A stretch of 52,317 nucleotides of DNA from positions 1 through 52,317 of the IMG/VR virus record IMGVR_UViG_3300036828_000027; one strand, 5' to 3'. The translations under genes and the position numbers were made by a program. Below the pieces are notes generated by a model that worked only from the letters and a program-made list of their open reading frames with translations, did no database searches and had not been told where the DNA came from. Origin of the DNA: a virus (taxonomy: Duplodnaviria; Caudoviricetes). This document shows positions 1 through 52,317 of the stretch, piece by piece (position 1 is the first letter of the stretch; the number at the start of each line of letters is the position of its first letter).

Positions 1-2373
1 CGTTGTTATTTCCTTTGGCCATTTGTACTGTACTCCGGCACGACGGGCCAGGAGGATATCTTTAGCCTTGCTGAGTCCGATACCTTTAATATTAGTAAGC
101 CCACCAAGGAACGCCCCGTCTGCATAACTCCAAGTAACACCACTCTTGTCTAAATCATATGGAGTAAATGGATAACCTGCCCTATCAAGTTCTCTCAAGT
201 AACGTTTGATAGGTTCCTCAAATGATAAGTTTCTAATATTAGCTAGAGCAAACTCAATAGGATAATGAGCCTTCAATACGCAGCAGAAATAAGACAACAT
301 ACCATAGGCTACTGCATGAGATTTATTGAATGCCCATGACCCCATCTTGTTAACACTATCCCATATCCTCCTGGCCGTGGTCTCATCTATGCCTTGTGAC
401 ATAGCACCTTCACGAAACCTCTGCCAGAAACGATCAAAGTATTCAATACCGAAAGACTTAGACATAGCCTTGCGTAATGTTGATGTATCCTCCCAAGATA
501 GTAGGCCAATCTCACGAACACAATTCATTACTTGTTCTTGATATACTATAACACCATATGTATCTTTGGTATAACGTTCCATAGATGGATGGACATATTG
601 CGCCTCTTGTTTACCCATACGTCTCTGAACCCACTCGTTACTGGCGCCAGAAGCGAATGGCCCTGGTCGAGCAAGAGCAGTAAGACAAGCTATATCATCG
701 AAACGATCTACAACTAGTCTCCTGGCGAGAGTTTGTAATGCTTGACCTTCAAACTGGAATATACCACAGAACTGAAACTTGCGCAATACTTCAAAAGCTT
801 TGTCATCATTTAGAGGATGCTTCAACAGATCACTATACTTCCAACCTATTGCCTCTAAACAATCAGCAATAATGGTTAGTGTCTTGAGACCTAATGCATC
901 TATCTTCATTAGATTGATTAGTTCGGCATCGTATTTATCAATATGAACTGTATTGGTTCTTACATCCTTAGCTACATAATTGATGAGAGGTTCATTGGTT
1001 ATAATGACACCAGCTGCATGCTTACCAGTAGTGTGTGCGTGGTTCTCTAGTTCTCCTGCAATAACCATAGCGGGATACTGTTCAATAAACCTTTGTCCTA
1101 TTTCTAGTTCTTTGAACGTATCAAGAATACATAGTCCTGCTCGTGAGTCTCCACTGCTCCTTTTGAGCATTGAGTCCTTTAGAGCAATAGTATCAGCATC
1201 AGGTATTCTTAATGCTTTGGCAGCCTCTCCAATAGCAGACTTGGGCTTATATCTTAGTATGGTCCCCAATCGCGCAACATTCTCACGACCATATTTATTT
1301 TGGATATAGTCAAATACCATTTCTCTTTTATTGTCTTGGAAATCAATGTCAATATCAGGCAAGTCATACCGAGTGATATCAATAAACCTCTCAAAAATAA
1401 GCCCATGAGGTAGAGGATCAATGTCAGTAATACCAAGCAAATAGCAGACAAGAGAACCGCAGGAAGAACCGCGAGCAGGGCCAACCACCATATTCTCTTT
1501 TGCATATCGCACCATATCTGTTATAACATAGAAGTAATCCTCATAGCCTTTGTCATTGATAAGTTTCAATTCATAGTCTAATCTGTCTTTGTATACTTGA
1601 TTGAGTTCTAATCCTCTACTCCTGGCGCCCACAAGACACATATCCAGTAATGTTGTTCCTGAACTATACTTGATGTTAGTTGCTGTTTGTATAGTAGCAT
1701 CACATTCTTCTGCGAGCCGGTCCGCCAGGAGGAAGGCTTCATCACTAATGTTCATTTCATTACGCAATCCCCACTCATCCATAATATACATAGGTGATGG
1801 TCGGTCGTTGCGAAACTTCCTGGCTAGTATTTGATATATTGAACGATCCTCAGCATTGATCATATAGTTATCAGATACAGCAACAACCTTTCCATCTCTT
1901 AGTAGCATACCTCGCGTAGAACTGTGCCCCTCCCGTAATACGCGCTGCCCGAGCTTAGGTCCATCTCCTAGTCCTGAACTTCCGCTGAGTATAATAACAT
2001 CTTTACTGAAATCATTTAATTTCAAGAATGGTAGACGCGGAACAAAATAAAAATTGCGAGTTGCTTCCTCCATAGCAGAATAGATTTCACGTAATCCAGA
2101 ATTGGTCTTTGCTATGATTGGTAACCAAAATATGTTTTGTCTCTTTTCACGAACATTGACATCTCTAACAAAAGCAAATTCACACCCAAACAATGGTTTA
2201 ATACCTGCATCTTTACAATACTTATTCCAAATAACATGGCCAAATGTTGAGTTGCGATCTGTTATTCCTGCGGATTGACATCCTAATTCTTTGAGTCTAT
2301 TCACCACCTTTTGAATAGGCCCATAAGCCCATCCGAAACTGTATTCGGTTCTTATTTTGAGTTGGGTATGCAT
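1..2373 (-). CDS. dnaE: DNA polymerase III alpha subunit (family C), N-terminal 791 codons; continues across the window junction
   Basis: Missing from the ORF track because it runs off the edge. Manual translation from ATG 2373: MHTQLKIRTEYSFGWAYG...GITDRNSTFGH (PHP), GPARGSSCGSLVCYLLGITDIDP, FERFIDITRYDLPDIDIDF, GKHAAGVII, KIDALGL, GIFQFEG, ALARPGP, TYGVIVYQEQVM, AFNKSHAVAY, IKGIG. Confidence 0.97.
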   Translation of the reverse strand, partial: MHTQLKIRTEYSFGWAYGPIQKVVNRLKELGCQSAGITDRNSTFGHVIWNKYCKDAGIKPLFGCEFAFVRDVNVREKRQNIFWLPIIAKTNSGLREIYSAMEEATRNFYFVPRLPFLKLNDFSKDVIILSGSSGLGDGPKLGQRVLREGHSSTRGMLLRDGKVVAVSDNYMINAEDRSIYQILARKFRNDRPSPMYIMDEWGLRNEMNISDEAFLLADRLAEECDATIQTATNIKYSSGTTLLDMCLVGARSRGLELNQVYKDRLDYELKLINDKGYEDYFYVITDMVRYAKENMVVGPARGSSCGSLVCYLLGITDIDPLPHGLIFERFIDITRYDLPDIDIDFQDNKREMVFDYIQNKYGRENVARLGTILRYKPKSAIGEAAKALRIPDADTIALKDSMLKRSSGDSRAGLCILDTFKELEIGQRFIEQYPAMVIAGELENHAHTTGKHAAGVIITNEPLINYVAKDVRTNTVHIDKYDAELINLMKIDALGLKTLTIIADCLEAIGWKYSDLLKHPLNDDKAFEVLRKFQFCGIFQFEGQALQTLARRLVVDRFDDIACLTALARPGPFASGASNEWVQRRMGKQEAQYVHPSMERYTKDTYGVIVYQEQVMNCVREIGLLSWEDTSTLRKAMSKSFGIEYFDRFWQRFREGAMSQGIDETTARRIWDSVNKMGSWAFNKSHAVAYGMLSYFCCVLKAHYPIEFALANIRNLSFEEPIKRYLRELDRAGYPFTPYDLDKSGVTWSYADGAFLGGLTNIKGIGLSKAKDILLARRAGVQYKWPKEITT

Positions 2374-2648
2374 TGTGGTGCCCTTCCTCTTATTATTGCA
2401 TCTTGTAGGTTATCTTTTGGAGTGCCCAAATAGAGATGGTCTAAGTTTACACATCTATTATTATCACAATGATGAAGAACCCATAATCCTTTGGGTATTG
2501 CACCTTTGTGTTTTAACCACATTTTCCTAGCCTTTGGTGCTTTGTTTGTTTCCCAGCAACCAGTTATTGGATTAATGGTATATGTTATCCTTACATCAGT
2601 ATCGGGTATCCTGCCGTATCTATTCTTTCTGGGACCCCAAGTTCGCAC
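2352..2648 (-). CDS. HNH endonuclease (free-standing, homing-type)
   Basis: GCWE...VLHHCDNNRCVNLDHLYLGTPKDNLQD motif; overlaps both neighbouring genes. Confidence 0.9.
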   Translation of the reverse strand: MRTWGPRKNRYGRIPDTDVRITYTINPITGCWETNKAPKARKMWLKHKGAIPKGLWVLHHCDNNRCVNLDHLYLGTPKDNLQDAIIRGRAPQCIPNSK

Positions 2649-2952
2649 GATACATCTCCAGTTCTTTATTTGTTGGTATCATAGTAGCATAGATGTTTGC
2701 CATCACTGCAAGTTTTTTCTCAAGATTTATTATATCAATTAGTGAAGTTGATGCATGTTCTTGAATGGCTTTCCATTTTTGTACATCCATTAATCCTTGA
2801 TCATCTATCTCCCATAACTTGTGATTGGAATATGTTACTACGTTTTTGAGTCCTTGTATAGTTTGATCTATTGCCATACCTAATATTCTTGCACGTCTAC
2901 GTTTCTCATAATCCTCCTGGCGCATGTCACTCATGTTGGCATCTCCGCCCAT
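2620..2952 (-). CDS. hypothetical protein (start may be 2934)
   Basis: ORF tightly coupled within the operon. Confidence 0.65.
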   Translation of the reverse strand: MGGDANMSDMRQEDYEKRRRARILGMAIDQTIQGLKNVVTYSNHKLWEIDDQGLMDVQKWKAIQEHASTSLIDIINLEKKLAVMANIYATMIPTNKELEMYRANLGSQKE

Positions 2953-3482
2953 TGCCGATTAATCATTTCTTTGTAGACGCGAACTAATGCTTTTGTATCT
3001 GCTTCCGCTCTATGAGCCTCTTCAAATGTTTCACCAAATAGTTCAAAGTATAGATTGCCAAGAGACATACGATATCCTTTGATCTTCATTACTTCTTCAA
3101 CAGTACATACATTCTTGGGAGGCCACGGGAAATTTGTTACTTTGTTTATACGTCTAAGTTCATATTCAAGTACATGTTTATCAAATTGTAGATTGTGGCC
3201 AACTAGTATAGATACATCAAGAAAGTAATTGGCTAGTTGTTTATAGTGCCCTGCAAAGGGCTTCTGGCCCGAAACCTCTTCATCTGTAATGCCATGTATG
3301 TTGACAACTTCAAGAGGTATTCGTATTGGAGGTTTGACTAATGTAGTGAGTATTGCTATAATGTCAAGATCATAATTAGTCTTTACACAAGAGATTTCTA
3401 CCATATGAGGTTGATGCGCTAGGTCTGCAGCCTCTACGGCCAGGAGCGCAGTTGTTTCTGTATCCATAAATACTATTGTCAT
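2931..3482 (-). CDS. dnaQ: DnaQ/epsilon-like DEDDh 3'-5' exonuclease
   Basis: DTETT, VGHNLQFD, AHRAEADT motifs. Confidence 0.95.
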   Translation of the reverse strand: MTIVFMDTETTALLAVEAADLAHQPHMVEISCVKTNYDLDIIAILTTLVKPPIRIPLEVVNIHGITDEEVSGQKPFAGHYKQLANYFLDVSILVGHNLQFDKHVLEYELRRINKVTNFPWPPKNVCTVEEVMKIKGYRMSLGNLYFELFGETFEEAHRAEADTKALVRVYKEMINRQWAEMPT

Positions 3483-3769
3483 GGTCGTTTTTCCTCATCT
3501 AGTTCAAGTAATATTGTTGCATATACTGCCATATCTTTGAGATGATCAGAATTTTCTGGTGTATAGAAATTGTTACAGTATCGCATTAACTTTGTTATGA
3601 TATGAACTATAATACAGAACCTATTGAAATTCAATGGCGTATCTAATTCAACTCCTTTAGTAAACAATGCTTCTAATACTGGCCCTGCTTCTTTATAATT
3701 GGGTCCATATTCTTGGTTTCTTTTGTCATATAAGTTTGCTAGTTCTACTAATTGATCTGATGGTGTCAT
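3479..3769 (-). CDS. DUF1599/DUF6378-like nucleotide-modification-associated protein
   Basis: KRNQEYG...KLMRY...DHLKDMAVYA pattern; sits next to MazG and ThyX. Confidence 0.6.
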   Translation of the reverse strand: MTPSDQLVELANLYDKRNQEYGPNYKEAGPVLEALFTKGVELDTPLNFNRFCIIVHIITKLMRYCNNFYTPENSDHLKDMAVYATILLELDEEKRP

Positions 3770-4167
3770 TAGAACTTTTTACCTCCTGGCAGCATACGTG
3801 CTTCTAGTTTGTGATCTTCTCTCATTTGATTATAACAGAACTTCTCAGCAAAGCAAGTTCCCAAGTTTAGTCGCAAACCTCCTGCCAAATCAAATATTCG
3901 TATTAGAGCATCTGCCAATTCTACTGTTATTGATGCTTGCTGAGTTATGTGCTCATCCTTAGCATCTTTGCGATAGCCTTCCAATGCTTCACTGATCTCA
4001 CTGTGTATTAGGCATAGTAATTCTCCTACATTACGTTCCTTATCCCACCAATGATTAGCTCTTGATGCTCCATGGCATTGTGCCATTAAGTTCTCTATCA
4101 TGAGACCCATTTTGTAGTATGTATCTACAGAAACGATGAAGCCATTGGTATCTGTGTCTTTGATCAT
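3769..4167 (-). CDS. MazG-like NTP pyrophosphohydrolase
   Basis: LIHSEISEALEGYRK and VELADALIRIFD motifs; GGKKF C-terminus. Confidence 0.9.
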   Translation of the reverse strand: MIKDTDTNGFIVSVDTYYKMGLMIENLMAQCHGASRANHWWDKERNVGELLCLIHSEISEALEGYRKDAKDEHITQQASITVELADALIRIFDLAGGLRLNLGTCFAEKFCYNQMREDHKLEARMLPGGKKF

Positions 4168-4358
4168 ATCATTACTCCTAATGTATTAGCTATCTTTGAC
4201 ACTGCTTCAAATTCCATTCTTCGTAAATCAAATATTGATAGTGGCGATCGCTGTGAGCAAGCTTGTTCAATTCTAGCACATTCACTAGAGAATATTGTTC
4301 TTGCTTTAGCTAACGGAGTATCAGATTTCATCATTTCTAGCACTTCAGTATCGGTCAT
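4164..4358 (-). CDS. hypothetical protein
   Basis: Coupled ORF with an AGGAG RBS. Confidence 0.6.
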   Translation of the reverse strand: MTDTEVLEMMKSDTPLAKARTIFSSECARIEQACSQRSPLSIFDLRRMEFEAVSKIANTLGVMI

Positions 4359-4362
4359 ATCA

Positions 4363-5109
4363 TTACTCCTGGCGCAGTATGTCGAGATGTTTCATTGCTA
4401 TCCAAGCTTGGGTTTCGTTTTGAGACTTGCCTGTTTCTTTGATCTCCTTGTCTAGTTGCTCTTTAAGATAAGATGCTAGTTCTTTGTGGGCATCAGCATT
4501 GCGAGGCATAATAAACAATAGAGACCAAGGCCATACCTCTAATACACTTGTGACCATTTGCTTTAATACTTCAGCATATTCGTCCTGAACTCTTGGAGTC
4601 ATACGCTTCTTGACTAGATCAGCAAAGTTGCGCAAGTTAATCTTCATACAAATATTGGTGAGTATATCTGTTGGCAATACTCCACGAGCATCCTCAGGCT
4701 TTGCTCCCAAATCAATTAGTGTTCGATATGTATTGCTAATAGTAGACATAGTAACAGCATATAAATTTTGAATAGTTTCATTGTCCTTTATTGACGGCCC
4801 AGTATGATATTCAAACCCAGTCATATCAACTATACGCATAGCTTGTTGAGCATAGCTTGCAGTCCTAGTCCTAACAAGTTGGTGAGTAAATGCCCTTGAT
4901 ACTCCTTCAATAACAAACATGAGGTCTACAAACTCCCATGAACTTGGGATCGTTGTAGACATATACTTCAATTCTGCCATCTTCTTCTCACGCGGCCAGG
5001 AGCGGATTTCATCCATTCCTTCTGGGCCCATCTTCAATCTTGTGTTCTTAGTAAAGATGAGCAACTCTATTGCTTCTGGCGTCGCATATAGTAATGTTAC
5101 CTTAGGCAT
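4363..5109 (-). CDS. thyX: ThyX-family flavin-dependent thymidylate synthase homologue with a variant active site
   Basis: FVIEGVSRAFTHQLVRTRTASYAQQAMR, GAKPEDARGVLP, NLRNF...R...VQDEY. Confidence 0.9.
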   Translation of the reverse strand: MPKVTLLYATPEAIELLIFTKNTRLKMGPEGMDEIRSWPREKKMAELKYMSTTIPSSWEFVDLMFVIEGVSRAFTHQLVRTRTASYAQQAMRIVDMTGFEYHTGPSIKDNETIQNLYAVTMSTISNTYRTLIDLGAKPEDARGVLPTDILTNICMKINLRNFADLVKKRMTPRVQDEYAEVLKQMVTSVLEVWPWSLLFIMPRNADAHKELASYLKEQLDKEIKETGKSQNETQAWIAMKHLDILRQE

Positions 5110-5118
5110 TGTTCTCTC

Positions 5119-6051
5119 CTATGTTGGGAAGTATCCGTAGTGTCCTGATCTTATCTGTCTTTGTGATATAAACCGGCTGATTACATCAATGTCTCCCATT
5201 ACATCATCGAGTAGTATCTGTCTCCAAGTAGCGTATCGTCCTAATGAATAGATATTGAATTTGTCAGTAGCCCACAGTATAAACTTCTGTCTTTCATAAT
5301 CATTTATTGGAACTATCTTGCCGTATTGCTGTTCCTTTTCAATGACATTAGTTATATCAATATGATTGATATCAAACATGAGACCAAGATATTTCTTAAT
5401 GTGATCGTCAATAATATCTGAGCAGTCAGGTTTATGCGCAAACTCCATTGTCATTCTATTGCCAGTAATGCTGACTCTATAAGGTTCATATTCTCCATAT
5501 GGAACATATAGAGTTTGGTATACATCTACACCTAATAGATCGCAATTAATAGTCCATATCTTTTTGGTTTCAAATTTAGGTTGTCTTGGATAGTCAAGTA
5601 TACGCATTAAATCCGGCATCGGAATTGTAGAAATAATTGGTTGTTCGATTTTGGTGCCTCTAAGTAAACTCTCAGCATTATGTTCGTATTTGATATCGGC
5701 TCCAATGCTACATGTCTTGACCAAGTCGTATGGCGCAATGTAGCGTGAAACATTTGCAATATTGGTAATAGATCGGTTGTAGGCTCCACCGGTTGATTTG
5801 ATAGAATAAGCATTATATTCTCTGATGGTTGGAGAATTTGTAATCGTTTCATCATCAAGAAGCACTCCTTTGTAGACAGTTACTTCTTTGAATGGAACGC
5901 CTATAGCATCTCCAACTATAGAGGATCGAAACCTCAGTAATGCACTATGATTATTTGGCAATTCTTTTTGCTGTTCATAAATGATAGGGTCCCAATGAAT
6001 TAATCTCCTGGCGGCCAGGAGGCCTGCCAATCCTGCGCCTAGGATAATCAT
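5119..6051 (-). CDS. FAD-dependent oxidoreductase (UDP-galactopyranose mutase/amine-oxidase-like fold)
   Basis: N-terminal IILGAGLAG Rossmann motif; C-terminal SLGRYATWRQILLDD. Confidence 0.8.
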   Translation of the reverse strand: MIILGAGLAGLLAARRLIHWDPIIYEQQKELPNNHSALLRFRSSIVGDAIGVPFKEVTVYKGVLLDDETITNSPTIREYNAYSIKSTGGAYNRSITNIANVSRYIAPYDLVKTCSIGADIKYEHNAESLLRGTKIEQPIISTIPMPDLMRILDYPRQPKFETKKIWTINCDLLGVDVYQTLYVPYGEYEPYRVSITGNRMTMEFAHKPDCSDIIDDHIKKYLGLMFDINHIDITNVIEKEQQYGKIVPINDYERQKFILWATDKFNIYSLGRYATWRQILLDDVMGDIDVISRFISQRQIRSGHYGYFPT

Positions 6052-6539
6052 GGCGACAATTCACTTCCATCTGCATTGAAGAATACCCACTCTGGTTGAT
6101 AGCCTTCAAGCTTGTACATATAACCTTGCTTATACTTGAAAGGCCATATCCTCCCAAATAGCTTTTGGTGTATAGTCTTCAACACGCTGAGATGTTTACT
6201 TGATAGTCTAATGTCGTCAAAGTTCTTGTCGGCAATGTCAAGTAAATCGCGCTCAAGTTGATTTAGTTGACCACCATTCTTTTTGGACTCATACAAGAAC
6301 TCTTTGAACTTTACTACTTCTACAGGATCATTGATTAGGTTATATGGCACTTTCTGTCCATATTGTTTGATCCTTTCCTCCATTGAAATTTCTTCGTCTG
6401 GAACATTGTGCATTGGTGGTAGTTCATCATCATTGTATATGGCAGCTATTTGTCGCGCCATTATTGCTTGGGTTGTTTTTATCTCTTTGAGTTCTTCAAA
6501 GATAGACTTGAGAAAGTCAGTGTAAGTTCCAGGTGTCAT
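6048..6539 (-). CDS. hypothetical protein
   Basis: ORF with an AGGAGAG RBS. Confidence 0.75.
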   Translation of the reverse strand: MTPGTYTDFLKSIFEELKEIKTTQAIMARQIAAIYNDDELPPMHNVPDEEISMEERIKQYGQKVPYNLINDPVEVVKFKEFLYESKKNGGQLNQLERDLLDIADKNFDDIRLSSKHLSVLKTIHQKLFGRIWPFKYKQGYMYKLEGYQPEWVFFNADGSELSP

Positions 6540-6775
6540 TTTTACTCTCCTATGTTAAGTGGGCAATGGGAGGAACATCCCCATTCCTTGTATAGTTTTG
6601 CCCAATTCTCTATACCGCCGACCAATCTTGCCTGCTTATCTTTTACCCAGGCTCAGGTTTACTCAAAGCAATAATAGGTGAGAAACATGTGAGGTTCTAT
6701 TATTGCCAGAGAGAAAGGTCATGTCGCCATGTGCGCCCGGTCATGTGGAGGTGCGCCTGGAACCTCTAGTTCATA

Positions 6776-7627
6776 TCAGAATGCTGGGATTTTATCACCA
6801 CCAAGATCATCTTGAGGCTGTTCCCAGTCAGTCTGCTGTTGAATATCTCCTTCCAAGAAATGTTCTTGTAGGAGAATAGCTTGCTTAAATATCTCTTCAC
6901 CATTCGGTAAATCTTGTGTTCTTACGTGCATATTCTTTTCATTTACATTCTTTACAATCTTTGGAGACCACCAAGATTGACCTTGAGTATTACGCAACAA
7001 GTCTAATGTCATCTTGTATGTGAAGTAATAGAATGGCGGAGTAATCGTCTGCCCATTACCCAACTTAATACGAGTTTGAGTAAGCATAGTTGACAAGAGA
7101 TTGGCGACGCGATTACCAGTGCTTCTCAAATTGAAGAAGCTAGGATCAGTCTCACCAGTCTTAGTGTTAACATCCAAGATAAGAAATGATCTCTGCTTAT
7201 CTATATAGTTGCCGTCTCTGGTAATTGGATTGAGAGCTTCACGTTGGGCAGGCTCACACAAAGCCTTCCAACCTTCATCAGTCCCCCAAATCTTTACCAT
7301 TCCGCTGCCAGGATTATTAGACACCCACTGTATAGTTTGTTTCTGGTGCCCAATAACGCATAGTATCAGTCCCTCCTGGCCAGGAGTCAATTTGTTACTG
7401 GAAGTATTGTAGAACATTCCCGCTTTGGCATTAGGAACATATTGCGGCCCACCTTCCTGGACCTCAGGGTTTAATTGTTGTAATACTTTGAGGCGAGGAA
7501 CAACGAGTTCATTGCGTTCAAACTTAGTATTCTTTTCGGCCAGCTTGGCCAGCATTTCTTCTTCTTGAGTAAGAGTTGTTGGAACTTGCTCAGAGGCGCT
7601 GTCTTGACGAACTACACGCTTTGCCAT
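6776..7627 (-). CDS. putative single-stranded DNA-binding protein
   Basis: VPRLKVLQQLNPEV...AKAGMFYN pattern, acidic tail ending DDLGGDKIPAF, replication context. Confidence 0.55.
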   Translation of the reverse strand: MAKRVVRQDSASEQVPTTLTQEEEMLAKLAEKNTKFERNELVVPRLKVLQQLNPEVQEGGPQYVPNAKAGMFYNTSSNKLTPGQEGLILCVIGHQKQTIQWVSNNPGSGMVKIWGTDEGWKALCEPAQREALNPITRDGNYIDKQRSFLILDVNTKTGETDPSFFNLRSTGNRVANLLSTMLTQTRIKLGNGQTITPPFYYFTYKMTLDLLRNTQGQSWWSPKIVKNVNEKNMHVRTQDLPNGEEIFKQAILLQEHFLEGDIQQQTDWEQPQDDLGGDKIPAF

Positions 7628-7638
7628 TTTGCTCTCCT

Positions 7639-8139
7639 TTACTCAATTACTGTTATGTTGTAGCGGTTAACATAGAAGATGTCTTCAGGTATCACCATGT
7701 TGTTACCTTCCATTTCTCTACCCCAAGCATTGAGTGTCTGCCAGTTAATGTCTTTCTTTACAAGGTATTGTACATGTAATTTGTCTAGTGTTGCTTTGAT
7801 CTCTGGTAGACGTTGATTTCCTTTGCCTAATGAAATATCAATCATAGTCTTAACCATACCGGCATGACCATGTTTCGTTAGCCATTCGTCAGCTAACTCC
7901 ATACGATCTTGTGGTGGTCGTTGTACTTGCATAACAGGCTTGACTGCAATAGTAAAGCCATTAGATAGTGCAAATTTATTGAGACCGATACCAGTCATCA
8001 ATACTGGAAGATCAATAGAGGATATTTGCTTGAATTGATCTTCCTTGACTTTTAGTTCTGTTCTTAGTGCTTCTATTGTTCTTTCAATCTTGACCATTTC
8101 TTCTGCAAGTTTTACTATGTTTTGTATAGTATCTGACAT
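7639..8139 (-). CDS. conserved phage replication-module protein
   Basis: Coiled-coil N-terminus and DLPVLM...WLTKHGHAGMVK...WQTLNAW pattern; AAGGAG RBS. Confidence 0.7.
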   Translation of the reverse strand: MSDTIQNIVKLAEEMVKIERTIEALRTELKVKEDQFKQISSIDLPVLMTGIGLNKFALSNGFTIAVKPVMQVQRPPQDRMELADEWLTKHGHAGMVKTMIDISLGKGNQRLPEIKATLDKLHVQYLVKKDINWQTLNAWGREMEGNNMVIPEDIFYVNRYNITVIE

Positions 8140-8247
8140 TATAACTCCTTACTGATTGAACATCTCCAAGTTACGGGAGACAGCCCCTGCCAGGACTGCC
8201 TCCCAAGGAACATACACGAGCACCGCTCGACCATCGAGCGAACCGCG

Positions 8248-8275
8248 ATTATAGCGGCTCGCGCGGGAAAGTAAA
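8248..8275 (-). promoter_or_regulatory. sigma70-type promoter
   Basis: TTTACT-N16-TATAAT, followed by two hairpins in the leader. Confidence 0.65.
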
Positions 8276-8300
8276 GCGGTGTTCTTTTATTCCATTGCTC

Positions 8301-9317
8301 CTATTCTTTGGGCACTGTGTAACCAATTCTACTAGACTTGAATTGATCACGCATCTCTGGAGTAGCCTTCACCAAAGTATCATTGATGAAAGTTCGTTCT
8401 CCAGTCTTATAGTTACGCCAATGCCCCATTCTAATATGCGCAACAGGACTAGCGTGATGTCCACCTTGACTAGTCTGTTTTTCATGTATAGTGCGAAGAA
8501 ACGTTGTTACATATTCTTCACTGCGCACCTTAGTATAAGGCGGTATCAGCGGTTTCTTATTCTTGATACGAGCACTATTAAGTTTGTCGGATGCTCGCAC
8601 TGTTTCTTTTGGAATGCCCCTAGTATTGAGCATCAATAGAGCAACCATTATTGGCTCCATTACATTTGATGCCGCTGATTCTAACGCAGCTTGTGGCCCT
8701 TTTGGAAGCCCAGTTTCTTCAGCATAACGATCCCAGAAACTTTGCGGGAAACGAAACTGAACTGGCACTACCTGGCAAGCAAACGCTCTATTTGGCTCCA
8801 ATTCTTCTTTAGATAAAAGCCTTGCTCTATCTCCTACACCTAGCATATTGATATCTTTTACTTTGAAAGGTTCAATAGATGAAATCTCAAAGTCACAACC
8901 AATAGCCTTACCGTCTACTGGATATGGATTAACCAAATATACAGAACAAGAATCAGCTTCACAACCGAACTTCTCGCTCAGTACTTGGTCGCTCCAAGTA
9001 TGATAGAATATCCAAGGTGTAGTAAACGGATGACCTAGTGCATTTTCAAGATATAGTTTAATTGCTCTAGTACTTTGTTTCTTGATAAATTCATTAGGCC
9101 AGTAACCAAAGTCAAAGAACTTACCTGCCTTTACTGCTTCTTTAAGCATATCCACAATAGTGTCTAACTCTTCTGGAGAGGGCATGAAGTCCGTTTCAAG
9201 TCCTGGCCCTGAACTTAGCATACCAGCCAATACTAGATCACGAAACCTAGCTGGAGTAATACCGGTGATTTTTATGTCATCAGTATTAGTCTCAAATATT
9301 CTATTCTTGTCCATCAT
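8301..9317 (-). CDS. early protein with a C-terminal SPxxHxRxGHWR motif
   Basis: HASPVAHIRMGHWR; start placed at the ATG after the repeated leader. Confidence 0.8.
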   Translation of the reverse strand: MMDKNRIFETNTDDIKITGITPARFRDLVLAGMLSSGPGLETDFMPSPEELDTIVDMLKEAVKAGKFFDFGYWPNEFIKKQSTRAIKLYLENALGHPFTTPWIFYHTWSDQVLSEKFGCEADSCSVYLVNPYPVDGKAIGCDFEISSIEPFKVKDINMLGVGDRARLLSKEELEPNRAFACQVVPVQFRFPQSFWDRYAEETGLPKGPQAALESAASNVMEPIMVALLMLNTRGIPKETVRASDKLNSARIKNKKPLIPPYTKVRSEEYVTTFLRTIHEKQTSQGGHHASPVAHIRMGHWRNYKTGERTFINDTLVKATPEMRDQFKSSRIGYTVPKE

Positions 9318-9357
9318 TCCATTCCTTTCTAGACCCAGCAACAGTGCTGGTGGAATA
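9318..9357 (-). repeat. early-gene leader repeat, copy A
   Basis: TATTCCACCAGCACTGTTGCTGGGTCTAGAAAGGAATGGA-ATG. Confidence 0.9.
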
Positions 9358-9416
9358 TACGAACGTATATACGTCGCGTATATACGTATATACGAACGTA
9401 TATTCCATCAATACTG

Positions 9417-9725
9417 CTAATCCATTCTGGATACCTCCCAAGTTCCATCTTTTTGTTTTATCATTACCCAATCATGTTCATATAATGTTATTTCTTCATC
9501 ACGCAAATATGTTCTAAATATAGGTAGCATTGGTGGATCGCCTGGATACTTTAATCTGTCTCCTGCTATTAATTTATGACCTTGAAATGGACTCCAGCCG
9601 CCAAATATATAATTTTGTTGAAATTGTTCTTTGGCCGGCCTAGGATCATCTTCAGATATAAATTGTGGTATATACCCAAGCATCTCAGGTCTAGCTTGTG
9701 GATGCAAAGCAACCCAGATCATCAT
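9417..9725 (-). CDS. hypothetical early protein
   Basis: Coupled ORF; KYPGDPPMLP motif. Confidence 0.75.
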   Translation of the reverse strand: MMIWVALHPQARPEMLGYIPQFISEDDPRPAKEQFQQNYIFGGWSPFQGHKLIAGDRLKYPGDPPMLPIFRTYLRDEEITLYEHDWVMIKQKDGTWEVSRMD

Positions 9726-9914
9726 TCACTCCTGAACGTTATAGGTCAATTTGGCAGTATAGTTTGTCACCACCCAACCTCTTACTTGAGTATAACAATA
9801 CTTGCCACACTCAGGGCAATAATTGGGCATCCTAGGATTAACCCAACAAAGCAATGTCCCGCAACACCCAGTATGTATCAAACGAAACGGAACATATTGT
9901 GTTTCTTTAGGCAT
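9726..9914 (-). CDS. small Zn-ribbon protein
   Basis: CCGTLLC...YCPECG; start refined to MPKETQ. Confidence 0.65.
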   Translation of the reverse strand: MPKETQYVPFRLIHTGCCGTLLCWVNPRMPNYCPECGKYCYTQVRGWVVTNYTAKLTYNVQE

Positions 9915-10149
9915 CTTTGTACCCCAGTCTACCGCCAACAAGATGAGCAATATCAGCGATTTTGTAACGCCAACGCTCGCCAGTAGAAGTATACTTGCCA
10001 ACTTTGACAAGCATTAATCCACCAGGCATTACAACAATATCTGGAGGTGAATCTTTACGCCAAACTAGACCATTCAACTCTAGATCATGTATTGGGAATG
10101 TGCCTTGTGACATAGTTCCCTCAACTATGAGAGTGAACTTCTCTTCCAT
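9907..10149 (-). CDS. hypothetical early protein
   Basis: ATG follows a partial leader repeat, GTCTAGAAAGGACAGGAACA. Confidence 0.7.
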   Translation of the reverse strand: MEEKFTLIVEGTMSQGTFPIHDLELNGLVWRKDSPPDIVVMPGGLMLVKVGKYTSTGERWRYKIADIAHLVGGRLGYKDA

Positions 10150-10221
10150 TGTTCCTGTCCTTTCTAGACTACACCCATAATCGGGCAAAGCGCGGCCAGG
10201 AGTTACTGGCCGCAAATGCTT

Positions 10222-10392
10222 CTATAGTGAAGGTCTGTGTAGTTGATCGTTTATAACTGTAATTTCATCCAAGTCTAATTTCGTGATCTTGTGTTCTAAT
10301 TCCTTGACTCGTTTCTCTAGCTCCTTGAGTCTTTGTTCCGCTTTCTTCAACTTATCTGTTAGAGTTGGCGGTTTCCTTGGTGGTTTCTTCAT
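10222..10392 (-). CDS. small basic coiled-coil protein (56 aa)
   Basis: Manual translation MKKPPRKPPTLTDKLKKAEQRLKELEKRVKELEHK...; below the ORF-track cutoff. Confidence 0.6.
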   Translation of the reverse strand: MKKPPRKPPTLTDKLKKAEQRLKELEKRVKELEHKITKLDLDEITVINDQLHRPSL

Positions 10393-10404
10393 TCTTAATG
10401 CTTC

Positions 10405-10602
10405 CTATCTTAGTTGATCACTATGAGAAACGACCCAATCACATAGCTCTCTTATACTGAGAAAGCTAGGGGATATACTCAATTTACCTTTCTTGGCGGC
10501 ATATTGAGTAGTTCCACTCGCCAGGAACGATTGTATTCTACAATCATTCTCTCTCAATATTCGTTCTGCTAAGTCAATAGGGTTTACTTCATTACTATCC
10601 AT
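10405..10602 (-). CDS. hypothetical early protein
   Basis: ATG follows leader copy B. Confidence 0.7.
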   Translation of the reverse strand: MDSNEVNPIDLAERILRENDCRIQSFLASGTTQYAAKKGKLSISPSFLSIRELCDWVVSHSDQLR

Positions 10603-10645
10603 TGTTCCATTCCTTTCTAGACCCAGCAACAGTGCTGGCGGAATA
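10603..10645 (-). repeat. early-gene leader repeat, copy B
   Basis: TATTCCGCCAGCACTGTTGCTGGGTCTAGAAAGGAATGGAACA-ATG. Confidence 0.9.
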
Positions 10646-10688
10646 GGCTACCAGGTTGTTACTCCTGGCGCCCATTCCGTAAGAACTG

Positions 10689-11114
10689 CTACGTTACATT
10701 ATAGTCAAGTAACAATCGCATTAGCGACTTAGCCTGTTCAATAGGTAGCGTTGCATTGAATTGAATTTGAGCAGTATTGTTATTCAGTATCTTGAAGAAC
10801 AGAGGATCAGATTTGACTTGCATTGGTTTAGTCTTACTTGGACTATACTTGACAATTGCTGTTTTTGGATTACGAGGCAACGTTGTCGCTTCCTTTGGCA
10901 TCCACGCTTCTTCAGTAGTGCCAAAGACTTGGGATAGTTTCTTGCGATACTGTTCTGTTGGTACTCCAGTAGCCTTCAACCAAGGATATGCAGTGGTTCT
11001 ATTCCTTGGTATTCCTAGCAATTCATTCAAATCACTCATACCAATTTGGCGTTCGCTCATTTTACTTCGCAGTAATGAAGCAATATGAGCATTCTCTGGT
11101 TTTACTTTTGCCAT
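10689..11114 (-). CDS. XRE/Cro-like helix-turn-helix regulator
   Basis: LLRSKMSERQIGMSDLNELLGI...AYPWLKATGVPTEQYRKKLSQVFG. Confidence 0.7.
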   Translation of the reverse strand: MAKVKPENAHIASLLRSKMSERQIGMSDLNELLGIPRNRTTAYPWLKATGVPTEQYRKKLSQVFGTTEEAWMPKEATTLPRNPKTAIVKYSPSKTKPMQVKSDPLFFKILNNNTAQIQFNATLPIEQAKSLMRLLLDYNVT

Positions 11115-11115
11115 A

Positions 11116-11391
11116 TCAAGCTACCTTGCCTTTGACAAGTCTGAAGCGACTCACCACAGGAGTTTCACTCTTTTGTACAAGAGTATACCAAGCATCGCGA
11201 TAGGCAACAGTTATAGTTTTGAAACCATAACTATGTTGATCACCACGTTTACTTGTCCAGCACCAACCAGTCAGCATACGCAACTCACCTTTACCTCGAT
11301 GATCATTCCATCGTTTTGTTTCTGCTACGTTGATGTAGTAGATACGTGCAACTGCATCTACTTCAGCAACTATATTTGCAGGTAACCACAT
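11116..11391 (-). CDS. hypothetical early protein
   Basis: Follows leader copy C; start refined to MWLPAN. Confidence 0.65.
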   Translation of the reverse strand: MWLPANIVAEVDAVARIYYINVAETKRWNDHRGKGELRMLTGWCWTSKRGDQHSYGFKTITVAYRDAWYTLVQKSETPVVSRFRLVKGKVA

Positions 11392-11406
11392 TCCATTGCT
11401 CCTTTT

Positions 11407-11441
11407 ATTCCTTTCTAGACCCAGCACATCGCTGGCGGATA
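11407..11441 (-). repeat. early-gene leader repeat, copy C
   Basis: TATCCGCCAGCGATGTGCTGGGTCTAGAAAGGAAT. Confidence 0.9.
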
Positions 11442-11540
11442 GGCGGCCAGAAGTATACCTCCTGGCGCCCATCCGTCAACCTTGCCTCCAGACTAGCCAC
11501 AGTATTATTAAAGCAATTCCTAGTAGAGCGACCCAGTTTA

Positions 11541-11759
11541 TCACAGTTCATTCTCGTCAGCAATTGTATAAGCATCAGGGTGTATAGCGAAAGGTTCCAA
11601 ACCTTGAGACTCTCGGTTTAGATTGATGATGGTCATACAATTCTCGCACACTGGTTCTTTTTGGCCAGTAACGACTGTTGTTGACGGAACGTGTACTGGA
11701 TTAAAAGCAAACCGCTGATTACAGCAGATGCAGTAACCCATACAGAACACATAACCCAT
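11541..11759 (-). CDS. small Cys-rich (Zn-binding) protein
   Basis: CICC...PVCENC; AAGGGA RBS and its own promoter. Confidence 0.7.
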   Translation of the reverse strand: MGYVFCMGYCICCNQRFAFNPVHVPSTTVVTGQKEPVCENCMTIINLNRESQGLEPFAIHPDAYTIADENEL

Positions 11760-11782
11760 TTTCGTTTCCCTTCTATACCGAT

Positions 11783-11811
11783 AGTATAACGCGATTATCG
11801 GTCGCAGTCTA
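11783..11811 (-). promoter_or_regulatory. sigma70-type promoter
   Basis: TAGACT-N17-TATACT. Confidence 0.65.
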
Positions 11812-11867
11812 GTTTGGTTATTCAAACAGTATTATACTGATCCCGGAACATTGTGTTCGTGATGTGA

Positions 11868-12047
11868 TTACTCATCATCATCTATCGGCTCATCATGCTC
11901 ATAGTTCGGATCAGTAAATATTTCTGGGCGATACCTGGCTTTCTTTGTATTCTCGCACTCAGGGCAAGAATAATATACAAAGATACCACGAGCGTCGTAA
12001 TGTGGCTGTTTATACAAACCAGAGCCACAATTACATTTACGTTCCAT
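11868..12047 (-). CDS. small Zn-ribbon protein
   Basis: CNCGSG...YDARGI...CPEC; follows leader copy D. Confidence 0.75.
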   Translation of the reverse strand: MERKCNCGSGLYKQPHYDARGIFVYYSCPECENTKKARYRPEIFTDPNYEHDEPIDDDE

Positions 12048-12089
12048 TGTTCCATTCCTTTCTAAGTCCAGCACATCGCTGGCGGAATA
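12048..12089 (-). repeat. early-gene leader repeat, copy D
   Basis: TATTCCGCCAGCGATGTGCTGGACTTAGAAAGGAATGGAACA-ATG. Confidence 0.9.
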
Positions 12090-12134
12090 GGCGTATATAC
12101 GTTTATATATACGCCCATTCCGTTAGCCTTGCTG

Positions 12135-12410
12135 TTAGGCATCCTGTATATCAGTAGAGTTGGCCAGATAGTTAGCCACTCTTGTGGCAACATCACCGCG
12201 ATGTTCAACACCGCCATGGATAAGATACTCCACAGCATCGTCCTCATTTTCTTCCATGATGATGATGTAGTAAAGCTTGTTGTTCTTGTTAGGTGACAAA
12301 TCAAACGTCATCCTAGCAAGAGATATGGCATCATCCAGTGATCCGGTCCAGCCCCAATTATCTTGGTCCTCTGGCGGATAGTCACTGATGAATTCAGTGA
12401 TCCTGTACAT
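12135..12410 (-). CDS. acidic hypothetical early protein
   Basis: ATG follows a partial leader, TCTAGAAAGGATGGAACA. Confidence 0.7.
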   Translation of the reverse strand: MYRITEFISDYPPEDQDNWGWTGSLDDAISLARMTFDLSPNKNNKLYYIIIMEENEDDAVEYLIHGGVEHRGDVATRVANYLANSTDIQDA

Positions 12411-12546
12411 TGTTCCATCCTTTCTAGATCGTGCTTCCCTCTGCATTAGGGGCTGGGAACCCGGTATATACTTGCGTATATACGCTGCATTAAAGCACGG
12501 CACGCCAGAAGGTTATTGTTCTCCTGGCGCGCTATGCGTAGGCAAG

Positions 12547-13041
12547 TTAGACAGTAGCTGTAGTAGCAGTTGCCTCTGTGGAAACAGAGGCCACCTTAGC
12601 CTCACGTGCCTTCGCACGTTTGGCCTTCGCTTTCGCGGCAACTTCCTCTTCTGAGAGCCAACGAAAGTCAGTCACAGGCATCCGCTTGGTTGGCCGGTTC
12701 CAGTTGAGGTTAGTCTCAGGCTTATTCTGAGCCTGCTTCTCAACCAGTATCTTTTTGGCCAAGTTAGCCTCACGCCGCGTCTTGTGAGCGGAATGAAGGC
12801 TAATCGAATGGCCATCAGAACCATACTTGCGGATGGACTCCAAAATTGGCGAATTGTAGGCACCAAAATTGACATCCTTTGCGCAAGCGAGTAGGCCAGT
12901 CGCGAAAGCCTTGGGCGACACGCTCCTCACCGAAACAAACCTGCCGCCTGTCTTCAGGCAGCGAACGATGAGGATGCAGTAATCGAGGCCATCATCGAAA
13001 GCCTTGATAGCTGCGGTGTTCGTGTTGTCGAGGTTTTGCAT
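12547..13041 (-). CDS. first early gene; degenerate GIY-YIG-like fold with a Lys/Ala-rich tail
   Basis: YCILIVRCLKTGGRFVS...ILESIRKYG...EAN...NLN; GGAAGGTG RBS. Confidence 0.6.
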   Translation of the reverse strand: MQNLDNTNTAAIKAFDDGLDYCILIVRCLKTGGRFVSVRSVSPKAFATGLLACAKDVNFGAYNSPILESIRKYGSDGHSISLHSAHKTRREANLAKKILVEKQAQNKPETNLNWNRPTKRMPVTDFRWLSEEEVAAKAKAKRAKAREAKVASVSTEATATTATV

Positions 13042-13791
13042 TGTAAGTCACCTTCCTAGGTTTGGGTCTGCATTTTGGTTCTCTGGGCTTCCCACCAGCG
13101 CGTATATACGAATGCATATACGTGGCTGCATTAAACAGGCTGCGTAATCCCGCCGAATGGCTACGCGCAGCGCTGCCCCTAGAAAGGAACAACGGACATA
13201 TCCTCCCCGTTTGCTGTTTTGCCAGCGTATATACGATCGTATATACGCCAGGTATTCAGACTTGGGAGGATTAGACCTGATTAACTATATATCCTACTGA
13301 CGTAGACGCGTGCGCGTCCTGGGGCTGTAGCCGCGTATTCCCGCTCTAATGAGCTATGCGCGGCCGTGCGAGCCACTCCAGGGGCTTCGTCTATGCTTTC
13401 GTATATACCGCTTCAAAGAGAGCGGAAAATGGGACAAATCGGCCTGACGCGACCTAACTAGCTGGTCTGAGCTGGCGGGTAACTCCATTCTGTTGTCGTA
13501 ACAACATACTATTCCCGCGCCAGGCAACCTTGATGGTCGCCTGCCCTTATCGCTTCCCTGACTACCCCGGCGGAACCGCTAGAAAGCGGTCCCTATGGGC
13601 GCCTAGGCTCTAGCGCCTAGCCTAGTGGCCTCCCCTACGGGGAGGTGTCCTAGGCGACGCTAGGGACGCGCTAGACGTGGCCTAGATGGCCCGTCCGAGC
13701 GTCCGAGGTGTCCTTATTCTCCTGTCAAACAGCGCGGGGAAATTCGTTTCGGCTCCGATCGGGTTCCCCTCTAGACCACCGATCTAGGTCT

Positions 13792-13820
13792 AGTCTAGCC
13801 TATCCTGGCACGGAAGTAAA
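13792..13820 (-). promoter_or_regulatory. sigma70-type promoter (leftward)
   Basis: TTTACT-N17-TAGACT. Confidence 0.55.
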
Positions 13821-13867
13821 GCCCAGCCGGGAACCAACAGTCTTATTTTTTAGACGGCCCAGGCAAA

Positions 13868-13885
13868 GCTCCTGGCGCCAGGAGC
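13868..13885. repeat. perfect 18-bp palindrome made of two genome-wide motif half-sites
   Basis: GCTCCTGGCGCCAGGAGC. Confidence 0.95.
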
Positions 13886-14278
13886 GGATTAGACCTGCCC
13901 CTAGAATGGCCTAGGATGCATCCTAGGGTGGCCGCTAGTCCTGGACGCTCCTACCCTAGCGCCCAAAACCACGTTCGCGTTTGTTCCCTTCTTGTTCCCG
14001 CAACGTTCTCATCAATGATTTCAATGACTTACGGGGCATGAACGGTTAAAATCTGTTAATATGTTTCGTTGGTTACTGGTCGGTAGTTCTGGTTATGTTC
14101 TGGTCACCTAGCCAAAATGGATTTGATCGGAGCCTGGAAAGCAATCAAATACGATCGTATATACGAGCGTATATACGCTGATGATTGCTTGATATATACG
14201 TCAGTCAGTCCTGACAATTCAATAGATAGACGTATATACCAGAATTGTTCCGATTGCATATCTTCTTGAAATGCCAAC

Positions 14279-14307
14279 TAGACGCGGGCACGGATCTAGG
14301 CTAGGCT
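14279..14307 (+). promoter_or_regulatory. sigma70-type promoter (rightward)
   Basis: TAGACG-N17-TAGGCT upstream of ATG 14376. Confidence 0.55.
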
Positions 14308-14375
14308 AACGGTGAGATCGGAACTGCCAATACGATCTCATAACGTTCATTGAATCGGTGTATAAGGAACATAAG

Positions 14376-15317
14376 ATGTCACGAGCAAGTAAACGTGTGG
14401 GTAGGAGTAACCCAAAAGTGAGTGAACATAATGTGCAATCTGTGCCGTTCAATGCGCACCTTCCTCCTGGCTCCCCGGATGCCTCTGCGAAATCTGAACA
14501 TACTGCAGAGGGCACCAATGAAGACTATGCTGTCAAAATTGGTGACGAGGAACCCAAGGAGGGGGCAGAGTATCCAGAGTCCAAAGTAATGGATGAGGAA
14601 ACTCACAAAGCCCAAGAGGAAGCAGCGGCAGAGGCGCGAGTAAAGCGCGCACAGAGCGTGTCCAGCCCGCGTCGTCTGTCTGAACGGGAGAAGCAAACTG
14701 TCAATATCCTGCTTGGACTGACTATTGTAAAGGATGCTGATAGCGTTACTGATGTTGTTATTCCAATGGAGGATGTGCCTGAAGAGATCAGAGCATCGTT
14801 CAATGAAGTTGGAACAGAACGCAATATCTTTCAACGCAATATTGCTACTCCAGTATACGGTGGTGAGCCCAAGGCATTGATTGGGCTTAAGTTGACCGAA
14901 ATTGGCCTTCACCTTTACAGTGTAAAGACTGCAAAAGGTGATCCCAAGGTAAAAGGGCAAAAGGCAACTAAGCTCGATGGGGAGTCCAAGACTGTCGGGC
15001 GCAGATCCACCAAGTATCACGACGGATTGAAGCTCAAGAAGATTGCTGAGAACCCGCGTCCTGAAGGGACAATGGGATACTATTCTTGGCAACTATACCG
15101 TGATGGTATGACCTATCACGAGTATATGTCTATCAAGGATTTTGGTGAACATTACTCCTTGAGGACTGGTGAGAAGTTTCGTGGTCCTGGTCTTAACCAT
15201 TGGACATGGGACCTAGAACACGGTTTTACTGGTCTATACAAGGAAGGTGAGCCGGAAACCTTGGAAGATGGTAGCCCCAATCCTAACTATTGGTCTGTAA
15301 ATAATAATCCCAAGTAA
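14376..15317 (+). CDS. hypothetical protein with a disordered N-terminus and a putative DNA-binding C-terminal domain
   Basis: AAGGA RBS; ENPRPEGTMGY...YRDGMTYHEY...WDLEHGF. Confidence 0.7.
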   Translation: MSRASKRVGRSNPKVSEHNVQSVPFNAHLPPGSPDASAKSEHTAEGTNEDYAVKIGDEEPKEGAEYPESKVMDEETHKAQEEAAAEARVKRAQSVSSPRRLSEREKQTVNILLGLTIVKDADSVTDVVIPMEDVPEEIRASFNEVGTERNIFQRNIATPVYGGEPKALIGLKLTEIGLHLYSVKTAKGDPKVKGQKATKLDGESKTVGRRSTKYHDGLKLKKIAENPRPEGTMGYYSWQLYRDGMTYHEYMSIKDFGEHYSLRTGEKFRGPGLNHWTWDLEHGFTGLYKEGEPETLEDGSPNPNYWSVNNNPK

Positions 15318-15324
15318 TACTGAT

Positions 15325-15360
15325 ATACTCCTGGCGCTAGTTGTGAGGCGCCAGGAGTAT
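15325..15360. terminator. 13-bp-stem hairpin built from two motif copies (terminator or binding site)
   Basis: ATACTCCTGGCGC-N10-GCGCCAGGAGTAT just after the stop codon; weak U-tract. Confidence 0.5.
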
Positions 15361-15380
15361 TCTCATATCTGGAGAGGAAC

Positions 15381-15980
15381 ATGAGACCAGATAGGTTGTT
15401 TGGAAATCTGCCACCAAAACGACCATTGATAAGTCTAGATGCCATTGTTGAAGATTGGCAAATGAGATTCATTAATGGTGATGCCAAGAAGTATCGCGAT
15501 ACTGTAGTTGATTACTGTATGAAAGCTAGTTCATTTGAAGAGGCAGTGCAACGCGCCTGTAGTTGTAGAAACGAACTAGGCAAAAAGCACAATCACCAAT
15601 CTAAGGTTCAAGACCATGTATTAAATACCTGGTCAAGTGTAATCATATTGAAAACATATCCAGAGCATCTTCAGAATTTTGATGAACTATTCGATCATTT
15701 AGAGGAAGTGCGTATTCGTGGTATTGGCCCTGTAACTCATTATGATGTGGCTACAAGAATTGGAGCTTACCTCAAACTAGAACCAGAACAACTATACTTA
15801 CACGCTGGAGTATTGGACGGCTGGAAGCTATTGCAGAAGTATAATATCAAATGGCCAATTAGAGTTCCACGTTCCTCCTGGCCCGCAGAATTACGTTGTC
15901 TACCTGCAGACCAGGTTGAAGACTTACTGTGTGCCTATCGAACATTTCTTAATCCTACAATGGGAGAGTATCATGGTTGA
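15381..15980 (+). CDS. helix-hairpin-helix (DNA glycosylase-like fold) protein
   Basis: IRGIGPVTHYDVATRIG, LYLHAG, QVEDLLCAY. Confidence 0.55.
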   Translation: MRPDRLFGNLPPKRPLISLDAIVEDWQMRFINGDAKKYRDTVVDYCMKASSFEEAVQRACSCRNELGKKHNHQSKVQDHVLNTWSSVIILKTYPEHLQNFDELFDHLEEVRIRGIGPVTHYDVATRIGAYLKLEPEQLYLHAGVLDGWKLLQKYNIKWPIRVPRSSWPAELRCLPADQVEDLLCAYRTFLNPTMGEYHG

Positions 15981-17343
15981 TGTACCAACAACTGAACAGT
16001 TCAATTCTTTGGAGTCCAGAGTAACAACTCTAGAGAATGCCAATAATACTCCAATTAGTCCACCTGATAGTGGTGGCAATCCAAATCCAGGCACCGGCAC
16101 ACAAGCAAAACGTATCGTCGATCTGTTCAAATTTGGCGTCAATACATTTTCATCAATGGACACTAATAATGTATGGGGATCGTGGCCGGCAGACTACAGA
16201 CCTGATACAGTCATCGCAGCAATCAAGTTTATTGTACAGGATACTGGACATACGATATCAATACGCGAGTATCATTATGCTGGAAGAGAAAGTTGGCAGC
16301 AGCCCTGGCTCCAACAAATACATGCTCAGTTTCCTGAACAAGAAAACATCATGTGTGTTGGGGCCAATGGTTCCGTTAATGATGTAGCAAGTATGATTGC
16401 ATTACAGAAGGATGCAAGTACTGGTGTAAAGTATATTGAAGGTTTGAATGAACCAAATACCAACTTTGGAAGTGGAGAAGTGCCATACAATGTAACACAA
16501 GAAATTCAAGACGCAGTATTTAATGGCAATAAGGGATATTTACTTGGACCAAGCATAGTCGCAGGAACACCTCATCCAGAGGGATGGATTACTGGATACT
16601 GTGGAACACCAGAAAATCTAGCTGCGCTCAATAGTAAATTTGATATTGGCAACGGACATTACTATCCACCAGGGAGTCCAGATGTTGCCGACACAGGATA
16701 TAGTGTAGACAACTATATTGAAGGACTATGGATAGCATACGCCCATAAGCAAGCAGAGTTGACAGAGTTTCATCCTACATTGTATAATTCACAAGGCTTC
16801 AAACCCGGACAGGCAGATTGGAGCGATACACGAGATGCATACTATACTTTGACTACACTATTCCGTGTTGCTCAGAATGGAACTCGTTTCTTGTGGTGGT
16901 ATGCTCTGTTCGATTATGGCACTACATATCAATGTGGCCTATTCCCAACTAATCAAGACAATCCTCGTAGTGATGCTTATGGGTTGAGAGCATTGTGCAG
17001 TATCTGTTCGGATACTACTGGCGCCAGGAGAACATTTGATCCAGGTAAACTTGATTATGCTGTTTCACCCACTGATGACAATATCTCTCATGATCTCTAT
17101 CAGTCATCTGATGGTATATTCTATATTGCGTTGTGGCGTTCATCTGAACAACCTGGTGGTTCGGCAACTAATGTAGTTATTGATTTTGCTGACCCGCCAA
17201 AATTGGTGGAGGAATTCAACATCAGCGATATTGCTGCTAAGAAACAATTAACTGGATATCGACCTGTTCAATCAGTAGAGAACCAAACGCATTTTGTATC
17301 TATGCTTGATGCGTCGGCTCGTATTGTCAAAGTGACATATTAA
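15973..17343 (+). CDS. clan GH-A glycoside hydrolase-like protein
   Basis: YIEGLNEPN (acid/base), NGHYYP, LTEFH (nucleophile), WWYALFD; start refined to MVDVP after GGGAGAG. Confidence 0.7.
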   Translation: MVDVPTTEQFNSLESRVTTLENANNTPISPPDSGGNPNPGTGTQAKRIVDLFKFGVNTFSSMDTNNVWGSWPADYRPDTVIAAIKFIVQDTGHTISIREYHYAGRESWQQPWLQQIHAQFPEQENIMCVGANGSVNDVASMIALQKDASTGVKYIEGLNEPNTNFGSGEVPYNVTQEIQDAVFNGNKGYLLGPSIVAGTPHPEGWITGYCGTPENLAALNSKFDIGNGHYYPPGSPDVADTGYSVDNYIEGLWIAYAHKQAELTEFHPTLYNSQGFKPGQADWSDTRDAYYTLTTLFRVAQNGTRFLWWYALFDYGTTYQCGLFPTNQDNPRSDAYGLRALCSICSDTTGARRTFDPGKLDYAVSPTDDNISHDLYQSSDGIFYIALWRSSEQPGGSATNVVIDFADPPKLVEEFNISDIAAKKQLTGYRPVQSVENQTHFVSMLDASARIVKVTY

Positions 17344-17370
17344 CCTTGTGAAACTCAAAGGAGAGTAACC

Positions 17371-17562
17371 ATGGAACTAACGTCAAAGATGATTGAACAA
17401 CTGCTCAAATTAGTTTGCGATACTGTTAGTGCTAATGGCAACTGGCTAGACAAGAAACAAAAGATACTAGCAGAAGCTAGTGAAAGTGATGTTGTTTGGT
17501 TGGAAGAGTTTGTTGGATGGTTTTCTGAAGAAGAGCATTCCAAGGAGAACAATGATGAGTAA
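17371..17562 (+). CDS. hypothetical protein
   Basis: AAGGAG RBS. Confidence 0.65.
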   Translation: MELTSKMIEQLLKLVCDTVSANGNWLDKKQKILAEASESDVVWLEEFVGWFSEEEHSKENNDE

Positions 17563-17755
17563 TTATACTGTGGTTGTCAATGGAACGTTTAATGCTATTG
17601 TTGAAGTTTCTATTGATGATGACACTCCAGAAGATAATGTGGAGGAGATTGTATTTGGCCTTGCTGAGAAACAATTAAATGATATGGTTGCCAAGAAGGA
17701 TTACAGCCTACTGGACGATATTGAATTTGAATGTATCGATTACAATGAAGCCTAA
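17552..17755 (+). CDS. small acidic protein
   Basis: AAGGAG RBS before MMSNYTV; 3' part of ORF 17480..17755. Confidence 0.65.
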   Translation: MMSNYTVVVNGTFNAIVEVSIDDDTPEDNVEEIVFGLAEKQLNDMVAKKDYSLLDDIEFECIDYNEA

Positions 17756-18030
17756 ATATTGAATATGCGTTCGTGATGCCGGCGCCAGGAGTTAACTATT
17801 CTTTGCCCTTTGGGTGTGAGGACAGTTCCTCCTGGCGTCAAGTCATTAAATTCAATAGCAATTTCACGATAGAAGTTGAAACGTTTCTTTACATCTTCCC
17901 CAAATATTCTGTCTAAATTGTTATTGGACAGTATCTGATTGTTCTCATGCATCCATTCAATCGTGCACAATACCCACAAGTATATTGCGCGGTCAAGTGC
18001 TGTTATGTTTGGGCTCAGCGATCTTAACAT
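17752..18030 (-). CDS. hypothetical protein (lone minus-strand gene)
   Basis: ORF converging on the previous gene. Confidence 0.5.
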   Translation of the reverse strand: MLRSLSPNITALDRAIYLWVLCTIEWMHENNQILSNNNLDRIFGEDVKKRFNFYREIAIEFNDLTPGGTVLTPKGQRIVNSWRRHHERIFNI

Positions 18031-18045
18031 GATTAAGAATAGAGC

Positions 18046-18074
18046 TTTACGAGCTACCCGATCGGAGCTAGTAT
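18046..18074 (+). promoter_or_regulatory. sigma70-type promoter for the primase operon
   Basis: TTTACG-N17-TAGTAT. Confidence 0.55.
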
Positions 18075-18183
18075 TACCGGCTCGTTACTGGCAAAAAGAA
18101 ACGCTGCCTGATAGCGCAATACTTTCGCGAGTATTGAGATACTACCAGGCAGCGGACATCAATCCTGTTGGGGAGGAAATCCG

Positions 18184-19185
18184 ATGTCCAGTAGTATATA
18201 TAGTAACTCCGACGATAACACTAGTAAAATAGTAGCGAATAATATTACTGTAGCTAAAGCTTACAGTAATAGACTGATACTTGCCAAAACAGTATATCCA
18301 GATCGTGAAGTAGCTTACGACAATGTAAGATACTACACATTCTTCAATCGTCCTGTTCAACATCTCCAAGAACTCTTTGAACTAGTCAAGTATCTCCTGG
18401 CGCGCCCACAATGCTGTGTCATTCGTGGTGTATGTATTGATGATGCTAAGCCAAAGCAACGACGATTATTGTATGATGATCGTGTGACTGGAGAACATGC
18501 TACTGTTATTGAACAAGATCAAAACTGGTTCGCATTAGATGTAGACGGATATGGTGAGTCGAGCGGTGATTTGAAATGCGATGCTAACAATGTACTCCTG
18601 GCGCTCGGACTGTCTAATGTAGAAGCTTTTGCCATTCCTAGTGCTGGTTACTTGAGAAAGCCTGGTATTCATATCAGGCTGTTTTTGTGGAATAGTGTGC
18701 GTGTTACTTGTTTAGCACTAAAGAAACATTTCAAGAGTTGTGGTAGTGTAGTAGATACAGCGCTATTTGGTGTCGTCCAGCCTATCTATATAGCGCGACC
18801 TAGATTTATAGGGCTGAGAGATCCTTGTAATAGATGGTGGTCATGGATTGCTGGCGATAGACAATTTACTGATATACCCAAAATCTATGTTGATATTAGC
18901 AATAGACCTGAAGACAAATATACCAAACAGCAAGCTTCTCATTTCTTGAAACGTTATATTGAAGAAGTATTTGATGTAGACAAAGATAGACATAATTGGT
19001 TAATCAATAGATCAATAGCATTAGGCAAATGGATTTGGCAAGATATACTTGATGAAGAGGAAGTTGTTGAAGAGCTATACTTGGCAACAGCAGTATGGAG
19101 AGGTGATAGACGAAAGGATATGCAAACTATAGTTGATGGTATAAAGCGCGGCAAGCAGGCAATGGAGAACAGAAATGAGTTCTAA
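18184..19185 (+). CDS. putative AEP-like primase with a helical C-terminal domain
   Basis: WFALDVDG (DxD), SAG...HIRLFLW, VDTALFGVVQPIYIARPRF; C-terminal RHNWL...TIVDGIKRG. Confidence 0.65.
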   Translation: MSSSIYSNSDDNTSKIVANNITVAKAYSNRLILAKTVYPDREVAYDNVRYYTFFNRPVQHLQELFELVKYLLARPQCCVIRGVCIDDAKPKQRRLLYDDRVTGEHATVIEQDQNWFALDVDGYGESSGDLKCDANNVLLALGLSNVEAFAIPSAGYLRKPGIHIRLFLWNSVRVTCLALKKHFKSCGSVVDTALFGVVQPIYIARPRFIGLRDPCNRWWSWIAGDRQFTDIPKIYVDISNRPEDKYTKQQASHFLKRYIEEVFDVDKDRHNWLINRSIALGKWIWQDILDEEEVVEELYLATAVWRGDRRKDMQTIVDGIKRGKQAMENRNEF

Positions 19186-19396
19186 TTATCCAAACTACCA
19201 AAGAATGAGTGATTGGGAAGAGTATTTGAAAATTGTAGAACCTAAAGATTGGAAAATGGCAGTAATTCATGTAACTGATACTATACAAAATTGTATTCAA
19301 TTCTGGGAACGATATAGACCAGAAATGAAACCTACTCCTACTGATATAATAGAAATGGCCAAGATGATTATTGATATGAAAAGGGAAACAAAATAG
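19175..19396 (+). CDS. hypothetical protein
   Basis: Coupled between primase and helicase. Confidence 0.6.
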   Translation: MSSNYPNYQRMSDWEEYLKIVEPKDWKMAVIHVTDTIQNCIQFWERYRPEMKPTPTDIIEMAKMIIDMKRETK

Positions 19397-20986
19397 ATGA
19401 CAATAACAGAGATACTGTTTGAATTAAACTCATTCACAGATGCTGCGGCCAAAAGACTATACTTGGATGAACATTTAGCAGACATAATAGATGAACTCCT
19501 GGCGGCTGATGATTTTGATCGAGAAACATTGGTTGATAAGCTTACTAGTTCATTTGATGGAACTAAAATAAAGGGCACTATTAAAAAGGTTATTGAAGCT
19601 GCAATAGCAAATAAGACTAAACAAGAATCAAAGAAAAAAGTTGATGAATTCTCGGATGTTGATATTGAAAAGCTTGTAACTAAGAATGGCTCCATTATCG
19701 CCACTCCCAGTAATTATTATGAATTACTATTGGATCCAAAACCTATAGATTTATTGTATGACAATATGTCTGCTAGTTCATATTTTAGTAAGATATGTTG
19801 GAATGCTACTACACCACCATATACGATTGAATACTATGGAGGTATTATAAAGCATTATCATAAATATGAAGGTGGCAATGCAACTATGTTGCGTATTGTT
19901 TTGAATAAAGGACCATTTCCAACAGAGATTGACTTTCGCGGACTTGATAAAGTTGTAGAGGAAGTGTCGAAGGTTAAAACATTTGATGCTTATCAAGATT
20001 GGATGTCAAGTTATAAAGCAGCATTAGATAGTAATGATTATATAAATGGCCATGATGATAATTTTGCCGTCAAGTATTTGGGCGTTACTCCTGGCCAGTG
20101 GAGCGCCACTTGGTGTAGATTGATTATGCTTAATCTAGTAGCAAGATGTTATGAACCTGGATGTCTTACACGATATTACTTTGCTCTTGAAGGAGAACAA
20201 AATATTGGTAAGTCATCATGGTGTAGATTACTTGTTCCTTCACAATGGTTTGTTGCTACAGGACTAACTCAAGCACAAACAAACGAGGATAATTTCAATA
20301 GAAGTATTCATGATAAGGCTGTTGTTGAACTAGCAGAACGTGGTGGACTTCATAAAGCCGAAAGTAATCTTTCCAAGAAGATTGTTACAGATCCATTTTC
20401 TACATTTAGAAAGATGAGGGCAGACCCAGTAATAGGTTATCCAAAACGTTGTATTATGATATCAACGACTAACGACAATAAGTATTTGAATGATCCTACT
20501 GGCGAGACACGAGCTATGCCAATAAAATCAGAATTAGCATCTGGTCAATTTATAGACTTGGAAGGATTTGCCAAGGTATATCCTATGATACTTGCTCAAA
20601 CTATACAGATGTATGAGAATAACAAGAGCTTGAGGTTTCTTACTAGTGAAGAACAAACATTACAGAAGGCTCAAACCAATGAGCGTGATACTATTGATGA
20701 TACTTTTGAATATGAAAATACATTGAATTATATAGAAGAAAATCAAGAGCATTGTGAAGAGTTCGGCATTAGTATTCATGATGTTATGAAATATTGTAGT
20801 ATTAAACTTGATGCTCCTATACATACATTTGTGAGATATAGAAACGCTATTGGAGTGTCTATTAGAAAGCTTGGATATACAGAACAACACGTTGCAAAAG
20901 AGAAAGATATTGATGGGGTGTGGAGATCAATCAAGAGATGGAAGAAACCAGGTGCAAAAAGCTCACAATATAGTTGGAGAAAGTAG
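19397..20986 (+). CDS. VapE/VirE-like P-loop helicase
   Basis: LEGEQNIGKS Walker A, VVELAE, PKRCIMISTTN...LNDPTGETR. Confidence 0.88.
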   Translation: MTITEILFELNSFTDAAAKRLYLDEHLADIIDELLAADDFDRETLVDKLTSSFDGTKIKGTIKKVIEAAIANKTKQESKKKVDEFSDVDIEKLVTKNGSIIATPSNYYELLLDPKPIDLLYDNMSASSYFSKICWNATTPPYTIEYYGGIIKHYHKYEGGNATMLRIVLNKGPFPTEIDFRGLDKVVEEVSKVKTFDAYQDWMSSYKAALDSNDYINGHDDNFAVKYLGVTPGQWSATWCRLIMLNLVARCYEPGCLTRYYFALEGEQNIGKSSWCRLLVPSQWFVATGLTQAQTNEDNFNRSIHDKAVVELAERGGLHKAESNLSKKIVTDPFSTFRKMRADPVIGYPKRCIMISTTNDNKYLNDPTGETRAMPIKSELASGQFIDLEGFAKVYPMILAQTIQMYENNKSLRFLTSEEQTLQKAQTNERDTIDDTFEYENTLNYIEENQEHCEEFGISIHDVMKYCSIKLDAPIHTFVRYRNAIGVSIRKLGYTEQHVAKEKDIDGVWRSIKRWKKPGAKSSQYSWRK

Positions 20987-21184
20987 AAATGAGTAGAATA
21001 GAGTAGAAATGATTGTTTTAACTAAGTCGCTGAAATCGCTTAGTAATACATATCTTTTCTACTTTTCTACTATTCTACTGTATATATAATAGGTAAAAGA
21101 AAGATATGTCATGTTTAAAACATTATATATTTTTCCCGTATAGTTATAGGGGAAACCTCCGGTAGAGCGGTAGAGCGGTAGAAG
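20981..21184. repeat. GTAGA direct and inverted repeats around an AT-rich tract (candidate origin)
   Basis: AGTAGAA x3 at 10-bp spacing, TTCTACT x3, GGTAGA x3. Confidence 0.55.
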
Positions 21185-21221
21185 TGAGTGTTATTAAATA
21201 GGCGGCCAGGAGTATCCACTT

Positions 21222-21677
21222 ATGTTTGAAAAGCAGTTAGCAAAAGACTTCAACGATATGTTTAAGGAGTATCAAGTATGGACACTCAGTAATCGCACGG
21301 CTGGCTGGCCAGATAAAGGAGTTCAAATCAACAATTCAAGAATGGTATGGTTTGAACTCAAAGTTATAGAGTATAGATTTGGAGCCACATTCTTCAAAGT
21401 AACAGAGCTAACGGCAGACCAAGCAGCATGGTTAGCTAAGTGGCAAAGATCAGGAGGCTTCTGTTTTCTGTTTCTTGGCTTTGTAGACTATAAGCACCAA
21501 CTAACAAAGTATGGAATATTGCGTTGTAGTAATTGGGATACATGGTTGAATGTACCCAAACACTCGATGAGAGTTGAGCAATTAGTGCAATTCACAGAGG
21601 ATAAGTATGAGATATACAAATGGTTTAGAGATTTGTTCATACCACAGGCCACTAGATCAAACAAAAAATCAGCGTAG
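21222..21677 (+). CDS. VRR-NUC/PD-(D/E)xK nuclease (resolvase-like)
   Basis: GWPD...WFELK...LTADQAAWL...GG. Confidence 0.85.
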   Translation: MFEKQLAKDFNDMFKEYQVWTLSNRTAGWPDKGVQINNSRMVWFELKVIEYRFGATFFKVTELTADQAAWLAKWQRSGGFCFLFLGFVDYKHQLTKYGILRCSNWDTWLNVPKHSMRVEQLVQFTEDKYEIYKWFRDLFIPQATRSNKKSA

Positions 21678-21823
21678 ATACTAGCGTATATACGATGATT
21701 AGTTTCGTTAGAAACGATACTAACAAAAGAGAACGACATAAGAACGATAACTTTATCGCGTGCCGAAACGATTACCTATTTACTTACGAAATGATTTGGT
21801 ATATACGCGATGATGAGACTAAA

Positions 21824-22141
21824 ATGCCCGATGGTTTTGACCCTCATACTGAGCTAGCCCGCATTTATACTTTGCGAGAGCTCATGACTGAATGTCGTCA
21901 GCGCACTCATGTAGTGCTTCAGAACGTTGACGAAATGTTTGCTGATCCGACCCTATCGCATGGCGATCGGATTAAGCTAATGGAATTTGTTACTAATCGT
22001 GCTTATGGTAAGCCGCGTCAGACAGTATACATTTCCGATGAGACTGGGCCGAACCAAAGTTCCAGTCGAGTCAAAGTATATTTACCAGACAATGGCCGCA
22101 TGAATACTCCTGTCAAAACTATTGATAGTGAGGCGGCATAA
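21824..22141 (+). CDS. probable terminase small subunit
   Basis: Position before TerL; NRAYGKPRQ motif; start refined from 21695. Confidence 0.65.
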   Translation: MPDGFDPHTELARIYTLRELMTECRQRTHVVLQNVDEMFADPTLSHGDRIKLMEFVTNRAYGKPRQTVYISDETGPNQSSSRVKVYLPDNGRMNTPVKTIDSEAA

Positions 22142-23532
22142 TGTATGATGGTTTTGATGACAATAATGATTTAGGACCGCAGCCTGGTCCGCAAGAACAA
22201 TTCTTGTCTACTCCTGCTGACATAGCAATATATGGAGGCGCTGCTGGCGGAGGCAAAACATACGCTTTATTGCTTGAGCCCTGTCGTCACATAGATAATC
22301 CTGACTTTGGAGCAGTCATATTCCGACGTGAGGCTGTACAAATAACCAGCGAAGGAGGTTTGTTCGACACTAGCTTCCAAATATACATGCGTATAGACGG
22401 CATACCTCGACAAGCCCCATATCGTATGTGGCATTTCCCTAGTGGTTCTACAATAACGTTCAGTCATCTTCATAACGAATATGATGTAAATGACTGGCAA
22501 GGATCGCAAATACCATTAATTGGTTACGATGAACTTACCCATTTTACAGAGAAACAATTTTGGTATATGCTATCGCGCAATAGATCGATGTGTGGAGTTA
22601 GGCCATACATTCGCGCAACTTGTAATCCTGATGCTGATAGTTGGGTTGCTGACTTGGTGGCTTGGTATATTGATCAAGACACTGGCTATCCTATATCAGA
22701 GCGCAGTGGCGTTATTCGTTACTTTGTCAGGGCTGATGACAAAATGATTTGGGGCGATACGCGCCAGGAGTTGATCAATAAATTCCCTGCGTCTTTGCCT
22801 AAGTCATTTACATTCATTCCAGCTACTCTTGAAGACAACGTTATTATGAATGCGCAAGATCCAGATTATAGAGCTAATTTGGAGATGCTCACTAGAGTTG
22901 AACGTGAACGTCTACTCCACGGTAATTGGAAGATCAAACCTACAGCTGGTTCTTACTTCCCACAAACGTCTATCAATATAATTACTGCTGAGCCTACTGA
23001 TGTAAAGATGTGGGTGCGTCGTTGGGATTTGGCCGCCACAGAACCCAGTGAACTTAATACTTCACCTAGTGCTACAGCATCAGTATTAATGGGACGCAGA
23101 GAGAATGGACGTTTTGTTATTGGTGATGGGATTAATATACGGCGCAATGCTTCTGTGGTGCGTGATATATTGTCTAACACTGCTTCACAGGATCGAAGCA
23201 AGTATAGGCGCGTTACAACAGTCGTGCCACAAGATCCAGGACAGGCTGGAAAAGATCAATCAGCATCTATCATCGCTCATCTCGCCGGCTTCAAGGTTAA
23301 GTCAGTAAGAGAAACAGGGCCCAAAGAAACTAGAGCAGAACCTTTGTCTGCTCAATGGCAAGCAGGGAATATTGACATAGTAGATGGTCCTTGGGTCCGT
23401 GATTACTTGAAGGAAATGGCTGCGTTTCCTGAAGGAGATCACGATGATTATGTTGATGCGAGTAGTGGCGCCTTTCTTGAGTGTGTATCTGGTGCTTCTG
23501 CTTATGAACGTTATTTGGCCTTATCGTCATGA
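22141..23532 (+). CDS. terL: terminase large subunit
   Basis: GGAAGGGKT, GYDELTHF, ATCNPD, WDLAAT, HDDYVDA. Confidence 0.97.
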   Translation: MYDGFDDNNDLGPQPGPQEQFLSTPADIAIYGGAAGGGKTYALLLEPCRHIDNPDFGAVIFRREAVQITSEGGLFDTSFQIYMRIDGIPRQAPYRMWHFPSGSTITFSHLHNEYDVNDWQGSQIPLIGYDELTHFTEKQFWYMLSRNRSMCGVRPYIRATCNPDADSWVADLVAWYIDQDTGYPISERSGVIRYFVRADDKMIWGDTRQELINKFPASLPKSFTFIPATLEDNVIMNAQDPDYRANLEMLTRVERERLLHGNWKIKPTAGSYFPQTSINIITAEPTDVKMWVRRWDLAATEPSELNTSPSATASVLMGRRENGRFVIGDGINIRRNASVVRDILSNTASQDRSKYRRVTTVVPQDPGQAGKDQSASIIAHLAGFKVKSVRETGPKETRAEPLSAQWQAGNIDIVDGPWVRDYLKEMAAFPEGDHDDYVDASSGAFLECVSGASAYERYLALSS

Positions 23533-24968
23533 ACATCTCTGTTAGACAAGATGGTTATGCCAATCTATTATCTGGACTAGGTATACCTGGTCGAGATAGA
23601 ACGTCTATGACGTTCCAAACTTCAGGTCTACATGGTCGTGGACTATCTAGATATTGGGCTTCTAGACAATCACTTTATGAACTAACAGATCTATACATTA
23701 CTAGTGGACTAGCACAAAAGATAGTAGACAAACCTGCTGATGACTCCTTCCAAAGAGGCATAGAAATAGAGCAAGATGAAGATGGATTGATGCTTGCTGA
23801 GTATGATCGTTTATCAGTATTGACTAGAATGGCCGATGCTGTTAGATGGTCGCGTCTATATGGTGGCGCTGCTCTTATACTCATAGCGCAAGATGGAGGT
23901 GAGCTTACTGATCCACTTAATTTAGACAATCTAGATATGATCACAGAAATCAAAGTATATGATATCAATAGTATAAGAGGAACTGACAGATACTATACAG
24001 ACAATAATGATCCTGATACATTTGGTAAGATGGAGTTCTATAACATCGCGCCGCCAGAAGGACAGGCTTTTGATATACATGAAACTAGACTAATACCTGT
24101 TCCTGGTGAGCCACTACCACCTCATATGGTATACTTCAATCGTATACATTGGGCTGGTAGATCAGCACTAGAGTCTTGCGCAAAGGATATAGGTCGATAT
24201 GATCGTGCGCTAGATTGGTCAGAAAGACTGCTTGAACGTAAGCAGCAAGCAGTATACAATATGTCTGGTCTTGGCGAGATGATGGCTAATGGAGATGAAA
24301 CATTAGTTGTTAAGCGTATCAATATGGTGGATCAAGTAAGGAGTAATCTGAACTCTGTTGTTGTAGATAAGGATGACGTATATACTGTATTGAGCCCAGG
24401 TATAGATGGCACTCAAGCAGTTCTTGAGGAGTTTAAGACAGCATTAGCGGCATCATCTGGGTTCCAAATAAACATGTTATTTGGCCAATCAACTAAAGGA
24501 CTAAATCAAACTAATGCGGGCGATCTTGAGTCCCATTATGTAATGGTCGCTCATATACAGGAAGTAATTGCTAGACCAGCATTGGAAAAGCTTACATCTA
24601 TACTGTGGCTACAGAAAGAATTGAAGAATAACATACCGGATGATTGGGAGATCAAGTTTAATTCTCTATGGGTGCCTACTGATAAAGAGAATGCTGACAA
24701 AGAACTAGTACAAGCACAAGCAGAGAATATGGAAGTAACGACATTGATGACTTTGGTTAACTCTCAGATTATGACTCCAGAAGAAGTGCGAGAGATTGTT
24801 ATTGAAGAGTATTATGCTGAGTTTGAATTCAGTACAGACTTGCCGACGTTCCCAGAAGAATTGAATTATAGTGCCAATGTAGATGTAACACAGATGGATG
24901 TGCCTATTGACAATGCTGGTGGCAACCCGCCAGGAGCTAATACCACTAATCTACAAACAGGCCAATAA
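23529..24968 (+). CDS. portal protein (DUF1073-like)
   Basis: DGYANL, IVDKPADD, WSRLYGGA, LFGQS.KGL, FNSLW. Confidence 0.9.
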   Translation: MNISVRQDGYANLLSGLGIPGRDRTSMTFQTSGLHGRGLSRYWASRQSLYELTDLYITSGLAQKIVDKPADDSFQRGIEIEQDEDGLMLAEYDRLSVLTRMADAVRWSRLYGGAALILIAQDGGELTDPLNLDNLDMITEIKVYDINSIRGTDRYYTDNNDPDTFGKMEFYNIAPPEGQAFDIHETRLIPVPGEPLPPHMVYFNRIHWAGRSALESCAKDIGRYDRALDWSERLLERKQQAVYNMSGLGEMMANGDETLVVKRINMVDQVRSNLNSVVVDKDDVYTVLSPGIDGTQAVLEEFKTALAASSGFQINMLFGQSTKGLNQTNAGDLESHYVMVAHIQEVIARPALEKLTSILWLQKELKNNIPDDWEIKFNSLWVPTDKENADKELVQAQAENMEVTTLMTLVNSQIMTPEEVREIVIEEYYAEFEFSTDLPTFPEELNYSANVDVTQMDVPIDNAGGNPPGANTTNLQTGQ

Positions 24969-25219
24969 TGCCTCCAAGAGGTTTCACTAAACAAGAGTGG
25001 GAAGTTGTAGAAAGAATGGCAACTCCAGAACAAGAACCACTTTTGCAGTTCTTCGCCTATGACCATTTACGCGAAGATTTGAAAGCTATTAGTGCTCCAT
25101 TCGGTATACTTGCTAATGCATTGGTTGATACTTTGCCGCGTAATCCAGAACGCACTACTGCTTTGCGTAAGTTGCTTGAAGCTAAAGACTGTGCAGTAAG
25201 AGCAAAGCTATACGTATGA
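24968..25219 (+). CDS. small helical-hairpin protein
   Basis: FFAYDHL...LPRNPERTTALRKLLEAKDCAVRA. Confidence 0.75.
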   Translation: MPPRGFTKQEWEVVERMATPEQEPLLQFFAYDHLREDLKAISAPFGILANALVDTLPRNPERTTALRKLLEAKDCAVRAKLYV

Positions 25220-26076
25220 AACGACGCAAGAAGATTGTTCCGATGAAGTATCCTACTGGTATTGAGTATGAATACCGGCGGAATTTGCGTTGGCTAAATG
25301 CCCAAATGAGAAAGGCAGTCAAACATTACTTACATCCTATTGTAGACAAAGTAACTGCTGAAATTACTGATACGTCTCATCCTGCTGGTGGTCATATTAG
25401 ACAAGATGCTTGGCAAGATGATCTATACAAAGCTATGGATAATATAGCAAAGGATATGGTTAAGCCAACTACAGCAACTATTAAGAGATCATTGTCTGTT
25501 CCTCCTAAAGTGAATTCATACAATAAAGCAGAATGGAAGAAACTGATACGCTCGCAATATGGTGTAAATCCTACTGCTGAAGACCCTGATCTGTATAGAT
25601 CAGTAATGGAACACTGGGCTTTCGACAATGCCAAGTTGATTAAAGATATACCATTGAAGACTATGAAACAAATAAGTGATATGACTACTGAGGCTCTGAT
25701 AAGTGGGCAGACACAAGAGGACTTATCAGACGACATCTACAATATATTTGATGATCGTTTGGACGTTACTGATAGTCGTTGCGATCTTATTGCCAGAGAC
25801 CAAGTAGCAAAACTAAATGGACAATTCACTCGTGAGCGGCAACAAGATATAGGTGTGGACAGCTATACTTGGCGGACAGTAGGAGATGAAAGAGTAAGAG
25901 ACACTCATGCAGAAGTAGATGGGCAAACATTTAGTTGGGATAGCCCGCCAGGAGAAACTGATTTCAATCATCCAGGTGAAGATTATCAATGTCGTTGTTG
26001 GGCAGAACCAGTATTGCCTGAGGCTATGGATTTCCAAGCCTCATTACTAGGCGAAGAAGATATGGTGGATGCATAA
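25216..26076 (+). CDS. head morphogenesis protein (SPP1 gp7/Mu F-like)
   Basis: LIARDQVAKLNG, WRTVGDERVRDTH, PGEDYQCRC. Confidence 0.95.
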   Translation: MKRRKKIVPMKYPTGIEYEYRRNLRWLNAQMRKAVKHYLHPIVDKVTAEITDTSHPAGGHIRQDAWQDDLYKAMDNIAKDMVKPTTATIKRSLSVPPKVNSYNKAEWKKLIRSQYGVNPTAEDPDLYRSVMEHWAFDNAKLIKDIPLKTMKQISDMTTEALISGQTQEDLSDDIYNIFDDRLDVTDSRCDLIARDQVAKLNGQFTRERQQDIGVDSYTWRTVGDERVRDTHAEVDGQTFSWDSPPGETDFNHPGEDYQCRCWAEPVLPEAMDFQASLLGEEDMVDA

Positions 26077-27168
26077 ATGGTAACACGATATGATGTGATT
26101 GCGGTAAAGGCAGAAGTATCAAAAGAGGGATGGATTAGGGACAGACCTATTATAACAAGGTCTGGTATTTTCGAGTATCGCAGCGCTGACGGAACAATAA
26201 GAAAAGAGTACAGGCCCGACAGTGAAGTATTCTCGGAAGTCAGTCTTGCTACTGCTAATGGGATACCTGTTACTGATAGTCATCGTGGTTTGGTTGATAG
26301 TAAGAATGTTGATGGTATTATTGGAACTGTTACCAGCGCAGGTTCTAAGGAAGATACCAATGTAGTTGCGGACGTAATCATTCATAATCCTTCACGTCTG
26401 GGAGACAAAAGGGAACTGTCGCTTGGTTACGAATGCGATCTAGATGAGACGCCAGGGGAATATAACGGACAGCGATATGATTGTGTACAGAAAAACATAC
26501 AATATAATCATCTTGCTGCCGTAAAGAAAGGGCGTGCCGGTAATGCCAGATTAAGACTTGACTCTAACGATGCCATTATTGGCACCTTTGAAATGGAGAC
26601 ACTAATGACTGAGCCAACAACTAATCTTGTCGTTGTTCGACTGGATGGCATTGACTATAAGGCTTCGCCAGAGGTCAACAATGCTTATACTAAAGGTCAA
26701 GAAGCTCTCGCTGCTCTACAGAAGAGATTTGATACTGTAGAGGCAGAGCGTGACACTCTCAAGACTACCGCTGCAAACTTTGATAAGCTTATCAAAGAGG
26801 CCAAAGAGACTGGCAGGGCAGTAGTCAAAGTTAGACTTGACCTAGAAGATGTTGCTAGGCAGCACAAAGTTAAGTTTGATGATGATGATACTGACCAAGT
26901 AATCAAGGTTGCTGTTCTGACCAAGCTGCGGCCAGAGCTTAAGTTGGATGGTAAGTCTGAAGCATATATTGATTCTGCTTACGATCTAACTCTGGAAGCC
27001 AATAAAGATAAGACCAAGAAAGTAACAGATCAACTTTCTAGGTTTGACAGAGCGCCAGGAGGAAGTGATAACGTTGAGACGATTGGCGCTGCTAATTCTG
27101 CTAGGGCAAGATATATTGCTCGTTTGCGAGGCGAAAAGCCTGAAGATGGCGGCGGCAAAGCCGCATAA
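26077..27168 (+). CDS. prohead protease/scaffold (DUF2213-like)
   Basis: RSGIFEY, PVTDSH, ELSLGY, YNHLAAVKKGRAG; coiled-coil C-terminus. Confidence 0.92.
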   Translation: MVTRYDVIAVKAEVSKEGWIRDRPIITRSGIFEYRSADGTIRKEYRPDSEVFSEVSLATANGIPVTDSHRGLVDSKNVDGIIGTVTSAGSKEDTNVVADVIIHNPSRLGDKRELSLGYECDLDETPGEYNGQRYDCVQKNIQYNHLAAVKKGRAGNARLRLDSNDAIIGTFEMETLMTEPTTNLVVVRLDGIDYKASPEVNNAYTKGQEALAALQKRFDTVEAERDTLKTTAANFDKLIKEAKETGRAVVKVRLDLEDVARQHKVKFDDDDTDQVIKVAVLTKLRPELKLDGKSEAYIDSAYDLTLEANKDKTKKVTDQLSRFDRAPGGSDNVETIGAANSARARYIARLRGEKPEDGGGKAA

Positions 27169-27198
27169 CTAAGTTATAGTTTGGAAAGGACTAAGCAA

Positions 27199-27729
27199 AT
27201 GAGCGATACTCGGCGTGATGATCGTGGCGTTGAGCAGCAAGTCTATCAGCCATATGACTCTGCTTTCTTCTTCTCTGTTGGCTTCCCTGGCATGAAATCT
27301 ACTGCCATGGACGACAATGTTGAAAGTTGGCCCGCAGGTGCGGATTGTGAATTTGGAACTATAGTTACAAAGACTGTTGGCCCAACTGGTTCTCTACTTG
27401 TAGAAAGTGGAGGTGCTGGGGATGTTGCTGGTGCTGCTGTACATGATCATATTGTTGCTACGTATGGTCATTATACTCAAGGAATGGCAGTATCAGTAAT
27501 GACTCGTGGCCGTCTTTGGATGGCAGTTGATGGAACTGGTGCTGGCATTACTTATGGTCTACCAGTTAGCTTCAATCCTGCTAATGGCAAGGTTGCTGCT
27601 ACTGGAACTGCAGTTCCAAACTCATCGTTCCGTGGAATGGTGAATGGGTTCTATAATATGATTGATGGCTCTACCATTAGTATTGCGGAAATCGAGCTAC
27701 ATTATCCCTTTGCTGTAGCTGGACCCTAA
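27199..27729 (+). CDS. head decoration/cement protein
   Basis: Between protease and MCP; AVSVMTRGRLWM. Confidence 0.75.
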   Translation: MSDTRRDDRGVEQQVYQPYDSAFFFSVGFPGMKSTAMDDNVESWPAGADCEFGTIVTKTVGPTGSLLVESGGAGDVAGAAVHDHIVATYGHYTQGMAVSVMTRGRLWMAVDGTGAGITYGLPVSFNPANGKVAATGTAVPNSSFRGMVNGFYNMIDGSTISIAEIELHYPFAVAGP

Positions 27730-27761
27730 TCCCATTCACTCAAGTCTAAAGGAATACTACA

Positions 27762-28748
27762 ATGCCAGAGCATCTCCACTACGATGAAGCTGATATGCCT
27801 CCTATCTTGGCATTCATCGAACGAAACTTCAGGGAGGATCAAGTAGAAGTTACTGTTGCTGGTATCTGGCTAGCACGACAGCTTGACTATATTAAATCGC
27901 GAACGTATGATCGTTTGCGTCCAGGAATGAATGCTGACAGACTAGTTCCTGACGATACTAGCACGCCAGAATGGGTCGAGACTATTACCATTCGTGCATT
28001 TGATATGGTTGGAATGGCCAAGGTTATATCCAACTATGCAGATGATCTCCCGCGCGCGGACGTGGCAGGCATTGCCAAGACTGTTCAAGTAAAGACACTT
28101 GGCGATAGCTATGGCTATAATGTAAACGAATTGCGCGCCAGTAGAGCCACTGGTATTGGTCTGGATACTCGCAAGGCGGATGCTGCAAGGCGAGCAATGG
28201 ATCTTAAGATTGCTAGTATTAAGTTGAAGGGCGACCCTGACTTTAACTTGTTTGGATTGTTTACTCATCCTAATATTCCTGAGTATGTCTTTCCGCATCC
28301 TGGAGATTGGACTGCGCTGACTGGTGATCAAATCTATGAGAACCTTGTTGGTCTAGTCTCTGCTTATTCTATGCAGAACCTGGGCATCCATATTGCTAAC
28401 TTCTTGGAATTGGCAACTAAAGCATACGTGGCTGCCACATCCAAATTCGTTACCGGGCCAGGAGGTTTGCCCATATCTGCTCTGAGTTTGTTTTCTGCTA
28501 ACTTCCCTGGTGTGACAGTAGAGCATATTTGGGAATGCACTAATGCAGGGCAAGACGTAAATGCTGGTAAAGATGTTGCTTTGCTCTATGAGCGCGACAT
28601 CGGTAATCTTGCACACGAGTTTGTAATGCCATTCTCGCAGTTGCCGCCTGATGCGCGCAATCTAGAAATCGTCACCGATTGCCTCGCGCGTAGTGGTGGT
28701 GTTCAGGTTTACTATCCTTTGGCTTTGCTGAAGGGCTATACAACCTAA
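27762..28748 (+). CDS. major capsid protein (DUF2184-like)
   Basis: ARQLDYI, ADDLPRADV, YGYNVNEL, GLFTHPN, GGVQVYYP. Confidence 0.93.
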   Translation: MPEHLHYDEADMPPILAFIERNFREDQVEVTVAGIWLARQLDYIKSRTYDRLRPGMNADRLVPDDTSTPEWVETITIRAFDMVGMAKVISNYADDLPRADVAGIAKTVQVKTLGDSYGYNVNELRASRATGIGLDTRKADAARRAMDLKIASIKLKGDPDFNLFGLFTHPNIPEYVFPHPGDWTALTGDQIYENLVGLVSAYSMQNLGIHIANFLELATKAYVAATSKFVTGPGGLPISALSLFSANFPGVTVEHIWECTNAGQDVNAGKDVALLYERDIGNLAHEFVMPFSQLPPDARNLEIVTDCLARSGGVQVYYPLALLKGYTT

Positions 28749-28960
28749 TGGCTGTTGTGGTAAACAACAGCGTTAGAGCAATAACTATAATTGATGTTCT
28801 ACTCACGCCTGGAATACAAACTGAAATAAAGGATGAATACCTAGATCATCCTGGCGTTCAGAAACTATTCAAGGAAGTGACTGAACACAATGTGCCTGTG
28901 CTAGTAATTGTTGAGGAGAAACAGCCACAAGAGCATGAGCTTTTGGCCAAAGCTCAATAG
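28748..28960 (+). CDS. small protein downstream of MCP
   Basis: Coupled ORF. Confidence 0.65.
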   Translation: MAVVVNNSVRAITIIDVLLTPGIQTEIKDEYLDHPGVQKLFKEVTEHNVPVLVIVEEKQPQEHELLAKAQ

Positions 28961-28992
28961 TAAATCCGTCATGATGGAAAGGACTAAGTGTA

Positions 28993-29538
28993 ATGCCGAC
29001 ATCTACACCTGCTTTGATTGTTACTGGTATTGGTAGTGGTGGACCTGACAATAGTTTGCCTGGAACTCCGCCTGGTATTTGGGGTGGTGGGTCGCCTCCT
29101 ATGATTGATAATACTTTGCCGCCACCTCCAGGCATTTGGCCGCCTCCAGTAGAGATTTGGCCGCCAGTTGCTTTGCCGCCGGATTATCCAATGCCACCTG
29201 GTAGCATTTGGCCTCCAGTAGTTGGTCATCCTTTGCCACCAGTTCCTGGTCGTCCAGATCAAGGTTTGCCACCCGCTCCTGGTCGTCCAGATCAGGGATT
29301 GCCGCCTGCTCCTGGTCGTCCAGGTCAGGGCTTGCCAAGTCAGAAATACTTGGTTGCCATTGTTGCGGCAAGTGCTGCTGGTGGACTTAAAGTAATTGGC
29401 TATACTGTAGTAGACCCAAGCCTTGATGTTGGGATGCCTTTGCCTCCTGGCGTTACTCATCCTATCGCTCCTGGCGGTGGTGGTTCTCCTACTCAGCCAA
29501 TTGATCCGGGCGGACAGCCTACGCCGACACGTCGCTAA
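28993..29538 (+). CDS. proline-rich repetitive protein
   Basis: IWPP x3, PGRP(D/G)QGLP x3; AAGGA RBS. Confidence 0.75.
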   Translation: MPTSTPALIVTGIGSGGPDNSLPGTPPGIWGGGSPPMIDNTLPPPPGIWPPPVEIWPPVALPPDYPMPPGSIWPPVVGHPLPPVPGRPDQGLPPAPGRPDQGLPPAPGRPGQGLPSQKYLVAIVAASAAGGLKVIGYTVVDPSLDVGMPLPPGVTHPIAPGGGGSPTQPIDPGGQPTPTRR

Positions 29539-29544
29539 TACAAA

Positions 29545-29581
29545 GCTATACGGTGGGTCTAGTATAGATCCACCGTATAGT
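29545..29581. terminator. long hairpin (about 16-bp stem)
   Basis: CTATACGGTGGGTCTA-GTA-TAGATCCACCGTATAG. Confidence 0.55.
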
Positions 29582-29607
29582 TATCCGGCTGTAACCTGGA
29601 GGGAGAT

Positions 29608-30255
29608 ATGAAGAAGCTAGCAGCTATCATCGTCGCAGGAGCATTGTTCTTTCCTGCTGTTGCCTTTGCTATTCCTATCATTCAGTTTGCTCAGACCAGT
29701 AATAACAATACTATTACTGCAACAGCGAATGCTGGTGATACGGCAACTACAATTGCTGGAACCGATGTTGCAATAAATGTAGCACAAGATCTTGGAGGCA
29801 CTCTTGGTGCTGCATTCCTAGATTTGACTGCTACTAGTGTTGACAGTGCTGTAGCGGTTGGCACTGGTGCTGTCCAACACTATAATGGATCGTTCTCAGT
29901 CTTTACTGGTGCCGGTATGACTGGAGTTAATCTCCTGTCAGGAATGTTTACTGATGCCGCTCTTGGCGTTGGTGGTGCGCTTACTCTCGCTATTGGCGCG
30001 CCTCCTGATTTGCTTCACTTGACTTCTGCTCTAATTTCTGCGTCTCAATTGGTCAATCCTGATGCAGCTGCGTTTAGTTTGACCAATGTGCTGCCGCCGA
30101 TCTCTATTGTCGGATCAACTATTGATAGCTTCACAGCTACAGTATCCGGCAATGTATCGTCGTCAGTCGCTGCTGTTCCTGAGCCCGCTCCTATTGCTAT
30201 ACTTGGGATGGGGCTTATTGGTCTTGGAATGCTTCGTATCCGGCGCCAGGAGTAA
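29608..30255 (+). CDS. PEP-CTERM sorting-domain protein with a signal peptide
   Basis: MKKLAAIIVAGALFFPAVAFA signal; VPEP + transmembrane segment + RIRR at the C-terminus. Confidence 0.92.
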   Translation: MKKLAAIIVAGALFFPAVAFAIPIIQFAQTSNNNTITATANAGDTATTIAGTDVAINVAQDLGGTLGAAFLDLTATSVDSAVAVGTGAVQHYNGSFSVFTGAGMTGVNLLSGMFTDAALGVGGALTLAIGAPPDLLHLTSALISASQLVNPDAAAFSLTNVLPPISIVGSTIDSFTATVSGNVSSSVAAVPEPAPIAILGMGLIGLGMLRIRRQE

Positions 30256-30263
30256 CACTACCA

Positions 30264-30776
30264 GTGTCTGATGTAAAGACACTTCCGCAAGAACCTCCAC
30301 ATTGGACAAATGTGGAGGCACTCTTGCAATTATTCTATCCGCAATTCTTTGACGAAACTAATCCAGACTATGTTGATCCAACTATACTGTTACAGCTGGC
30401 GACATTGGCTGAAGAGTCACGACCGTGGTGTCTTCCTCCTGGCCAGCAAGACTTAGCACAAGCAGCATTTACTGCATATTTAGTCTCGTTGCGTAATGAA
30501 ACTAGTTCTGGTGTTACTCAAGTTCCAACGATAGGCCCAATATCATCTGAAAAGGAAGGTGATATTGCAGTAACATATGCTGCGACTACTACAAATACAC
30601 AATCCGGTATGTCACAAAGACCACCATCCGATGCTTGGGATACTTGGAATAGATTGTATATGCGTTGCGCTAAAGGTTCAATCCTAACTCGTTTTGGTGA
30701 TCCTTGCAGATCCTCGCAAGCATTAACTGATTACATTAATCCATTAGCAATGAATGTTTGGTATCCGATATGGTAG
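30264..30776 (+). CDS. head-tail adaptor (DUF4054-like)
   Basis: YPQF, GPISSEKEGDIAVTY; position. Confidence 0.75.
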   Translation: MSDVKTLPQEPPHWTNVEALLQLFYPQFFDETNPDYVDPTILLQLATLAEESRPWCLPPGQQDLAQAAFTAYLVSLRNETSSGVTQVPTIGPISSEKEGDIAVTYAATTTNTQSGMSQRPPSDAWDTWNRLYMRCAKGSILTRFGDPCRSSQALTDYINPLAMNVWYPIW

Positions 30777-31216
30777 CATTTAAAGATAAAGATATGGGAT
30801 GGAAGAAGATAGAATTGAATATGAAACAATTGAAAGGACGCAGAGTCAAAGTTGGTATTATGGGTAACGAAAGTGTTGAAGGCACATCCGTTATTGACTA
30901 TGCTATTTATAATGAGTTTGGCACTCGCAGTATACCTAGTCGGCCTTTCATGGCTACAACTGCTGATAGATATAGAGATCAGACGGTTAAATTTGCTGAG
31001 AACGTGGTTGGAAATATAATTGATCTAAAGTATACTGTAGATATTGGATTGGCTAGACTTGGCGCGTTCTATCAATCTAAAGTTCAGCAAACAATACGAG
31101 ATGCTAAGGAATGGGCTGTCCCTAATGATCCCAAAACTATAGCTGCGAAAGGTTCTAGTTCTCCATTGATTGATACTGGTCGTATGGTTGGCTCAGTAAG
31201 GTATGAAGTAGAATGA
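30770..31216 (+). CDS. neck/tail-completion protein
   Basis: YNEFGT..IPSRPF, KGSSSPLIDTG. Confidence 0.85.
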   Translation: MVAFKDKDMGWKKIELNMKQLKGRRVKVGIMGNESVEGTSVIDYAIYNEFGTRSIPSRPFMATTADRYRDQTVKFAENVVGNIIDLKYTVDIGLARLGAFYQSKVQQTIRDAKEWAVPNDPKTIAAKGSSSPLIDTGRMVGSVRYEVE

Positions 31217-31455
31217 CACATGATCTTGTTGTTACTTATGAACCACCGAATTTGATTACTGCTGATTTGATTCCTAACAGCTCATTTAACTTTAATAACA
31301 AAAATGGTAAGCCTGTATTGATCTTAAATTTCAATACTGATCCTCCTAGTGTATGGATTGATCCTGATCTTAGTTGGGATATTGCATCTAAACATTTCTG
31401 GAATTCAGTCCATAGAATAGTGGGTAAGATGGCACCATTCCCAGAGATAGGTTAG
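31213..31455 (+). CDS. hypothetical protein
   Basis: Coupled ORF. Confidence 0.6.
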   Translation: MTHDLVVTYEPPNLITADLIPNSSFNFNNKNGKPVLILNFNTDPPSVWIDPDLSWDIASKHFWNSVHRIVGKMAPFPEIG

Positions 31456-31869
31456 ATGACAACATCATTCCGCAAACCATTCAAAGTTCTACAACGTAAT
31501 ATTGGCTATTGGGAGAATGGTGTATATTATCCTTCAGATGATGCTGGCATAGAAACGACAGTAATGGCTACTGTACAAATGCCATCTTCTGGCGATATGA
31601 TGAAAATAGAAGTGATGCCTTGGGGTAAACGAGCAGGAAGATATATCAAGATATATACTGATTCTAGATTGCGTTGTGTAAATCAACGCATTGCCGGTCT
31701 GCGCCAGGAGTATCCAGGAGACATATTTTACTATGACAATTCTCAATATCTATTGTTTGGTGAAGCTGACTTTACTATGTTAAAACAGACTAGGAATACA
31801 CAAGTATCTCATTGGAGATACTATGCTTGCGAACTAATAGAGGGTTACACCATGGAGAATGTAGCTTGA
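31456..31869 (+). CDS. head-closure protein
   Basis: GYWENG, ATVQ, IKIYT, HWRY; position. Confidence 0.7.
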   Translation: MTTSFRKPFKVLQRNIGYWENGVYYPSDDAGIETTVMATVQMPSSGDMMKIEVMPWGKRAGRYIKIYTDSRLRCVNQRIAGLRQEYPGDIFYYDNSQYLLFGEADFTMLKQTRNTQVSHWRYYACELIEGYTMENVA

Positions 31870-32504
31870 TACCTGGGCTGTGGGAGCTAACAGACTATAC
31901 AGTTAATACTGTAATGCTTGGCGATCCTATAAGGCCACCGCACGTAACGCATCCAATTCAATATAAAACAATTGATGTTATTTGGTCATTCCAGAATGCA
32001 GCTAGAATAGACAAGCCATATATCATTCTCAACTATACCAATGACGATATACCTGATCATGAATATTATGGAGATGTTGATGTCCCTGGATATCGCAAGC
32101 TATCATCTTGGAGAAAAGCTATTGTAGATATGCAGTTCTATTGTGGCCCTGACTCTATGAAGATAGCTAACCGAGTGGCTATGTTATTTGCTACAGAATT
32201 AGTATTGCAAAAAGAAACAGAATTGAATGTATCTATAGGTAGTCGTTTGTTCTTTTCCCGTATGCCTGCAATGATTAATACTTCGCAGTTTGAAGAAAGA
32301 GCAATATATCAATTTGAATTCTTGTATACAGAAGAGATAGAAGAATGGGTTAGTTGGATTGAAGCTGTTGAAATTCATGGAACATATTCAGGTTCTTTGA
32401 CTGAACTTACTTGTGATGAGATTGCTGATTTGAATATCATAACACAATGGGATGATTATACTACTCCTTGGGATAGAGGCAAAACAGTTTGGGATTATGA
32501 ATAA
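31812..32504 (+). CDS. neck/tail terminator protein (start may be TTG 31866)
   Basis: VIWSFQNAARIDKPYI, FEERAIYQF; position. Confidence 0.7.
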   Translation: MEILCLRTNRGLHHGECSLIPGLWELTDYTVNTVMLGDPIRPPHVTHPIQYKTIDVIWSFQNAARIDKPYIILNYTNDDIPDHEYYGDVDVPGYRKLSSWRKAIVDMQFYCGPDSMKIANRVAMLFATELVLQKETELNVSIGSRLFFSRMPAMINTSQFEERAIYQFEFLYTEEIEEWVSWIEAVEIHGTYSGSLTELTCDEIADLNIITQWDDYTTPWDRGKTVWDYE

Positions 32505-33985
32505 TGACCAGCCTAGTTGACTTCTCCAAACCAGAAGAAGGTATGGCTTATACTGCTGATGTGCGCAGTAACTTTGAAATTATATTTAATGAAATTGGAG
32601 CACTTCAAGACTCATTGGCACTTATAGAACCTCCTGGTGAACAAATAGAATACTTGCCTTTGACTGGCGGCACATTGAGTGAGGCATTGACAATTGCCAG
32701 CGATACTGATCCAACGCTATACATTACTAGTCTGAGTCCCACAGTTTGGCCTGGTGTTATTATAGATGGTCCTGCCGCCTATATTCAGGGCATGGTAAAC
32801 GGTGTGCCGCGCTGGGAGATTGACCTGGGCGATGGATCACCAGAAACCGGTGGCAATACAGGATCGAATTTTGGTATATATCGTTACAATGATACTGGCG
32901 GCAGTATTGATCCTAATTATGTATTTCTCATCTCACGCGAAACAGGTATGGTGTCGCTGACCGGCAATCTGGAAATCAAAGCCGATGTGGCCGGTTATCT
33001 TGGGCTATATTCCACAAACACCAGCGCAGCTGATGGAGCCATCGCTGAATTAGGGGCCACGAATGACGTGCCGCATTACGCCTCATACGGCATCACCGGG
33101 TCTGGCTATGTGGGCTATGTGGATACTGCCTATCTTGAGACGAATGCTGCTGGCGGACTTCAGCTCATCACCGATGCAGCGGTGCCGATTTCCTTTTGGA
33201 TCGGCGGCATCCAGATCGCGGAAGTGAACGCTGCCGGGATAACCACTCAAACGCCGCCGATCACTACCGGCGTATGGAATGGTTATCAGGTTGGGCTGAA
33301 CATGTTGGGCAGCAGCGCTGAATATGGTTCGGCGATGGTCTTCGGTGGACCGGCAGCCGAGCCTTATGCCTTTGCCTTGCTGCGCTTCGCTGACGCGCTG
33401 TATATCTCGACCATGCCGGCGCTGGATGACACCAGCGGCACGTATGGCGAAAGCGACCTTGTGGCGTTCACGCGAACCAAGGTCCAGTTCATAACTGATA
33501 TCGCCGTCAATGGTGCGGCAATCCTTTCCAGCGACGTGACCGTTGGTCGCGGTTTGACCGTCATCGGACCCATAACTACTGCGGCGGATCCAGCTATTAC
33601 TGGTGTCTCTATGGACATCATTGCAACCGGCGATGTCAACACGGGCTGGGCGTATTTGTATACCGCCAATCAAACCGGCACGGCTGACGCGGGCGAGGCC
33701 GGCATCGGCACTGGTAGCACAGATGCCGGTAATGGTGGCACGCTTTATGTATATACCGGCAACTCCACTACTGGCAGCACCGGAAACGTATTCATCTATA
33801 CCGGTGGCACTGATGGCGCTGCCAGCAAGGTCGGTGACGTCAAAATCTGGACCGGCAGTGCAACAAACGGCGCGGCTCAAGGCAACCTGCTTCTACCAGG
33901 TCTCCCGACAGCTGATCCCCACCGTGCTGATGCAGTCTGGGCCGATGCCACAGCCGGATTTGTATTGAAGGTGTCGCAAGGCTGA
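32504..33985 (+). CDS. fibre/whisker-like structural protein inserted between neck and sheath genes
   Basis: YLPLTGGTLS, ETGGNTGSNFGIYRYND, Gly/Thr-rich repeats; the distal part is GC-richer than the genome. Confidence 0.7.
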   Translation: MTSLVDFSKPEEGMAYTADVRSNFEIIFNEIGALQDSLALIEPPGEQIEYLPLTGGTLSEALTIASDTDPTLYITSLSPTVWPGVIIDGPAAYIQGMVNGVPRWEIDLGDGSPETGGNTGSNFGIYRYNDTGGSIDPNYVFLISRETGMVSLTGNLEIKADVAGYLGLYSTNTSAADGAIAELGATNDVPHYASYGITGSGYVGYVDTAYLETNAAGGLQLITDAAVPISFWIGGIQIAEVNAAGITTQTPPITTGVWNGYQVGLNMLGSSAEYGSAMVFGGPAAEPYAFALLRFADALYISTMPALDDTSGTYGESDLVAFTRTKVQFITDIAVNGAAILSSDVTVGRGLTVIGPITTAADPAITGVSMDIIATGDVNTGWAYLYTANQTGTADAGEAGIGTGSTDAGNGGTLYVYTGNSTTGSTGNVFIYTGGTDGAASKVGDVKIWTGSATNGAAQGNLLLPGLPTADPHRADAVWADATAGFVLKVSQG

Positions 33986-34008
33986 ACCAATAACCAAGGA
34001 GTTGTCTA

Positions 34009-35214
34009 ATGGCAAATATTGATCGCATCGTCCAAGTATCTATCTCTTTGCGGACTGCTGGTATTACTCAAGCAACATTTAGTGATCTACTTTTGTTTGG
34101 TGCATTTACTCCACCTGTTGAGGTTCCGCCTAATCCAAATCCTGGTGTTGTGTATATTATTACTGATCCAGATGAATTGCTAGATACTTATGGGTGTGCT
34201 GCCACTGATCCGATCTATGAAGCAGCATTGGTATTCTTTAGTCAGATACCGCATCCTCCTCAATTGTATATTGGTCTTGATGCTGCATCTCCTAATGTTG
34301 ATGATGACCTTCTGGCCATTAATGAAGAGAATAGTGATTGGTGGGCACTATGTGATGTTTCACATAATGAAAATAGAGCAGTCGATATTGGTAAATGGAT
34401 TGAGGGTCACGAGAAACTATTCATTACTTGCTTGAGTGATGCTGACAATACAACTGCCGCTGCTACTGATACTACCTCTGTAGCCTATTTGCTTCAGCAG
34501 CAACAACTATTCAGAACTGCTTGGTGGTTTGATCCTAACCCAGAGAACTTTCCTGATGTTGCTATTGCATCCAAGAGCTTCACAAAATATCCCGGCCAGG
34601 AGACTTGGGCTAATCAACGTTTGAGCAATGTAGCTTACAACTATATCTCTGAAACTATATTCAGTAATCTTTATGCTAAGAATGGTAATACATTTGAACC
34701 ATTCCGCAATATTGCCATTACTCAAAATGGTAAAGTTGCTGGGGGAGAATGGATTGACGTTATTAGGTTCCGTGATTGGTTGTGTGAAGAAATTAAAACA
34801 CGCATTTTCTTGCAACTTGTTGATAATCGTATTCCATATACTGATCCTGGAATTGCTATTATTAGGACTAGACTTCAGCAAGCTCTTGACTTTGGTGTAA
34901 CGCGAGGTGGTATTGCACCTCCAGAAGTTAATGTTGATGGTGATCTGGTTCCTAGCTATACCATTGATGTTCCACTCTCCCAGTCCGTTGCCATTAATGA
35001 CAAGGCTAATCGTATATTGCGGGATGTATACTTTACAGCACGATTGGCAGGAGCCATTCATGTAGTAGAGATACAAGGGGTATTGACTTATGAAGCTTTG
35101 CCTATCGCAACTCCTACTAGTGCAGTAAATGTTGCGATGGTAGCTGAACAGAATAGGCGTGCTTATGGTGCCGCTCGCACTGCTGCCTCTCGCACTAATG
35201 TTCGTCTGAATTAA
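34009..35214 (+). CDS. tail sheath protein (DUF3383-like)
   Basis: MANIDRIVQVSI, PGQETWA, GEWIDVIRFRDWL, IPYTD.GI, LAGAIH. Confidence 0.93.
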   Translation: MANIDRIVQVSISLRTAGITQATFSDLLLFGAFTPPVEVPPNPNPGVVYIITDPDELLDTYGCAATDPIYEAALVFFSQIPHPPQLYIGLDAASPNVDDDLLAINEENSDWWALCDVSHNENRAVDIGKWIEGHEKLFITCLSDADNTTAAATDTTSVAYLLQQQQLFRTAWWFDPNPENFPDVAIASKSFTKYPGQETWANQRLSNVAYNYISETIFSNLYAKNGNTFEPFRNIAITQNGKVAGGEWIDVIRFRDWLCEEIKTRIFLQLVDNRIPYTDPGIAIIRTRLQQALDFGVTRGGIAPPEVNVDGDLVPSYTIDVPLSQSVAINDKANRILRDVYFTARLAGAIHVVEIQGVLTYEALPIATPTSAVNVAMVAEQNRRAYGAARTAASRTNVRLN

Positions 35215-35239
35215 TCTCTGTCTGAAAGGAGTAACATAG

Positions 35240-35680
35240 ATGACAATGCGGTCCTATAACTCTGCCAAAGTTGTAGTAATCTTCAATGGGTTTCAGCTTA
35301 CTGGTTTTGCTGATGGAACCTTTGTTGGTGTAGTAATGCAAAATGATGGCATTACTACACAGGTTGGCGCCGACGGTGAGATTGCTCGCGCTGTCAATAC
35401 TGATCGCCGTTGCACTGTTACTGTCACGCTTCAACAGACCTCCCCTGCTAATGATTTTCTTTCTACTATGTTCTCTACTGATGTTCTTACTTGTGGCGGC
35501 AGAGTTGGACCTATTCTAGTTCAAGACTTGTGTGGAACAACTCTATTTGCTGCATCAGAAGCTTGGATTGTTAAGCCTGCTGATGCCGAATTTGGTAAAG
35601 ACATTATGACTAGGGCATGGGCTATTCATACCGGCGCACCAGGAACATACAATATTGGTGGCAATGTTTTGAACTCATAG
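35240..35680 (+). CDS. tail tube protein (DUF3277-like)
   Basis: TGFADGTF, VGADGE, VTLQQTSPAND. Confidence 0.9.
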   Translation: MTMRSYNSAKVVVIFNGFQLTGFADGTFVGVVMQNDGITTQVGADGEIARAVNTDRRCTVTVTLQQTSPANDFLSTMFSTDVLTCGGRVGPILVQDLCGTTLFAASEAWIVKPADAEFGKDIMTRAWAIHTGAPGTYNIGGNVLNS

Positions 35681-35687
35681 GTGAATT

Positions 35688-36134
35688 ATGGCTGGTCCGA
35701 CTAGACACGAATTTGTATTGGACAATGGCAATAAGTTTTACATACGACGATATGATGCTTTTCTATCGCTGAAGATACTTGGAGATATACAAAAGAGATT
35801 TCTAGCTCCATTTGTTCAGATGATAGAAACAAGAGGTGAACAGAGTAATGGAGAGGACCATTTTGGTCAAGCAGTAGACAAACTATCACGTAATTTGGAA
35901 GGTGATGCTTTAATTGATTTGGTCAGGAAAGTATTACACCCAGACTATGTTACAGTAGTTATTGATGATGAAGAGCCTGAGAAGCTTGATGAAGGTTTAT
36001 TGAACCGATCTATTCATGATGTTTCTGATATAATTGCTTTAGTGGTGGAGGTTTTGAAGTATAACTACACTGAACTTTTTACGCGAGGCAGAACCCTTAT
36101 TGGACAGGCCCGCGAGAATATGGTAGTCCATTAG
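35688..36134 (+). CDS. tail assembly chaperone (G-like)
   Basis: Between tube and tape measure genes. Confidence 0.8.
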   Translation: MAGPTRHEFVLDNGNKFYIRRYDAFLSLKILGDIQKRFLAPFVQMIETRGEQSNGEDHFGQAVDKLSRNLEGDALIDLVRKVLHPDYVTVVIDDEEPEKLDEGLLNRSIHDVSDIIALVVEVLKYNYTELFTRGRTLIGQARENMVVH

Positions 36135-36319
36135 GTATTCTGCGAGATGATTTTGCTGAAGAACTAGTAATATGGAGGCCAATAATGGAGGGATTGGTAA
36201 CATTAGCAGAAGTAAAAGCAGGAGATGCTGATATAATAGACTTGTTAAAACTAAATGCATTGCTTGATATGAAAGCTGCACTAGAACAAAGAGCTAATGC
36301 TAATGCGCCAGGAGCATAA
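36074..36319 (+). CDS. -1 frame extension of the tail chaperone (GT-like)
   Basis: The -1 frame is open from 36074 to TAA 36317-36319: ...EELVIWRPIMEGLVTLAEVKAGDADIIDLLKLNALLD. Confidence 0.65.
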   Translation, partial: TFYARQNPYWTGPREYGSPLGILRDDFAEELVIWRPIMEGLVTLAEVKAGDADIIDLLKLNALLDMKAALEQRANANAPGA

Positions 36320-36323
36320 GTAA

Positions 36324-38285
36324 TTGGCAATAGTCAGAGAACTTATAACAGTACTTGGAACTGAGTTTAGTGATAAGGGTCTCAGAGACTATGAACATGG
36401 TATTGAAAGAGTAAAGGAGATTGCATTAGGCGCTGCTAGCGCAATTGGTATTGCATTTTCAATAGACAAGATATCAGAATTTATTGATGGTCTAATCGAG
36501 AGTGGCCAAGAGGTCATGAAGATTAGAGCCCAGATAGCTAATATTGCCCGTCCTATGGACGATGTCAATGAAGCTATGTCTCGCACATTTGATATTGCAC
36601 AGAATATTGGTGCAACTTATACTGAAGTAGCAGATACATTTAGAGAATTTTTACAATCGTCAAAAGAAGCAAATGTATCGCAAGAAGAATTATTGGCTAC
36701 AACTGAAAATGTATACAAGGCATTAAAGGTTGATAGAGCATCATCTGAACAGCAGCAACATTTATTTGCTATTATAAATCGCATCGATGTAATTGGTAAA
36801 GCCAGTCCACGTATGATTGGTATGATAGCCAATACATCACGTTCTGCTTTAAATATGTTGGAAGGATACTTTAAGACCAATGAAGAAGGATTGCGAGCAT
36901 TAGCTAAGTCAGGCAAAATTACTTTTGAAGAATTAACAAAAGCATTAAGCAGAGTAAGTCCAGAACTTGAAGAAAAATTTGCTAAGGTTCCTTGGTCAAT
37001 AGGTCGCGCTTGGACTTATGCTCGCAATCAAATGGTATTGGGAGCAGCTGAGTTTCTTAAAGTAACAAGATTGTCTATATTACTTGGAACTGCTCTTAAA
37101 TGGTTGACTGATATAATTGTAAATATGTTTAGGTCATTCTTCAATGCTATTGGTGGATTGAAGAATGCTATTGAAGTATTAGGTATTGCAATGGCAGTTG
37201 TTCTCGGTCCGAGAATGCTGGCATATCTTATTGATATGGTCGCTTGGATGTGGAAGTTTACTGCAGCTAATTGGGCTGCTGTAGCTCCATGGGTCGCTAT
37301 GGCAGCAGCAGTAGCAGCTGTCGCTATTGCTATTCAAGACTTAGTATATTGGATACAAGGTAAGCCAAGTCTTATTGGAACTTGGGTTGGTTCGTTCAAA
37401 GACCTAAAATCTAACTTTGCCAATCTAGATATCTTTGCTGGGTTCCGAGTATTTGATGATTTGATGAAAGGTGAATGGAAGAAAGCAATAGAGGATTTGG
37501 GCATTGCTCTAACAGATACAAAAGCAATTGTATTAGAATTACTTGTTACAATAGGATTAGTAGGTGCAGCATTTACTGCTTGGAATTTGCTAAAGTTTAG
37601 TGGTATCATTAGTGCTGTTAGAGGACTCACTAATGTTATTCGTGGTGCTAAAACAGAAATTGAAGGTGTTGGAAAGGCTGCTGAAAGTGTAGGTAAAGGT
37701 GGTGCAGTTCCAGTTAAGACACCAGGGGCAGTGCCATTACTAGGTGGTCCAAGAGTAACAAAATTTGGTGGAGCAGCTGAAGGCGGATTAGGATTTGGTA
37801 TTGCCTTTGACTATGCTCAAAGAGAAGCAGCAAAGCGACCAGGCATAAAGGCAGCACAAGATAAACTAGCTGCTGATGTTGATGCATGGTTACTTGAACA
37901 TACTAGATATATGAAACCAGGACTTGGTAAACTTGGAGAATATATTTGGGGTCCAGATGCGCCAAAGACATCGCCTGCTTATGGTGGAGCATCAGTTGAT
38001 CCTAATACTGGATTGTTTGGAACTCCTGGCGGTGGTGGATTGGGTCGTCAACCTTATAATGTCCCGCCAGGAGCGATAGGACCAGGTGCAGTGCCAACAA
38101 CTAATAATGACAATAAACAAATAACGTTCAATCAATCTAACTCTGTGACTGTACAAGTGCAAGATGATACTGGACTTGCTAGTAGAATAGCAACCTCGAT
38201 AGGCAACTATGCTGGGGAGATGTTTAGTGGCATCGCAAGAGACTTGGGTAGGTCTAGTCCAAGAACAGAGGCAGCGACTCAGTAG
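36324..38285 (+). CDS. tape measure protein
   Basis: MAIVRELIT start, helical Ala-rich sequence with hydrophobic segments; position. Confidence 0.9.
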   Translation: MAIVRELITVLGTEFSDKGLRDYEHGIERVKEIALGAASAIGIAFSIDKISEFIDGLIESGQEVMKIRAQIANIARPMDDVNEAMSRTFDIAQNIGATYTEVADTFREFLQSSKEANVSQEELLATTENVYKALKVDRASSEQQQHLFAIINRIDVIGKASPRMIGMIANTSRSALNMLEGYFKTNEEGLRALAKSGKITFEELTKALSRVSPELEEKFAKVPWSIGRAWTYARNQMVLGAAEFLKVTRLSILLGTALKWLTDIIVNMFRSFFNAIGGLKNAIEVLGIAMAVVLGPRMLAYLIDMVAWMWKFTAANWAAVAPWVAMAAAVAAVAIAIQDLVYWIQGKPSLIGTWVGSFKDLKSNFANLDIFAGFRVFDDLMKGEWKKAIEDLGIALTDTKAIVLELLVTIGLVGAAFTAWNLLKFSGIISAVRGLTNVIRGAKTEIEGVGKAAESVGKGGAVPVKTPGAVPLLGGPRVTKFGGAAEGGLGFGIAFDYAQREAAKRPGIKAAQDKLAADVDAWLLEHTRYMKPGLGKLGEYIWGPDAPKTSPAYGGASVDPNTGLFGTPGGGGLGRQPYNVPPGAIGPGAVPTTNNDNKQITFNQSNSVTVQVQDDTGLASRIATSIGNYAGEMFSGIARDLGRSSPRTEAATQ

Positions 38286-38371
38286 GCATTGTATTAGACA
38301 TGGAACATATTACTATAGCACTAATTGCCCTGAATGTATTATCAGTAAAACTGTATTGTGTGAGTTTGTAG

Positions 38372-38992
38372 ATGGCTCTATATGGAGTGTTTCAACCCCA
38401 ACAGCAAAGTTCCCTCGCATATCTAGAACTAGACGTGCTCGTTACTGAGTCTGTTTCTTTACCTAGTGATGTAACCAAGTATCCCATTGAAGATGGCAGT
38501 GGAGATTTAACTGATCACATAACGGCTCATAATGAAGAACTTAAGATCAGCGGAGCAATATCATCAGCATCTAGTTTTGGTATAGAGTTCGGTCCACTTT
38601 GTTATTCTAAATTGATTGATGCTGTAGAACAACTAAGGAAGATGCACAAGGAAAGAAAAACAATAACAATTACGACTGGACTTGGCCAATATGAAGATAT
38701 GGCATTTACTGATCTAACTATTGAAAGATCAAACAATGCTACTACTGGCGGGCAATGGCTAACTATAAATGCTGGTCTGCGTAAGATAATCAAAGTAACA
38801 CTACAGACTGCCGATCTACCTCCAGAACAAAATGCTTCTGCTGATGCGAAAGGTAAGATGGGTAAGACGCAACAAAAGGTAAGCAAAGCTAGTAGTGATA
38901 CAACTCCTGGCGGTAGCTTGGCATTGAATGGCGCAGAAACCATAAGAGCGAAAGGTGGACCCAATATTATTGGTCCACAGGGTGGAACTTAG
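38372..38992 (+). CDS. baseplate/tube-initiator (Dit-like) protein
   Basis: LDVLVTE...VTKYPIEDG...DH, TGLGQYEDM. Confidence 0.8.
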   Translation: MALYGVFQPQQQSSLAYLELDVLVTESVSLPSDVTKYPIEDGSGDLTDHITAHNEELKISGAISSASSFGIEFGPLCYSKLIDAVEQLRKMHKERKTITITTGLGQYEDMAFTDLTIERSNNATTGGQWLTINAGLRKIIKVTLQTADLPPEQNASADAKGKMGKTQQKVSKASSDTTPGGSLALNGAETIRAKGGPNIIGPQGGT

Positions 38993-38993
38993 A

Positions 38994-39365
38994 ATGATTA
39001 TTATTCCAGTACAAGATTTGAATAGCCAAGCACTTGAAGTAGAGCTAGATGGCTTGGTATTCTATATTGTATTGAATTGGAATGATAGTGGACAATATTG
39101 GCATATGAGTATTCGTAATTCTGCCTACCAGCATTTGGTCGATGGTATATCAGTATCAGCTAACTATCCTTTGACTTGGCAATTCAGATATTCAGATATG
39201 CCGCCAGGAGAATTGCAAGTATTGACTCAATATTATAGAAGTGGTCCGGTCCCAAGAGATGGATTTAGTAGTGGCATTTATACATTAGTCTATCAAGAAT
39301 ATGCTGATTTAGTTGCTCTTGGTGTAATGCCAGAGTATGGGGAGACTTCTCCAATTGTTATATGA
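38994..39365 (+). CDS. small baseplate protein
   Basis: ELDG...LNWN...W.MSI pattern; position. Confidence 0.7.
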   Translation: MIIIPVQDLNSQALEVELDGLVFYIVLNWNDSGQYWHMSIRNSAYQHLVDGISVSANYPLTWQFRYSDMPPGELQVLTQYYRSGPVPRDGFSSGIYTLVYQEYADLVALGVMPEYGETSPIVI

Positions 39366-40347
39366 TAGAACGTATAGGTTATTGGTGGGTAAGAAAGGTC
39401 AATCTCAAGGTGTAGAGATTACTGACTCTTTGCGTATTCAATTTGATATTGAAAAGACTGCCAAGAAAAATCCTAACAAGAGCACTATTAAAGTATACAA
39501 TTTGAGGAAAGAAACAAGAGCAGAGTTTGAAAAGCCTGATACTAGAGTTGTGTTATATGCTGGATACAAGGACGAAGCAGGAGCAATATTAATCTTTCAA
39601 GGTAGTGTAAGTTATGCGTGGTCAAGAAAAGATGGACCTGATCTTATTACGGAATTTGAACTTGGAGATGGTGCTACAGAAATACGTGATACGACAATAT
39701 CAGTTGGCTACGGTAAAGGTATTAAATCAACTCAAGTTCTCAATGATGTCTCCAAACAGATGGGGCTGCCGTTAACTTTGCCCAATAATGCTCCAACTAG
39801 AGTTTGGAATAATGGCCTGTCGTTTCATGGTCCTGCTAGAACATTATTAGATAAGGTTACTAAAGGAACCAATCTAGAATGGTCTATACAGAATGGAAAC
39901 TTACAGGTCATAGAGAATGGTATGGTAACAACTAGACAAGGGATATTGATATCACAGAGTAGTGGTATGATTGGTTCTCCTGAAAGAGAACGATTGGCCA
40001 AAGCGCATACGCATGCTAAAGATAAAGGCAAGACTGTCGGACAGCCAATCATAGAACCTGATTATGATGGCTGGAAAGTAAAGTCATTGCTTATGCCTAC
40101 ACTTAATCCTGGTGATAGAATTCAACTAGAGGCACTATTTGTAACTGGGATTTACAGAATAGAAGAAATCAAACACCAAGGAGATAGTGATGCCACTGGC
40201 GATTGGCAATCAGAATTGCGCGTTGTCGATCCTAGAAAGCCAATAAAGGATACTAAAGGTGCTACTCAAAAAGGAACAGTAAGTGATGATTCTATTACTG
40301 AGGATGATTTGATAGACGCTGGAGGAATGCTCTATGTTGCGGCTTAA
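39337..40347 (+). CDS. baseplate hub protein
   Basis: [32 protein letters not shown]. Confidence 0.85.
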
Positions 40348-42421
40348 TCTAACTGAACTAATTGAGCAGCAAATAGAGGTTCAACTTGGCAATACTTTGA
40401 ATACAAGTATGCCAGCCAAGATCATTAGTTATAATGCAGCAACTAATCGTGCTGTTGTAAAGCCTGTATTGCCTAAGAGACTAGCAAGTGAAGAGCCATT
40501 AGACTCACCTCAAATTGTAGAAGTTCCAGTTGTATTCCCTGCTTCTGGCGGTGGTAAAGCTAGTATGACTTTCCCGCTTAAGCCAGGTGATGGAGTTATG
40601 CTTGCTGTTCAACAAAGATCAATGGAAGGATGGCTGGATGGCAAAGAAACGATGCCGGATGATCCTCGGCAATTCGATCTTTCTGATAGTGTGGCCATTG
40701 CTGGCTGTCAGCCTTCTGGTATTGTTGGTGATCCCGACAATGTTGTTTTGAAGTTTGATAAATGCACTGTCACTCTAACAAAAGATAATAGTGTAGTAGT
40801 AGCAACAGAGAAAGCCAATATAGTTGTAGATAAAGATGGCAACATAAACCAAACAGCACAGCAATCATATGTCGTTACTGCGCCTGCAATAACCTTGGGA
40901 GGATCAGGTTTAGATCGCGCGCCTGGCAATATTCAAGTTAACTCGCATATGCATATTCTACCACCTGCTTCTGCTGATGAAGCTGCCAATAAAGAATATG
41001 TTGATAGTGTAGCTAGTAGTGGAGTTCAAGGCCCACCTGGACCGCAGGGACCAGAGGGACCACAAGGTGAAATAGGACCACCAGGACCACAAGGCCCAAC
41101 TGGCGCTGATTCTACTGTTCCAGGACCGCAAGGACCACAAGGTAATACTGGACCTGCTGGACCTAAAGGTGATACTGGTCAACAAGGCCCAACTGGTCCA
41201 CAAGGGCCACAAGGAGCAGACAGTACAGTTCCAGGGCCAGTAGGACCGCAAGGACCAATTGGAGATACTGGACCTCAAGGCCCACAAGGAGATACTGGAC
41301 CTCAAGGCCCACAAGGAGCTATACCTGAAGCTCCAAATGATATTTCTACTTATGGTAGATCAAGTAATGCTTGGGTGCCAATTCCTGAATTGAAATGGAT
41401 TGCTAATAATATTGGTTGGGACCCTGGTAATATTGATCCCAATAATCAAGGACATATTGGAACATGGATAGTTTCAAATCAAGATGATGCTGCTTTAGGA
41501 TGGCCTGCTAGTAATCCTGATAAAACTGCAATGATTTTACATGGCTATAATAGTAATGCTGGATGGCAAAACCAATTGATGATGGGTGGTCGTGAGCGAG
41601 GTGGCGGTCCAGCAATTTGGTATCGTAGCACTCAAGATGGCGATTGGGGACCATGGAGCCGTTTATTTAGTGATGCTGGTGGAACAATTAGTGGACCTGT
41701 AACTCTTAATGCTGCATTGATTACTAATGATATTGCAAGTCATAGATCAGGCATTGATTTTAACAGCGCTGTTGTATCTAGTCCAAATGATCTTTCAAAA
41801 CATATTAATATGTATGGCGGAATGTATGGTTTCAATATTACTGGTAGCACACTGAATTATAATAGTGGAGTTGTACATAATTGGTGGGTTGGTCTGACTA
41901 ATGTAATGATGCTTAACTCTAGTGGCTTAAGCATGTATGCCCCAATCATTCTGCCTAGTGAACCTATAGGTTTATGGGAAGCAGTTCCTAAAATTTATTC
42001 TGATCGCAACAAAACTCGTGGTCTTATAGATGTAACTTCTGGCGCAGTTACTGCGACTGATAGTGAAGTAGATTATGCTTATATTTACATCTATGGATCG
42101 CCTACTGCCCCAGCCACAGTTACAATGCCAGTGACAACTACCACTCGCATAATGTGGACGCTCAATAATACAACACAACAACCAGTTACATTCCAAGGAG
42201 TAAGTGGCGGCACTATTACTGTGCATTCTGGCGCTTCGCAAGGAGTATGGACCGATACTGGTGGCATTTATCCATTATATAATGCCGGTCAAACACGACC
42301 AGCTGGAGACAACTCGACGTTCTGGGCCACTACTGAATATGTAGACACACAAATAACTACCCTGTCAGCTAGACTTGCTACTCTTGAAGCTGCTAACTCG
42401 CAATGGGACGTAGGAGTGTAA
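40334..42421 (+). CDS. central spike (Gp138-like N-terminus) fused to collagen, foldon-like and fibre-like domains
   Basis: VPVVFP..GG...FPLKPGD, RQFDLSD; about 31 Gly-X-Y triplets; IPEAPND...YGR...WV. Confidence 0.85.
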
Positions 42422-42424
42422 TCA

Positions 42425-42748
42425 ATGTCCACAATTCAAATCTCTAATCAAACGCCATTCGGTGGTATGACTAATCGAATGGTTGCTAGTATCCTTAGCA
42501 ACAATACTTCTATGCTTAGACTCAAAGAAGCAATAGCTACTGCTAATGCTGGTTATGAAGGTGTAGCTGGCGTTCAATTTGAAGACCCTCAAGGTTTGTT
42601 CGGAGTAAAGGCTGACCCATCTGCGCCAGGAGTAAGAGGTTCAGACTATGCTTATGCTATGGATAGTTTGTCTGCAGTATGGGCAACATTCTGGGAGGCT
42701 GCTCAACCATATCTCAAACAGCTAGACAATGGCTCTATGTCAATGTGA
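42425..42748 (+). CDS. hypothetical protein
   Basis: Coupled ORF with an AGGAG RBS. Confidence 0.7.
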   Translation: MSTIQISNQTPFGGMTNRMVASILSNNTSMLRLKEAIATANAGYEGVAGVQFEDPQGLFGVKADPSAPGVRGSDYAYAMDSLSAVWATFWEAAQPYLKQLDNGSMSM

Positions 42749-42756
42749 GGTGAACT

Positions 42757-42939
42757 ATGACACTACTATTGATAATACTCATATTGTTTCTTCTGTTTGG
42801 TGGAGGTTACTATTACAGATCAAGTCCTGTTCCATACAACGCATATAATCCCATTGGCATTATATTCATAATTATTATTGTATTACTATTGCTTGCTGTA
42901 TTTGGTGGACCTAGATTTGGTTGGTGGGGTTATTGGTAA
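42757..42939 (+). CDS. small two-TM membrane protein (DUF3309-like)
   Basis: LLIILILFLLFGGGYYY...GIIFIIIIVLLLL. Confidence 0.65.
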   Translation: MTLLLIILILFLLFGGGYYYRSSPVPYNAYNPIGIIFIIIIVLLLLAVFGGPRFGWWGYW

Positions 42940-43364
42940 TGGCGGCTGATCTAGCATTGAATAGAGTAGATCACGATTTGGTATGGCACCTTATAAATCC
43001 ACCACCAACATCTGAGCCTAAAACAGAACAAGTTCCAAAGTATGAGATTTGGTTAATAGATAGTGCAGATAAGGTAGCTCAGCAAATCAAAATCAATTTA
43101 CTATCGTTACTTGGGGAGTGGTTCTTAGATGATCGCTACGGAGTTCCATACCTGGAAGAAATACTCATTAAAAACCCTCGCATGTCAAGTGTTGAAACTA
43201 TACTTAGGAATCATATTTCTTCTGTGCCTAACGTGCTTCGCATCACTAGCTTTGGTCTTGGTTGGAACCGCCAGATGCGCACTCTTTCTGTGGAATTTGC
43301 CTGCGATACTGATTTGGGGCCAATCGAAGAAAGTGTAAAGTTGGAGGTGTTCCCTCGTGTCTGA
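42939..43364 (+). CDS. baseplate sheath-initiator (gp25-like)
   Basis: VAQQIKINL...GEWFLD...GVPY. Confidence 0.85.
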   Translation: MAADLALNRVDHDLVWHLINPPPTSEPKTEQVPKYEIWLIDSADKVAQQIKINLLSLLGEWFLDDRYGVPYLEEILIKNPRMSSVETILRNHISSVPNVLRITSFGLGWNRQMRTLSVEFACDTDLGPIEESVKLEVFPRV

Positions 43365-44823
43365 TACCATTAATGTTGGTGATTATGGTCTATTGGCTAC
43401 TGGATTTTCGCGTATGCGATTTCCAGAAATTAGACAACAAATCATAGACACATTACAACAAAAGACTGGAGTAACATTTGAGACCAGAACAGATTCAATT
43501 ACGGGTCAGTTCATTGATACGTTCGCTGAACGCGAAGCAACGTTATGGGAATTGGCTGAGGCTGTCTATCATGCTATGTATCCTAATTCTGCTACAGGTA
43601 TTAATCTTGATCACTCTGTTTCTTTTGCTGGAGTAAGGAGACTATTTGCAGAGCGATCATCCTCCTGGGGTGTTTGCTATGGAGTAGAAACTACAGTTGT
43701 TCCTGCTAGCAGCATAGTTCGCAATAACAATACACAAGATAATTTCTTGTTGGATAAAGATGTAACCATATCTAGACAAACAACTATTGATACTACTTTA
43801 CAAGTAATGGATGCCATTGTAGGTGGAGAATACTGGATACAAATCAATACTATAATGCATCTCTATATTTGTGTTGCGGGAGATACTCCTTTAACAATTG
43901 CAGATGCTCTATACACCCAACTATTAAATATGAATTTGGTAATTGAATTAGATGCTAATTATATTCGCATATATGGAATAGAATCAATCCCATTTGCTCT
44001 TCAACTATCCACCAACATAGGTATTTCAAAAATAGGATCGCCTGCTAATTTTACTGCTGAGAATTTCGGGCCAATAGATATTGCTGCTCATAGTCTAACT
44101 ATAATTGTTTCCACTATGACTGGCTGGACAGCAGTAGACAATATTGTTGCTGGTAGAATGGGTCGCAATCTAGAGACAGATGATGAACTTAGACTGCGAT
44201 ATGATCGAGGCGTATTTAGACTTGGCGCTACTACAATAGAAACAATACGCTCTAATCTGTTGCAAAATGTTCAAGGTATTCTTAATGTTCAAGTATATGA
44301 AAATACAGAAGATGTTGCTGATAGTGATGGTCGCCCACCCCATAGTATAGAAGTAATTGCACGTGGCGGTGACCCGCAAGATATAGCTGATCAAATATGG
44401 TTATTGAAAGCGGGTGGCATTGATACTTTTGGAGACACAACTGTTCAAGTAGTAGACAGTATTAATGTCACACACCAGATTAATTTCAGTAGAGCAATAC
44501 CAATTTATATTTGGGTGAATGTAGATATAACATTATACGATGAAGAAATATTCCCTGACAATGGTATCGAGCTTATTCAACAGATTGTTACTAACACAGG
44601 CAATACATTCGGAATTGGCAAAGACGTTATTATTCAACGTTTCTTTGGTCCGATCTATGCCACTGTATCTGGAATTGGCAAGATAGATATTACTGCTGTT
44701 GGTTTATCCGATCCTGCTGGCGTCCCGGCGCCAGGAGATTATGTGGCTGCCAATATACCTATATCACCAAGAGAACTATCAACATTCATTATAACTAACA
44801 TTACTGTGAAGACATCTACATGA
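43357..44823 (+). CDS. baseplate J-like wedge protein
   Basis: ATGINLD, GRNLETDDELRLR, PPHSIEV, KAGGIDTFG. Confidence 0.92.
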   Translation: MSDTINVGDYGLLATGFSRMRFPEIRQQIIDTLQQKTGVTFETRTDSITGQFIDTFAEREATLWELAEAVYHAMYPNSATGINLDHSVSFAGVRRLFAERSSSWGVCYGVETTVVPASSIVRNNNTQDNFLLDKDVTISRQTTIDTTLQVMDAIVGGEYWIQINTIMHLYICVAGDTPLTIADALYTQLLNMNLVIELDANYIRIYGIESIPFALQLSTNIGISKIGSPANFTAENFGPIDIAAHSLTIIVSTMTGWTAVDNIVAGRMGRNLETDDELRLRYDRGVFRLGATTIETIRSNLLQNVQGILNVQVYENTEDVADSDGRPPHSIEVIARGGDPQDIADQIWLLKAGGIDTFGDTTVQVVDSINVTHQINFSRAIPIYIWVNVDITLYDEEIFPDNGIELIQQIVTNTGNTFGIGKDVIIQRFFGPIYATVSGIGKIDITAVGLSDPAGVPAPGDYVAANIPISPRELSTFIITNITVKTST

Positions 44824-45434
44824 GCGACACTCTAAACTTTCCCCACGATCATGGCGAGATCGCTTGGGGCCATATGCTTGCCCAACATTTCAATAAGGAG
44901 AATACTGAAGATTTTGTTAAGTCATTCTATCCTCCACTCAACGTCCTTGATAAAGCATTACAGGATTTGTATACTAGGAGATGGCTTGAAACAGCTGAAG
45001 GCGAACAGTTAGATGGCATTGGTTATATTGTAGGTATAGCGCGCGTCATTTCTGGTTCTATTTATGGTGAGTTCTTTGGATTTGTTACTCAGATAGCTGG
45101 TCGAGCATTTGGAGTAGCAAGAATGCGGCGCAAAGGTGAGCCTTGGTCATTTAGTTCTGTGCTAGGCGATACTGAATATAGAACATTGATCAAACTAAAG
45201 ATTGCTTTGAATAATGGGCATGGCACTGCTGAAGAAATAATGCAAGCTTATAACATGACATTAACTGTAACTGGAACTATAGTTAATGATACTGGCAATG
45301 CTACGGCTGATGTTGTGATCAATGATTATATACCTTCGAATGATCCTCGATCGCAACTATTCAATTACATGATACCCAAGTCTGCTGGTGTTAAACTTAA
45401 CATTGTAACTCTAGCTGCACCGCCAGGAGAATAG
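44820..45434 (+). CDS. baseplate wedge protein (DUF2612-like)
   Basis: AEGEQLDGIGYIVG, YRTLIKLKI, PKSAGV. Confidence 0.88.
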   Translation: MSDTLNFPHDHGEIAWGHMLAQHFNKENTEDFVKSFYPPLNVLDKALQDLYTRRWLETAEGEQLDGIGYIVGIARVISGSIYGEFFGFVTQIAGRAFGVARMRRKGEPWSFSSVLGDTEYRTLIKLKIALNNGHGTAEEIMQAYNMTLTVTGTIVNDTGNATADVVINDYIPSNDPRSQLFNYMIPKSAGVKLNIVTLAAPPGE

Positions 45435-45436
45435 GG

Positions 45437-46639
45437 ATGGTATCTCTAATTGATTTCACTAAACCTATATATGGCGAACCGACTACACAAAGCGTGAGAG
45501 ATAACTTTCAAATAGCAAATCAAGAAATAACTGATATACAGAACCTATTGACTGGTGACCTAGGTTTCATTTCTCAAGGTGATGCTGATCTACGTTACTT
45601 GCAACTAATTGGAGGTGTATTAACTGGTGATTTGAATGGCGCTGGTGTTTATGGAACTTCTGTTAGTTCATCAGGTAATGTAAATGCCACTGGCGTATTT
45701 ACTGGAGGTTCTGTAGACGTAACAGGTAATGTAAGATCAGGCAGCAGTCTAATGGTGGCCAGCGGCATTACTTTTGTCGCGGACAATTATGCTTATTATA
45801 GTGGTCGATCTAGTTCTGATGGCGTCTGGCGTTGGGTTCAGAATAACGCTGAGTTAATGTCTTTAGATACTGCTGGAAGTTTACATGCAATAGGTAATAT
45901 GTGGTGTAATGCTGGTCTATGGTGTTATGGAAGTCTGTTAGCATATAGTGGTCGTATTTTATCTCAGGCTGGAGCTAATAACGTTTCAGTAACTTGTTAT
46001 GATACATCACTGGGTTATGCTGCTGGCATGTGTGTTCAATCTGGCAATGCTGCAGGTCTATTTTTTGGCGCAATGGATGGTAATGGAAATGTAGCTGCTT
46101 GGTTAGGATATATTGCTGCTGGTTCTATTGGATGCAATAATGCCTCAGCTGCTTTCTGTAATTATAATGGCGCCTATTCTTTATTGTGGGGTGATCAGAC
46201 TGCTATGACTGTTCCTGGTGCGGCTTGGAAACCTGGAGGTGGATCATGGGCTGATAGTTCTGATTTAAGAATTAAGAACGTGATTGGCGATTATACTTCT
46301 GGCCTGGAGGCAATACTAGCACTCCGCCCCATTCGTTATAATCTCAAAGGCAATTGGAGTTATATTGAAGGTCGAAATGCCGAGGTATCACGCGACAAGA
46401 AACCAGCAATACAAGCGCCACATGATATTGCAGCTGAAGCAGGAACAGAATTTATTGGCTTTGTTGCTCAAGAGTTGGAAACTATAATGCCAGAAATGGT
46501 CAATAAAATACCTGCTAAGATTGATGGTAAACTAGTAGATGATCTACGGACTGTAGACATTACTGCTTTACCATTTGCATTGGTTAATGCTATTAAGGAG
46601 ATCAATGCTAGACTAACAGGACTAGAAGCCCGTGTTTGA
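45437..46639 (+). CDS. tail fibre with a C-terminal intramolecular chaperone (peptidase S74)
   Basis: WADSSDLRIKN, LRPIRY, GFVAQE, LVNAIKEINARL. Confidence 0.9.
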   Translation: MVSLIDFTKPIYGEPTTQSVRDNFQIANQEITDIQNLLTGDLGFISQGDADLRYLQLIGGVLTGDLNGAGVYGTSVSSSGNVNATGVFTGGSVDVTGNVRSGSSLMVASGITFVADNYAYYSGRSSSDGVWRWVQNNAELMSLDTAGSLHAIGNMWCNAGLWCYGSLLAYSGRILSQAGANNVSVTCYDTSLGYAAGMCVQSGNAAGLFFGAMDGNGNVAAWLGYIAAGSIGCNNASAAFCNYNGAYSLLWGDQTAMTVPGAAWKPGGGSWADSSDLRIKNVIGDYTSGLEAILALRPIRYNLKGNWSYIEGRNAEVSRDKKPAIQAPHDIAAEAGTEFIGFVAQELETIMPEMVNKIPAKIDGKLVDDLRTVDITALPFALVNAIKEINARLTGLEARV

Positions 46640-46871
46640 CGGAACTGACTATAACCCAAGGAGAAAGCGATTGGCTATACAAATTGAACTTCCACAGGAG
46701 GAATGGATTAAGATATTGGATATGCTCGCAGACTATCCATTCAGAAGAGTTGCTCCACTAATACAAACTTTACAACAGCAACTAATGCCACAAATGCAGC
46801 AACCGATGCCACAAATGCCACAAAGAAACAATGGTGAAGCTCGCACACCGCCGCCAGGAGGAAACAACTAA
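46632..46871 (+). CDS. small fibre-associated protein
   Basis: LADYPFRRVAPLI..LQQQ. Confidence 0.6.
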   Translation: MFDGTDYNPRRKRLAIQIELPQEEWIKILDMLADYPFRRVAPLIQTLQQQLMPQMQQPMPQMPQRNNGEARTPPPGGNN

Positions 46872-46872
46872 T

Positions 46873-48408
46873 ATGTCAACTTGGTGGGACCGTTTCAATC
46901 AAAGTTGGTCTACTATTGGTCCACTCGATGATCCGACACCAGCACAAGCAGATGCTGGATGGGAGTATATTGGACAGGCCCCACCAACAGTTGAACAATT
47001 TAATAGTGTGCATCAGTGGTGGGATAAGAAAGACAATTGGCTATTTAATCAAATCGCTACAGTAATTACTAAAGCCAATTTGGTTCCTGCTGAAGATGAT
47101 CCATTACTACTGTGGGAGTCAATCAAATTTATATTTGAAGCTCCCAATGATGCTTACATCTATGCTCGTGGGCAATTGGGGTGGCATAGTGGCGGCACAT
47201 TTAGTGGTGACTTTGCTGCTGGTGCTATTTCTGCTAGAGGCGCTATTAGTTCTGCTACAGCTGTAACTGCTGGTAGCAATATCAATGCTGGTGGCAATAT
47301 CAATGCTGGCACATATTTGTTATCTGGCTCTGATGTTTATGTTGGCACAAAACTTTGGATTGGTGGTGCTGCTTCCCCATTTACTATGTCAAGAGGTGGT
47401 GGTTATCAATATATAATACATTCTACTGAATGGTATGATAGATATAATGAAGCAAATGGTGATCGTCATTGGATAGGTAATCTTGGATCTGGCGCACAGA
47501 CATTAATGCAATTAGTTGCTGGCAGTTTATGGTGCGCTGTAGATGTTGCTGCCGCTAGAAATCTATCATCTGGTGGAACTATTTCTGGACAATATTTATA
47601 TTCTGCTGGCAATGTAAGTGCTGCTGGTGATTTAACTGGCGCTAATGTTCGTGTTACTAATGTATATGCTAGTGGAGGGACATTTGAAGTAGGACCAGGC
47701 TACTATATGCAAAGAGGCGGCGATGGAATGTGGAGGTGGGTGGAAGCTAGCGTCACTAAAATGCAGTTATCCTCTGTTGGATTTTTATGGATAGCTCAGA
47801 ATTTAAGTTGCAGTCAAGCAGTAGATTGGAGAGACAGTTCATTAGCAGGTTGCTTTGGAACCACCCCTGGTTCTGCATTTAGATTTTATTCTGACGGCAC
47901 AGGCGCTGCATTCCAGCAACTAGGCGTTCAAGGTTGGGGTAGTATTATGAGTTACAATACTCAGATATACCCCTATGGTGGTGGTGCTTGGAGTAGTGAT
48001 ATTTATGGTAATACTTCACAAAATGGACAATGTGCTGCAACATCATTCCCTGTTATATCGGATGCAACTGTTAAAACTAATGTTCGTCCTTGGTCTCCTG
48101 ACCTAGCTAAAATATTGGGTATTGAAACAGTATCATTTCAGTATCGTGATGCCATTATTAAAGACAAAGGCATTACTCATTATGGAGTAACTGCGCAACA
48201 AATTCAAACTGTATTGCCTGAAGCAATAGTTACTTTGAAGATAGACAACACTACCAAGATTATCACCGACCCGAATGATTCTGATAAGGCTGTGGACAAT
48301 GGCACTAATGCAATTGATGTATTGTCAGTTGACATGAATGTTATTCTATATGCTTGCGTTAATGCGATCAAACAACTATCGGCACGATTGGATGCTGCTA
48401 AGATATGA
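46873..48408 (+). CDS. second tail fibre with an S74 chaperone domain
   Basis: GW...PPTVEQFN N-terminus; SDATVKTN, YGVTAQQ, VNAIKQL. Confidence 0.9.
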   Translation: MSTWWDRFNQSWSTIGPLDDPTPAQADAGWEYIGQAPPTVEQFNSVHQWWDKKDNWLFNQIATVITKANLVPAEDDPLLLWESIKFIFEAPNDAYIYARGQLGWHSGGTFSGDFAAGAISARGAISSATAVTAGSNINAGGNINAGTYLLSGSDVYVGTKLWIGGAASPFTMSRGGGYQYIIHSTEWYDRYNEANGDRHWIGNLGSGAQTLMQLVAGSLWCAVDVAAARNLSSGGTISGQYLYSAGNVSAAGDLTGANVRVTNVYASGGTFEVGPGYYMQRGGDGMWRWVEASVTKMQLSSVGFLWIAQNLSCSQAVDWRDSSLAGCFGTTPGSAFRFYSDGTGAAFQQLGVQGWGSIMSYNTQIYPYGGGAWSSDIYGNTSQNGQCAATSFPVISDATVKTNVRPWSPDLAKILGIETVSFQYRDAIIKDKGITHYGVTAQQIQTVLPEAIVTLKIDNTTKIITDPNDSDKAVDNGTNAIDVLSVDMNVILYACVNAIKQLSARLDAAKI

Positions 48409-48422
48409 TTTGACAATGTTAA

Positions 48423-48641
48423 ATGAAAGATCCATTCGACCCACTTAGAGGTGCATTCTTATTAATCGCAGGTTTAATATGTTTAATAGCACTAACAAAT
48501 TTACTAATCTTTACTGGTTGTATATTGAGAGTGGATACTTTGTGTACAAGACCAGTTAACATAGGTCAAGTAACTTTGGAACTCATTACTGCTATATCTG
48601 TACTGATCGCAGCGCGTAAGCCGCCAGGAGGTAACACATGA
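48423..48641 (+). CDS. putative holin
   Basis: Two hydrophobic segments; directly before the amidase. Confidence 0.55.
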   Translation: MKDPFDPLRGAFLLIAGLICLIALTNLLIFTGCILRVDTLCTRPVNIGQVTLELITAISVLIAARKPPGGNT

Positions 48642-49000
48642 GCTATATAATTGAAGATGCTGGGCAACATGAAGACAAAGTTATAGACACTGGACATTGC
48701 GTTCGTTTCTTACAAGAAATAGGCAATCTACCACACACATCTCAATGGAAGCGAGGTATGAAAGCCAAGAGTGCAATTATACCTAATGGAACTTGTATAG
48801 CTACATTCTCTCCTGGCGGAGAATACGAGAACAATATTGACGGATCAAGTCATGCTGCAGTATATGTAGGTCAAACTCCTGAAGGTCTTATTGTATATGA
48901 TCAATGGCAAGGACATCCAGTATCAATAAGAACAATATGGTTTCGTAATGGCAAAGGTAAAGCTGTTAATGATGGTGATCAATACTATGTAATTGACTAG
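48638..49000 (+). CDS. peptidoglycan amidase of the Tae2/BPSL0067-like NlpC/P60 family; probable endolysin
   Basis: GHCV (Cys), TSQWKRG, GTCIATF, SHAAVY (His), VYDQW. Confidence 0.75.
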   Translation: MSYIIEDAGQHEDKVIDTGHCVRFLQEIGNLPHTSQWKRGMKAKSAIIPNGTCIATFSPGGEYENNIDGSSHAAVYVGQTPEGLIVYDQWQGHPVSIRTIWFRNGKGKAVNDGDQYYVID

Positions 49001-50463
49001 ATTGGATCGGTCATAAACTTCTGTATTTCAGTTAGACTGCGGAACCACTGAGACTTGACTTGTTTCTTCTTCAATTCAGCTAACAATCTATGATCAATAG
49101 TCTTTGGAACTATAATATCATGATATGTTACTTTACTCTCCTGGCCGATGCGATGGTTGCGATCCTCAGCTTGTATTCGATCGGTAGATGACCAAGTGTT
49201 ACTATAGAATATTGTAGTTGAAGCTTCGTTCAATGTGAGTCCAGTCCCGCCAGAAGCAACAGTAATAACCAGGGCTTTATAGTCTTTCTCCTGGCGCCAT
49301 TTGTCTATATTCAGGAGCCTATTAGAGCCATCATCGCGAGACGATACGCCTATACCCCGGATGTGGTTACTAGCTAGCTCTGAAACTATTAGCTGTACAT
49401 CCATTATAAAGCGACAGAATATAATCACCTTACCAGAAGCATCTTCAACTAGTTCTGAAACAAAGTTAGCTCTATTTGACGGAATGATTTCTGTAGCCCT
49501 AGGATCATCAGATGTATTAATGTGACCACATAATACTTGCTGTAGTCGTATCATATTTGTTATTGCCATAGTCGCATCGACCAATTCGCCAGTCTTAAGT
49601 TCATACAATAATTGTTCTTGCAACTTACTATAAATGCGTTCTTGTTCTTTGGTCATACTTATTTCGTGAGTAACATATACCTTATCAGGTAAGTCTAGAC
49701 AATCCTTTTTGCGCTTCTGATAAGCAAATGGAGCGATCTTAGAAGCTAACATTTCCTCATTACGATAGCCAACTATTTGTCTAAATATTTGCCCACTCCT
49801 AATTTGTTTCTGATCCTCTATACAATACATATTCTTGAAGGCAGTATAAGAACGCAATCCAATAATGTTTTGATCAAGAAATTTGAATTGAGAGTATAGA
49901 CCCTCAATGCCTTCTTCAGCTTCAGTGCCTGTGGCTATGCGACGAAATTTAACATAGTTACTCAACTCTATTATTGCCTTTGTTCTTTGAGCTCCTTGAT
50001 TTTTGATCTTATGACTTTCGTCTACTGCCATGTATATGCCGCCTCTGAGTTTGGGCGCCAGGAGTATACGCTTCAAATAGTTCTTGCCTCCAACTGATGA
50101 CAAAGCTTCAATATTCATCAAGAATACAAGAACCTTATCTGACTCTAATATCCTAATGGTTTCTGCTTCTTTCTTTTCAAGTGCTATACCAGAGCGCCAT
50201 ATTTGTATCGTCCATTTGTCATAGTTAGGAGGCCCATGTTTGATAAGTTCTGACTCCCAGTTAATATGAACATTATTGGGCGCTACAATGACAGCACATT
50301 TGATTAGGTTCAATTCAATTAGATTGACTATCTCATCTACAATAATCTTACTCTTGCCTGTTCCCATCTCCAGGAAGTATGCAAACCCAGTCTTACTCCA
50401 TGCTTGTTGTAATGCTTCTATTTGATGCTGATAGGGTTCAGTTGTTATTATCATCATTCTCAT
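48997..50463 (-). CDS. SNF2-family helicase/ATPase
   Basis: EMGTGKS, VDESH, ATGT, GGTGLTL, QAEDRNHRIGQ. Confidence 0.95.
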   Translation of the reverse strand: MRMMIITTEPYQHQIEALQQAWSKTGFAYFLEMGTGKSKIIVDEIVNLIELNLIKCAVIVAPNNVHINWESELIKHGPPNYDKWTIQIWRSGIALEKKEAETIRILESDKVLVFLMNIEALSSVGGKNYLKRILLAPKLRGGIYMAVDESHKIKNQGAQRTKAIIELSNYVKFRRIATGTEAEEGIEGLYSQFKFLDQNIIGLRSYTAFKNMYCIEDQKQIRSGQIFRQIVGYRNEEMLASKIAPFAYQKRKKDCLDLPDKVYVTHEISMTKEQERIYSKLQEQLLYELKTGELVDATMAITNMIRLQQVLCGHINTSDDPRATEIIPSNRANFVSELVEDASGKVIIFCRFIMDVQLIVSELASNHIRGIGVSSRDDGSNRLLNIDKWRQEKDYKALVITVASGGTGLTLNEASTTIFYSNTWSSTDRIQAEDRNHRIGQESKVTYHDIIVPKTIDHRLLAELKKKQVKSQWFRSLTEIQKFMTDPI

Positions 50464-50632
50464 CCTTTACTATTTGGAAGTTGACTTTAGGAAACGACCA
50501 CCATCCAAATGCTTCCTCTAATGTTCTATCATCGAATTGAGCTAGATAGAATAGAGGATCAGGATGTTTTTGTATTAGTGCTGATTTCATATGCAGTCTA
50601 GTTGGTATTGGTGCTGTGTATATGCCTATCAT
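50438..50632 (-). CDS. hypothetical protein
   Basis: Coupled ORF. Confidence 0.6.
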   Translation of the reverse strand: MIGIYTAPIPTRLHMKSALIQKHPDPLFYLAQFDDRTLEEAFGWWSFPKVNFQIVKDENDDNNN

Positions 50633-50991
50633 TATAGGTGCTCTCCTGTCATCTCAAAGTAATCCTCGATGTCTTTCATTAAGAAGCCCCAAGTCTTTTG
50701 TCCTTCCTCATCTAGTTGTCGGAACCATTTATTGTATACCCATCTTAGATAGCTTGGGTCTATATCATCAAACTGCATACCTCTATGTTTACCAAAAGGC
50801 ATAGTCTTAGGCTTTGGTTGTGGCTGTGGTCTCTGCTGTTGCTGCTGAGGTTTACCATTTAGAATGTCGAATGTTATACCACGCTTGCGCAATGAGGTGA
50901 AGAACATTACTGCTGCATTTTGTACTTCGCCAACCTGAGCTCCAGGATCAAGAGCTAGTCTCATCATCTTTGTTTCTGTTTCAGTTAACAT
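50632..50991 (-). CDS. protein with a C-terminal MPFGKH (DUF3820/ExoX C-terminal-like) domain
   Basis: TMPFGKHRG...IDPSYLRW. Confidence 0.75.
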   Translation of the reverse strand: MLTETETKMMRLALDPGAQVGEVQNAAVMFFTSLRKRGITFDILNGKPQQQQQRPQPQPKPKTMPFGKHRGMQFDDIDPSYLRWVYNKWFRQLDEEGQKTWGFLMKDIEDYFEMTGEHL

Positions 50992-50997
50992 TTTATA

Positions 50998-51192
50998 TTA
51001 CTCTGCTGGATACATTAACCTGTGGATAGCGCGGATGGCGGCCAGATAACTCTGGGTCATTATAGTGCCGTGTTCGTCGTCACCCAACCCAGCGTCATTC
51101 AGATCCATTGCGAATGTAGCCAATGCCACACGCACAGTCATAGATTGTAATGTTGTCAACGGCACATCATTGATAGTGATACGTGCTTCCAC
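50998..51192 (-). CDS. hypothetical protein
   Basis: AAGGAG RBS. Confidence 0.65.
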   Translation of the reverse strand: MEARITINDVPLTTLQSMTVRVALATFAMDLNDAGLGDDEHGTIMTQSYLAAIRAIHRLMYPAE

Positions 51193-51204
51193 TTCATTTC
51201 TCCT

Positions 51205-51600
51205 TTATTTCCTACTCATATGAACATAATATTCATGGGTCTTTTTGCAACTATTTGAACAATACTTTTGATCGCTCCTAGTTGCCATATATGATACTCC
51301 ACAATGCATACAATATCTTGAAAGAGATTGCTTAAATAATGTATCAGGTTTCTTATATGGTTTACTTGGTCTTTCAAAGGGATTTACTCCAAGTCTATAA
51401 GGCCAAGATGAACATCTAACCTTATTACATTTTCTTATTGCTAGTTCAGTTATCTTACAATCAATACAACGTTCTCTAATTACATCAATTGTTTCTAATA
51501 CAGGTATTCCATATTTGACATAACTAGATTGACTTATTGTCTTTGGATCTCTGCCTACTTTCTCTCCTTTGTAGTCATATGTGAATATATTGTTATCCAT
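51205..51600 (-). CDS. Cys-rich Zn-binding protein
   Basis: IRERCIDC...IRKC...C..WPYRLG and CMHC...YCSNSC. Confidence 0.7.
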   Translation of the reverse strand: MDNNIFTYDYKGEKVGRDPKTISQSSYVKYGIPVLETIDVIRERCIDCKITELAIRKCNKVRCSSWPYRLGVNPFERPSKPYKKPDTLFKQSLSRYCMHCGVSYMATRSDQKYCSNSCKKTHEYYVHMSRK

Positions 51601-51742
51601 TTGCCTTTCTTTCATTGTTGTGCCAAGCACATTTACATTTATTATTACAGAATACTTTACGATTGTATCGTGTCCTTATTTCCTTGTTACAGTACTTACA
51701 ATTAATTGTTCTTGAAGCTTTTTGTTTCTTATACTTAATCAA
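51593..51742 (-). CDS. 49-aa Zn-ribbon protein (TTG start)
   Basis: Manual translation ...CKYCNKEIRTRYNRKVFCNNKCK...; AAGGGA RBS. Confidence 0.55.
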   Translation of the reverse strand: MIKYKKQKASRTINCKYCNKEIRTRYNRKVFCNNKCKCAWHNNERKANG

Positions 51743-51776
51743 TTTCCCTTATCCTACAGTAGTTATAAACGGTTTA

Positions 51777-51805
51777 ATTATAGCGCTGGTTCTCGCTCGC
51801 GTCTA
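51777..51805 (-). promoter_or_regulatory. sigma70-type promoter flanked by a 12-bp inverted repeat
   Basis: TAGACG-N17-TATAAT. Confidence 0.65.
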
Positions 51806-51885
51806 CCCTCTAAACCGTTTATTTTTACTGTAGAATAGTCGCATAAGCCTTATGTTTCTATATAGGGGATCGGGCCAAAAAATCG

Positions 51886-52317
51886 TTACGAAGAAGTAGC
51901 GGCTCCGAGAAACCGGAACCGATCGACGTATACTCTTCTGCCTGCTCGTGCCATTCCACCAAATATAAACCACGAACCAATACTATAATCATTGATTAGT
52001 TGTAGTCCTAATGATGGATACTTGAACCTTGATATTGTTGCATAGGCAGTGGCAGTATCATCCTCAATCAGTAAGTTTAACCACTTGTCCATAGGAACCA
52101 TTACATTGTTACGTTGCACTAAGAACATAGTTTCATTGAGTGACCTTTCATTGCGGTGCACAATCTTTGCCATTAATGTGATTGGTCCCTCATAGTCATC
52201 AGCTAGATCAATTAAATCCTTTCTAGGTACATGAATGATATTGTACTTCTTTGGGTCAGAAATTACTTCAGAGAAACGTTTCCTGCCCTCAAATATGTTA
52301 TCGAATGGCGTTGTTAT
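51886..52317 (-). CDS. dnaE: C-terminal part of DnaE (OB-fold region), joined to 1..2373 through the 9-nt terminal overlap
   Basis: The frame is open from the window end (ITTPFDNIFEG...) and in phase with ORF 51886..52173. ITT is shared with the end of the first part (WPKEITT). LLIEDDT resembles the LED motif of the DnaE OB fold. Confidence 0.88.
   Translation of the reverse strand: MTTPFDNIFEGRKRFSEVISDPKKYNIIHVPRKDLIDLADDYEGPITLMAKIVHRNERSLNETMFLVQRNNVMVPMDKWLNLLIEDDTATAYATISRFKYPSLGLQLINDYSIGSWFIFGGMARAGRRVYVDRFRFLGAATSS

Follow-up and report, generated by a model that had tools for sequence, protein, structure and literature searches.

Described systems to set beside the octamer are the start sites of primases and the Chi sequences of bacterial helicase-nucleases. 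Okazaki fragments of bacteria and phages are of a scale that matches the 1.5–2.1 kb between octamer copies on one strand of the phage genome described here. Primases of known recognition, that of T7 among them, read a three-base core, which counts against priming at an octamer, and we know of no primase that requires eight bases. A Pseudomonas RecBCD is reported to respond to a Chi that contains CTGGCGC; compared with Chi in E. coli, the octamer (1.1 per kb) is about five times as dense.

Enrichment of the octamer

The window, the whole 52,317-nucleotide stretch that was analysed, is a 52.3-kb myovirus genome in which 84 ORFs were called. It contains exactly 57 copies of CTCCTGGC/GCCAGGAG, 28 reading CTCCTGGC on the plus strand (marked + below) and 29 reading GCCAGGAG on the plus strand (marked −), all exact matches. 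A preliminary description of the sequence had counted about 57, and all 23 coordinates that it listed are among them. Its figure of about 100-fold over-representation was right in kind and too high in size: base composition predicts 0.72 copies and dinucleotide-preserving shuffles (n = 100) give 0.98 (s.d. 1.01, largest 4), so the excess is about 58–79-fold. The enrichment persists when every protein is kept. Synonymous-codon shuffles within genes (n = 200) yield 10.6 ± 2.0 copies (largest 17) and shuffles pooled over the genome (n = 200) yield 9.2 ± 1.5 (largest 15); as six copies lie outside the shuffled codons, the shuffles create only about 4–5 in coding DNA against 51 observed.

The copies occupy all six reading frames, and their use of both strands and of several frames was described correctly, as was the ninth base, usually G (40) and sometimes C (15), with A and T once each. 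One-mismatch copies, said to be common, are so at position 3 only (CTNCTGGC; T 12, A 7, G 5, each about 1 expected); the other positions give 0–4. Ribosome-binding sites account for just 7 of the 57 copies, which lie as Shine-Dalgarno sites 7–13 nt ahead of a predicted start codon. AGGAG is found between −20 and −1 of 17 of the 84 ORFs, with the full octamer in 6–7 of those 17. Together with retention in relatives and an 8-bp conservation footprint (below), the codon shuffles identify the octamer as a selected recognition site, a cis-acting DNA signal and not a codon, peptide or ribosome-binding-site artefact, as had been proposed. Its restriction to one lineage, its even spacing on one strand and its half-genome polarity are new here.

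Conservation in related phages and search of host genomes

The lineage is defined by the large terminase (TerL; 22,141–23,532, +; PHROG 979, E 7.8e-162). The octamer is present at 0.5–1.7 per kb in every relative with a TerL identity of at least 64%, whereas more distant relatives have 0–4 copies per locus; it marks one uncultured soil-phage (myovirus) lineage. In the relative G411 (81% nucleotide identity), 41 of the 53 aligned octamer sites are identical, whereas aligned 8-mers in general are so in 25.6% of cases (binomial 5e-15), and conservation is raised only across the eight octamer positions (0.87–0.98, flanks about 0.78). At greater distance, four relatives retain 29/39, 12/31, 5/25 and 3/25 sites against backgrounds of 16, 7, 3 and 4% (G821 has 5/25 and G416 3/25 site positions in common with the window). 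Over the relatives, G411 included, retention is three to five times above background. The copies are thus under purifying selection, with a footprint of exactly 8 bp. Positions turn over while density stays constant across relatives, and the word itself is unchanged among phages whose proteins have diverged to 30–40% identity.

A search of candidate host genomes for the enrichment had been suggested; among 1,203 bacterial genomes sampled, none approaches the density seen in the phage. The highest values are about 0.09 per kb for the 9-mer among 401 cyanobacterial genomes, 0.2 per kb for the 8-mer among 401 gammaproteobacterial genomes, in genomes that score high for the reversed control too, and 0.04 per kb for the 9-mer among 401 Bacteroidota genomes. 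IMG/VR was scanned for octamer pairs in close inverted arrangement, a search that detects only contigs with such a pair. Of the loci detected, 22 hold four or more copies at a density above 1 per kb; every one of them has proteins homologous to those of this phage, and no unrelated phage with the motif was seen.

Even spacing on one strand

On the sense strand of the late genes, the 29 copies of GCCAGGAG are spread evenly all round the genome, with a gap CV of 0.42 and no gap above 3,682 bp; 3,000 random placements gave no set of equal evenness. Mean spacing is about 1.8 kb for this set. The evenness exceeds what gene-boundary placement (P < 0.0001) or one copy per gene (P 0.0008) would give, is present in both genome halves (P 0.0008 and 0.0018) and crosses genes of both orientations. 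It recurs in G411 (CV 0.44) and G415 (0.50), although these and the window have mostly common sites and are not independent genomes, and in G003 (0.61, P 0.005), G416 (0.60, P 0.02), G820 (0.68, P 0.02) and G821 (0.61, P 0.0006).

The evenly spaced set (−) includes 47–54, which lies in the early half and is kept in G411, 1724–1731 and 3439–3446 (both placed in the G411 alignment), 4995–5002, which is lost in G411, the intergenic copy 10,195–10,202, 17,023–17,030 and 17,784–17,791. It continues with 22,763–22,770, which lies in TerL and at the same place in L001, L002 and L005, and with 24,929–24,936, 25,947–25,954, 27,054–27,061 (absent in G411), 28,457–28,464, 31,703–31,710, 34,595–34,602, 39,203–39,210, 42,625–42,632, 44,730–44,737, 46,853–46,860 and 50,057–50,064. 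Inverted-pair and Shine-Dalgarno members are described in the last section. The octamer-free stretch over the spike and fibre genes (39,211–42,624) had been taken as a sign of recent exchange, which the statistics do not support. This stretch is no longer than chance allows; the largest gap in the genome tends, if at all, to the short side (P 0.086). Copies are present in other fibre genes, at 44,730, 45,422 and 46,853.

Half-genome polarity, candidate origin and replication genes

The opposite orientation, CTCCTGGC, is concentrated in the half of the genome that precedes the helicase/nuclease junction, with 23 of its 28 copies there (binomial 1.8e-4; Fisher 0.006). These early-half copies (+) include 368–375, kept in G411; 719–726, 1619–1626 and 2914–2921, placed in the G411 alignment; the intergenic 10,662–10,669 and 12,521–12,528; 11,459–11,466, 14,464–14,471, 15,875–15,882 and 17,829–17,836; 18,394–18,401 and 18,595–18,602 inside the primase gene; 19,496–19,503 inside the helicase gene; and 20,088–20,095, the last before the candidate origin. 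Past the end of the late genes, the set resumes with 48,810–48,817, followed by 49,138–49,145 and 49,288–49,295. This early-half set shows only slight evenness, the P values for four genomes being 0.20, 0.024, 0.015 and 0.54. The rare late-half copies in this orientation are 29,444–29,451, 29,468–29,475, 30,436–30,443, 38,904–38,911 and one pair arm given below. The confinement is repeated in G820 (22/27) and G821 (24/29), and the cumulative octamer skew peaks at 46–52% of the circle in five of six complete genomes; in G416 polarity is weaker (Fisher 0.19, peak at 81%). The early genes of G821 and G416 lie on the late-gene strand, yet among these early genes CTCCTGGC remains the commoner word on that strand (13:9 and 9:4), the late genes giving ratios of 4:14 and 5:8. 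Octamer polarity is independent of transcription and gene direction.

The switch in polarity falls at a region of iterons and AT-rich DNA (20,972–21,200), a candidate replication origin in which AGTAGAA is present three times direct and three times inverted round a conserved core, beside an AT-rich stretch and three copies of GGTAGAGC. GC skew tracks transcription and is no separate evidence for an origin. From genome to genome, the iteron sequence changes along with the helicase, not with the small terminase (TerS): the helicases of G411 and G415 are 62% identical and their iterons alike, while that of the window is 39–40% identical and its iterons differ. This VapE-like (P4/D5-type) replicative helicase (19,397–20,986, +; Pfam PF05272, E 6e-37) is likely to be the origin-binding initiator. 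Upstream lies an AEP-type primase (18,184–19,185, +), with an N-terminal AEP fold, a DxD motif (D119/D121) and a C-terminal four-helix bundle. It matches PHROG 'DNA primase' (E 2.5e-8); the model has a pLDDT of 79, and its non-helical structure matches are all AEP primases (Z 5–6.6). The primase gene is found in every lineage contig covering the region, and the primase profile detected 24 loci, all 24 of which have the primase–helicase block and are motif-rich (0.53–1.67 per kb). Downstream are a lineage-restricted RecU-like PD-(D/E)xK nuclease (21,222–21,677, +; Pfam RecU E 5.6e-4, below the cut-off, with a conserved D..ELK in the alignment) and a probable small terminase of about 105 residues from an MPDGF start (21,824–22,141, +), assigned by alignment and by its position before TerL, with a PDB small-terminase match at only E 0.89. 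ThyX, a pyrophosphatase-like protein, nucleases and an SNF2 ATPase are also encoded. The lack of a methyltransferase, as described, holds for the 47 ORFs scanned of the 84 called.

Possible function of the octamer

Tentatively, we read the copies as replication-linked signals, most likely start sites on the lagging-strand template for the lineage's own AEP primase. The octamer would be read in a strand-aware manner during genome replication, and GCCAGGAG on the lagging-strand template would be where the primase, acting with the VapE-like helicase, starts an Okazaki primer. Forks leaving an origin by the helicase gene (about 20,970–21,200) in both directions would use copies on one strand in one half of the circle and on the other strand in the other half; a later rolling-circle phase, running one way in the late-gene direction, would use the evenly spaced copies all round the genome. 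We infer the origin, the fork directions and the two modes from the pattern itself, to which the two-mode model was fitted after it had been seen. The primase is the putative reader; as primase, helicase, nuclease and TerS are inherited together, no single gene is marked as such. A lineage that keeps the word about once per thousand bases appears to carry a built-in genome-copying signal, not a by-product of its genes. The preferred arrangement of inverted pairs is left unexplained by priming.

The geometry fits a Chi-like leading-strand signal equally well, and among the readers listed in the preliminary description, strand and spacing data favour a priming site or a Chi-like element over nick sites or a simple Dcm/CCWGG link. 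A signal that switches a host RecBCD/AddAB-type helicase-nuclease from degradation to repair nevertheless seems to us rather unlikely; it might, doubtfully, protect rolling-circle tails, broken forks or injected ends in a phage without its own inhibitor. The octamer is short and asymmetric with one tolerant position, its polarity switches at the candidate origin, much as the skew of Chi changes in bacterial chromosomes, and its constancy among diverged phages is as expected from a conserved host enzyme. The frequent 10-mer CTCCTGGCGC (23 copies) also includes the CTGGCGC of the reported Pseudomonas Chi and the CTGG of E. coli Chi. Against this stand the fivefold density, even spacing, which is no known property of Chi, the 22 IMG/VR loci from the inverted-pair scan, all with protein homologues of this phage, and the sampled bacterial genomes, none near phage density. 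A site for another lineage-encoded protein that binds double-stranded DNA and marks or handles the whole phage genome is likewise improbable. The small terminase (capture or loading for packaging) or a genome-coating or condensing protein could conceivably be that protein, or the site might, with similar doubt, make the genome immune to a nuclease of the phage, for example the RecU-like enzyme or the SNF2 ATPase. Like the lineage-specific TerS and nuclease genes, the octamer is confined to this lineage, the uniform one-strand set suits any one-way process on concatemers, packaging included, and tolerance is graded as in a position weight matrix (position 3; position 1, which varies in G416; CTGGC enriched 3–4-fold overall). 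However, the sequence-specific proteins that act at the iteron region shift in specificity between close relatives while the octamer is constant over much larger distances, inverted pairs have a variable spacing (−2 to 35 nt) unlike a fixed dimer site, and we know of no precedent for a dispersed terminase recognition site.

The core CCWGG and the presence of ThyX, the pyrophosphatase-like protein and nucleases could point to a modification or nicking enzyme (T5-like nicks, methylation or hypermodification). We consider this quite unlikely: no methyltransferase is among the scanned ORFs, CCWGG outside the octamer is only 90 against 57 expected, and being a target explains neither enrichment nor even spacing. 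Nicking is disfavoured by the presence of copies on both strands, often closely paired in inverted orientation; at the conserved pairs 0–14 nt apart, two nicks would break the DNA. Highly improbable is an RNA-level element in which GCCAGGAG is a strong Shine-Dalgarno sequence and CUCCUGGC its anti-SD-like partner in regulatory hairpins, spread by translational selection. The Shine-Dalgarno copies, the arranged pairs and the late genes, which carry GCCAGGAG mostly in mRNA sense (14:5), agree with it, but orientation largely refutes it, with about 40% of copies antisense to mRNA and the even set crossing genes of both orientations. Moreover, 50 of the 57 copies are away from start codons, the position that tolerates mismatches is the middle G of AGGAG, and GCC, not needed for translation, directly precedes 57 of the 153 AGGAG in the genome. 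We give as little weight to a neutral by-product of biased mutation or repair (VSP-repair-like or gene-conversion drive) whose copies lack function. Position turnover at constant density and a core that is the Dcm/Vsr site would suit such a drive, yet it produces neither one-strand even spacing nor half-genome polarity, one-mismatch neighbours are not depleted, and we know of no such enzyme with 8-bp specificity.

Copies with possible second uses

Under the priming reading, some copies would have second uses as Shine-Dalgarno sequences or hairpin arms. The former are, in the early-half set (+), 3783–3790, with one mismatch in G411, 13 nt before the minus-strand ORF 3479–3769, and 4366–4373, placed in the G411 alignment, 7 nt before the minus-strand ORF 4164–4358. 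In the evenly spaced set (−), they are 21,205–21,212 (9 nt before ORF 21,222–21,677), 30,245–30,252 (11 nt before ORF 30,264–30,776), 36,307–36,314 (9 nt before the tape-measure gene, 36,324–38,285), 45,422–45,429 (7 nt before ORF 45,437–46,639) and 48,623–48,630 (7 nt before ORF 48,638–49,000). Inverted pairs join a left arm (+) to a right arm (−) of the evenly spaced set: 6005–6012 with 6014–6021 (1-nt gap); 7373–7380, kept in G411, with 7379–7386, overlapping as CTCCTGGCCAGGAG; 13,869–13,876 with 13,877–13,884, a perfect 16-bp palindrome; 15,328–15,335 with 15,350–15,357, a hairpin with a 14-nt loop; and, in the late half, 38,023–38,030, of the rare class there, with 38,066–38,073 (35-nt gap).

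Octamer enrichment and conserved positions

The octamer, read as CTCCTGGC on one strand and as GCCAGGAG on the other, is by a wide margin the top 8-mer of the window. It occurs in 57 copies over both strands, against 0.98 ± 1.01 in dinucleotide-preserving shuffles, an enrichment of about 60-fold (58-fold or more). The preliminary description placed the motif in different frames on both strands; the copies divide 28 to 29 between the strands and use all six frames. Two outcomes that it named as refuting, loss of the enrichment under codon-preserving shuffles and a full explanation by ribosome-binding sites, did not occur. Within-gene shuffles of synonymous codons leave a mean of 10.6 copies (largest 17), six of them outside the shuffled codons. 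A Shine–Dalgarno position, 5–13 nt upstream of a sense-strand start codon, was rejected as the general explanation, since such ribosome-binding sites make up only 7 of the 57 copies.

In comparison with the complete relative G411 (81% nucleotide identity), conservation is raised over exactly eight positions: it is 0.87–0.98 there and about 0.78 in the flanks. Of the 57 copies, 55 have G or C as the ninth base, yet in the same comparison this base is conserved barely above the flanks. Variation is tolerated at position 3 (CTNCTGGC, with C in 57, T in 12, A in 7 and G in 5 instances), and position 1 is also variable in G416, a distant member of the lineage. CTGGC alone is enriched 3–4-fold in genomes of the lineage, not in the motif-less relative G004. 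This graded tolerance would fit a preference of the binding type rather than the all-or-none recognition of the restriction type. The Dcm/EcoRII site CCWGG was rejected as the signal itself; outside the octamer it occurs 90 times where 57 would be expected, compared with an enrichment of 58-fold or more for the octamer. A palindromic word of the HIP1 type was also rejected, the octamer being asymmetric; GCGATCGC occurs once.

Lineage restriction and selection

Among 80 IMG/VR loci found by a TerL search, four of the five closest (65–77% identity) carry the word at 0.9–1.3 copies per kb; a single copy is present in the fifth, a 4-kb fragment. The remaining 75 loci have 0–4 copies. No other signature word is prominent in the more distant TerL relatives, where the best 8-mers reach 7–19 copies among many similar ones. 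In whole records of the lineage, the number of copies over the length in kb is 32/32.5, 18/20.9, 43/42.1, 60/52.4, 55/52.1, 38/53.2, 35/35.2, 28/32.6 and 33/32.8; the reversed word, used as a control, has 0–1 copies in each. In the motif-less relatives, the counts are two (G004) and one (G005). The 24 loci found with a primase profile all belong to this lineage and are rich in the motif. Close inverted pairs turned up in 112 stretches of IMG/VR; among the 80 listed, all 22 loci with at least four copies and more than one per kb have homologues of window proteins.

Site retention relative to the window is 41/53 in G411 (background 25.6%), 29/39 in G415 (16%), 12/31 in G820 (7%), 5/25 in G821 (3%) and 3/25 in G416 (4%). 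In distant members most octamer positions differ and the density is unchanged. Retention above background, together with a density that stays constant despite turnover, indicates that selection is acting on the individual copies and on the supply of copies.

Spacing and polarity of the two orientations

The DNA polymerase gene spans both ends of the record, which is therefore a circular permutation. On the late-sense strand (the sense strand of the late genes), the 29 copies of GCCAGGAG in the window are evenly spaced, with a mean gap of 1.8 kb, a gap CV of 0.42 and a largest gap of 3,682 bp. This evenness was matched by none of 3,000 random placements and withstands placement nulls based on gene boundaries and on one copy per gene. 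It is present separately in the late half and in the early half, and several of the larger gaps contain position-3 variants. The set is uniform over all octants of the circle. It is also the best conserved, with 23 of 27 aligned copies kept in G411. Even spacing is found in the relatives G411, G415, G003, G416, G820 and G821 too; the window, G411 and G415 are closely related, and independent support comes mainly from G820, G821, G416 and G003. The strand split and the replication model were arrived at after inspection of the data.

Copies in the opposite orientation are clumped (CV 1.2–1.4). In the window, 23 of the 28 lie upstream of the junction where the helicase gene meets the nuclease/TerS/TerL block, in a part that makes up 48% of the circle, and the early half contains 13 late-sense copies of GCCAGGAG versus 23 in the opposite orientation. 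All six complete genomes share the octant pattern of the opposite orientation. Five of them have their peak of cumulative skew at 46–52% of the circle, and G416 has it at 81%; Fisher tests of the polarity gave 0.006, 0.07, 0.05, 0.19, 0.005 and 0.03 for the six. Transcription is ruled out as the cause, because the pattern persists in G821 and G416 despite their early genes being on the late-gene strand. Plus-strand genes of the window at 14–21 kb have the same octamer pattern as the remaining early half. GC skew was dropped as a marker of replication, as it tracks transcription instead.

Some members carry the block of early and replication genes in inverted orientation with respect to the late genes, a natural control for effects of transcription. 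In G821 and G416, the late-gene strand encodes DNA polymerase and the SNF2 helicase.

Candidate origin and primase

A candidate origin, composed of an iteron and an AT-rich region, is located at 20972–21200 between the helicase and nuclease genes, which are separated by a 236-bp spacer (20,986–21,222). Three direct and three inverted AGTAGAA repeats flank a core, GTAAGTCGCTGAAATCG, that is conserved in relatives. They are followed by an AT-rich stretch and then by three GGTAGAGC repeats. Relatives have the same spacer layout with different repeat words. The region could alternatively be a pac site; the repeat word tracks the helicase and not TerS, with shared repeats in G411 and G415 (helicases 62% identical) and different repeats in the window (39–40%). 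We infer that the spacer is an origin bound by the VapE-like helicase, situated at the point where the polarity switches.

The helicase (19397–20986) is only 39–40% identical between genomes whose other proteins are 65–90% identical. This suggests an initiator helicase that has been exchanged, or is evolving fast, together with its iterons.

The gene preceding the helicase (18184–19185) encodes an AEP primase, which matches a PHROG primase family and has an invariant DxD motif. In the structural model (pLDDT 79), the N-terminal domain resembles PrimPol, poxvirus D5/E5, herpes primase and RepB', with Z of 5–6.6, modest values whose consistency, rather than size, we give weight to. The C-terminal domain is a four-helix bundle.

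Proposed lagging-strand priming and alternative readers

Bacterial chromosomes have genome-wide selected words, such as Chi, uptake sequences and KOPS, that give insight into DNA repair, uptake and segregation; a word of this kind confined to one phage lineage is not known to us. The enrichment of about 60-fold, the selection over deep divergence, the even spacing on one strand and the polarity at the likely origin together point, on the pattern of the sequence alone, to a process that is directional and genome-wide and has a specific reader.

Our leading, still tentative, proposal is that this process would be lagging-strand priming by a sequence-specific primase, with early replication running two ways from the origin and late replication one way. 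The primase would prime the lagging strand at octamers. One-way late replication would use the one-strand octamers all round the circle, and the leftward early fork would use the opposite-strand octamers in the half that it crosses. A regular signal on one strand, joined by the other strand in the half of the leftward fork, is the pattern that such priming would require. The geometry of a lagging-strand template fits, provided that the iteron region is the origin and that late replication is one-way, both of which are assumed. Okazaki-fragment lengths match a spacing of 1.5–2.1 kb, and the gaps seen here (mean 1.8 kb, CV 0.42, largest 3.7 kb) are on that scale. The AEP primase at 18184–19185 supplies an encoded candidate for the cognate enzyme.

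Known primase sites resemble the octamer in the proposed role on the lagging-strand template and in Okazaki-scale spacing, and the phage encodes a primase of its own. T7 gp4 recognises 5'-GTC-3' plus flanks and DnaG recognises 5'-CTG-3'. These are three-base cores that do not need genome-wide selection, whereas the octamer has eight conserved bases; the primase here is also an AEP enzyme, unlike the TOPRIM enzyme DnaG. Another comparison is with RepB' of RSF1010, in which an AEP primase is joined to a helix-bundle domain and starts only at specific sequences. The modelled phage primase has the same two-part build, with a weak structural match to RepB' (Z 5.3–5.6). The ssi signals of RSF1010 are two long hairpin sites at one origin, unlike the roughly 60 dispersed octamers here. 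The proposal in its more specific form is rather doubtful: a primase or primase-helicase would read an eight-base template code, and the octamers would be a selected, evenly spaced map of Okazaki starts, used late on one strand and by the leftward early fork on the other.

A serious rival, though an unlikely one, is a Chi-like signal on the leading strand, the geometry of which would be identical to that of priming. Chi sites, the crossover hotspot instigators of RecBCD and AddAB, are asymmetric sequences of 5–8 nt, enriched in the host chromosome with a replichore skew, and their recognition by RecC or AddB alters the nuclease. Like them, the octamer is short (8-bp conservation footprint), asymmetric and strongly over-represented, with a switch of polarity at an origin-like point, and the CTGG core is common to it and to the enterobacterial and Pseudomonas Chi sequences. 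However, its density is very high, about five times that of Chi, and one of its orientations keeps a uniform, even spacing round the whole circle instead of a replichore skew. The word is known from a phage lineage and is absent from unrelated phages, as far as tested; none of 401 cyanobacterial, 401 gammaproteobacterial and 401 Bacteroidota genomes (1,203 sampled) comes near the phage density, counts in which enrichment at the level of Chi is hard to separate from codon effects. Four of the gammaproteobacterial genomes (G458, G715, G560 and G727) are flagged as unpublished and contribute counts only. Scanning genome contigs for CTCCTGGC(N0-1)GCCAGGAG gave at least 120 matches, single and mostly in high-GC genomes; among those listed, no locus has more than six octamer copies in 8 kb, and none pointed to a host.

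Another phage-encoded reader is about as improbable as the Chi-like signal and is ranked below priming. All lineage-specific genes travel together, so comparative genomics does not single out the reader. A modification or nicking target is ranked lower and we think it very improbable. Nick sites of the T5 type, which all lie on one strand, were rejected in view of the 28 and 29 copies on the two strands and the close inverted pairs. We give very little credence to a role at the RNA level, set beside an evenly spaced set that crosses genes of both orientations, and equally little to neutral drive, set beside the even spacing on one strand and the half-genome polarity.

DNA uptake sequences (Neisseria DUS, Pasteurellaceae USS) are like the octamer in occurring about once per kb, on both strands, within genes, in all frames and often as inverted pairs, and in being lineage-specific words whose positions turn over at constant density. 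They belong, however, to competent bacteria and are read by an uptake machine. The octamer is carried by a virulent-looking phage, has strand polarity and even spacing on one strand, and reaches phage density in 0 of the 1,203 bacterial genomes. KOPS/SRS, polar sequences that orient FtsK/SpoIIIE, are likewise 8-mers with one free position and a polarity tied to the geometry of replication. KOPS are far rarer, with a skew above 80–90%; such a strong skew, one orientation per replichore, was rejected for the octamer, in which one orientation is uniform over the octants and the second joins it in just one half, the early one (13:23). The start-associated sequences of Cluster K mycobacteriophages, which lie just upstream of start codons, are a repeated word too, specific to a lineage and with the ribosome-binding site as part of it, but only 7 of the 57 octamers are so placed. 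In the library searched, the octamer as a whole word appears in no relevant context; two papers contain a form of it, and the one listed is an unrelated cancer study. The literature searched on over-represented phage octamers or primase recognition with even spacing contained nothing on such a motif.

Should the reader be the phage primase, sequence-programmed lagging-strand priming and self-restricted replication could be tested directly in this lineage. It would be the first genome with lagging-strand initiation sites hard-wired and visible in the sequence, and the phage replisome would be blind to host DNA. If the reader were a host nuclease, the octamer would be the Chi sequence of a soil host and a means of linking uncultured phages to their hosts. 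Whichever the reader, it is a simple metagenome marker for the lineage.

Other repeats and genome features

Near-identical hairpins containing the octamer are located between small early genes, three to four of them in G001 (L082) at about 29.6–31.5 kb and two of the same type in G003 (L086) at about 37.6–38.7 kb. In one example, the arm ACTTGCTCCTGGCC is followed by a loop and then by GGCCAGGAGCCTTT. There is a strong preference for CTCCTGGC-loop-GCCAGGAG rather than the reverse order. A separate palindrome, CGTATATACG, is present in 11 exact copies, and its core GTATATAC in 18 (window 9365–14239). The early regulatory region contains nearly all copies, most of them in pairs whose starts are 12 bp apart (13227/13239 and 14157/14169, for example), and they look like operators of an early regulator. 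Relatives have 10 (G411), 3 (G415) and 0 (G416) copies. Unlike the dispersed octamer, this is a localised set resembling binding sites.

The window is one contig of 52,317 bp, the whole record, with a GC content of 41.6%. It belongs to a tailed phage. By simple longest-ORF calls, its genes encode terminase, portal, a Mu-F-like protein, the major head protein, sheath-like DUF3383, tape measure, baseplate hub/J proteins and fibres; other genes encode DNA polymerase A, SNF2 helicase, VapE-like helicase, RNase T-like exonuclease, ThyX and HNH. No tRNA genes were found in the window. Megablast of 5.6 kb of the window against a phage collection gave no match and tblastn with TerL none above 54% identity; there is therefore no cultured close relative. 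The only public sequencing run that contains the sequence of the window is DNA from a soil metagenome (contigs), possibly the source of the window, and none of the runs listed is RNA. Searches with the tail fibre found homologues among metagenome proteins only. PDB sequence searches with nuclease, TerS and primase profiles gave weak matches or none, and a Protein Atlas search with the ORF at 14358–15317 had a best score of 0.80 and gave no lead. A cyanophage link through Pfam matches of the Pam3 gp33/gp34 type was dropped, the family being widespread in PB1-like phages and so no clue to the host.

A small HNH endonuclease gene (2352–2648) adjoins the DNA polymerase gene and has no counterpart in G411 or G415; it is probably a mobile insertion of the homing type. 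A weak PEP-CTERM-like motif (E 0.00096, slightly short of the Pfam cut-off) closes the product of 29608–30255. Such an end is odd for a protein of the phage structural region and may hint at a Gram-negative host with exosortase.

Follow-up and report, generated by a model that had tools for sequence, protein, structure and literature searches.

Interchangeable RNA modules with a common ribosome-binding leader precede the shuffled genes of a soil phage array

We analyzed a 52,317-nt stretch of DNA (the window; IMG/VR record IMGVR_UViG_3300036828_000027) from a soil phage, in which every gene of a leftward array lies on the minus strand. Gene g0 (12547-13041, 164 aa) is conserved at the array head in four of four genomes. 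It is followed by genes A (12135-12410; 91 aa, without a family), B (11868-12047; 59 aa, with a CxxC...CxxC pattern), B2 (11541-11759; 72 aa, Cys-rich), C (11116-11391; 91 aa), C2 (10689-11114; 141 aa, with a weak HTH-antitoxin PHROG match, E 0.0046), D (10405-10602; 65 aa), and D2 (10222-10392; 56 aa, coiled coil). Next come E (9907-10149), E2 (9726-9914), and E3 (9417-9725), which overlap or abut with no module between them (9417-10149), and finally F (8301-9317; 338 aa). C and C2 (10689-11391) are neighbors wherever present among the genomes compared, and B2, which has no leader in the window, follows one in the relative L017. The first-pass annotation had called the array genes unrelated, and BLASTP among the 12 proteins found no pair at E below 0.5. 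Gene F bears a precomputed Pfam label for the AcrVA2-like family (PF26125), as do 30 of its 32 other matches; the family name comes from the Atlas (score 0.98), and neither a PDB sequence search nor a local Pfam copy gave a match. Judged by this label, gene F, which is present in four of four genomes but at a different location in L018, looks like an anti-CRISPR gene, in keeping with the anti-defense cargo proposed on first pass.

A near-identical leader, UCUAGAAAGGAAUGGAACA-AUGG, precedes six of the minus-strand genes, whose start codons, with frames checked, lie at 9317, 10149, 10602, 11391, 12047, and 12410. The leader is an invariant, unpaired stretch of 19-23 nt in which an 8-nt spacer separates an extended Shine-Dalgarno sequence (AGAAAGGA) from AUGG. 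Six genes behind a common leader had been reported before, and the repeats are indeed far above chance: TCTAGAAAGGA is exact at 9323-9333, 10158-10168, 10611-10621, 11409-11419, and 12418-12428, its eight matches at up to one mismatch compare with 0.8 expected (reached by 0 of 100 shuffles), and a 22-mer leader at up to three mismatches has four matches vs. 0.00 expected. The earlier start positions were within a few bases, except in copy C, where the start was placed at 11407 and lies 16 nt further downstream, at 11391; this copy has an insertion, with AAUAAAAGGAGCAAUGGA preceding the AUG. Leader A (12411-12428) reads UCUAGAAAGGAUGGAACA, and the sixth copy (12048-12066) reads CTTAGAAAGGA. The idea that the repeat is an expression joint agrees with its ending in a ribosome-binding leader directly 5′ of each start codon. 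The array extends beyond the interval first annotated (8301-12546), as a seventh, weaker leader copy of the type CCTAGGAAGG (13042-13059; CCUAGGAAGGUGACUUACA) lies with a twister-type element upstream of g0; at the homologous position, L017 has CTAGAAAGG. Fifteen IMG/VR contigs carry the leader, and the elements 5′ of it are twister ribozymes, covarying type III hammerheads, or a double hairpin, the last in 30 distinct copies.

Units B, C, D, and F are covarying double hairpins in which a long stem (P1) is abutted by a short one (P2) and followed by the leader. P2 corresponds to CCAGC-N(5-6)-GCTGG, which occurs exactly four times (9335-9350, 10623-10638, 11421-11435, and 12068-12082; 0.09 expected), matching the four hairpins of variable interior noted on first pass. 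The upstream ACGGA(A)TGGGCG, reported in three copies, was found in units B, C, and D. It forms the 5′ strand of the long stem, whose 3′ strand, CGCCTAT(T)CCG, lies directly 5′ of CCAGC; this role had been overlooked, as had the occurrence of the same stem in unit F, kept there through compensatory changes of its base pairs (ATGGAATATACG ... CGTATATTCCA). Unit B (12048-12122; P1 12083-12122, P2 12068-12082, leader 12048-12066) has a TATATA palindrome at the P1 apex, scores 91.2 bits with our double-hairpin model R1, and folds with z −6.73, leaving the leader unpaired. Unit C (11392-11475; P1 11436-11475, P2 11421-11435, leader with insertion 11392-11419) gives 76.3 bits and z −4.09. Unit D (10603-10679; P1 10639-10679, P2 10623-10638, leader 10603-10621) is the copy nearest the consensus, with 102.2 bits and z −4.83. 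Unit F (9318-9407; P1 9351-9407, P2 9335-9350, leader 9318-9333) gives 66.9 bits and z −6.26, and its P1 apex holds three exact CGTATATACG palindromes between two one-mismatch copies. Unit E (10150-10222) has the same layout in a different sequence, with a long hairpin (10187-10222), an abutting short hairpin (10173-10186), and a leader (10150-10168; UCUAGAAAGGACAGGAACA); it scores 30.2 bits with z −2.71, and L007 has a unit resembling it.

A covariance check, suggested on first pass, came out positive. We aligned 19 units, drawn from the window and from nine loci on eight contigs, with MAFFT: of 408 cells, 92.4% are paired, and 9 of 22 pairs show compensatory change, values reached by 0 of 500 shuffles; slid controls were at most 46% paired. 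For units B, C, D, and F, RNAfold returns P1 plus P2 as the minimum free energy (MFE) structure, and the leader stays open (z −4.1 to −6.7). At two positions G-U is the most frequent pair, with 14 of 19 units in each case, and R1 matches on the reverse strand reach at most 27 bits vs. 67-102 bits in the sense direction; the double hairpin is therefore selected as sense-strand RNA. It lacks a conserved unpaired core, and Rfam yielded nothing for it at E up to 10.

Sequence and pseudoknot identify unit A (12428-12498) as a P1-open twister ribozyme. Rfam model RF03160 matches it full length (12433-12496) with E 4.8e-07, although the 42.6 bits fall short of the 67.2-bit gathering score; its MFE fold holds P1, P2, P3, and P4 (z −4.98), with P3 made of two GTATATAC palindromes. 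Upstream of g0, 13060-13139 is, by sequence, a second P1-open twister candidate, in which the P4 loop triplet has traded places with its 3′ partner (GGG...CCC for CCC...GGG) and P3 contains a CGTATATACG-type palindrome pair; the Rfam search at E up to 10 did not report it, and its MFE fold does not stand out from shuffles (z −0.32). All 16 P1-type units of the family, both window copies included, have a complementary pseudoknot triplet (nine combinations) and a paired P2 (four combinations). From what we take to be the cut position in twisters, cleavage is predicted between 12492 and 12491 in unit A and between 13133 and 13132 in the g0 element. Just 5′ of unit A, the fold shows a G+C-rich hairpin with a GCGCCAGGAG arm (12500-12532), likely the 3′-end hairpin of the g0 message once cleaved; similar hairpins stand ahead of twisters and hammerheads in relatives.

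Among the relatives, 12 Twister-P5 matches above the Rfam gathering score lie directly 5′ of leaders. Eight type III hammerhead units have 100% of 104 cells paired, compensatory change in 11 of 13 pairs, and invariant C(U/C)GAUGA and GAAA cores. Gene A follows a twister in the window and a hammerhead in L019, and gene D follows a double hairpin in the window and a hammerhead in L019; the module slot is interchangeable among the three element types in relatives. RNA processing, which the first-pass annotation had raised only as a side remark, proved its best-supported part, with one twister inside its interval, one just outside, and twisters and hammerheads in the same slot in relatives.

Neither gene order nor gene content is fixed among relatives: four genomes with common flanking genes (the window and three relatives) have four different orders. 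We read block ends by eye from HSPs of at least 200 nt in the two nearest relatives, and 11 of 20 lie at a module edge (9342, 10169, 10598/10684, 12067, and 11392). The earlier expectation that breakpoints fall in the repeats held for these, but about 9 of 20 lie within genes or at junctions without a module, and the module-less junctions D|D2, E2|E3, F|next gene, and B|B2 are also broken in relatives. The best match of a window unit is often at a nonorthologous place in a relative; in L017, for example, the unit that matches unit D at 91% identity over 88 nt stands ahead of another gene, E. Other soil contigs share solely 10598-10680 and 11409-11485, diverging at both edges. Near-identical relatives (99%) are collinear, and we saw no same-strain deletion or circle joint in these data, which are contigs only. 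The genome, rated 94% complete, yielded no tyrosine or serine recombinase, integrase, or resolvase, in agreement with the remark that no integrase was visible. The integron-like reading offered alongside did not survive, and membership was rejected, because no such recombinase was found and the hairpins behave as sense-strand RNA.

Some units also show signals at the DNA level: unit C has a promoter-like site, and units A, B, and F have operator-like palindromes. The site in unit C (TTGACG-16-TATACT, 11452-11479) is the top promoter-like match of the array at 10 of 12 positions. Another promoter-like sequence, TAGACT-17-TATACT (11783-11811, minus strand), lies within the array 3′ of gene B, and the block containing it is also found 3′ of gene B in L017 and L018. 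Pairs of CGTATATACG palindromes occur in units B and F, at the apex, and also in the noncoding control region.

Overall, we consider it reasonably probable that these are natural modules, each an insulator plus a standard ribosome-binding site, that process a polycistronic early RNA and double as recombination joints. The early leftward region would be one operon divided into cassettes by a composite RNA module. Its first part, a structured element (a twister twice, a long P1 abutted by a short P2 five times), would set RNA ends, and its second would be the fixed, unpaired translation leader. The element would isolate the downstream cistron from upstream sequence, leaving upstream RNA to end in a G+C-rich hairpin and downstream RNA to begin with a compact fold and then the standard ribosome-binding site; because the module would separate cistrons, each cargo gene could be expressed independently of its neighbors. 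Cleavage of the double hairpin would most likely fall to a host double-strand-specific RNase, RNase III; we found no RNase III gene in the phage. Homologous recombination between modules, within a genome or between coinfecting relatives, may gain, lose, and reorder cassettes, because the modules (80-110 nt) are the sole sequence common to unrelated cassettes. Counting against this reading, both window twisters fall below the Rfam gathering threshold, the double hairpin might insulate without being cleaved or might serve to bind a protein, 99% relatives are collinear, module-less junctions are broken, and the phage has no detectable RecT or YqaJ recombination genes.

We weighed three other readings. 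The double hairpin may stay uncleaved and act solely as an intercistronic terminator or attenuator, an RNA stabilizer, or a site for a coregulating phage or host protein. Its CGGAA/UUCCG and CCAGC/GCUGG stems are conserved beyond what pairing needs, and it lacks a conserved unpaired core. However, none of 11 terminator-like sites lies within a unit, and neither P1 nor P2 is followed by a U tract. In 86% of cells, the leader Shine-Dalgarno has its complement in the 3′ strand of P1, but this pairing does not covary (229 of 500 shuffles equal it). The promoter-like match in unit C is set against a regional count not above shuffles (17 vs. 11.7 ± 3.5). With self-cleaving ribozymes in the slot elsewhere, we regard an uncleaved hairpin as unlikely. 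The same exchange with twisters and hammerheads ahead of homologous genes, together with covariation lacking any Rfam match and an invariant U at −3 and A at −1 before P1, would fit a new class of small self-cleaving ribozyme; twister-sister, pistol, and hatchet were found as unexplained conserved structures at sites of known ribozymes. To our knowledge, all known small ribozymes have about ten conserved unpaired nucleotides. The conserved positions here are nearly all Watson-Crick paired, which counts against a new ribozyme, and the P1 bulge is not conserved in sequence and is absent from unit B; we find this reading very improbable.

Finally, the hairpins could act as DNA, either as operator palindromes or as cruciform or single-strand recombination sites that serve a site-specific system, integron-like or otherwise, with the RNA folds incidental. 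The attC-like layout between cassettes (conserved inverted ends, variable centers of 18-70 nt), the palindrome pairs shared by the apex of B and F with the control region, and the shuffled gene order all point that way. Against it stand the missing tyrosine or serine recombinase, G-U pairs that become A-C mismatches on the opposite strand, the strand specificity of the model scores, and ribozymes, which act only as RNA, in the same position, so we hold a DNA-level role to be improbable.

Turning to known systems, we compared the array with T7 early RNA, in which RNase III cuts intercistronic hairpins that the upstream message then keeps at its 3′ end; Bacillus phage SP82 has similar sites, and in both these are repeated, similar, irregular hairpins of about 16-30 bp between early cistrons. 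The array has similar repeated hairpins, but each P1 is here abutted by another hairpin and followed by a fixed leader, and true ribozymes alternate with them. As in integron arrays, imperfect palindromes, conserved at their ends and variable in the center, stand between small, unrelated, promoterless genes. Unlike in integrons, no integrase was found, each palindrome lies 5′ of its gene fused to a ribosome-binding site, and selection on the structure acts on the RNA-sense strand.

Operons of phages and prophages in which clustered self-cleaving ribozymes flank genes were reportedly described by Weinberg et al. in 2015. In an earlier study, clustered hammerheads in prophages flank single genes or short gene blocks, one set flanking the anti-restriction gene ardA, and cleave polycistronic constructs of ∼2 kb in vitro; processing of a long phage transcript was proposed there (Perreault et al. 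2011, PMC3088659). The common ground with those clusters is several ribozymes between genes of varying identity on one strand, with two twisters in the window and twisters and hammerheads in relatives. In contrast to those clusters, all window modules end in a single invariant leader, the covarying double hairpin or its look-alike stands in place of a known ribozyme in five of the seven, and modules coincide with rearrangement breakpoints among relatives. Six of eight aligned hammerheads of relatives have U-U at 10.1-11.1, a mispair rejected by that study's filter (PMC3088659). In T4-type phages, recombination between promoter-early stem-loop (PeSL) repeats explains indels and replacements (PMC2839356, PMC4122927). 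In both systems, short composite regulatory repeats lie in a plastic region, among early genes that are small and mostly ORFans, but PeSL combines a sigma-70 promoter and a terminator, whereas window units have no common promoter or U-tract terminator and look like RNA-processing or translation modules (PMC2839356, PMC4122927). The module order ribozyme, hairpin, ribosome-binding site is that of RiboJ, in which cleavage strips upstream context and leaves a uniform 5′ end (PMC6206723). RiboJ was engineered from a plant satellite hammerhead (PMC6206723), whereas the window modules are natural and stand as seven copies in one operon, each with a twister or a nonribozyme hairpin.

The early-gene array occupies 8301-13041 on the minus strand, in the left arm of a genome represented by a single 52,317-nt contig that makes up the whole virus record (CheckV completeness 94%). 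On the same arm and strand lie a DNA polymerase gene (1-2373), genes for an exonuclease subunit and a thymidylate synthase-like protein, and two genes resembling gp33 and gp34 of Pam3 (6776-8139), and a long rightward arm runs on the plus strand from 14358. Near the right end, the minus strand carries an SNF2-family helicase gene (48997-50463), which probably means that the record is circularly permuted and that the gene forms part of the leftward replication arm. The DNA polymerase shares 38-42% identity with its counterparts in phages infecting Ralstonia, Cronobacter, Vibrio, and enterobacteria, and a Firmicute host, guessed from the long Shine-Dalgarno, was dropped because these nearest phages infect Proteobacteria. 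A blastn search of phage records gave no match between the array DNA and any deposited phage, and neither a tRNA nor an Rfam family at gathering score was found in the whole window. Collagen-like GGN-CCN repeats (41020-41338, within a 695-aa ORF at 40334-42421) and proline-rich 33-nt repeats (29121-29337) probably belong to fibre or structural proteins.

The first-pass annotation had described repeats made of a hairpin and a ribosome-binding leader in this array, and both parts were found as described. The leader core TCTAGAAAGGA occurs exactly five times, with CTTAGAAAGGA as the sixth copy (8 matches at ≤1 mismatch vs. 0.8 expected), and the 22-nt leader was matched four times vs. 0.00 expected. 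Every copy is on the minus strand, directly 5' of the starts at 9317, 10149, 10602, 11391, 12047, and 12410, and the twelve proteins of the array are mutually unrelated. The hairpin CCAGC-N5-6-GCTGG is confined to the four places where it had been noted (0.09 expected). In every RNAfold fold of the window units, the leader is single stranded; its stretch UAGAAAGGA complements the UCCUUUCUA-type 3' tail found on the 16S rRNA of many bacteria, a tail that the host may share. An 18-mer of the leader was found at 16 IMG/VR loci on 15 contigs, with up to 8 copies per contig; at L009 and L012, it is not followed by a start codon. When the loci and the window were scanned loosely, 96 distinct units with a leader were obtained, a few of them false matches. 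The leader had no match in one genome each of 185,579 prokaryote species and therefore gives no prophage or host clue.

Four of the RNA modules that carry this leader, units B, C, D, and F (named after the genes that they precede), share one build on the minus strand, in which a long helix, P1, is abutted by a short hairpin, P2. The 5' strand of P1 is ACGGAAUGGGCG, the 3' strand CGCCUAUUCCG closes it, and the apex between them is variable, being either a G+C-rich hairpin with a GCGCCAGGAG arm or the CGTATATACG palindrome set. Counted from the folds, P1 comprises 16-17 base pairs in C and D and 18-22 in B and F, and in C, D, and F the helix is interrupted by one or two unpaired bases; in unit F, it is kept through compensatory changes. 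P2 is a 5-6 bp hairpin of the form CCAGC(R)-loop-(U)GCUGG that follows P1 without a spacer, and the leader begins one or two bases later. The minimum-free-energy fold of each of these four units consists of P1 and P2 with the leader open (z from -4.1 to -6.7; 0 of 200 shuffles equal). Unit E has the same layout of a long hairpin abutting a short one in a different sequence.

We aligned 19 of 31 double-hairpin rows, those with short apices, using MAFFT (five long-apex units and seven noncanonical rows were left out). Across the 19 units, 92.4% of 408 cells were paired and 9 of 22 pairs had changed on both sides; none of 500 shuffles matched either value, and sliding the partner strand lowered pairing to at most 46%. 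A covariance model, one of the checks proposed together with the repeats, was built from this alignment and run on 23 sources. It recovered 30 distinct copies scoring ≥45 bits, spread over the window and ten other contigs (collapsed by hand from 35 rows that included duplicate loci), with four strong copies in the window, all within the array. Matches on the opposite strand reached at most 27 bits, and at two positions G-U outnumbers every other pair; these strand-specific scores and G-U pairs point to a double hairpin that works as a sense-strand RNA. At E values up to 10, the double hairpin matched no Rfam family, units B-F giving only chance matches to microRNA hairpins. The P1/P2 junction pattern was found in 113 stretches in a viral scan, with a leader-like motif downstream in 3 of 112 loci, 2 of them real; the remaining matches are due to chance and were excluded from later analyses. 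A metagenome scan for P2 plus leader returned just 6 loci. Ribozyme-directed searches of open-access text found no paper on the leader or the double hairpin.

Two other elements of the array resemble twister ribozymes. Unit A (12428-12498) aligned over the full length of Rfam RF03160 (clan CL00120) with 42.6 bits (E = 4.8e-07), below an unusually high gathering score of 67.2 bits. A second twister-type element (13060-13139, minus), which Rfam did not report, lies upstream of g0 (12547-13041), the first gene, with a variant of the leader in between; its P4-loop triplet and 3' partner are swapped (GGG with CCC). We compared 16 P1-type units of 20 rows; the excluded rows were a near-duplicate and three that represent two P5-type units. 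The pseudoknot triplet (P4 loop with the 3' GAGGG-type segment) is complementary in all 16, in 9 combinations, and P2 is paired in all 16, in 4 combinations. When P1 is read in one fixed register, at least three of its four pairs form in only 6 of the 16 units, and the register differs among units. Since the triplet and P2 complementarity behave as expected of a twister pseudoknot, this covariation is good evidence for reading unit A and the g0 element as putative twisters. Twisters self-cleave at a U-A step 5' of P2, which would place the cuts at about 12492/12491 in unit A and 13133/13132 in the g0 element. The relatives hold 12 Twister-P5 ribozymes above the Rfam gathering score, immediately 5' of leaders. 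Natural twisters tolerate structural imperfections, according to a high-throughput study (PMC11662667).

The relatives also carry a second ribozyme fold. Eight of their units, and none in the window, fold as type III hammerheads with three stems around the cores (among them L004 6816-6871 and 8870-8928, L018 5610-5693, and L019 3880-3938); a ninth unit labelled hammerhead has a type I layout (L006 889-963) and was left out of the alignment. All 104 cells are paired in the eight units, 11 of 13 pairs show compensatory change, and the C(U/C)GAUGA and GAAA cores and the GUA cleavage triplet are invariant. Rfam RF00008 nevertheless scored these units at just 12.4 bits vs. a gathering score of 48.5, probably due to position 10.1-11.1, which is U-U rather than a standard pair in six units and G-C in two. 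Perreault et al. rejected hammerhead matches with such a mispair unless activity had been measured (PMC3088659). The ribozyme slot before the leader is filled in some relatives by another unmatched element, absent from the window, in which a long hairpin GGAGGGAUGUAGUAUUG..CUACAUCUCCC is followed by UGGAGAUCA (L019 5514-5592; L014 1137-1220 and 203-305). This element is a candidate processing motif.

Across genomes, homologous genes are preceded by differing elements. Gene A follows a twister in the window and L017 and a hammerhead in L019; gene D follows a double hairpin in the window and L018 and a hammerhead in L019; gene B follows a double hairpin in three genomes and another unmatched hairpin in L019. 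The double hairpin precedes gene F in all four genomes. Because the three elements are interchangeable before one invariant leader and homologous genes, we argue that twister, hammerhead, and double hairpin share one job, defining the ends of single-gene messages and standardising translation.

The position of the GCGCCAGGAG-type hairpin suggests how the double hairpin might be processed. In ribozyme units, this hairpin always lies just 5' of the predicted cleavage site, and in P5-type twisters, it is stem P1 itself; the upstream fragment of a cleaved unit would thus end in it. In the double hairpin, it forms the apex of P1. Since it precedes the cleavage site in ribozymes, the double hairpin would, by analogy, be cut either on P1's 3' side or where P1 meets P2, leaving P2 and the leader as a standard 5' end. 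A double-strand-specific RNase would act at the corresponding place in T7-type sites. No RNase III gene was found in the phage genome. We hold with moderate confidence the overall mechanism, in which the modules would process a polycistronic early RNA, standardise translation, and act as joints for cassette exchange. In an anti-Shine-Dalgarno switch, the 3' strand of P1 would instead pair with the leader, to which it is complementary, yet this complementarity comes without covariation and the switch was rejected. We also set aside an RNase P or HK022 put-like reading of the double hairpin: the CCA after P1 covaries within P2 (CUAGC/GCUAG in one unit), and the several double-hairpin copies per operon disfavour it further. 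It is unlikely that the double hairpin and at least two other unmatched slot elements are new RNA-processing motifs, whether as new kinds of self-cleaving ribozyme or as targets of a dedicated nuclease, within a natural plug-and-play system; there, any processing element joined to one standard leader would let phages swap anti-defence genes by recombination.

Two DNA motifs recur both within and beyond the modules. The 10-mer GCGCCAGGAG occurs 48 times at ≤1 mismatch in the whole window (1.2 expected), for example at 1619-1628 (minus), 13869-13884, 15328-15357, and 36305-36314, and also serves as a hairpin arm in the modules. Genes contain such sites in each of the three frames, and 31 of the 48 point in the direction of transcription. 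A role as a general extended ribosome-binding site was rejected, with 11 of 48 sites before a start codon and 6.75 ± 2.4 at random positions; it may be a Chi-like motif or a DNA motif bound by a protein. The palindrome CGTATATACG has 48 matches at ≤1 mismatch vs. 11.3 expected and forms pairs 12-13 bp apart (9353-9405, 12092-12113, 12463-12484, 13101-13122, 13226-13247, 14156-14177, 14192-14240, and 21673-21694). These pairs cluster in the early control region and also occur in tolerant RNA apices (P3 of both twisters and the apex of units B and F), as they do in relatives. They look like an operator set for a regulator, for which g0 and C2 are candidates.

The 1.3 kb between the divergent arms (13042-14357) is without long ORFs, has a G+C content of 52.6% vs. 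about 41% elsewhere, and is rich in short CTAG-containing repeats; positions 13869-13884 form a perfect 16-bp palindrome, CTCCTGGCGCCAGGAG. The stretch might be an origin or a control region, or it might encode a noncoding RNA; the matching region of L017 and L018 holds ORFs of 249-262 aa and 168-171 aa. A divergent plus-strand element at 13128-13200 (..AATCCCGCC..GCTACG..) matches no Rfam family and is followed by a leader, CCTAGAAAGGAACA. The next codon is ATG in six relatives (CTAGAAAGGAACAATGGA..) and ACG in the window, and a small divergent gene may have been lost or may be differently started in this genome. Beyond the other end of the array (8140-8300, minus), the gp33-like gene is preceded by a promoter-like TTTACT-16-TATAAT (8248-8275) and then a structured leader of ∼110 nt. 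The sequence of this site and leader is conserved in all four genomes, and the leader is a possible regulatory 5' UTR.

The array itself is shuffled among relatives. L017, L018, and L019 share the flanks of the window: g0 at one end of the array and, at the opposite end, the gp33-like gene (63-79% protein identity). Between these flanking genes, the order is A, B, B2, C, C2, D, D2, E, E2, E3, F in the window; n1, A, B2, B, C, C2, D2, E, E2, n2, F, n3 in L017; n4, B2, F, B, D, n5, D2-like, E3, E, E2, n3 in L018; and A, n6, E3, n7, n8, B, n9, n10, n11, D, C, C2, D2, F, n12, E2 in L019, where n1-n12 are genes missing from the window. The repeats had been proposed as recombination joints at which the breakpoints of relatives should fall. 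The four differing orders and the many block ends at modules support this in part, but junctions without modules are broken as well. The homology block of E3 and its downstream hairpin ends at 9342, within P2; that of E begins at 10169, the first base of the leader; those of A and B2 end at 12067 and 11392. Unit D (10598-10684) is 91% identical to an L017 unit that precedes another gene, and the flanks are unrelated. Among matches of ≥200 nt to L017 and L018, read by eye, roughly 11 of 20 block ends coincide with a module edge in one or the other genome; the remaining 9 or so fade within genes or sit at junctions without a module. Such junctions (B with B2, D with D2, E2 with E3, and F with the next gene) are likewise broken in relatives, and just the C-C2 and E-E2 adjacencies are kept throughout. 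Contigs 99% identical to each other are collinear. A search of sequencing runs gave two soil DNA runs and no RNA run. Contigs from the two soil runs share only the units at 10598-10680 and 11409-11485 and diverge at both edges. They break at repeats, with the listed joints coming from diverged relatives, and no same-strain deletion or circle joint was found among them. These contigs are not independent evidence, since one run may derive from the source sample itself and the remaining contigs probably represent the same relatives. Because many block ends coincide with module edges, yet junctions without modules are broken too, the modules are frequent but not exclusive joints in a region that is plastic as a whole.

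The precomputed Pfam label of gene F is PF26125, shared by 30 of 32 other matches; the Atlas names this family AcrVA2-like (score 0.98), making gene F a candidate member. No PDB sequence matched gene F. AcrVA2 is described as an anti-CRISPR that lowers Cas12a mRNA (bioRxiv 10.1101/2022.11.29.518452). The other 11 of the 12 cassette proteins had no informative Pfam or PHROGs match, and the Atlas returned nothing for g0.

The role of self-cleaving ribozymes in bacteria and phages is described as open, and a 2019 review notes that their purpose needs additional work (PMC6765202). The ribozyme-slot family offers a clean, testable case for phage ribozymes. It ties the proposed job of the modules to genome evolution, with modules at sites of cassette exchange and one cassette labelled as an anti-CRISPR family member, and its layout corresponds, in a natural system, to the ribozyme insulators designed in synthetic biology; the unmatched slot elements are candidates for new processing motifs. 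Three features are new: a leader that stays fixed, a single slot in which twister, hammerhead, and an unclassified covarying double hairpin replace one another freely, and the tie between modules and cassette shuffling.

Several known systems invite comparison. The integron-like layout suggested by the first-pass annotation did not hold: PF00589 had no match in the 52,317-nt genome (94% complete), the control having matched 14 of 14 genomes, and the resolvase family PF00239 had none in the whole window genome. With no tyrosine or serine recombinase, the array is not an integron. Integron attC sites act as a folded bottom strand 3' of the gene; the window does have palindromes with conserved ends, although their G-U pairs and strand-specific scores suggest the sense RNA strand. 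PeSLs are marked by a strong sigma-70 promoter in each repeat and an intrinsic terminator. Here, a promoter-like site was found in unit C only (10/12), the 17 promoter-like sites of the region were not above shuffles (11.7 ± 3.5), none of 11 terminator-like sites lay in a unit, and no T run follows P1/P2. Repeat-bounded indels and replacements do occur between relatives, at module-less junctions as well. Lacking a common promoter and a U-tract terminator, the units are not PeSLs in composition; they are alike in evolution and unlike in composition (PMC2839356, PMC4122927). P1, as read from the folds, has the form of a T7-type RNase III site, an irregular intercistronic hairpin of about two helical turns. 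Clustered ribozymes flanking phage genes are already known, and processing of polycistronic RNA has been proposed for them (PMC3088659; PMC6765202); one published set of three hammerheads flanks the anti-restriction gene ardA (PMC3088659), a suggestive parallel to the gene F cassette.
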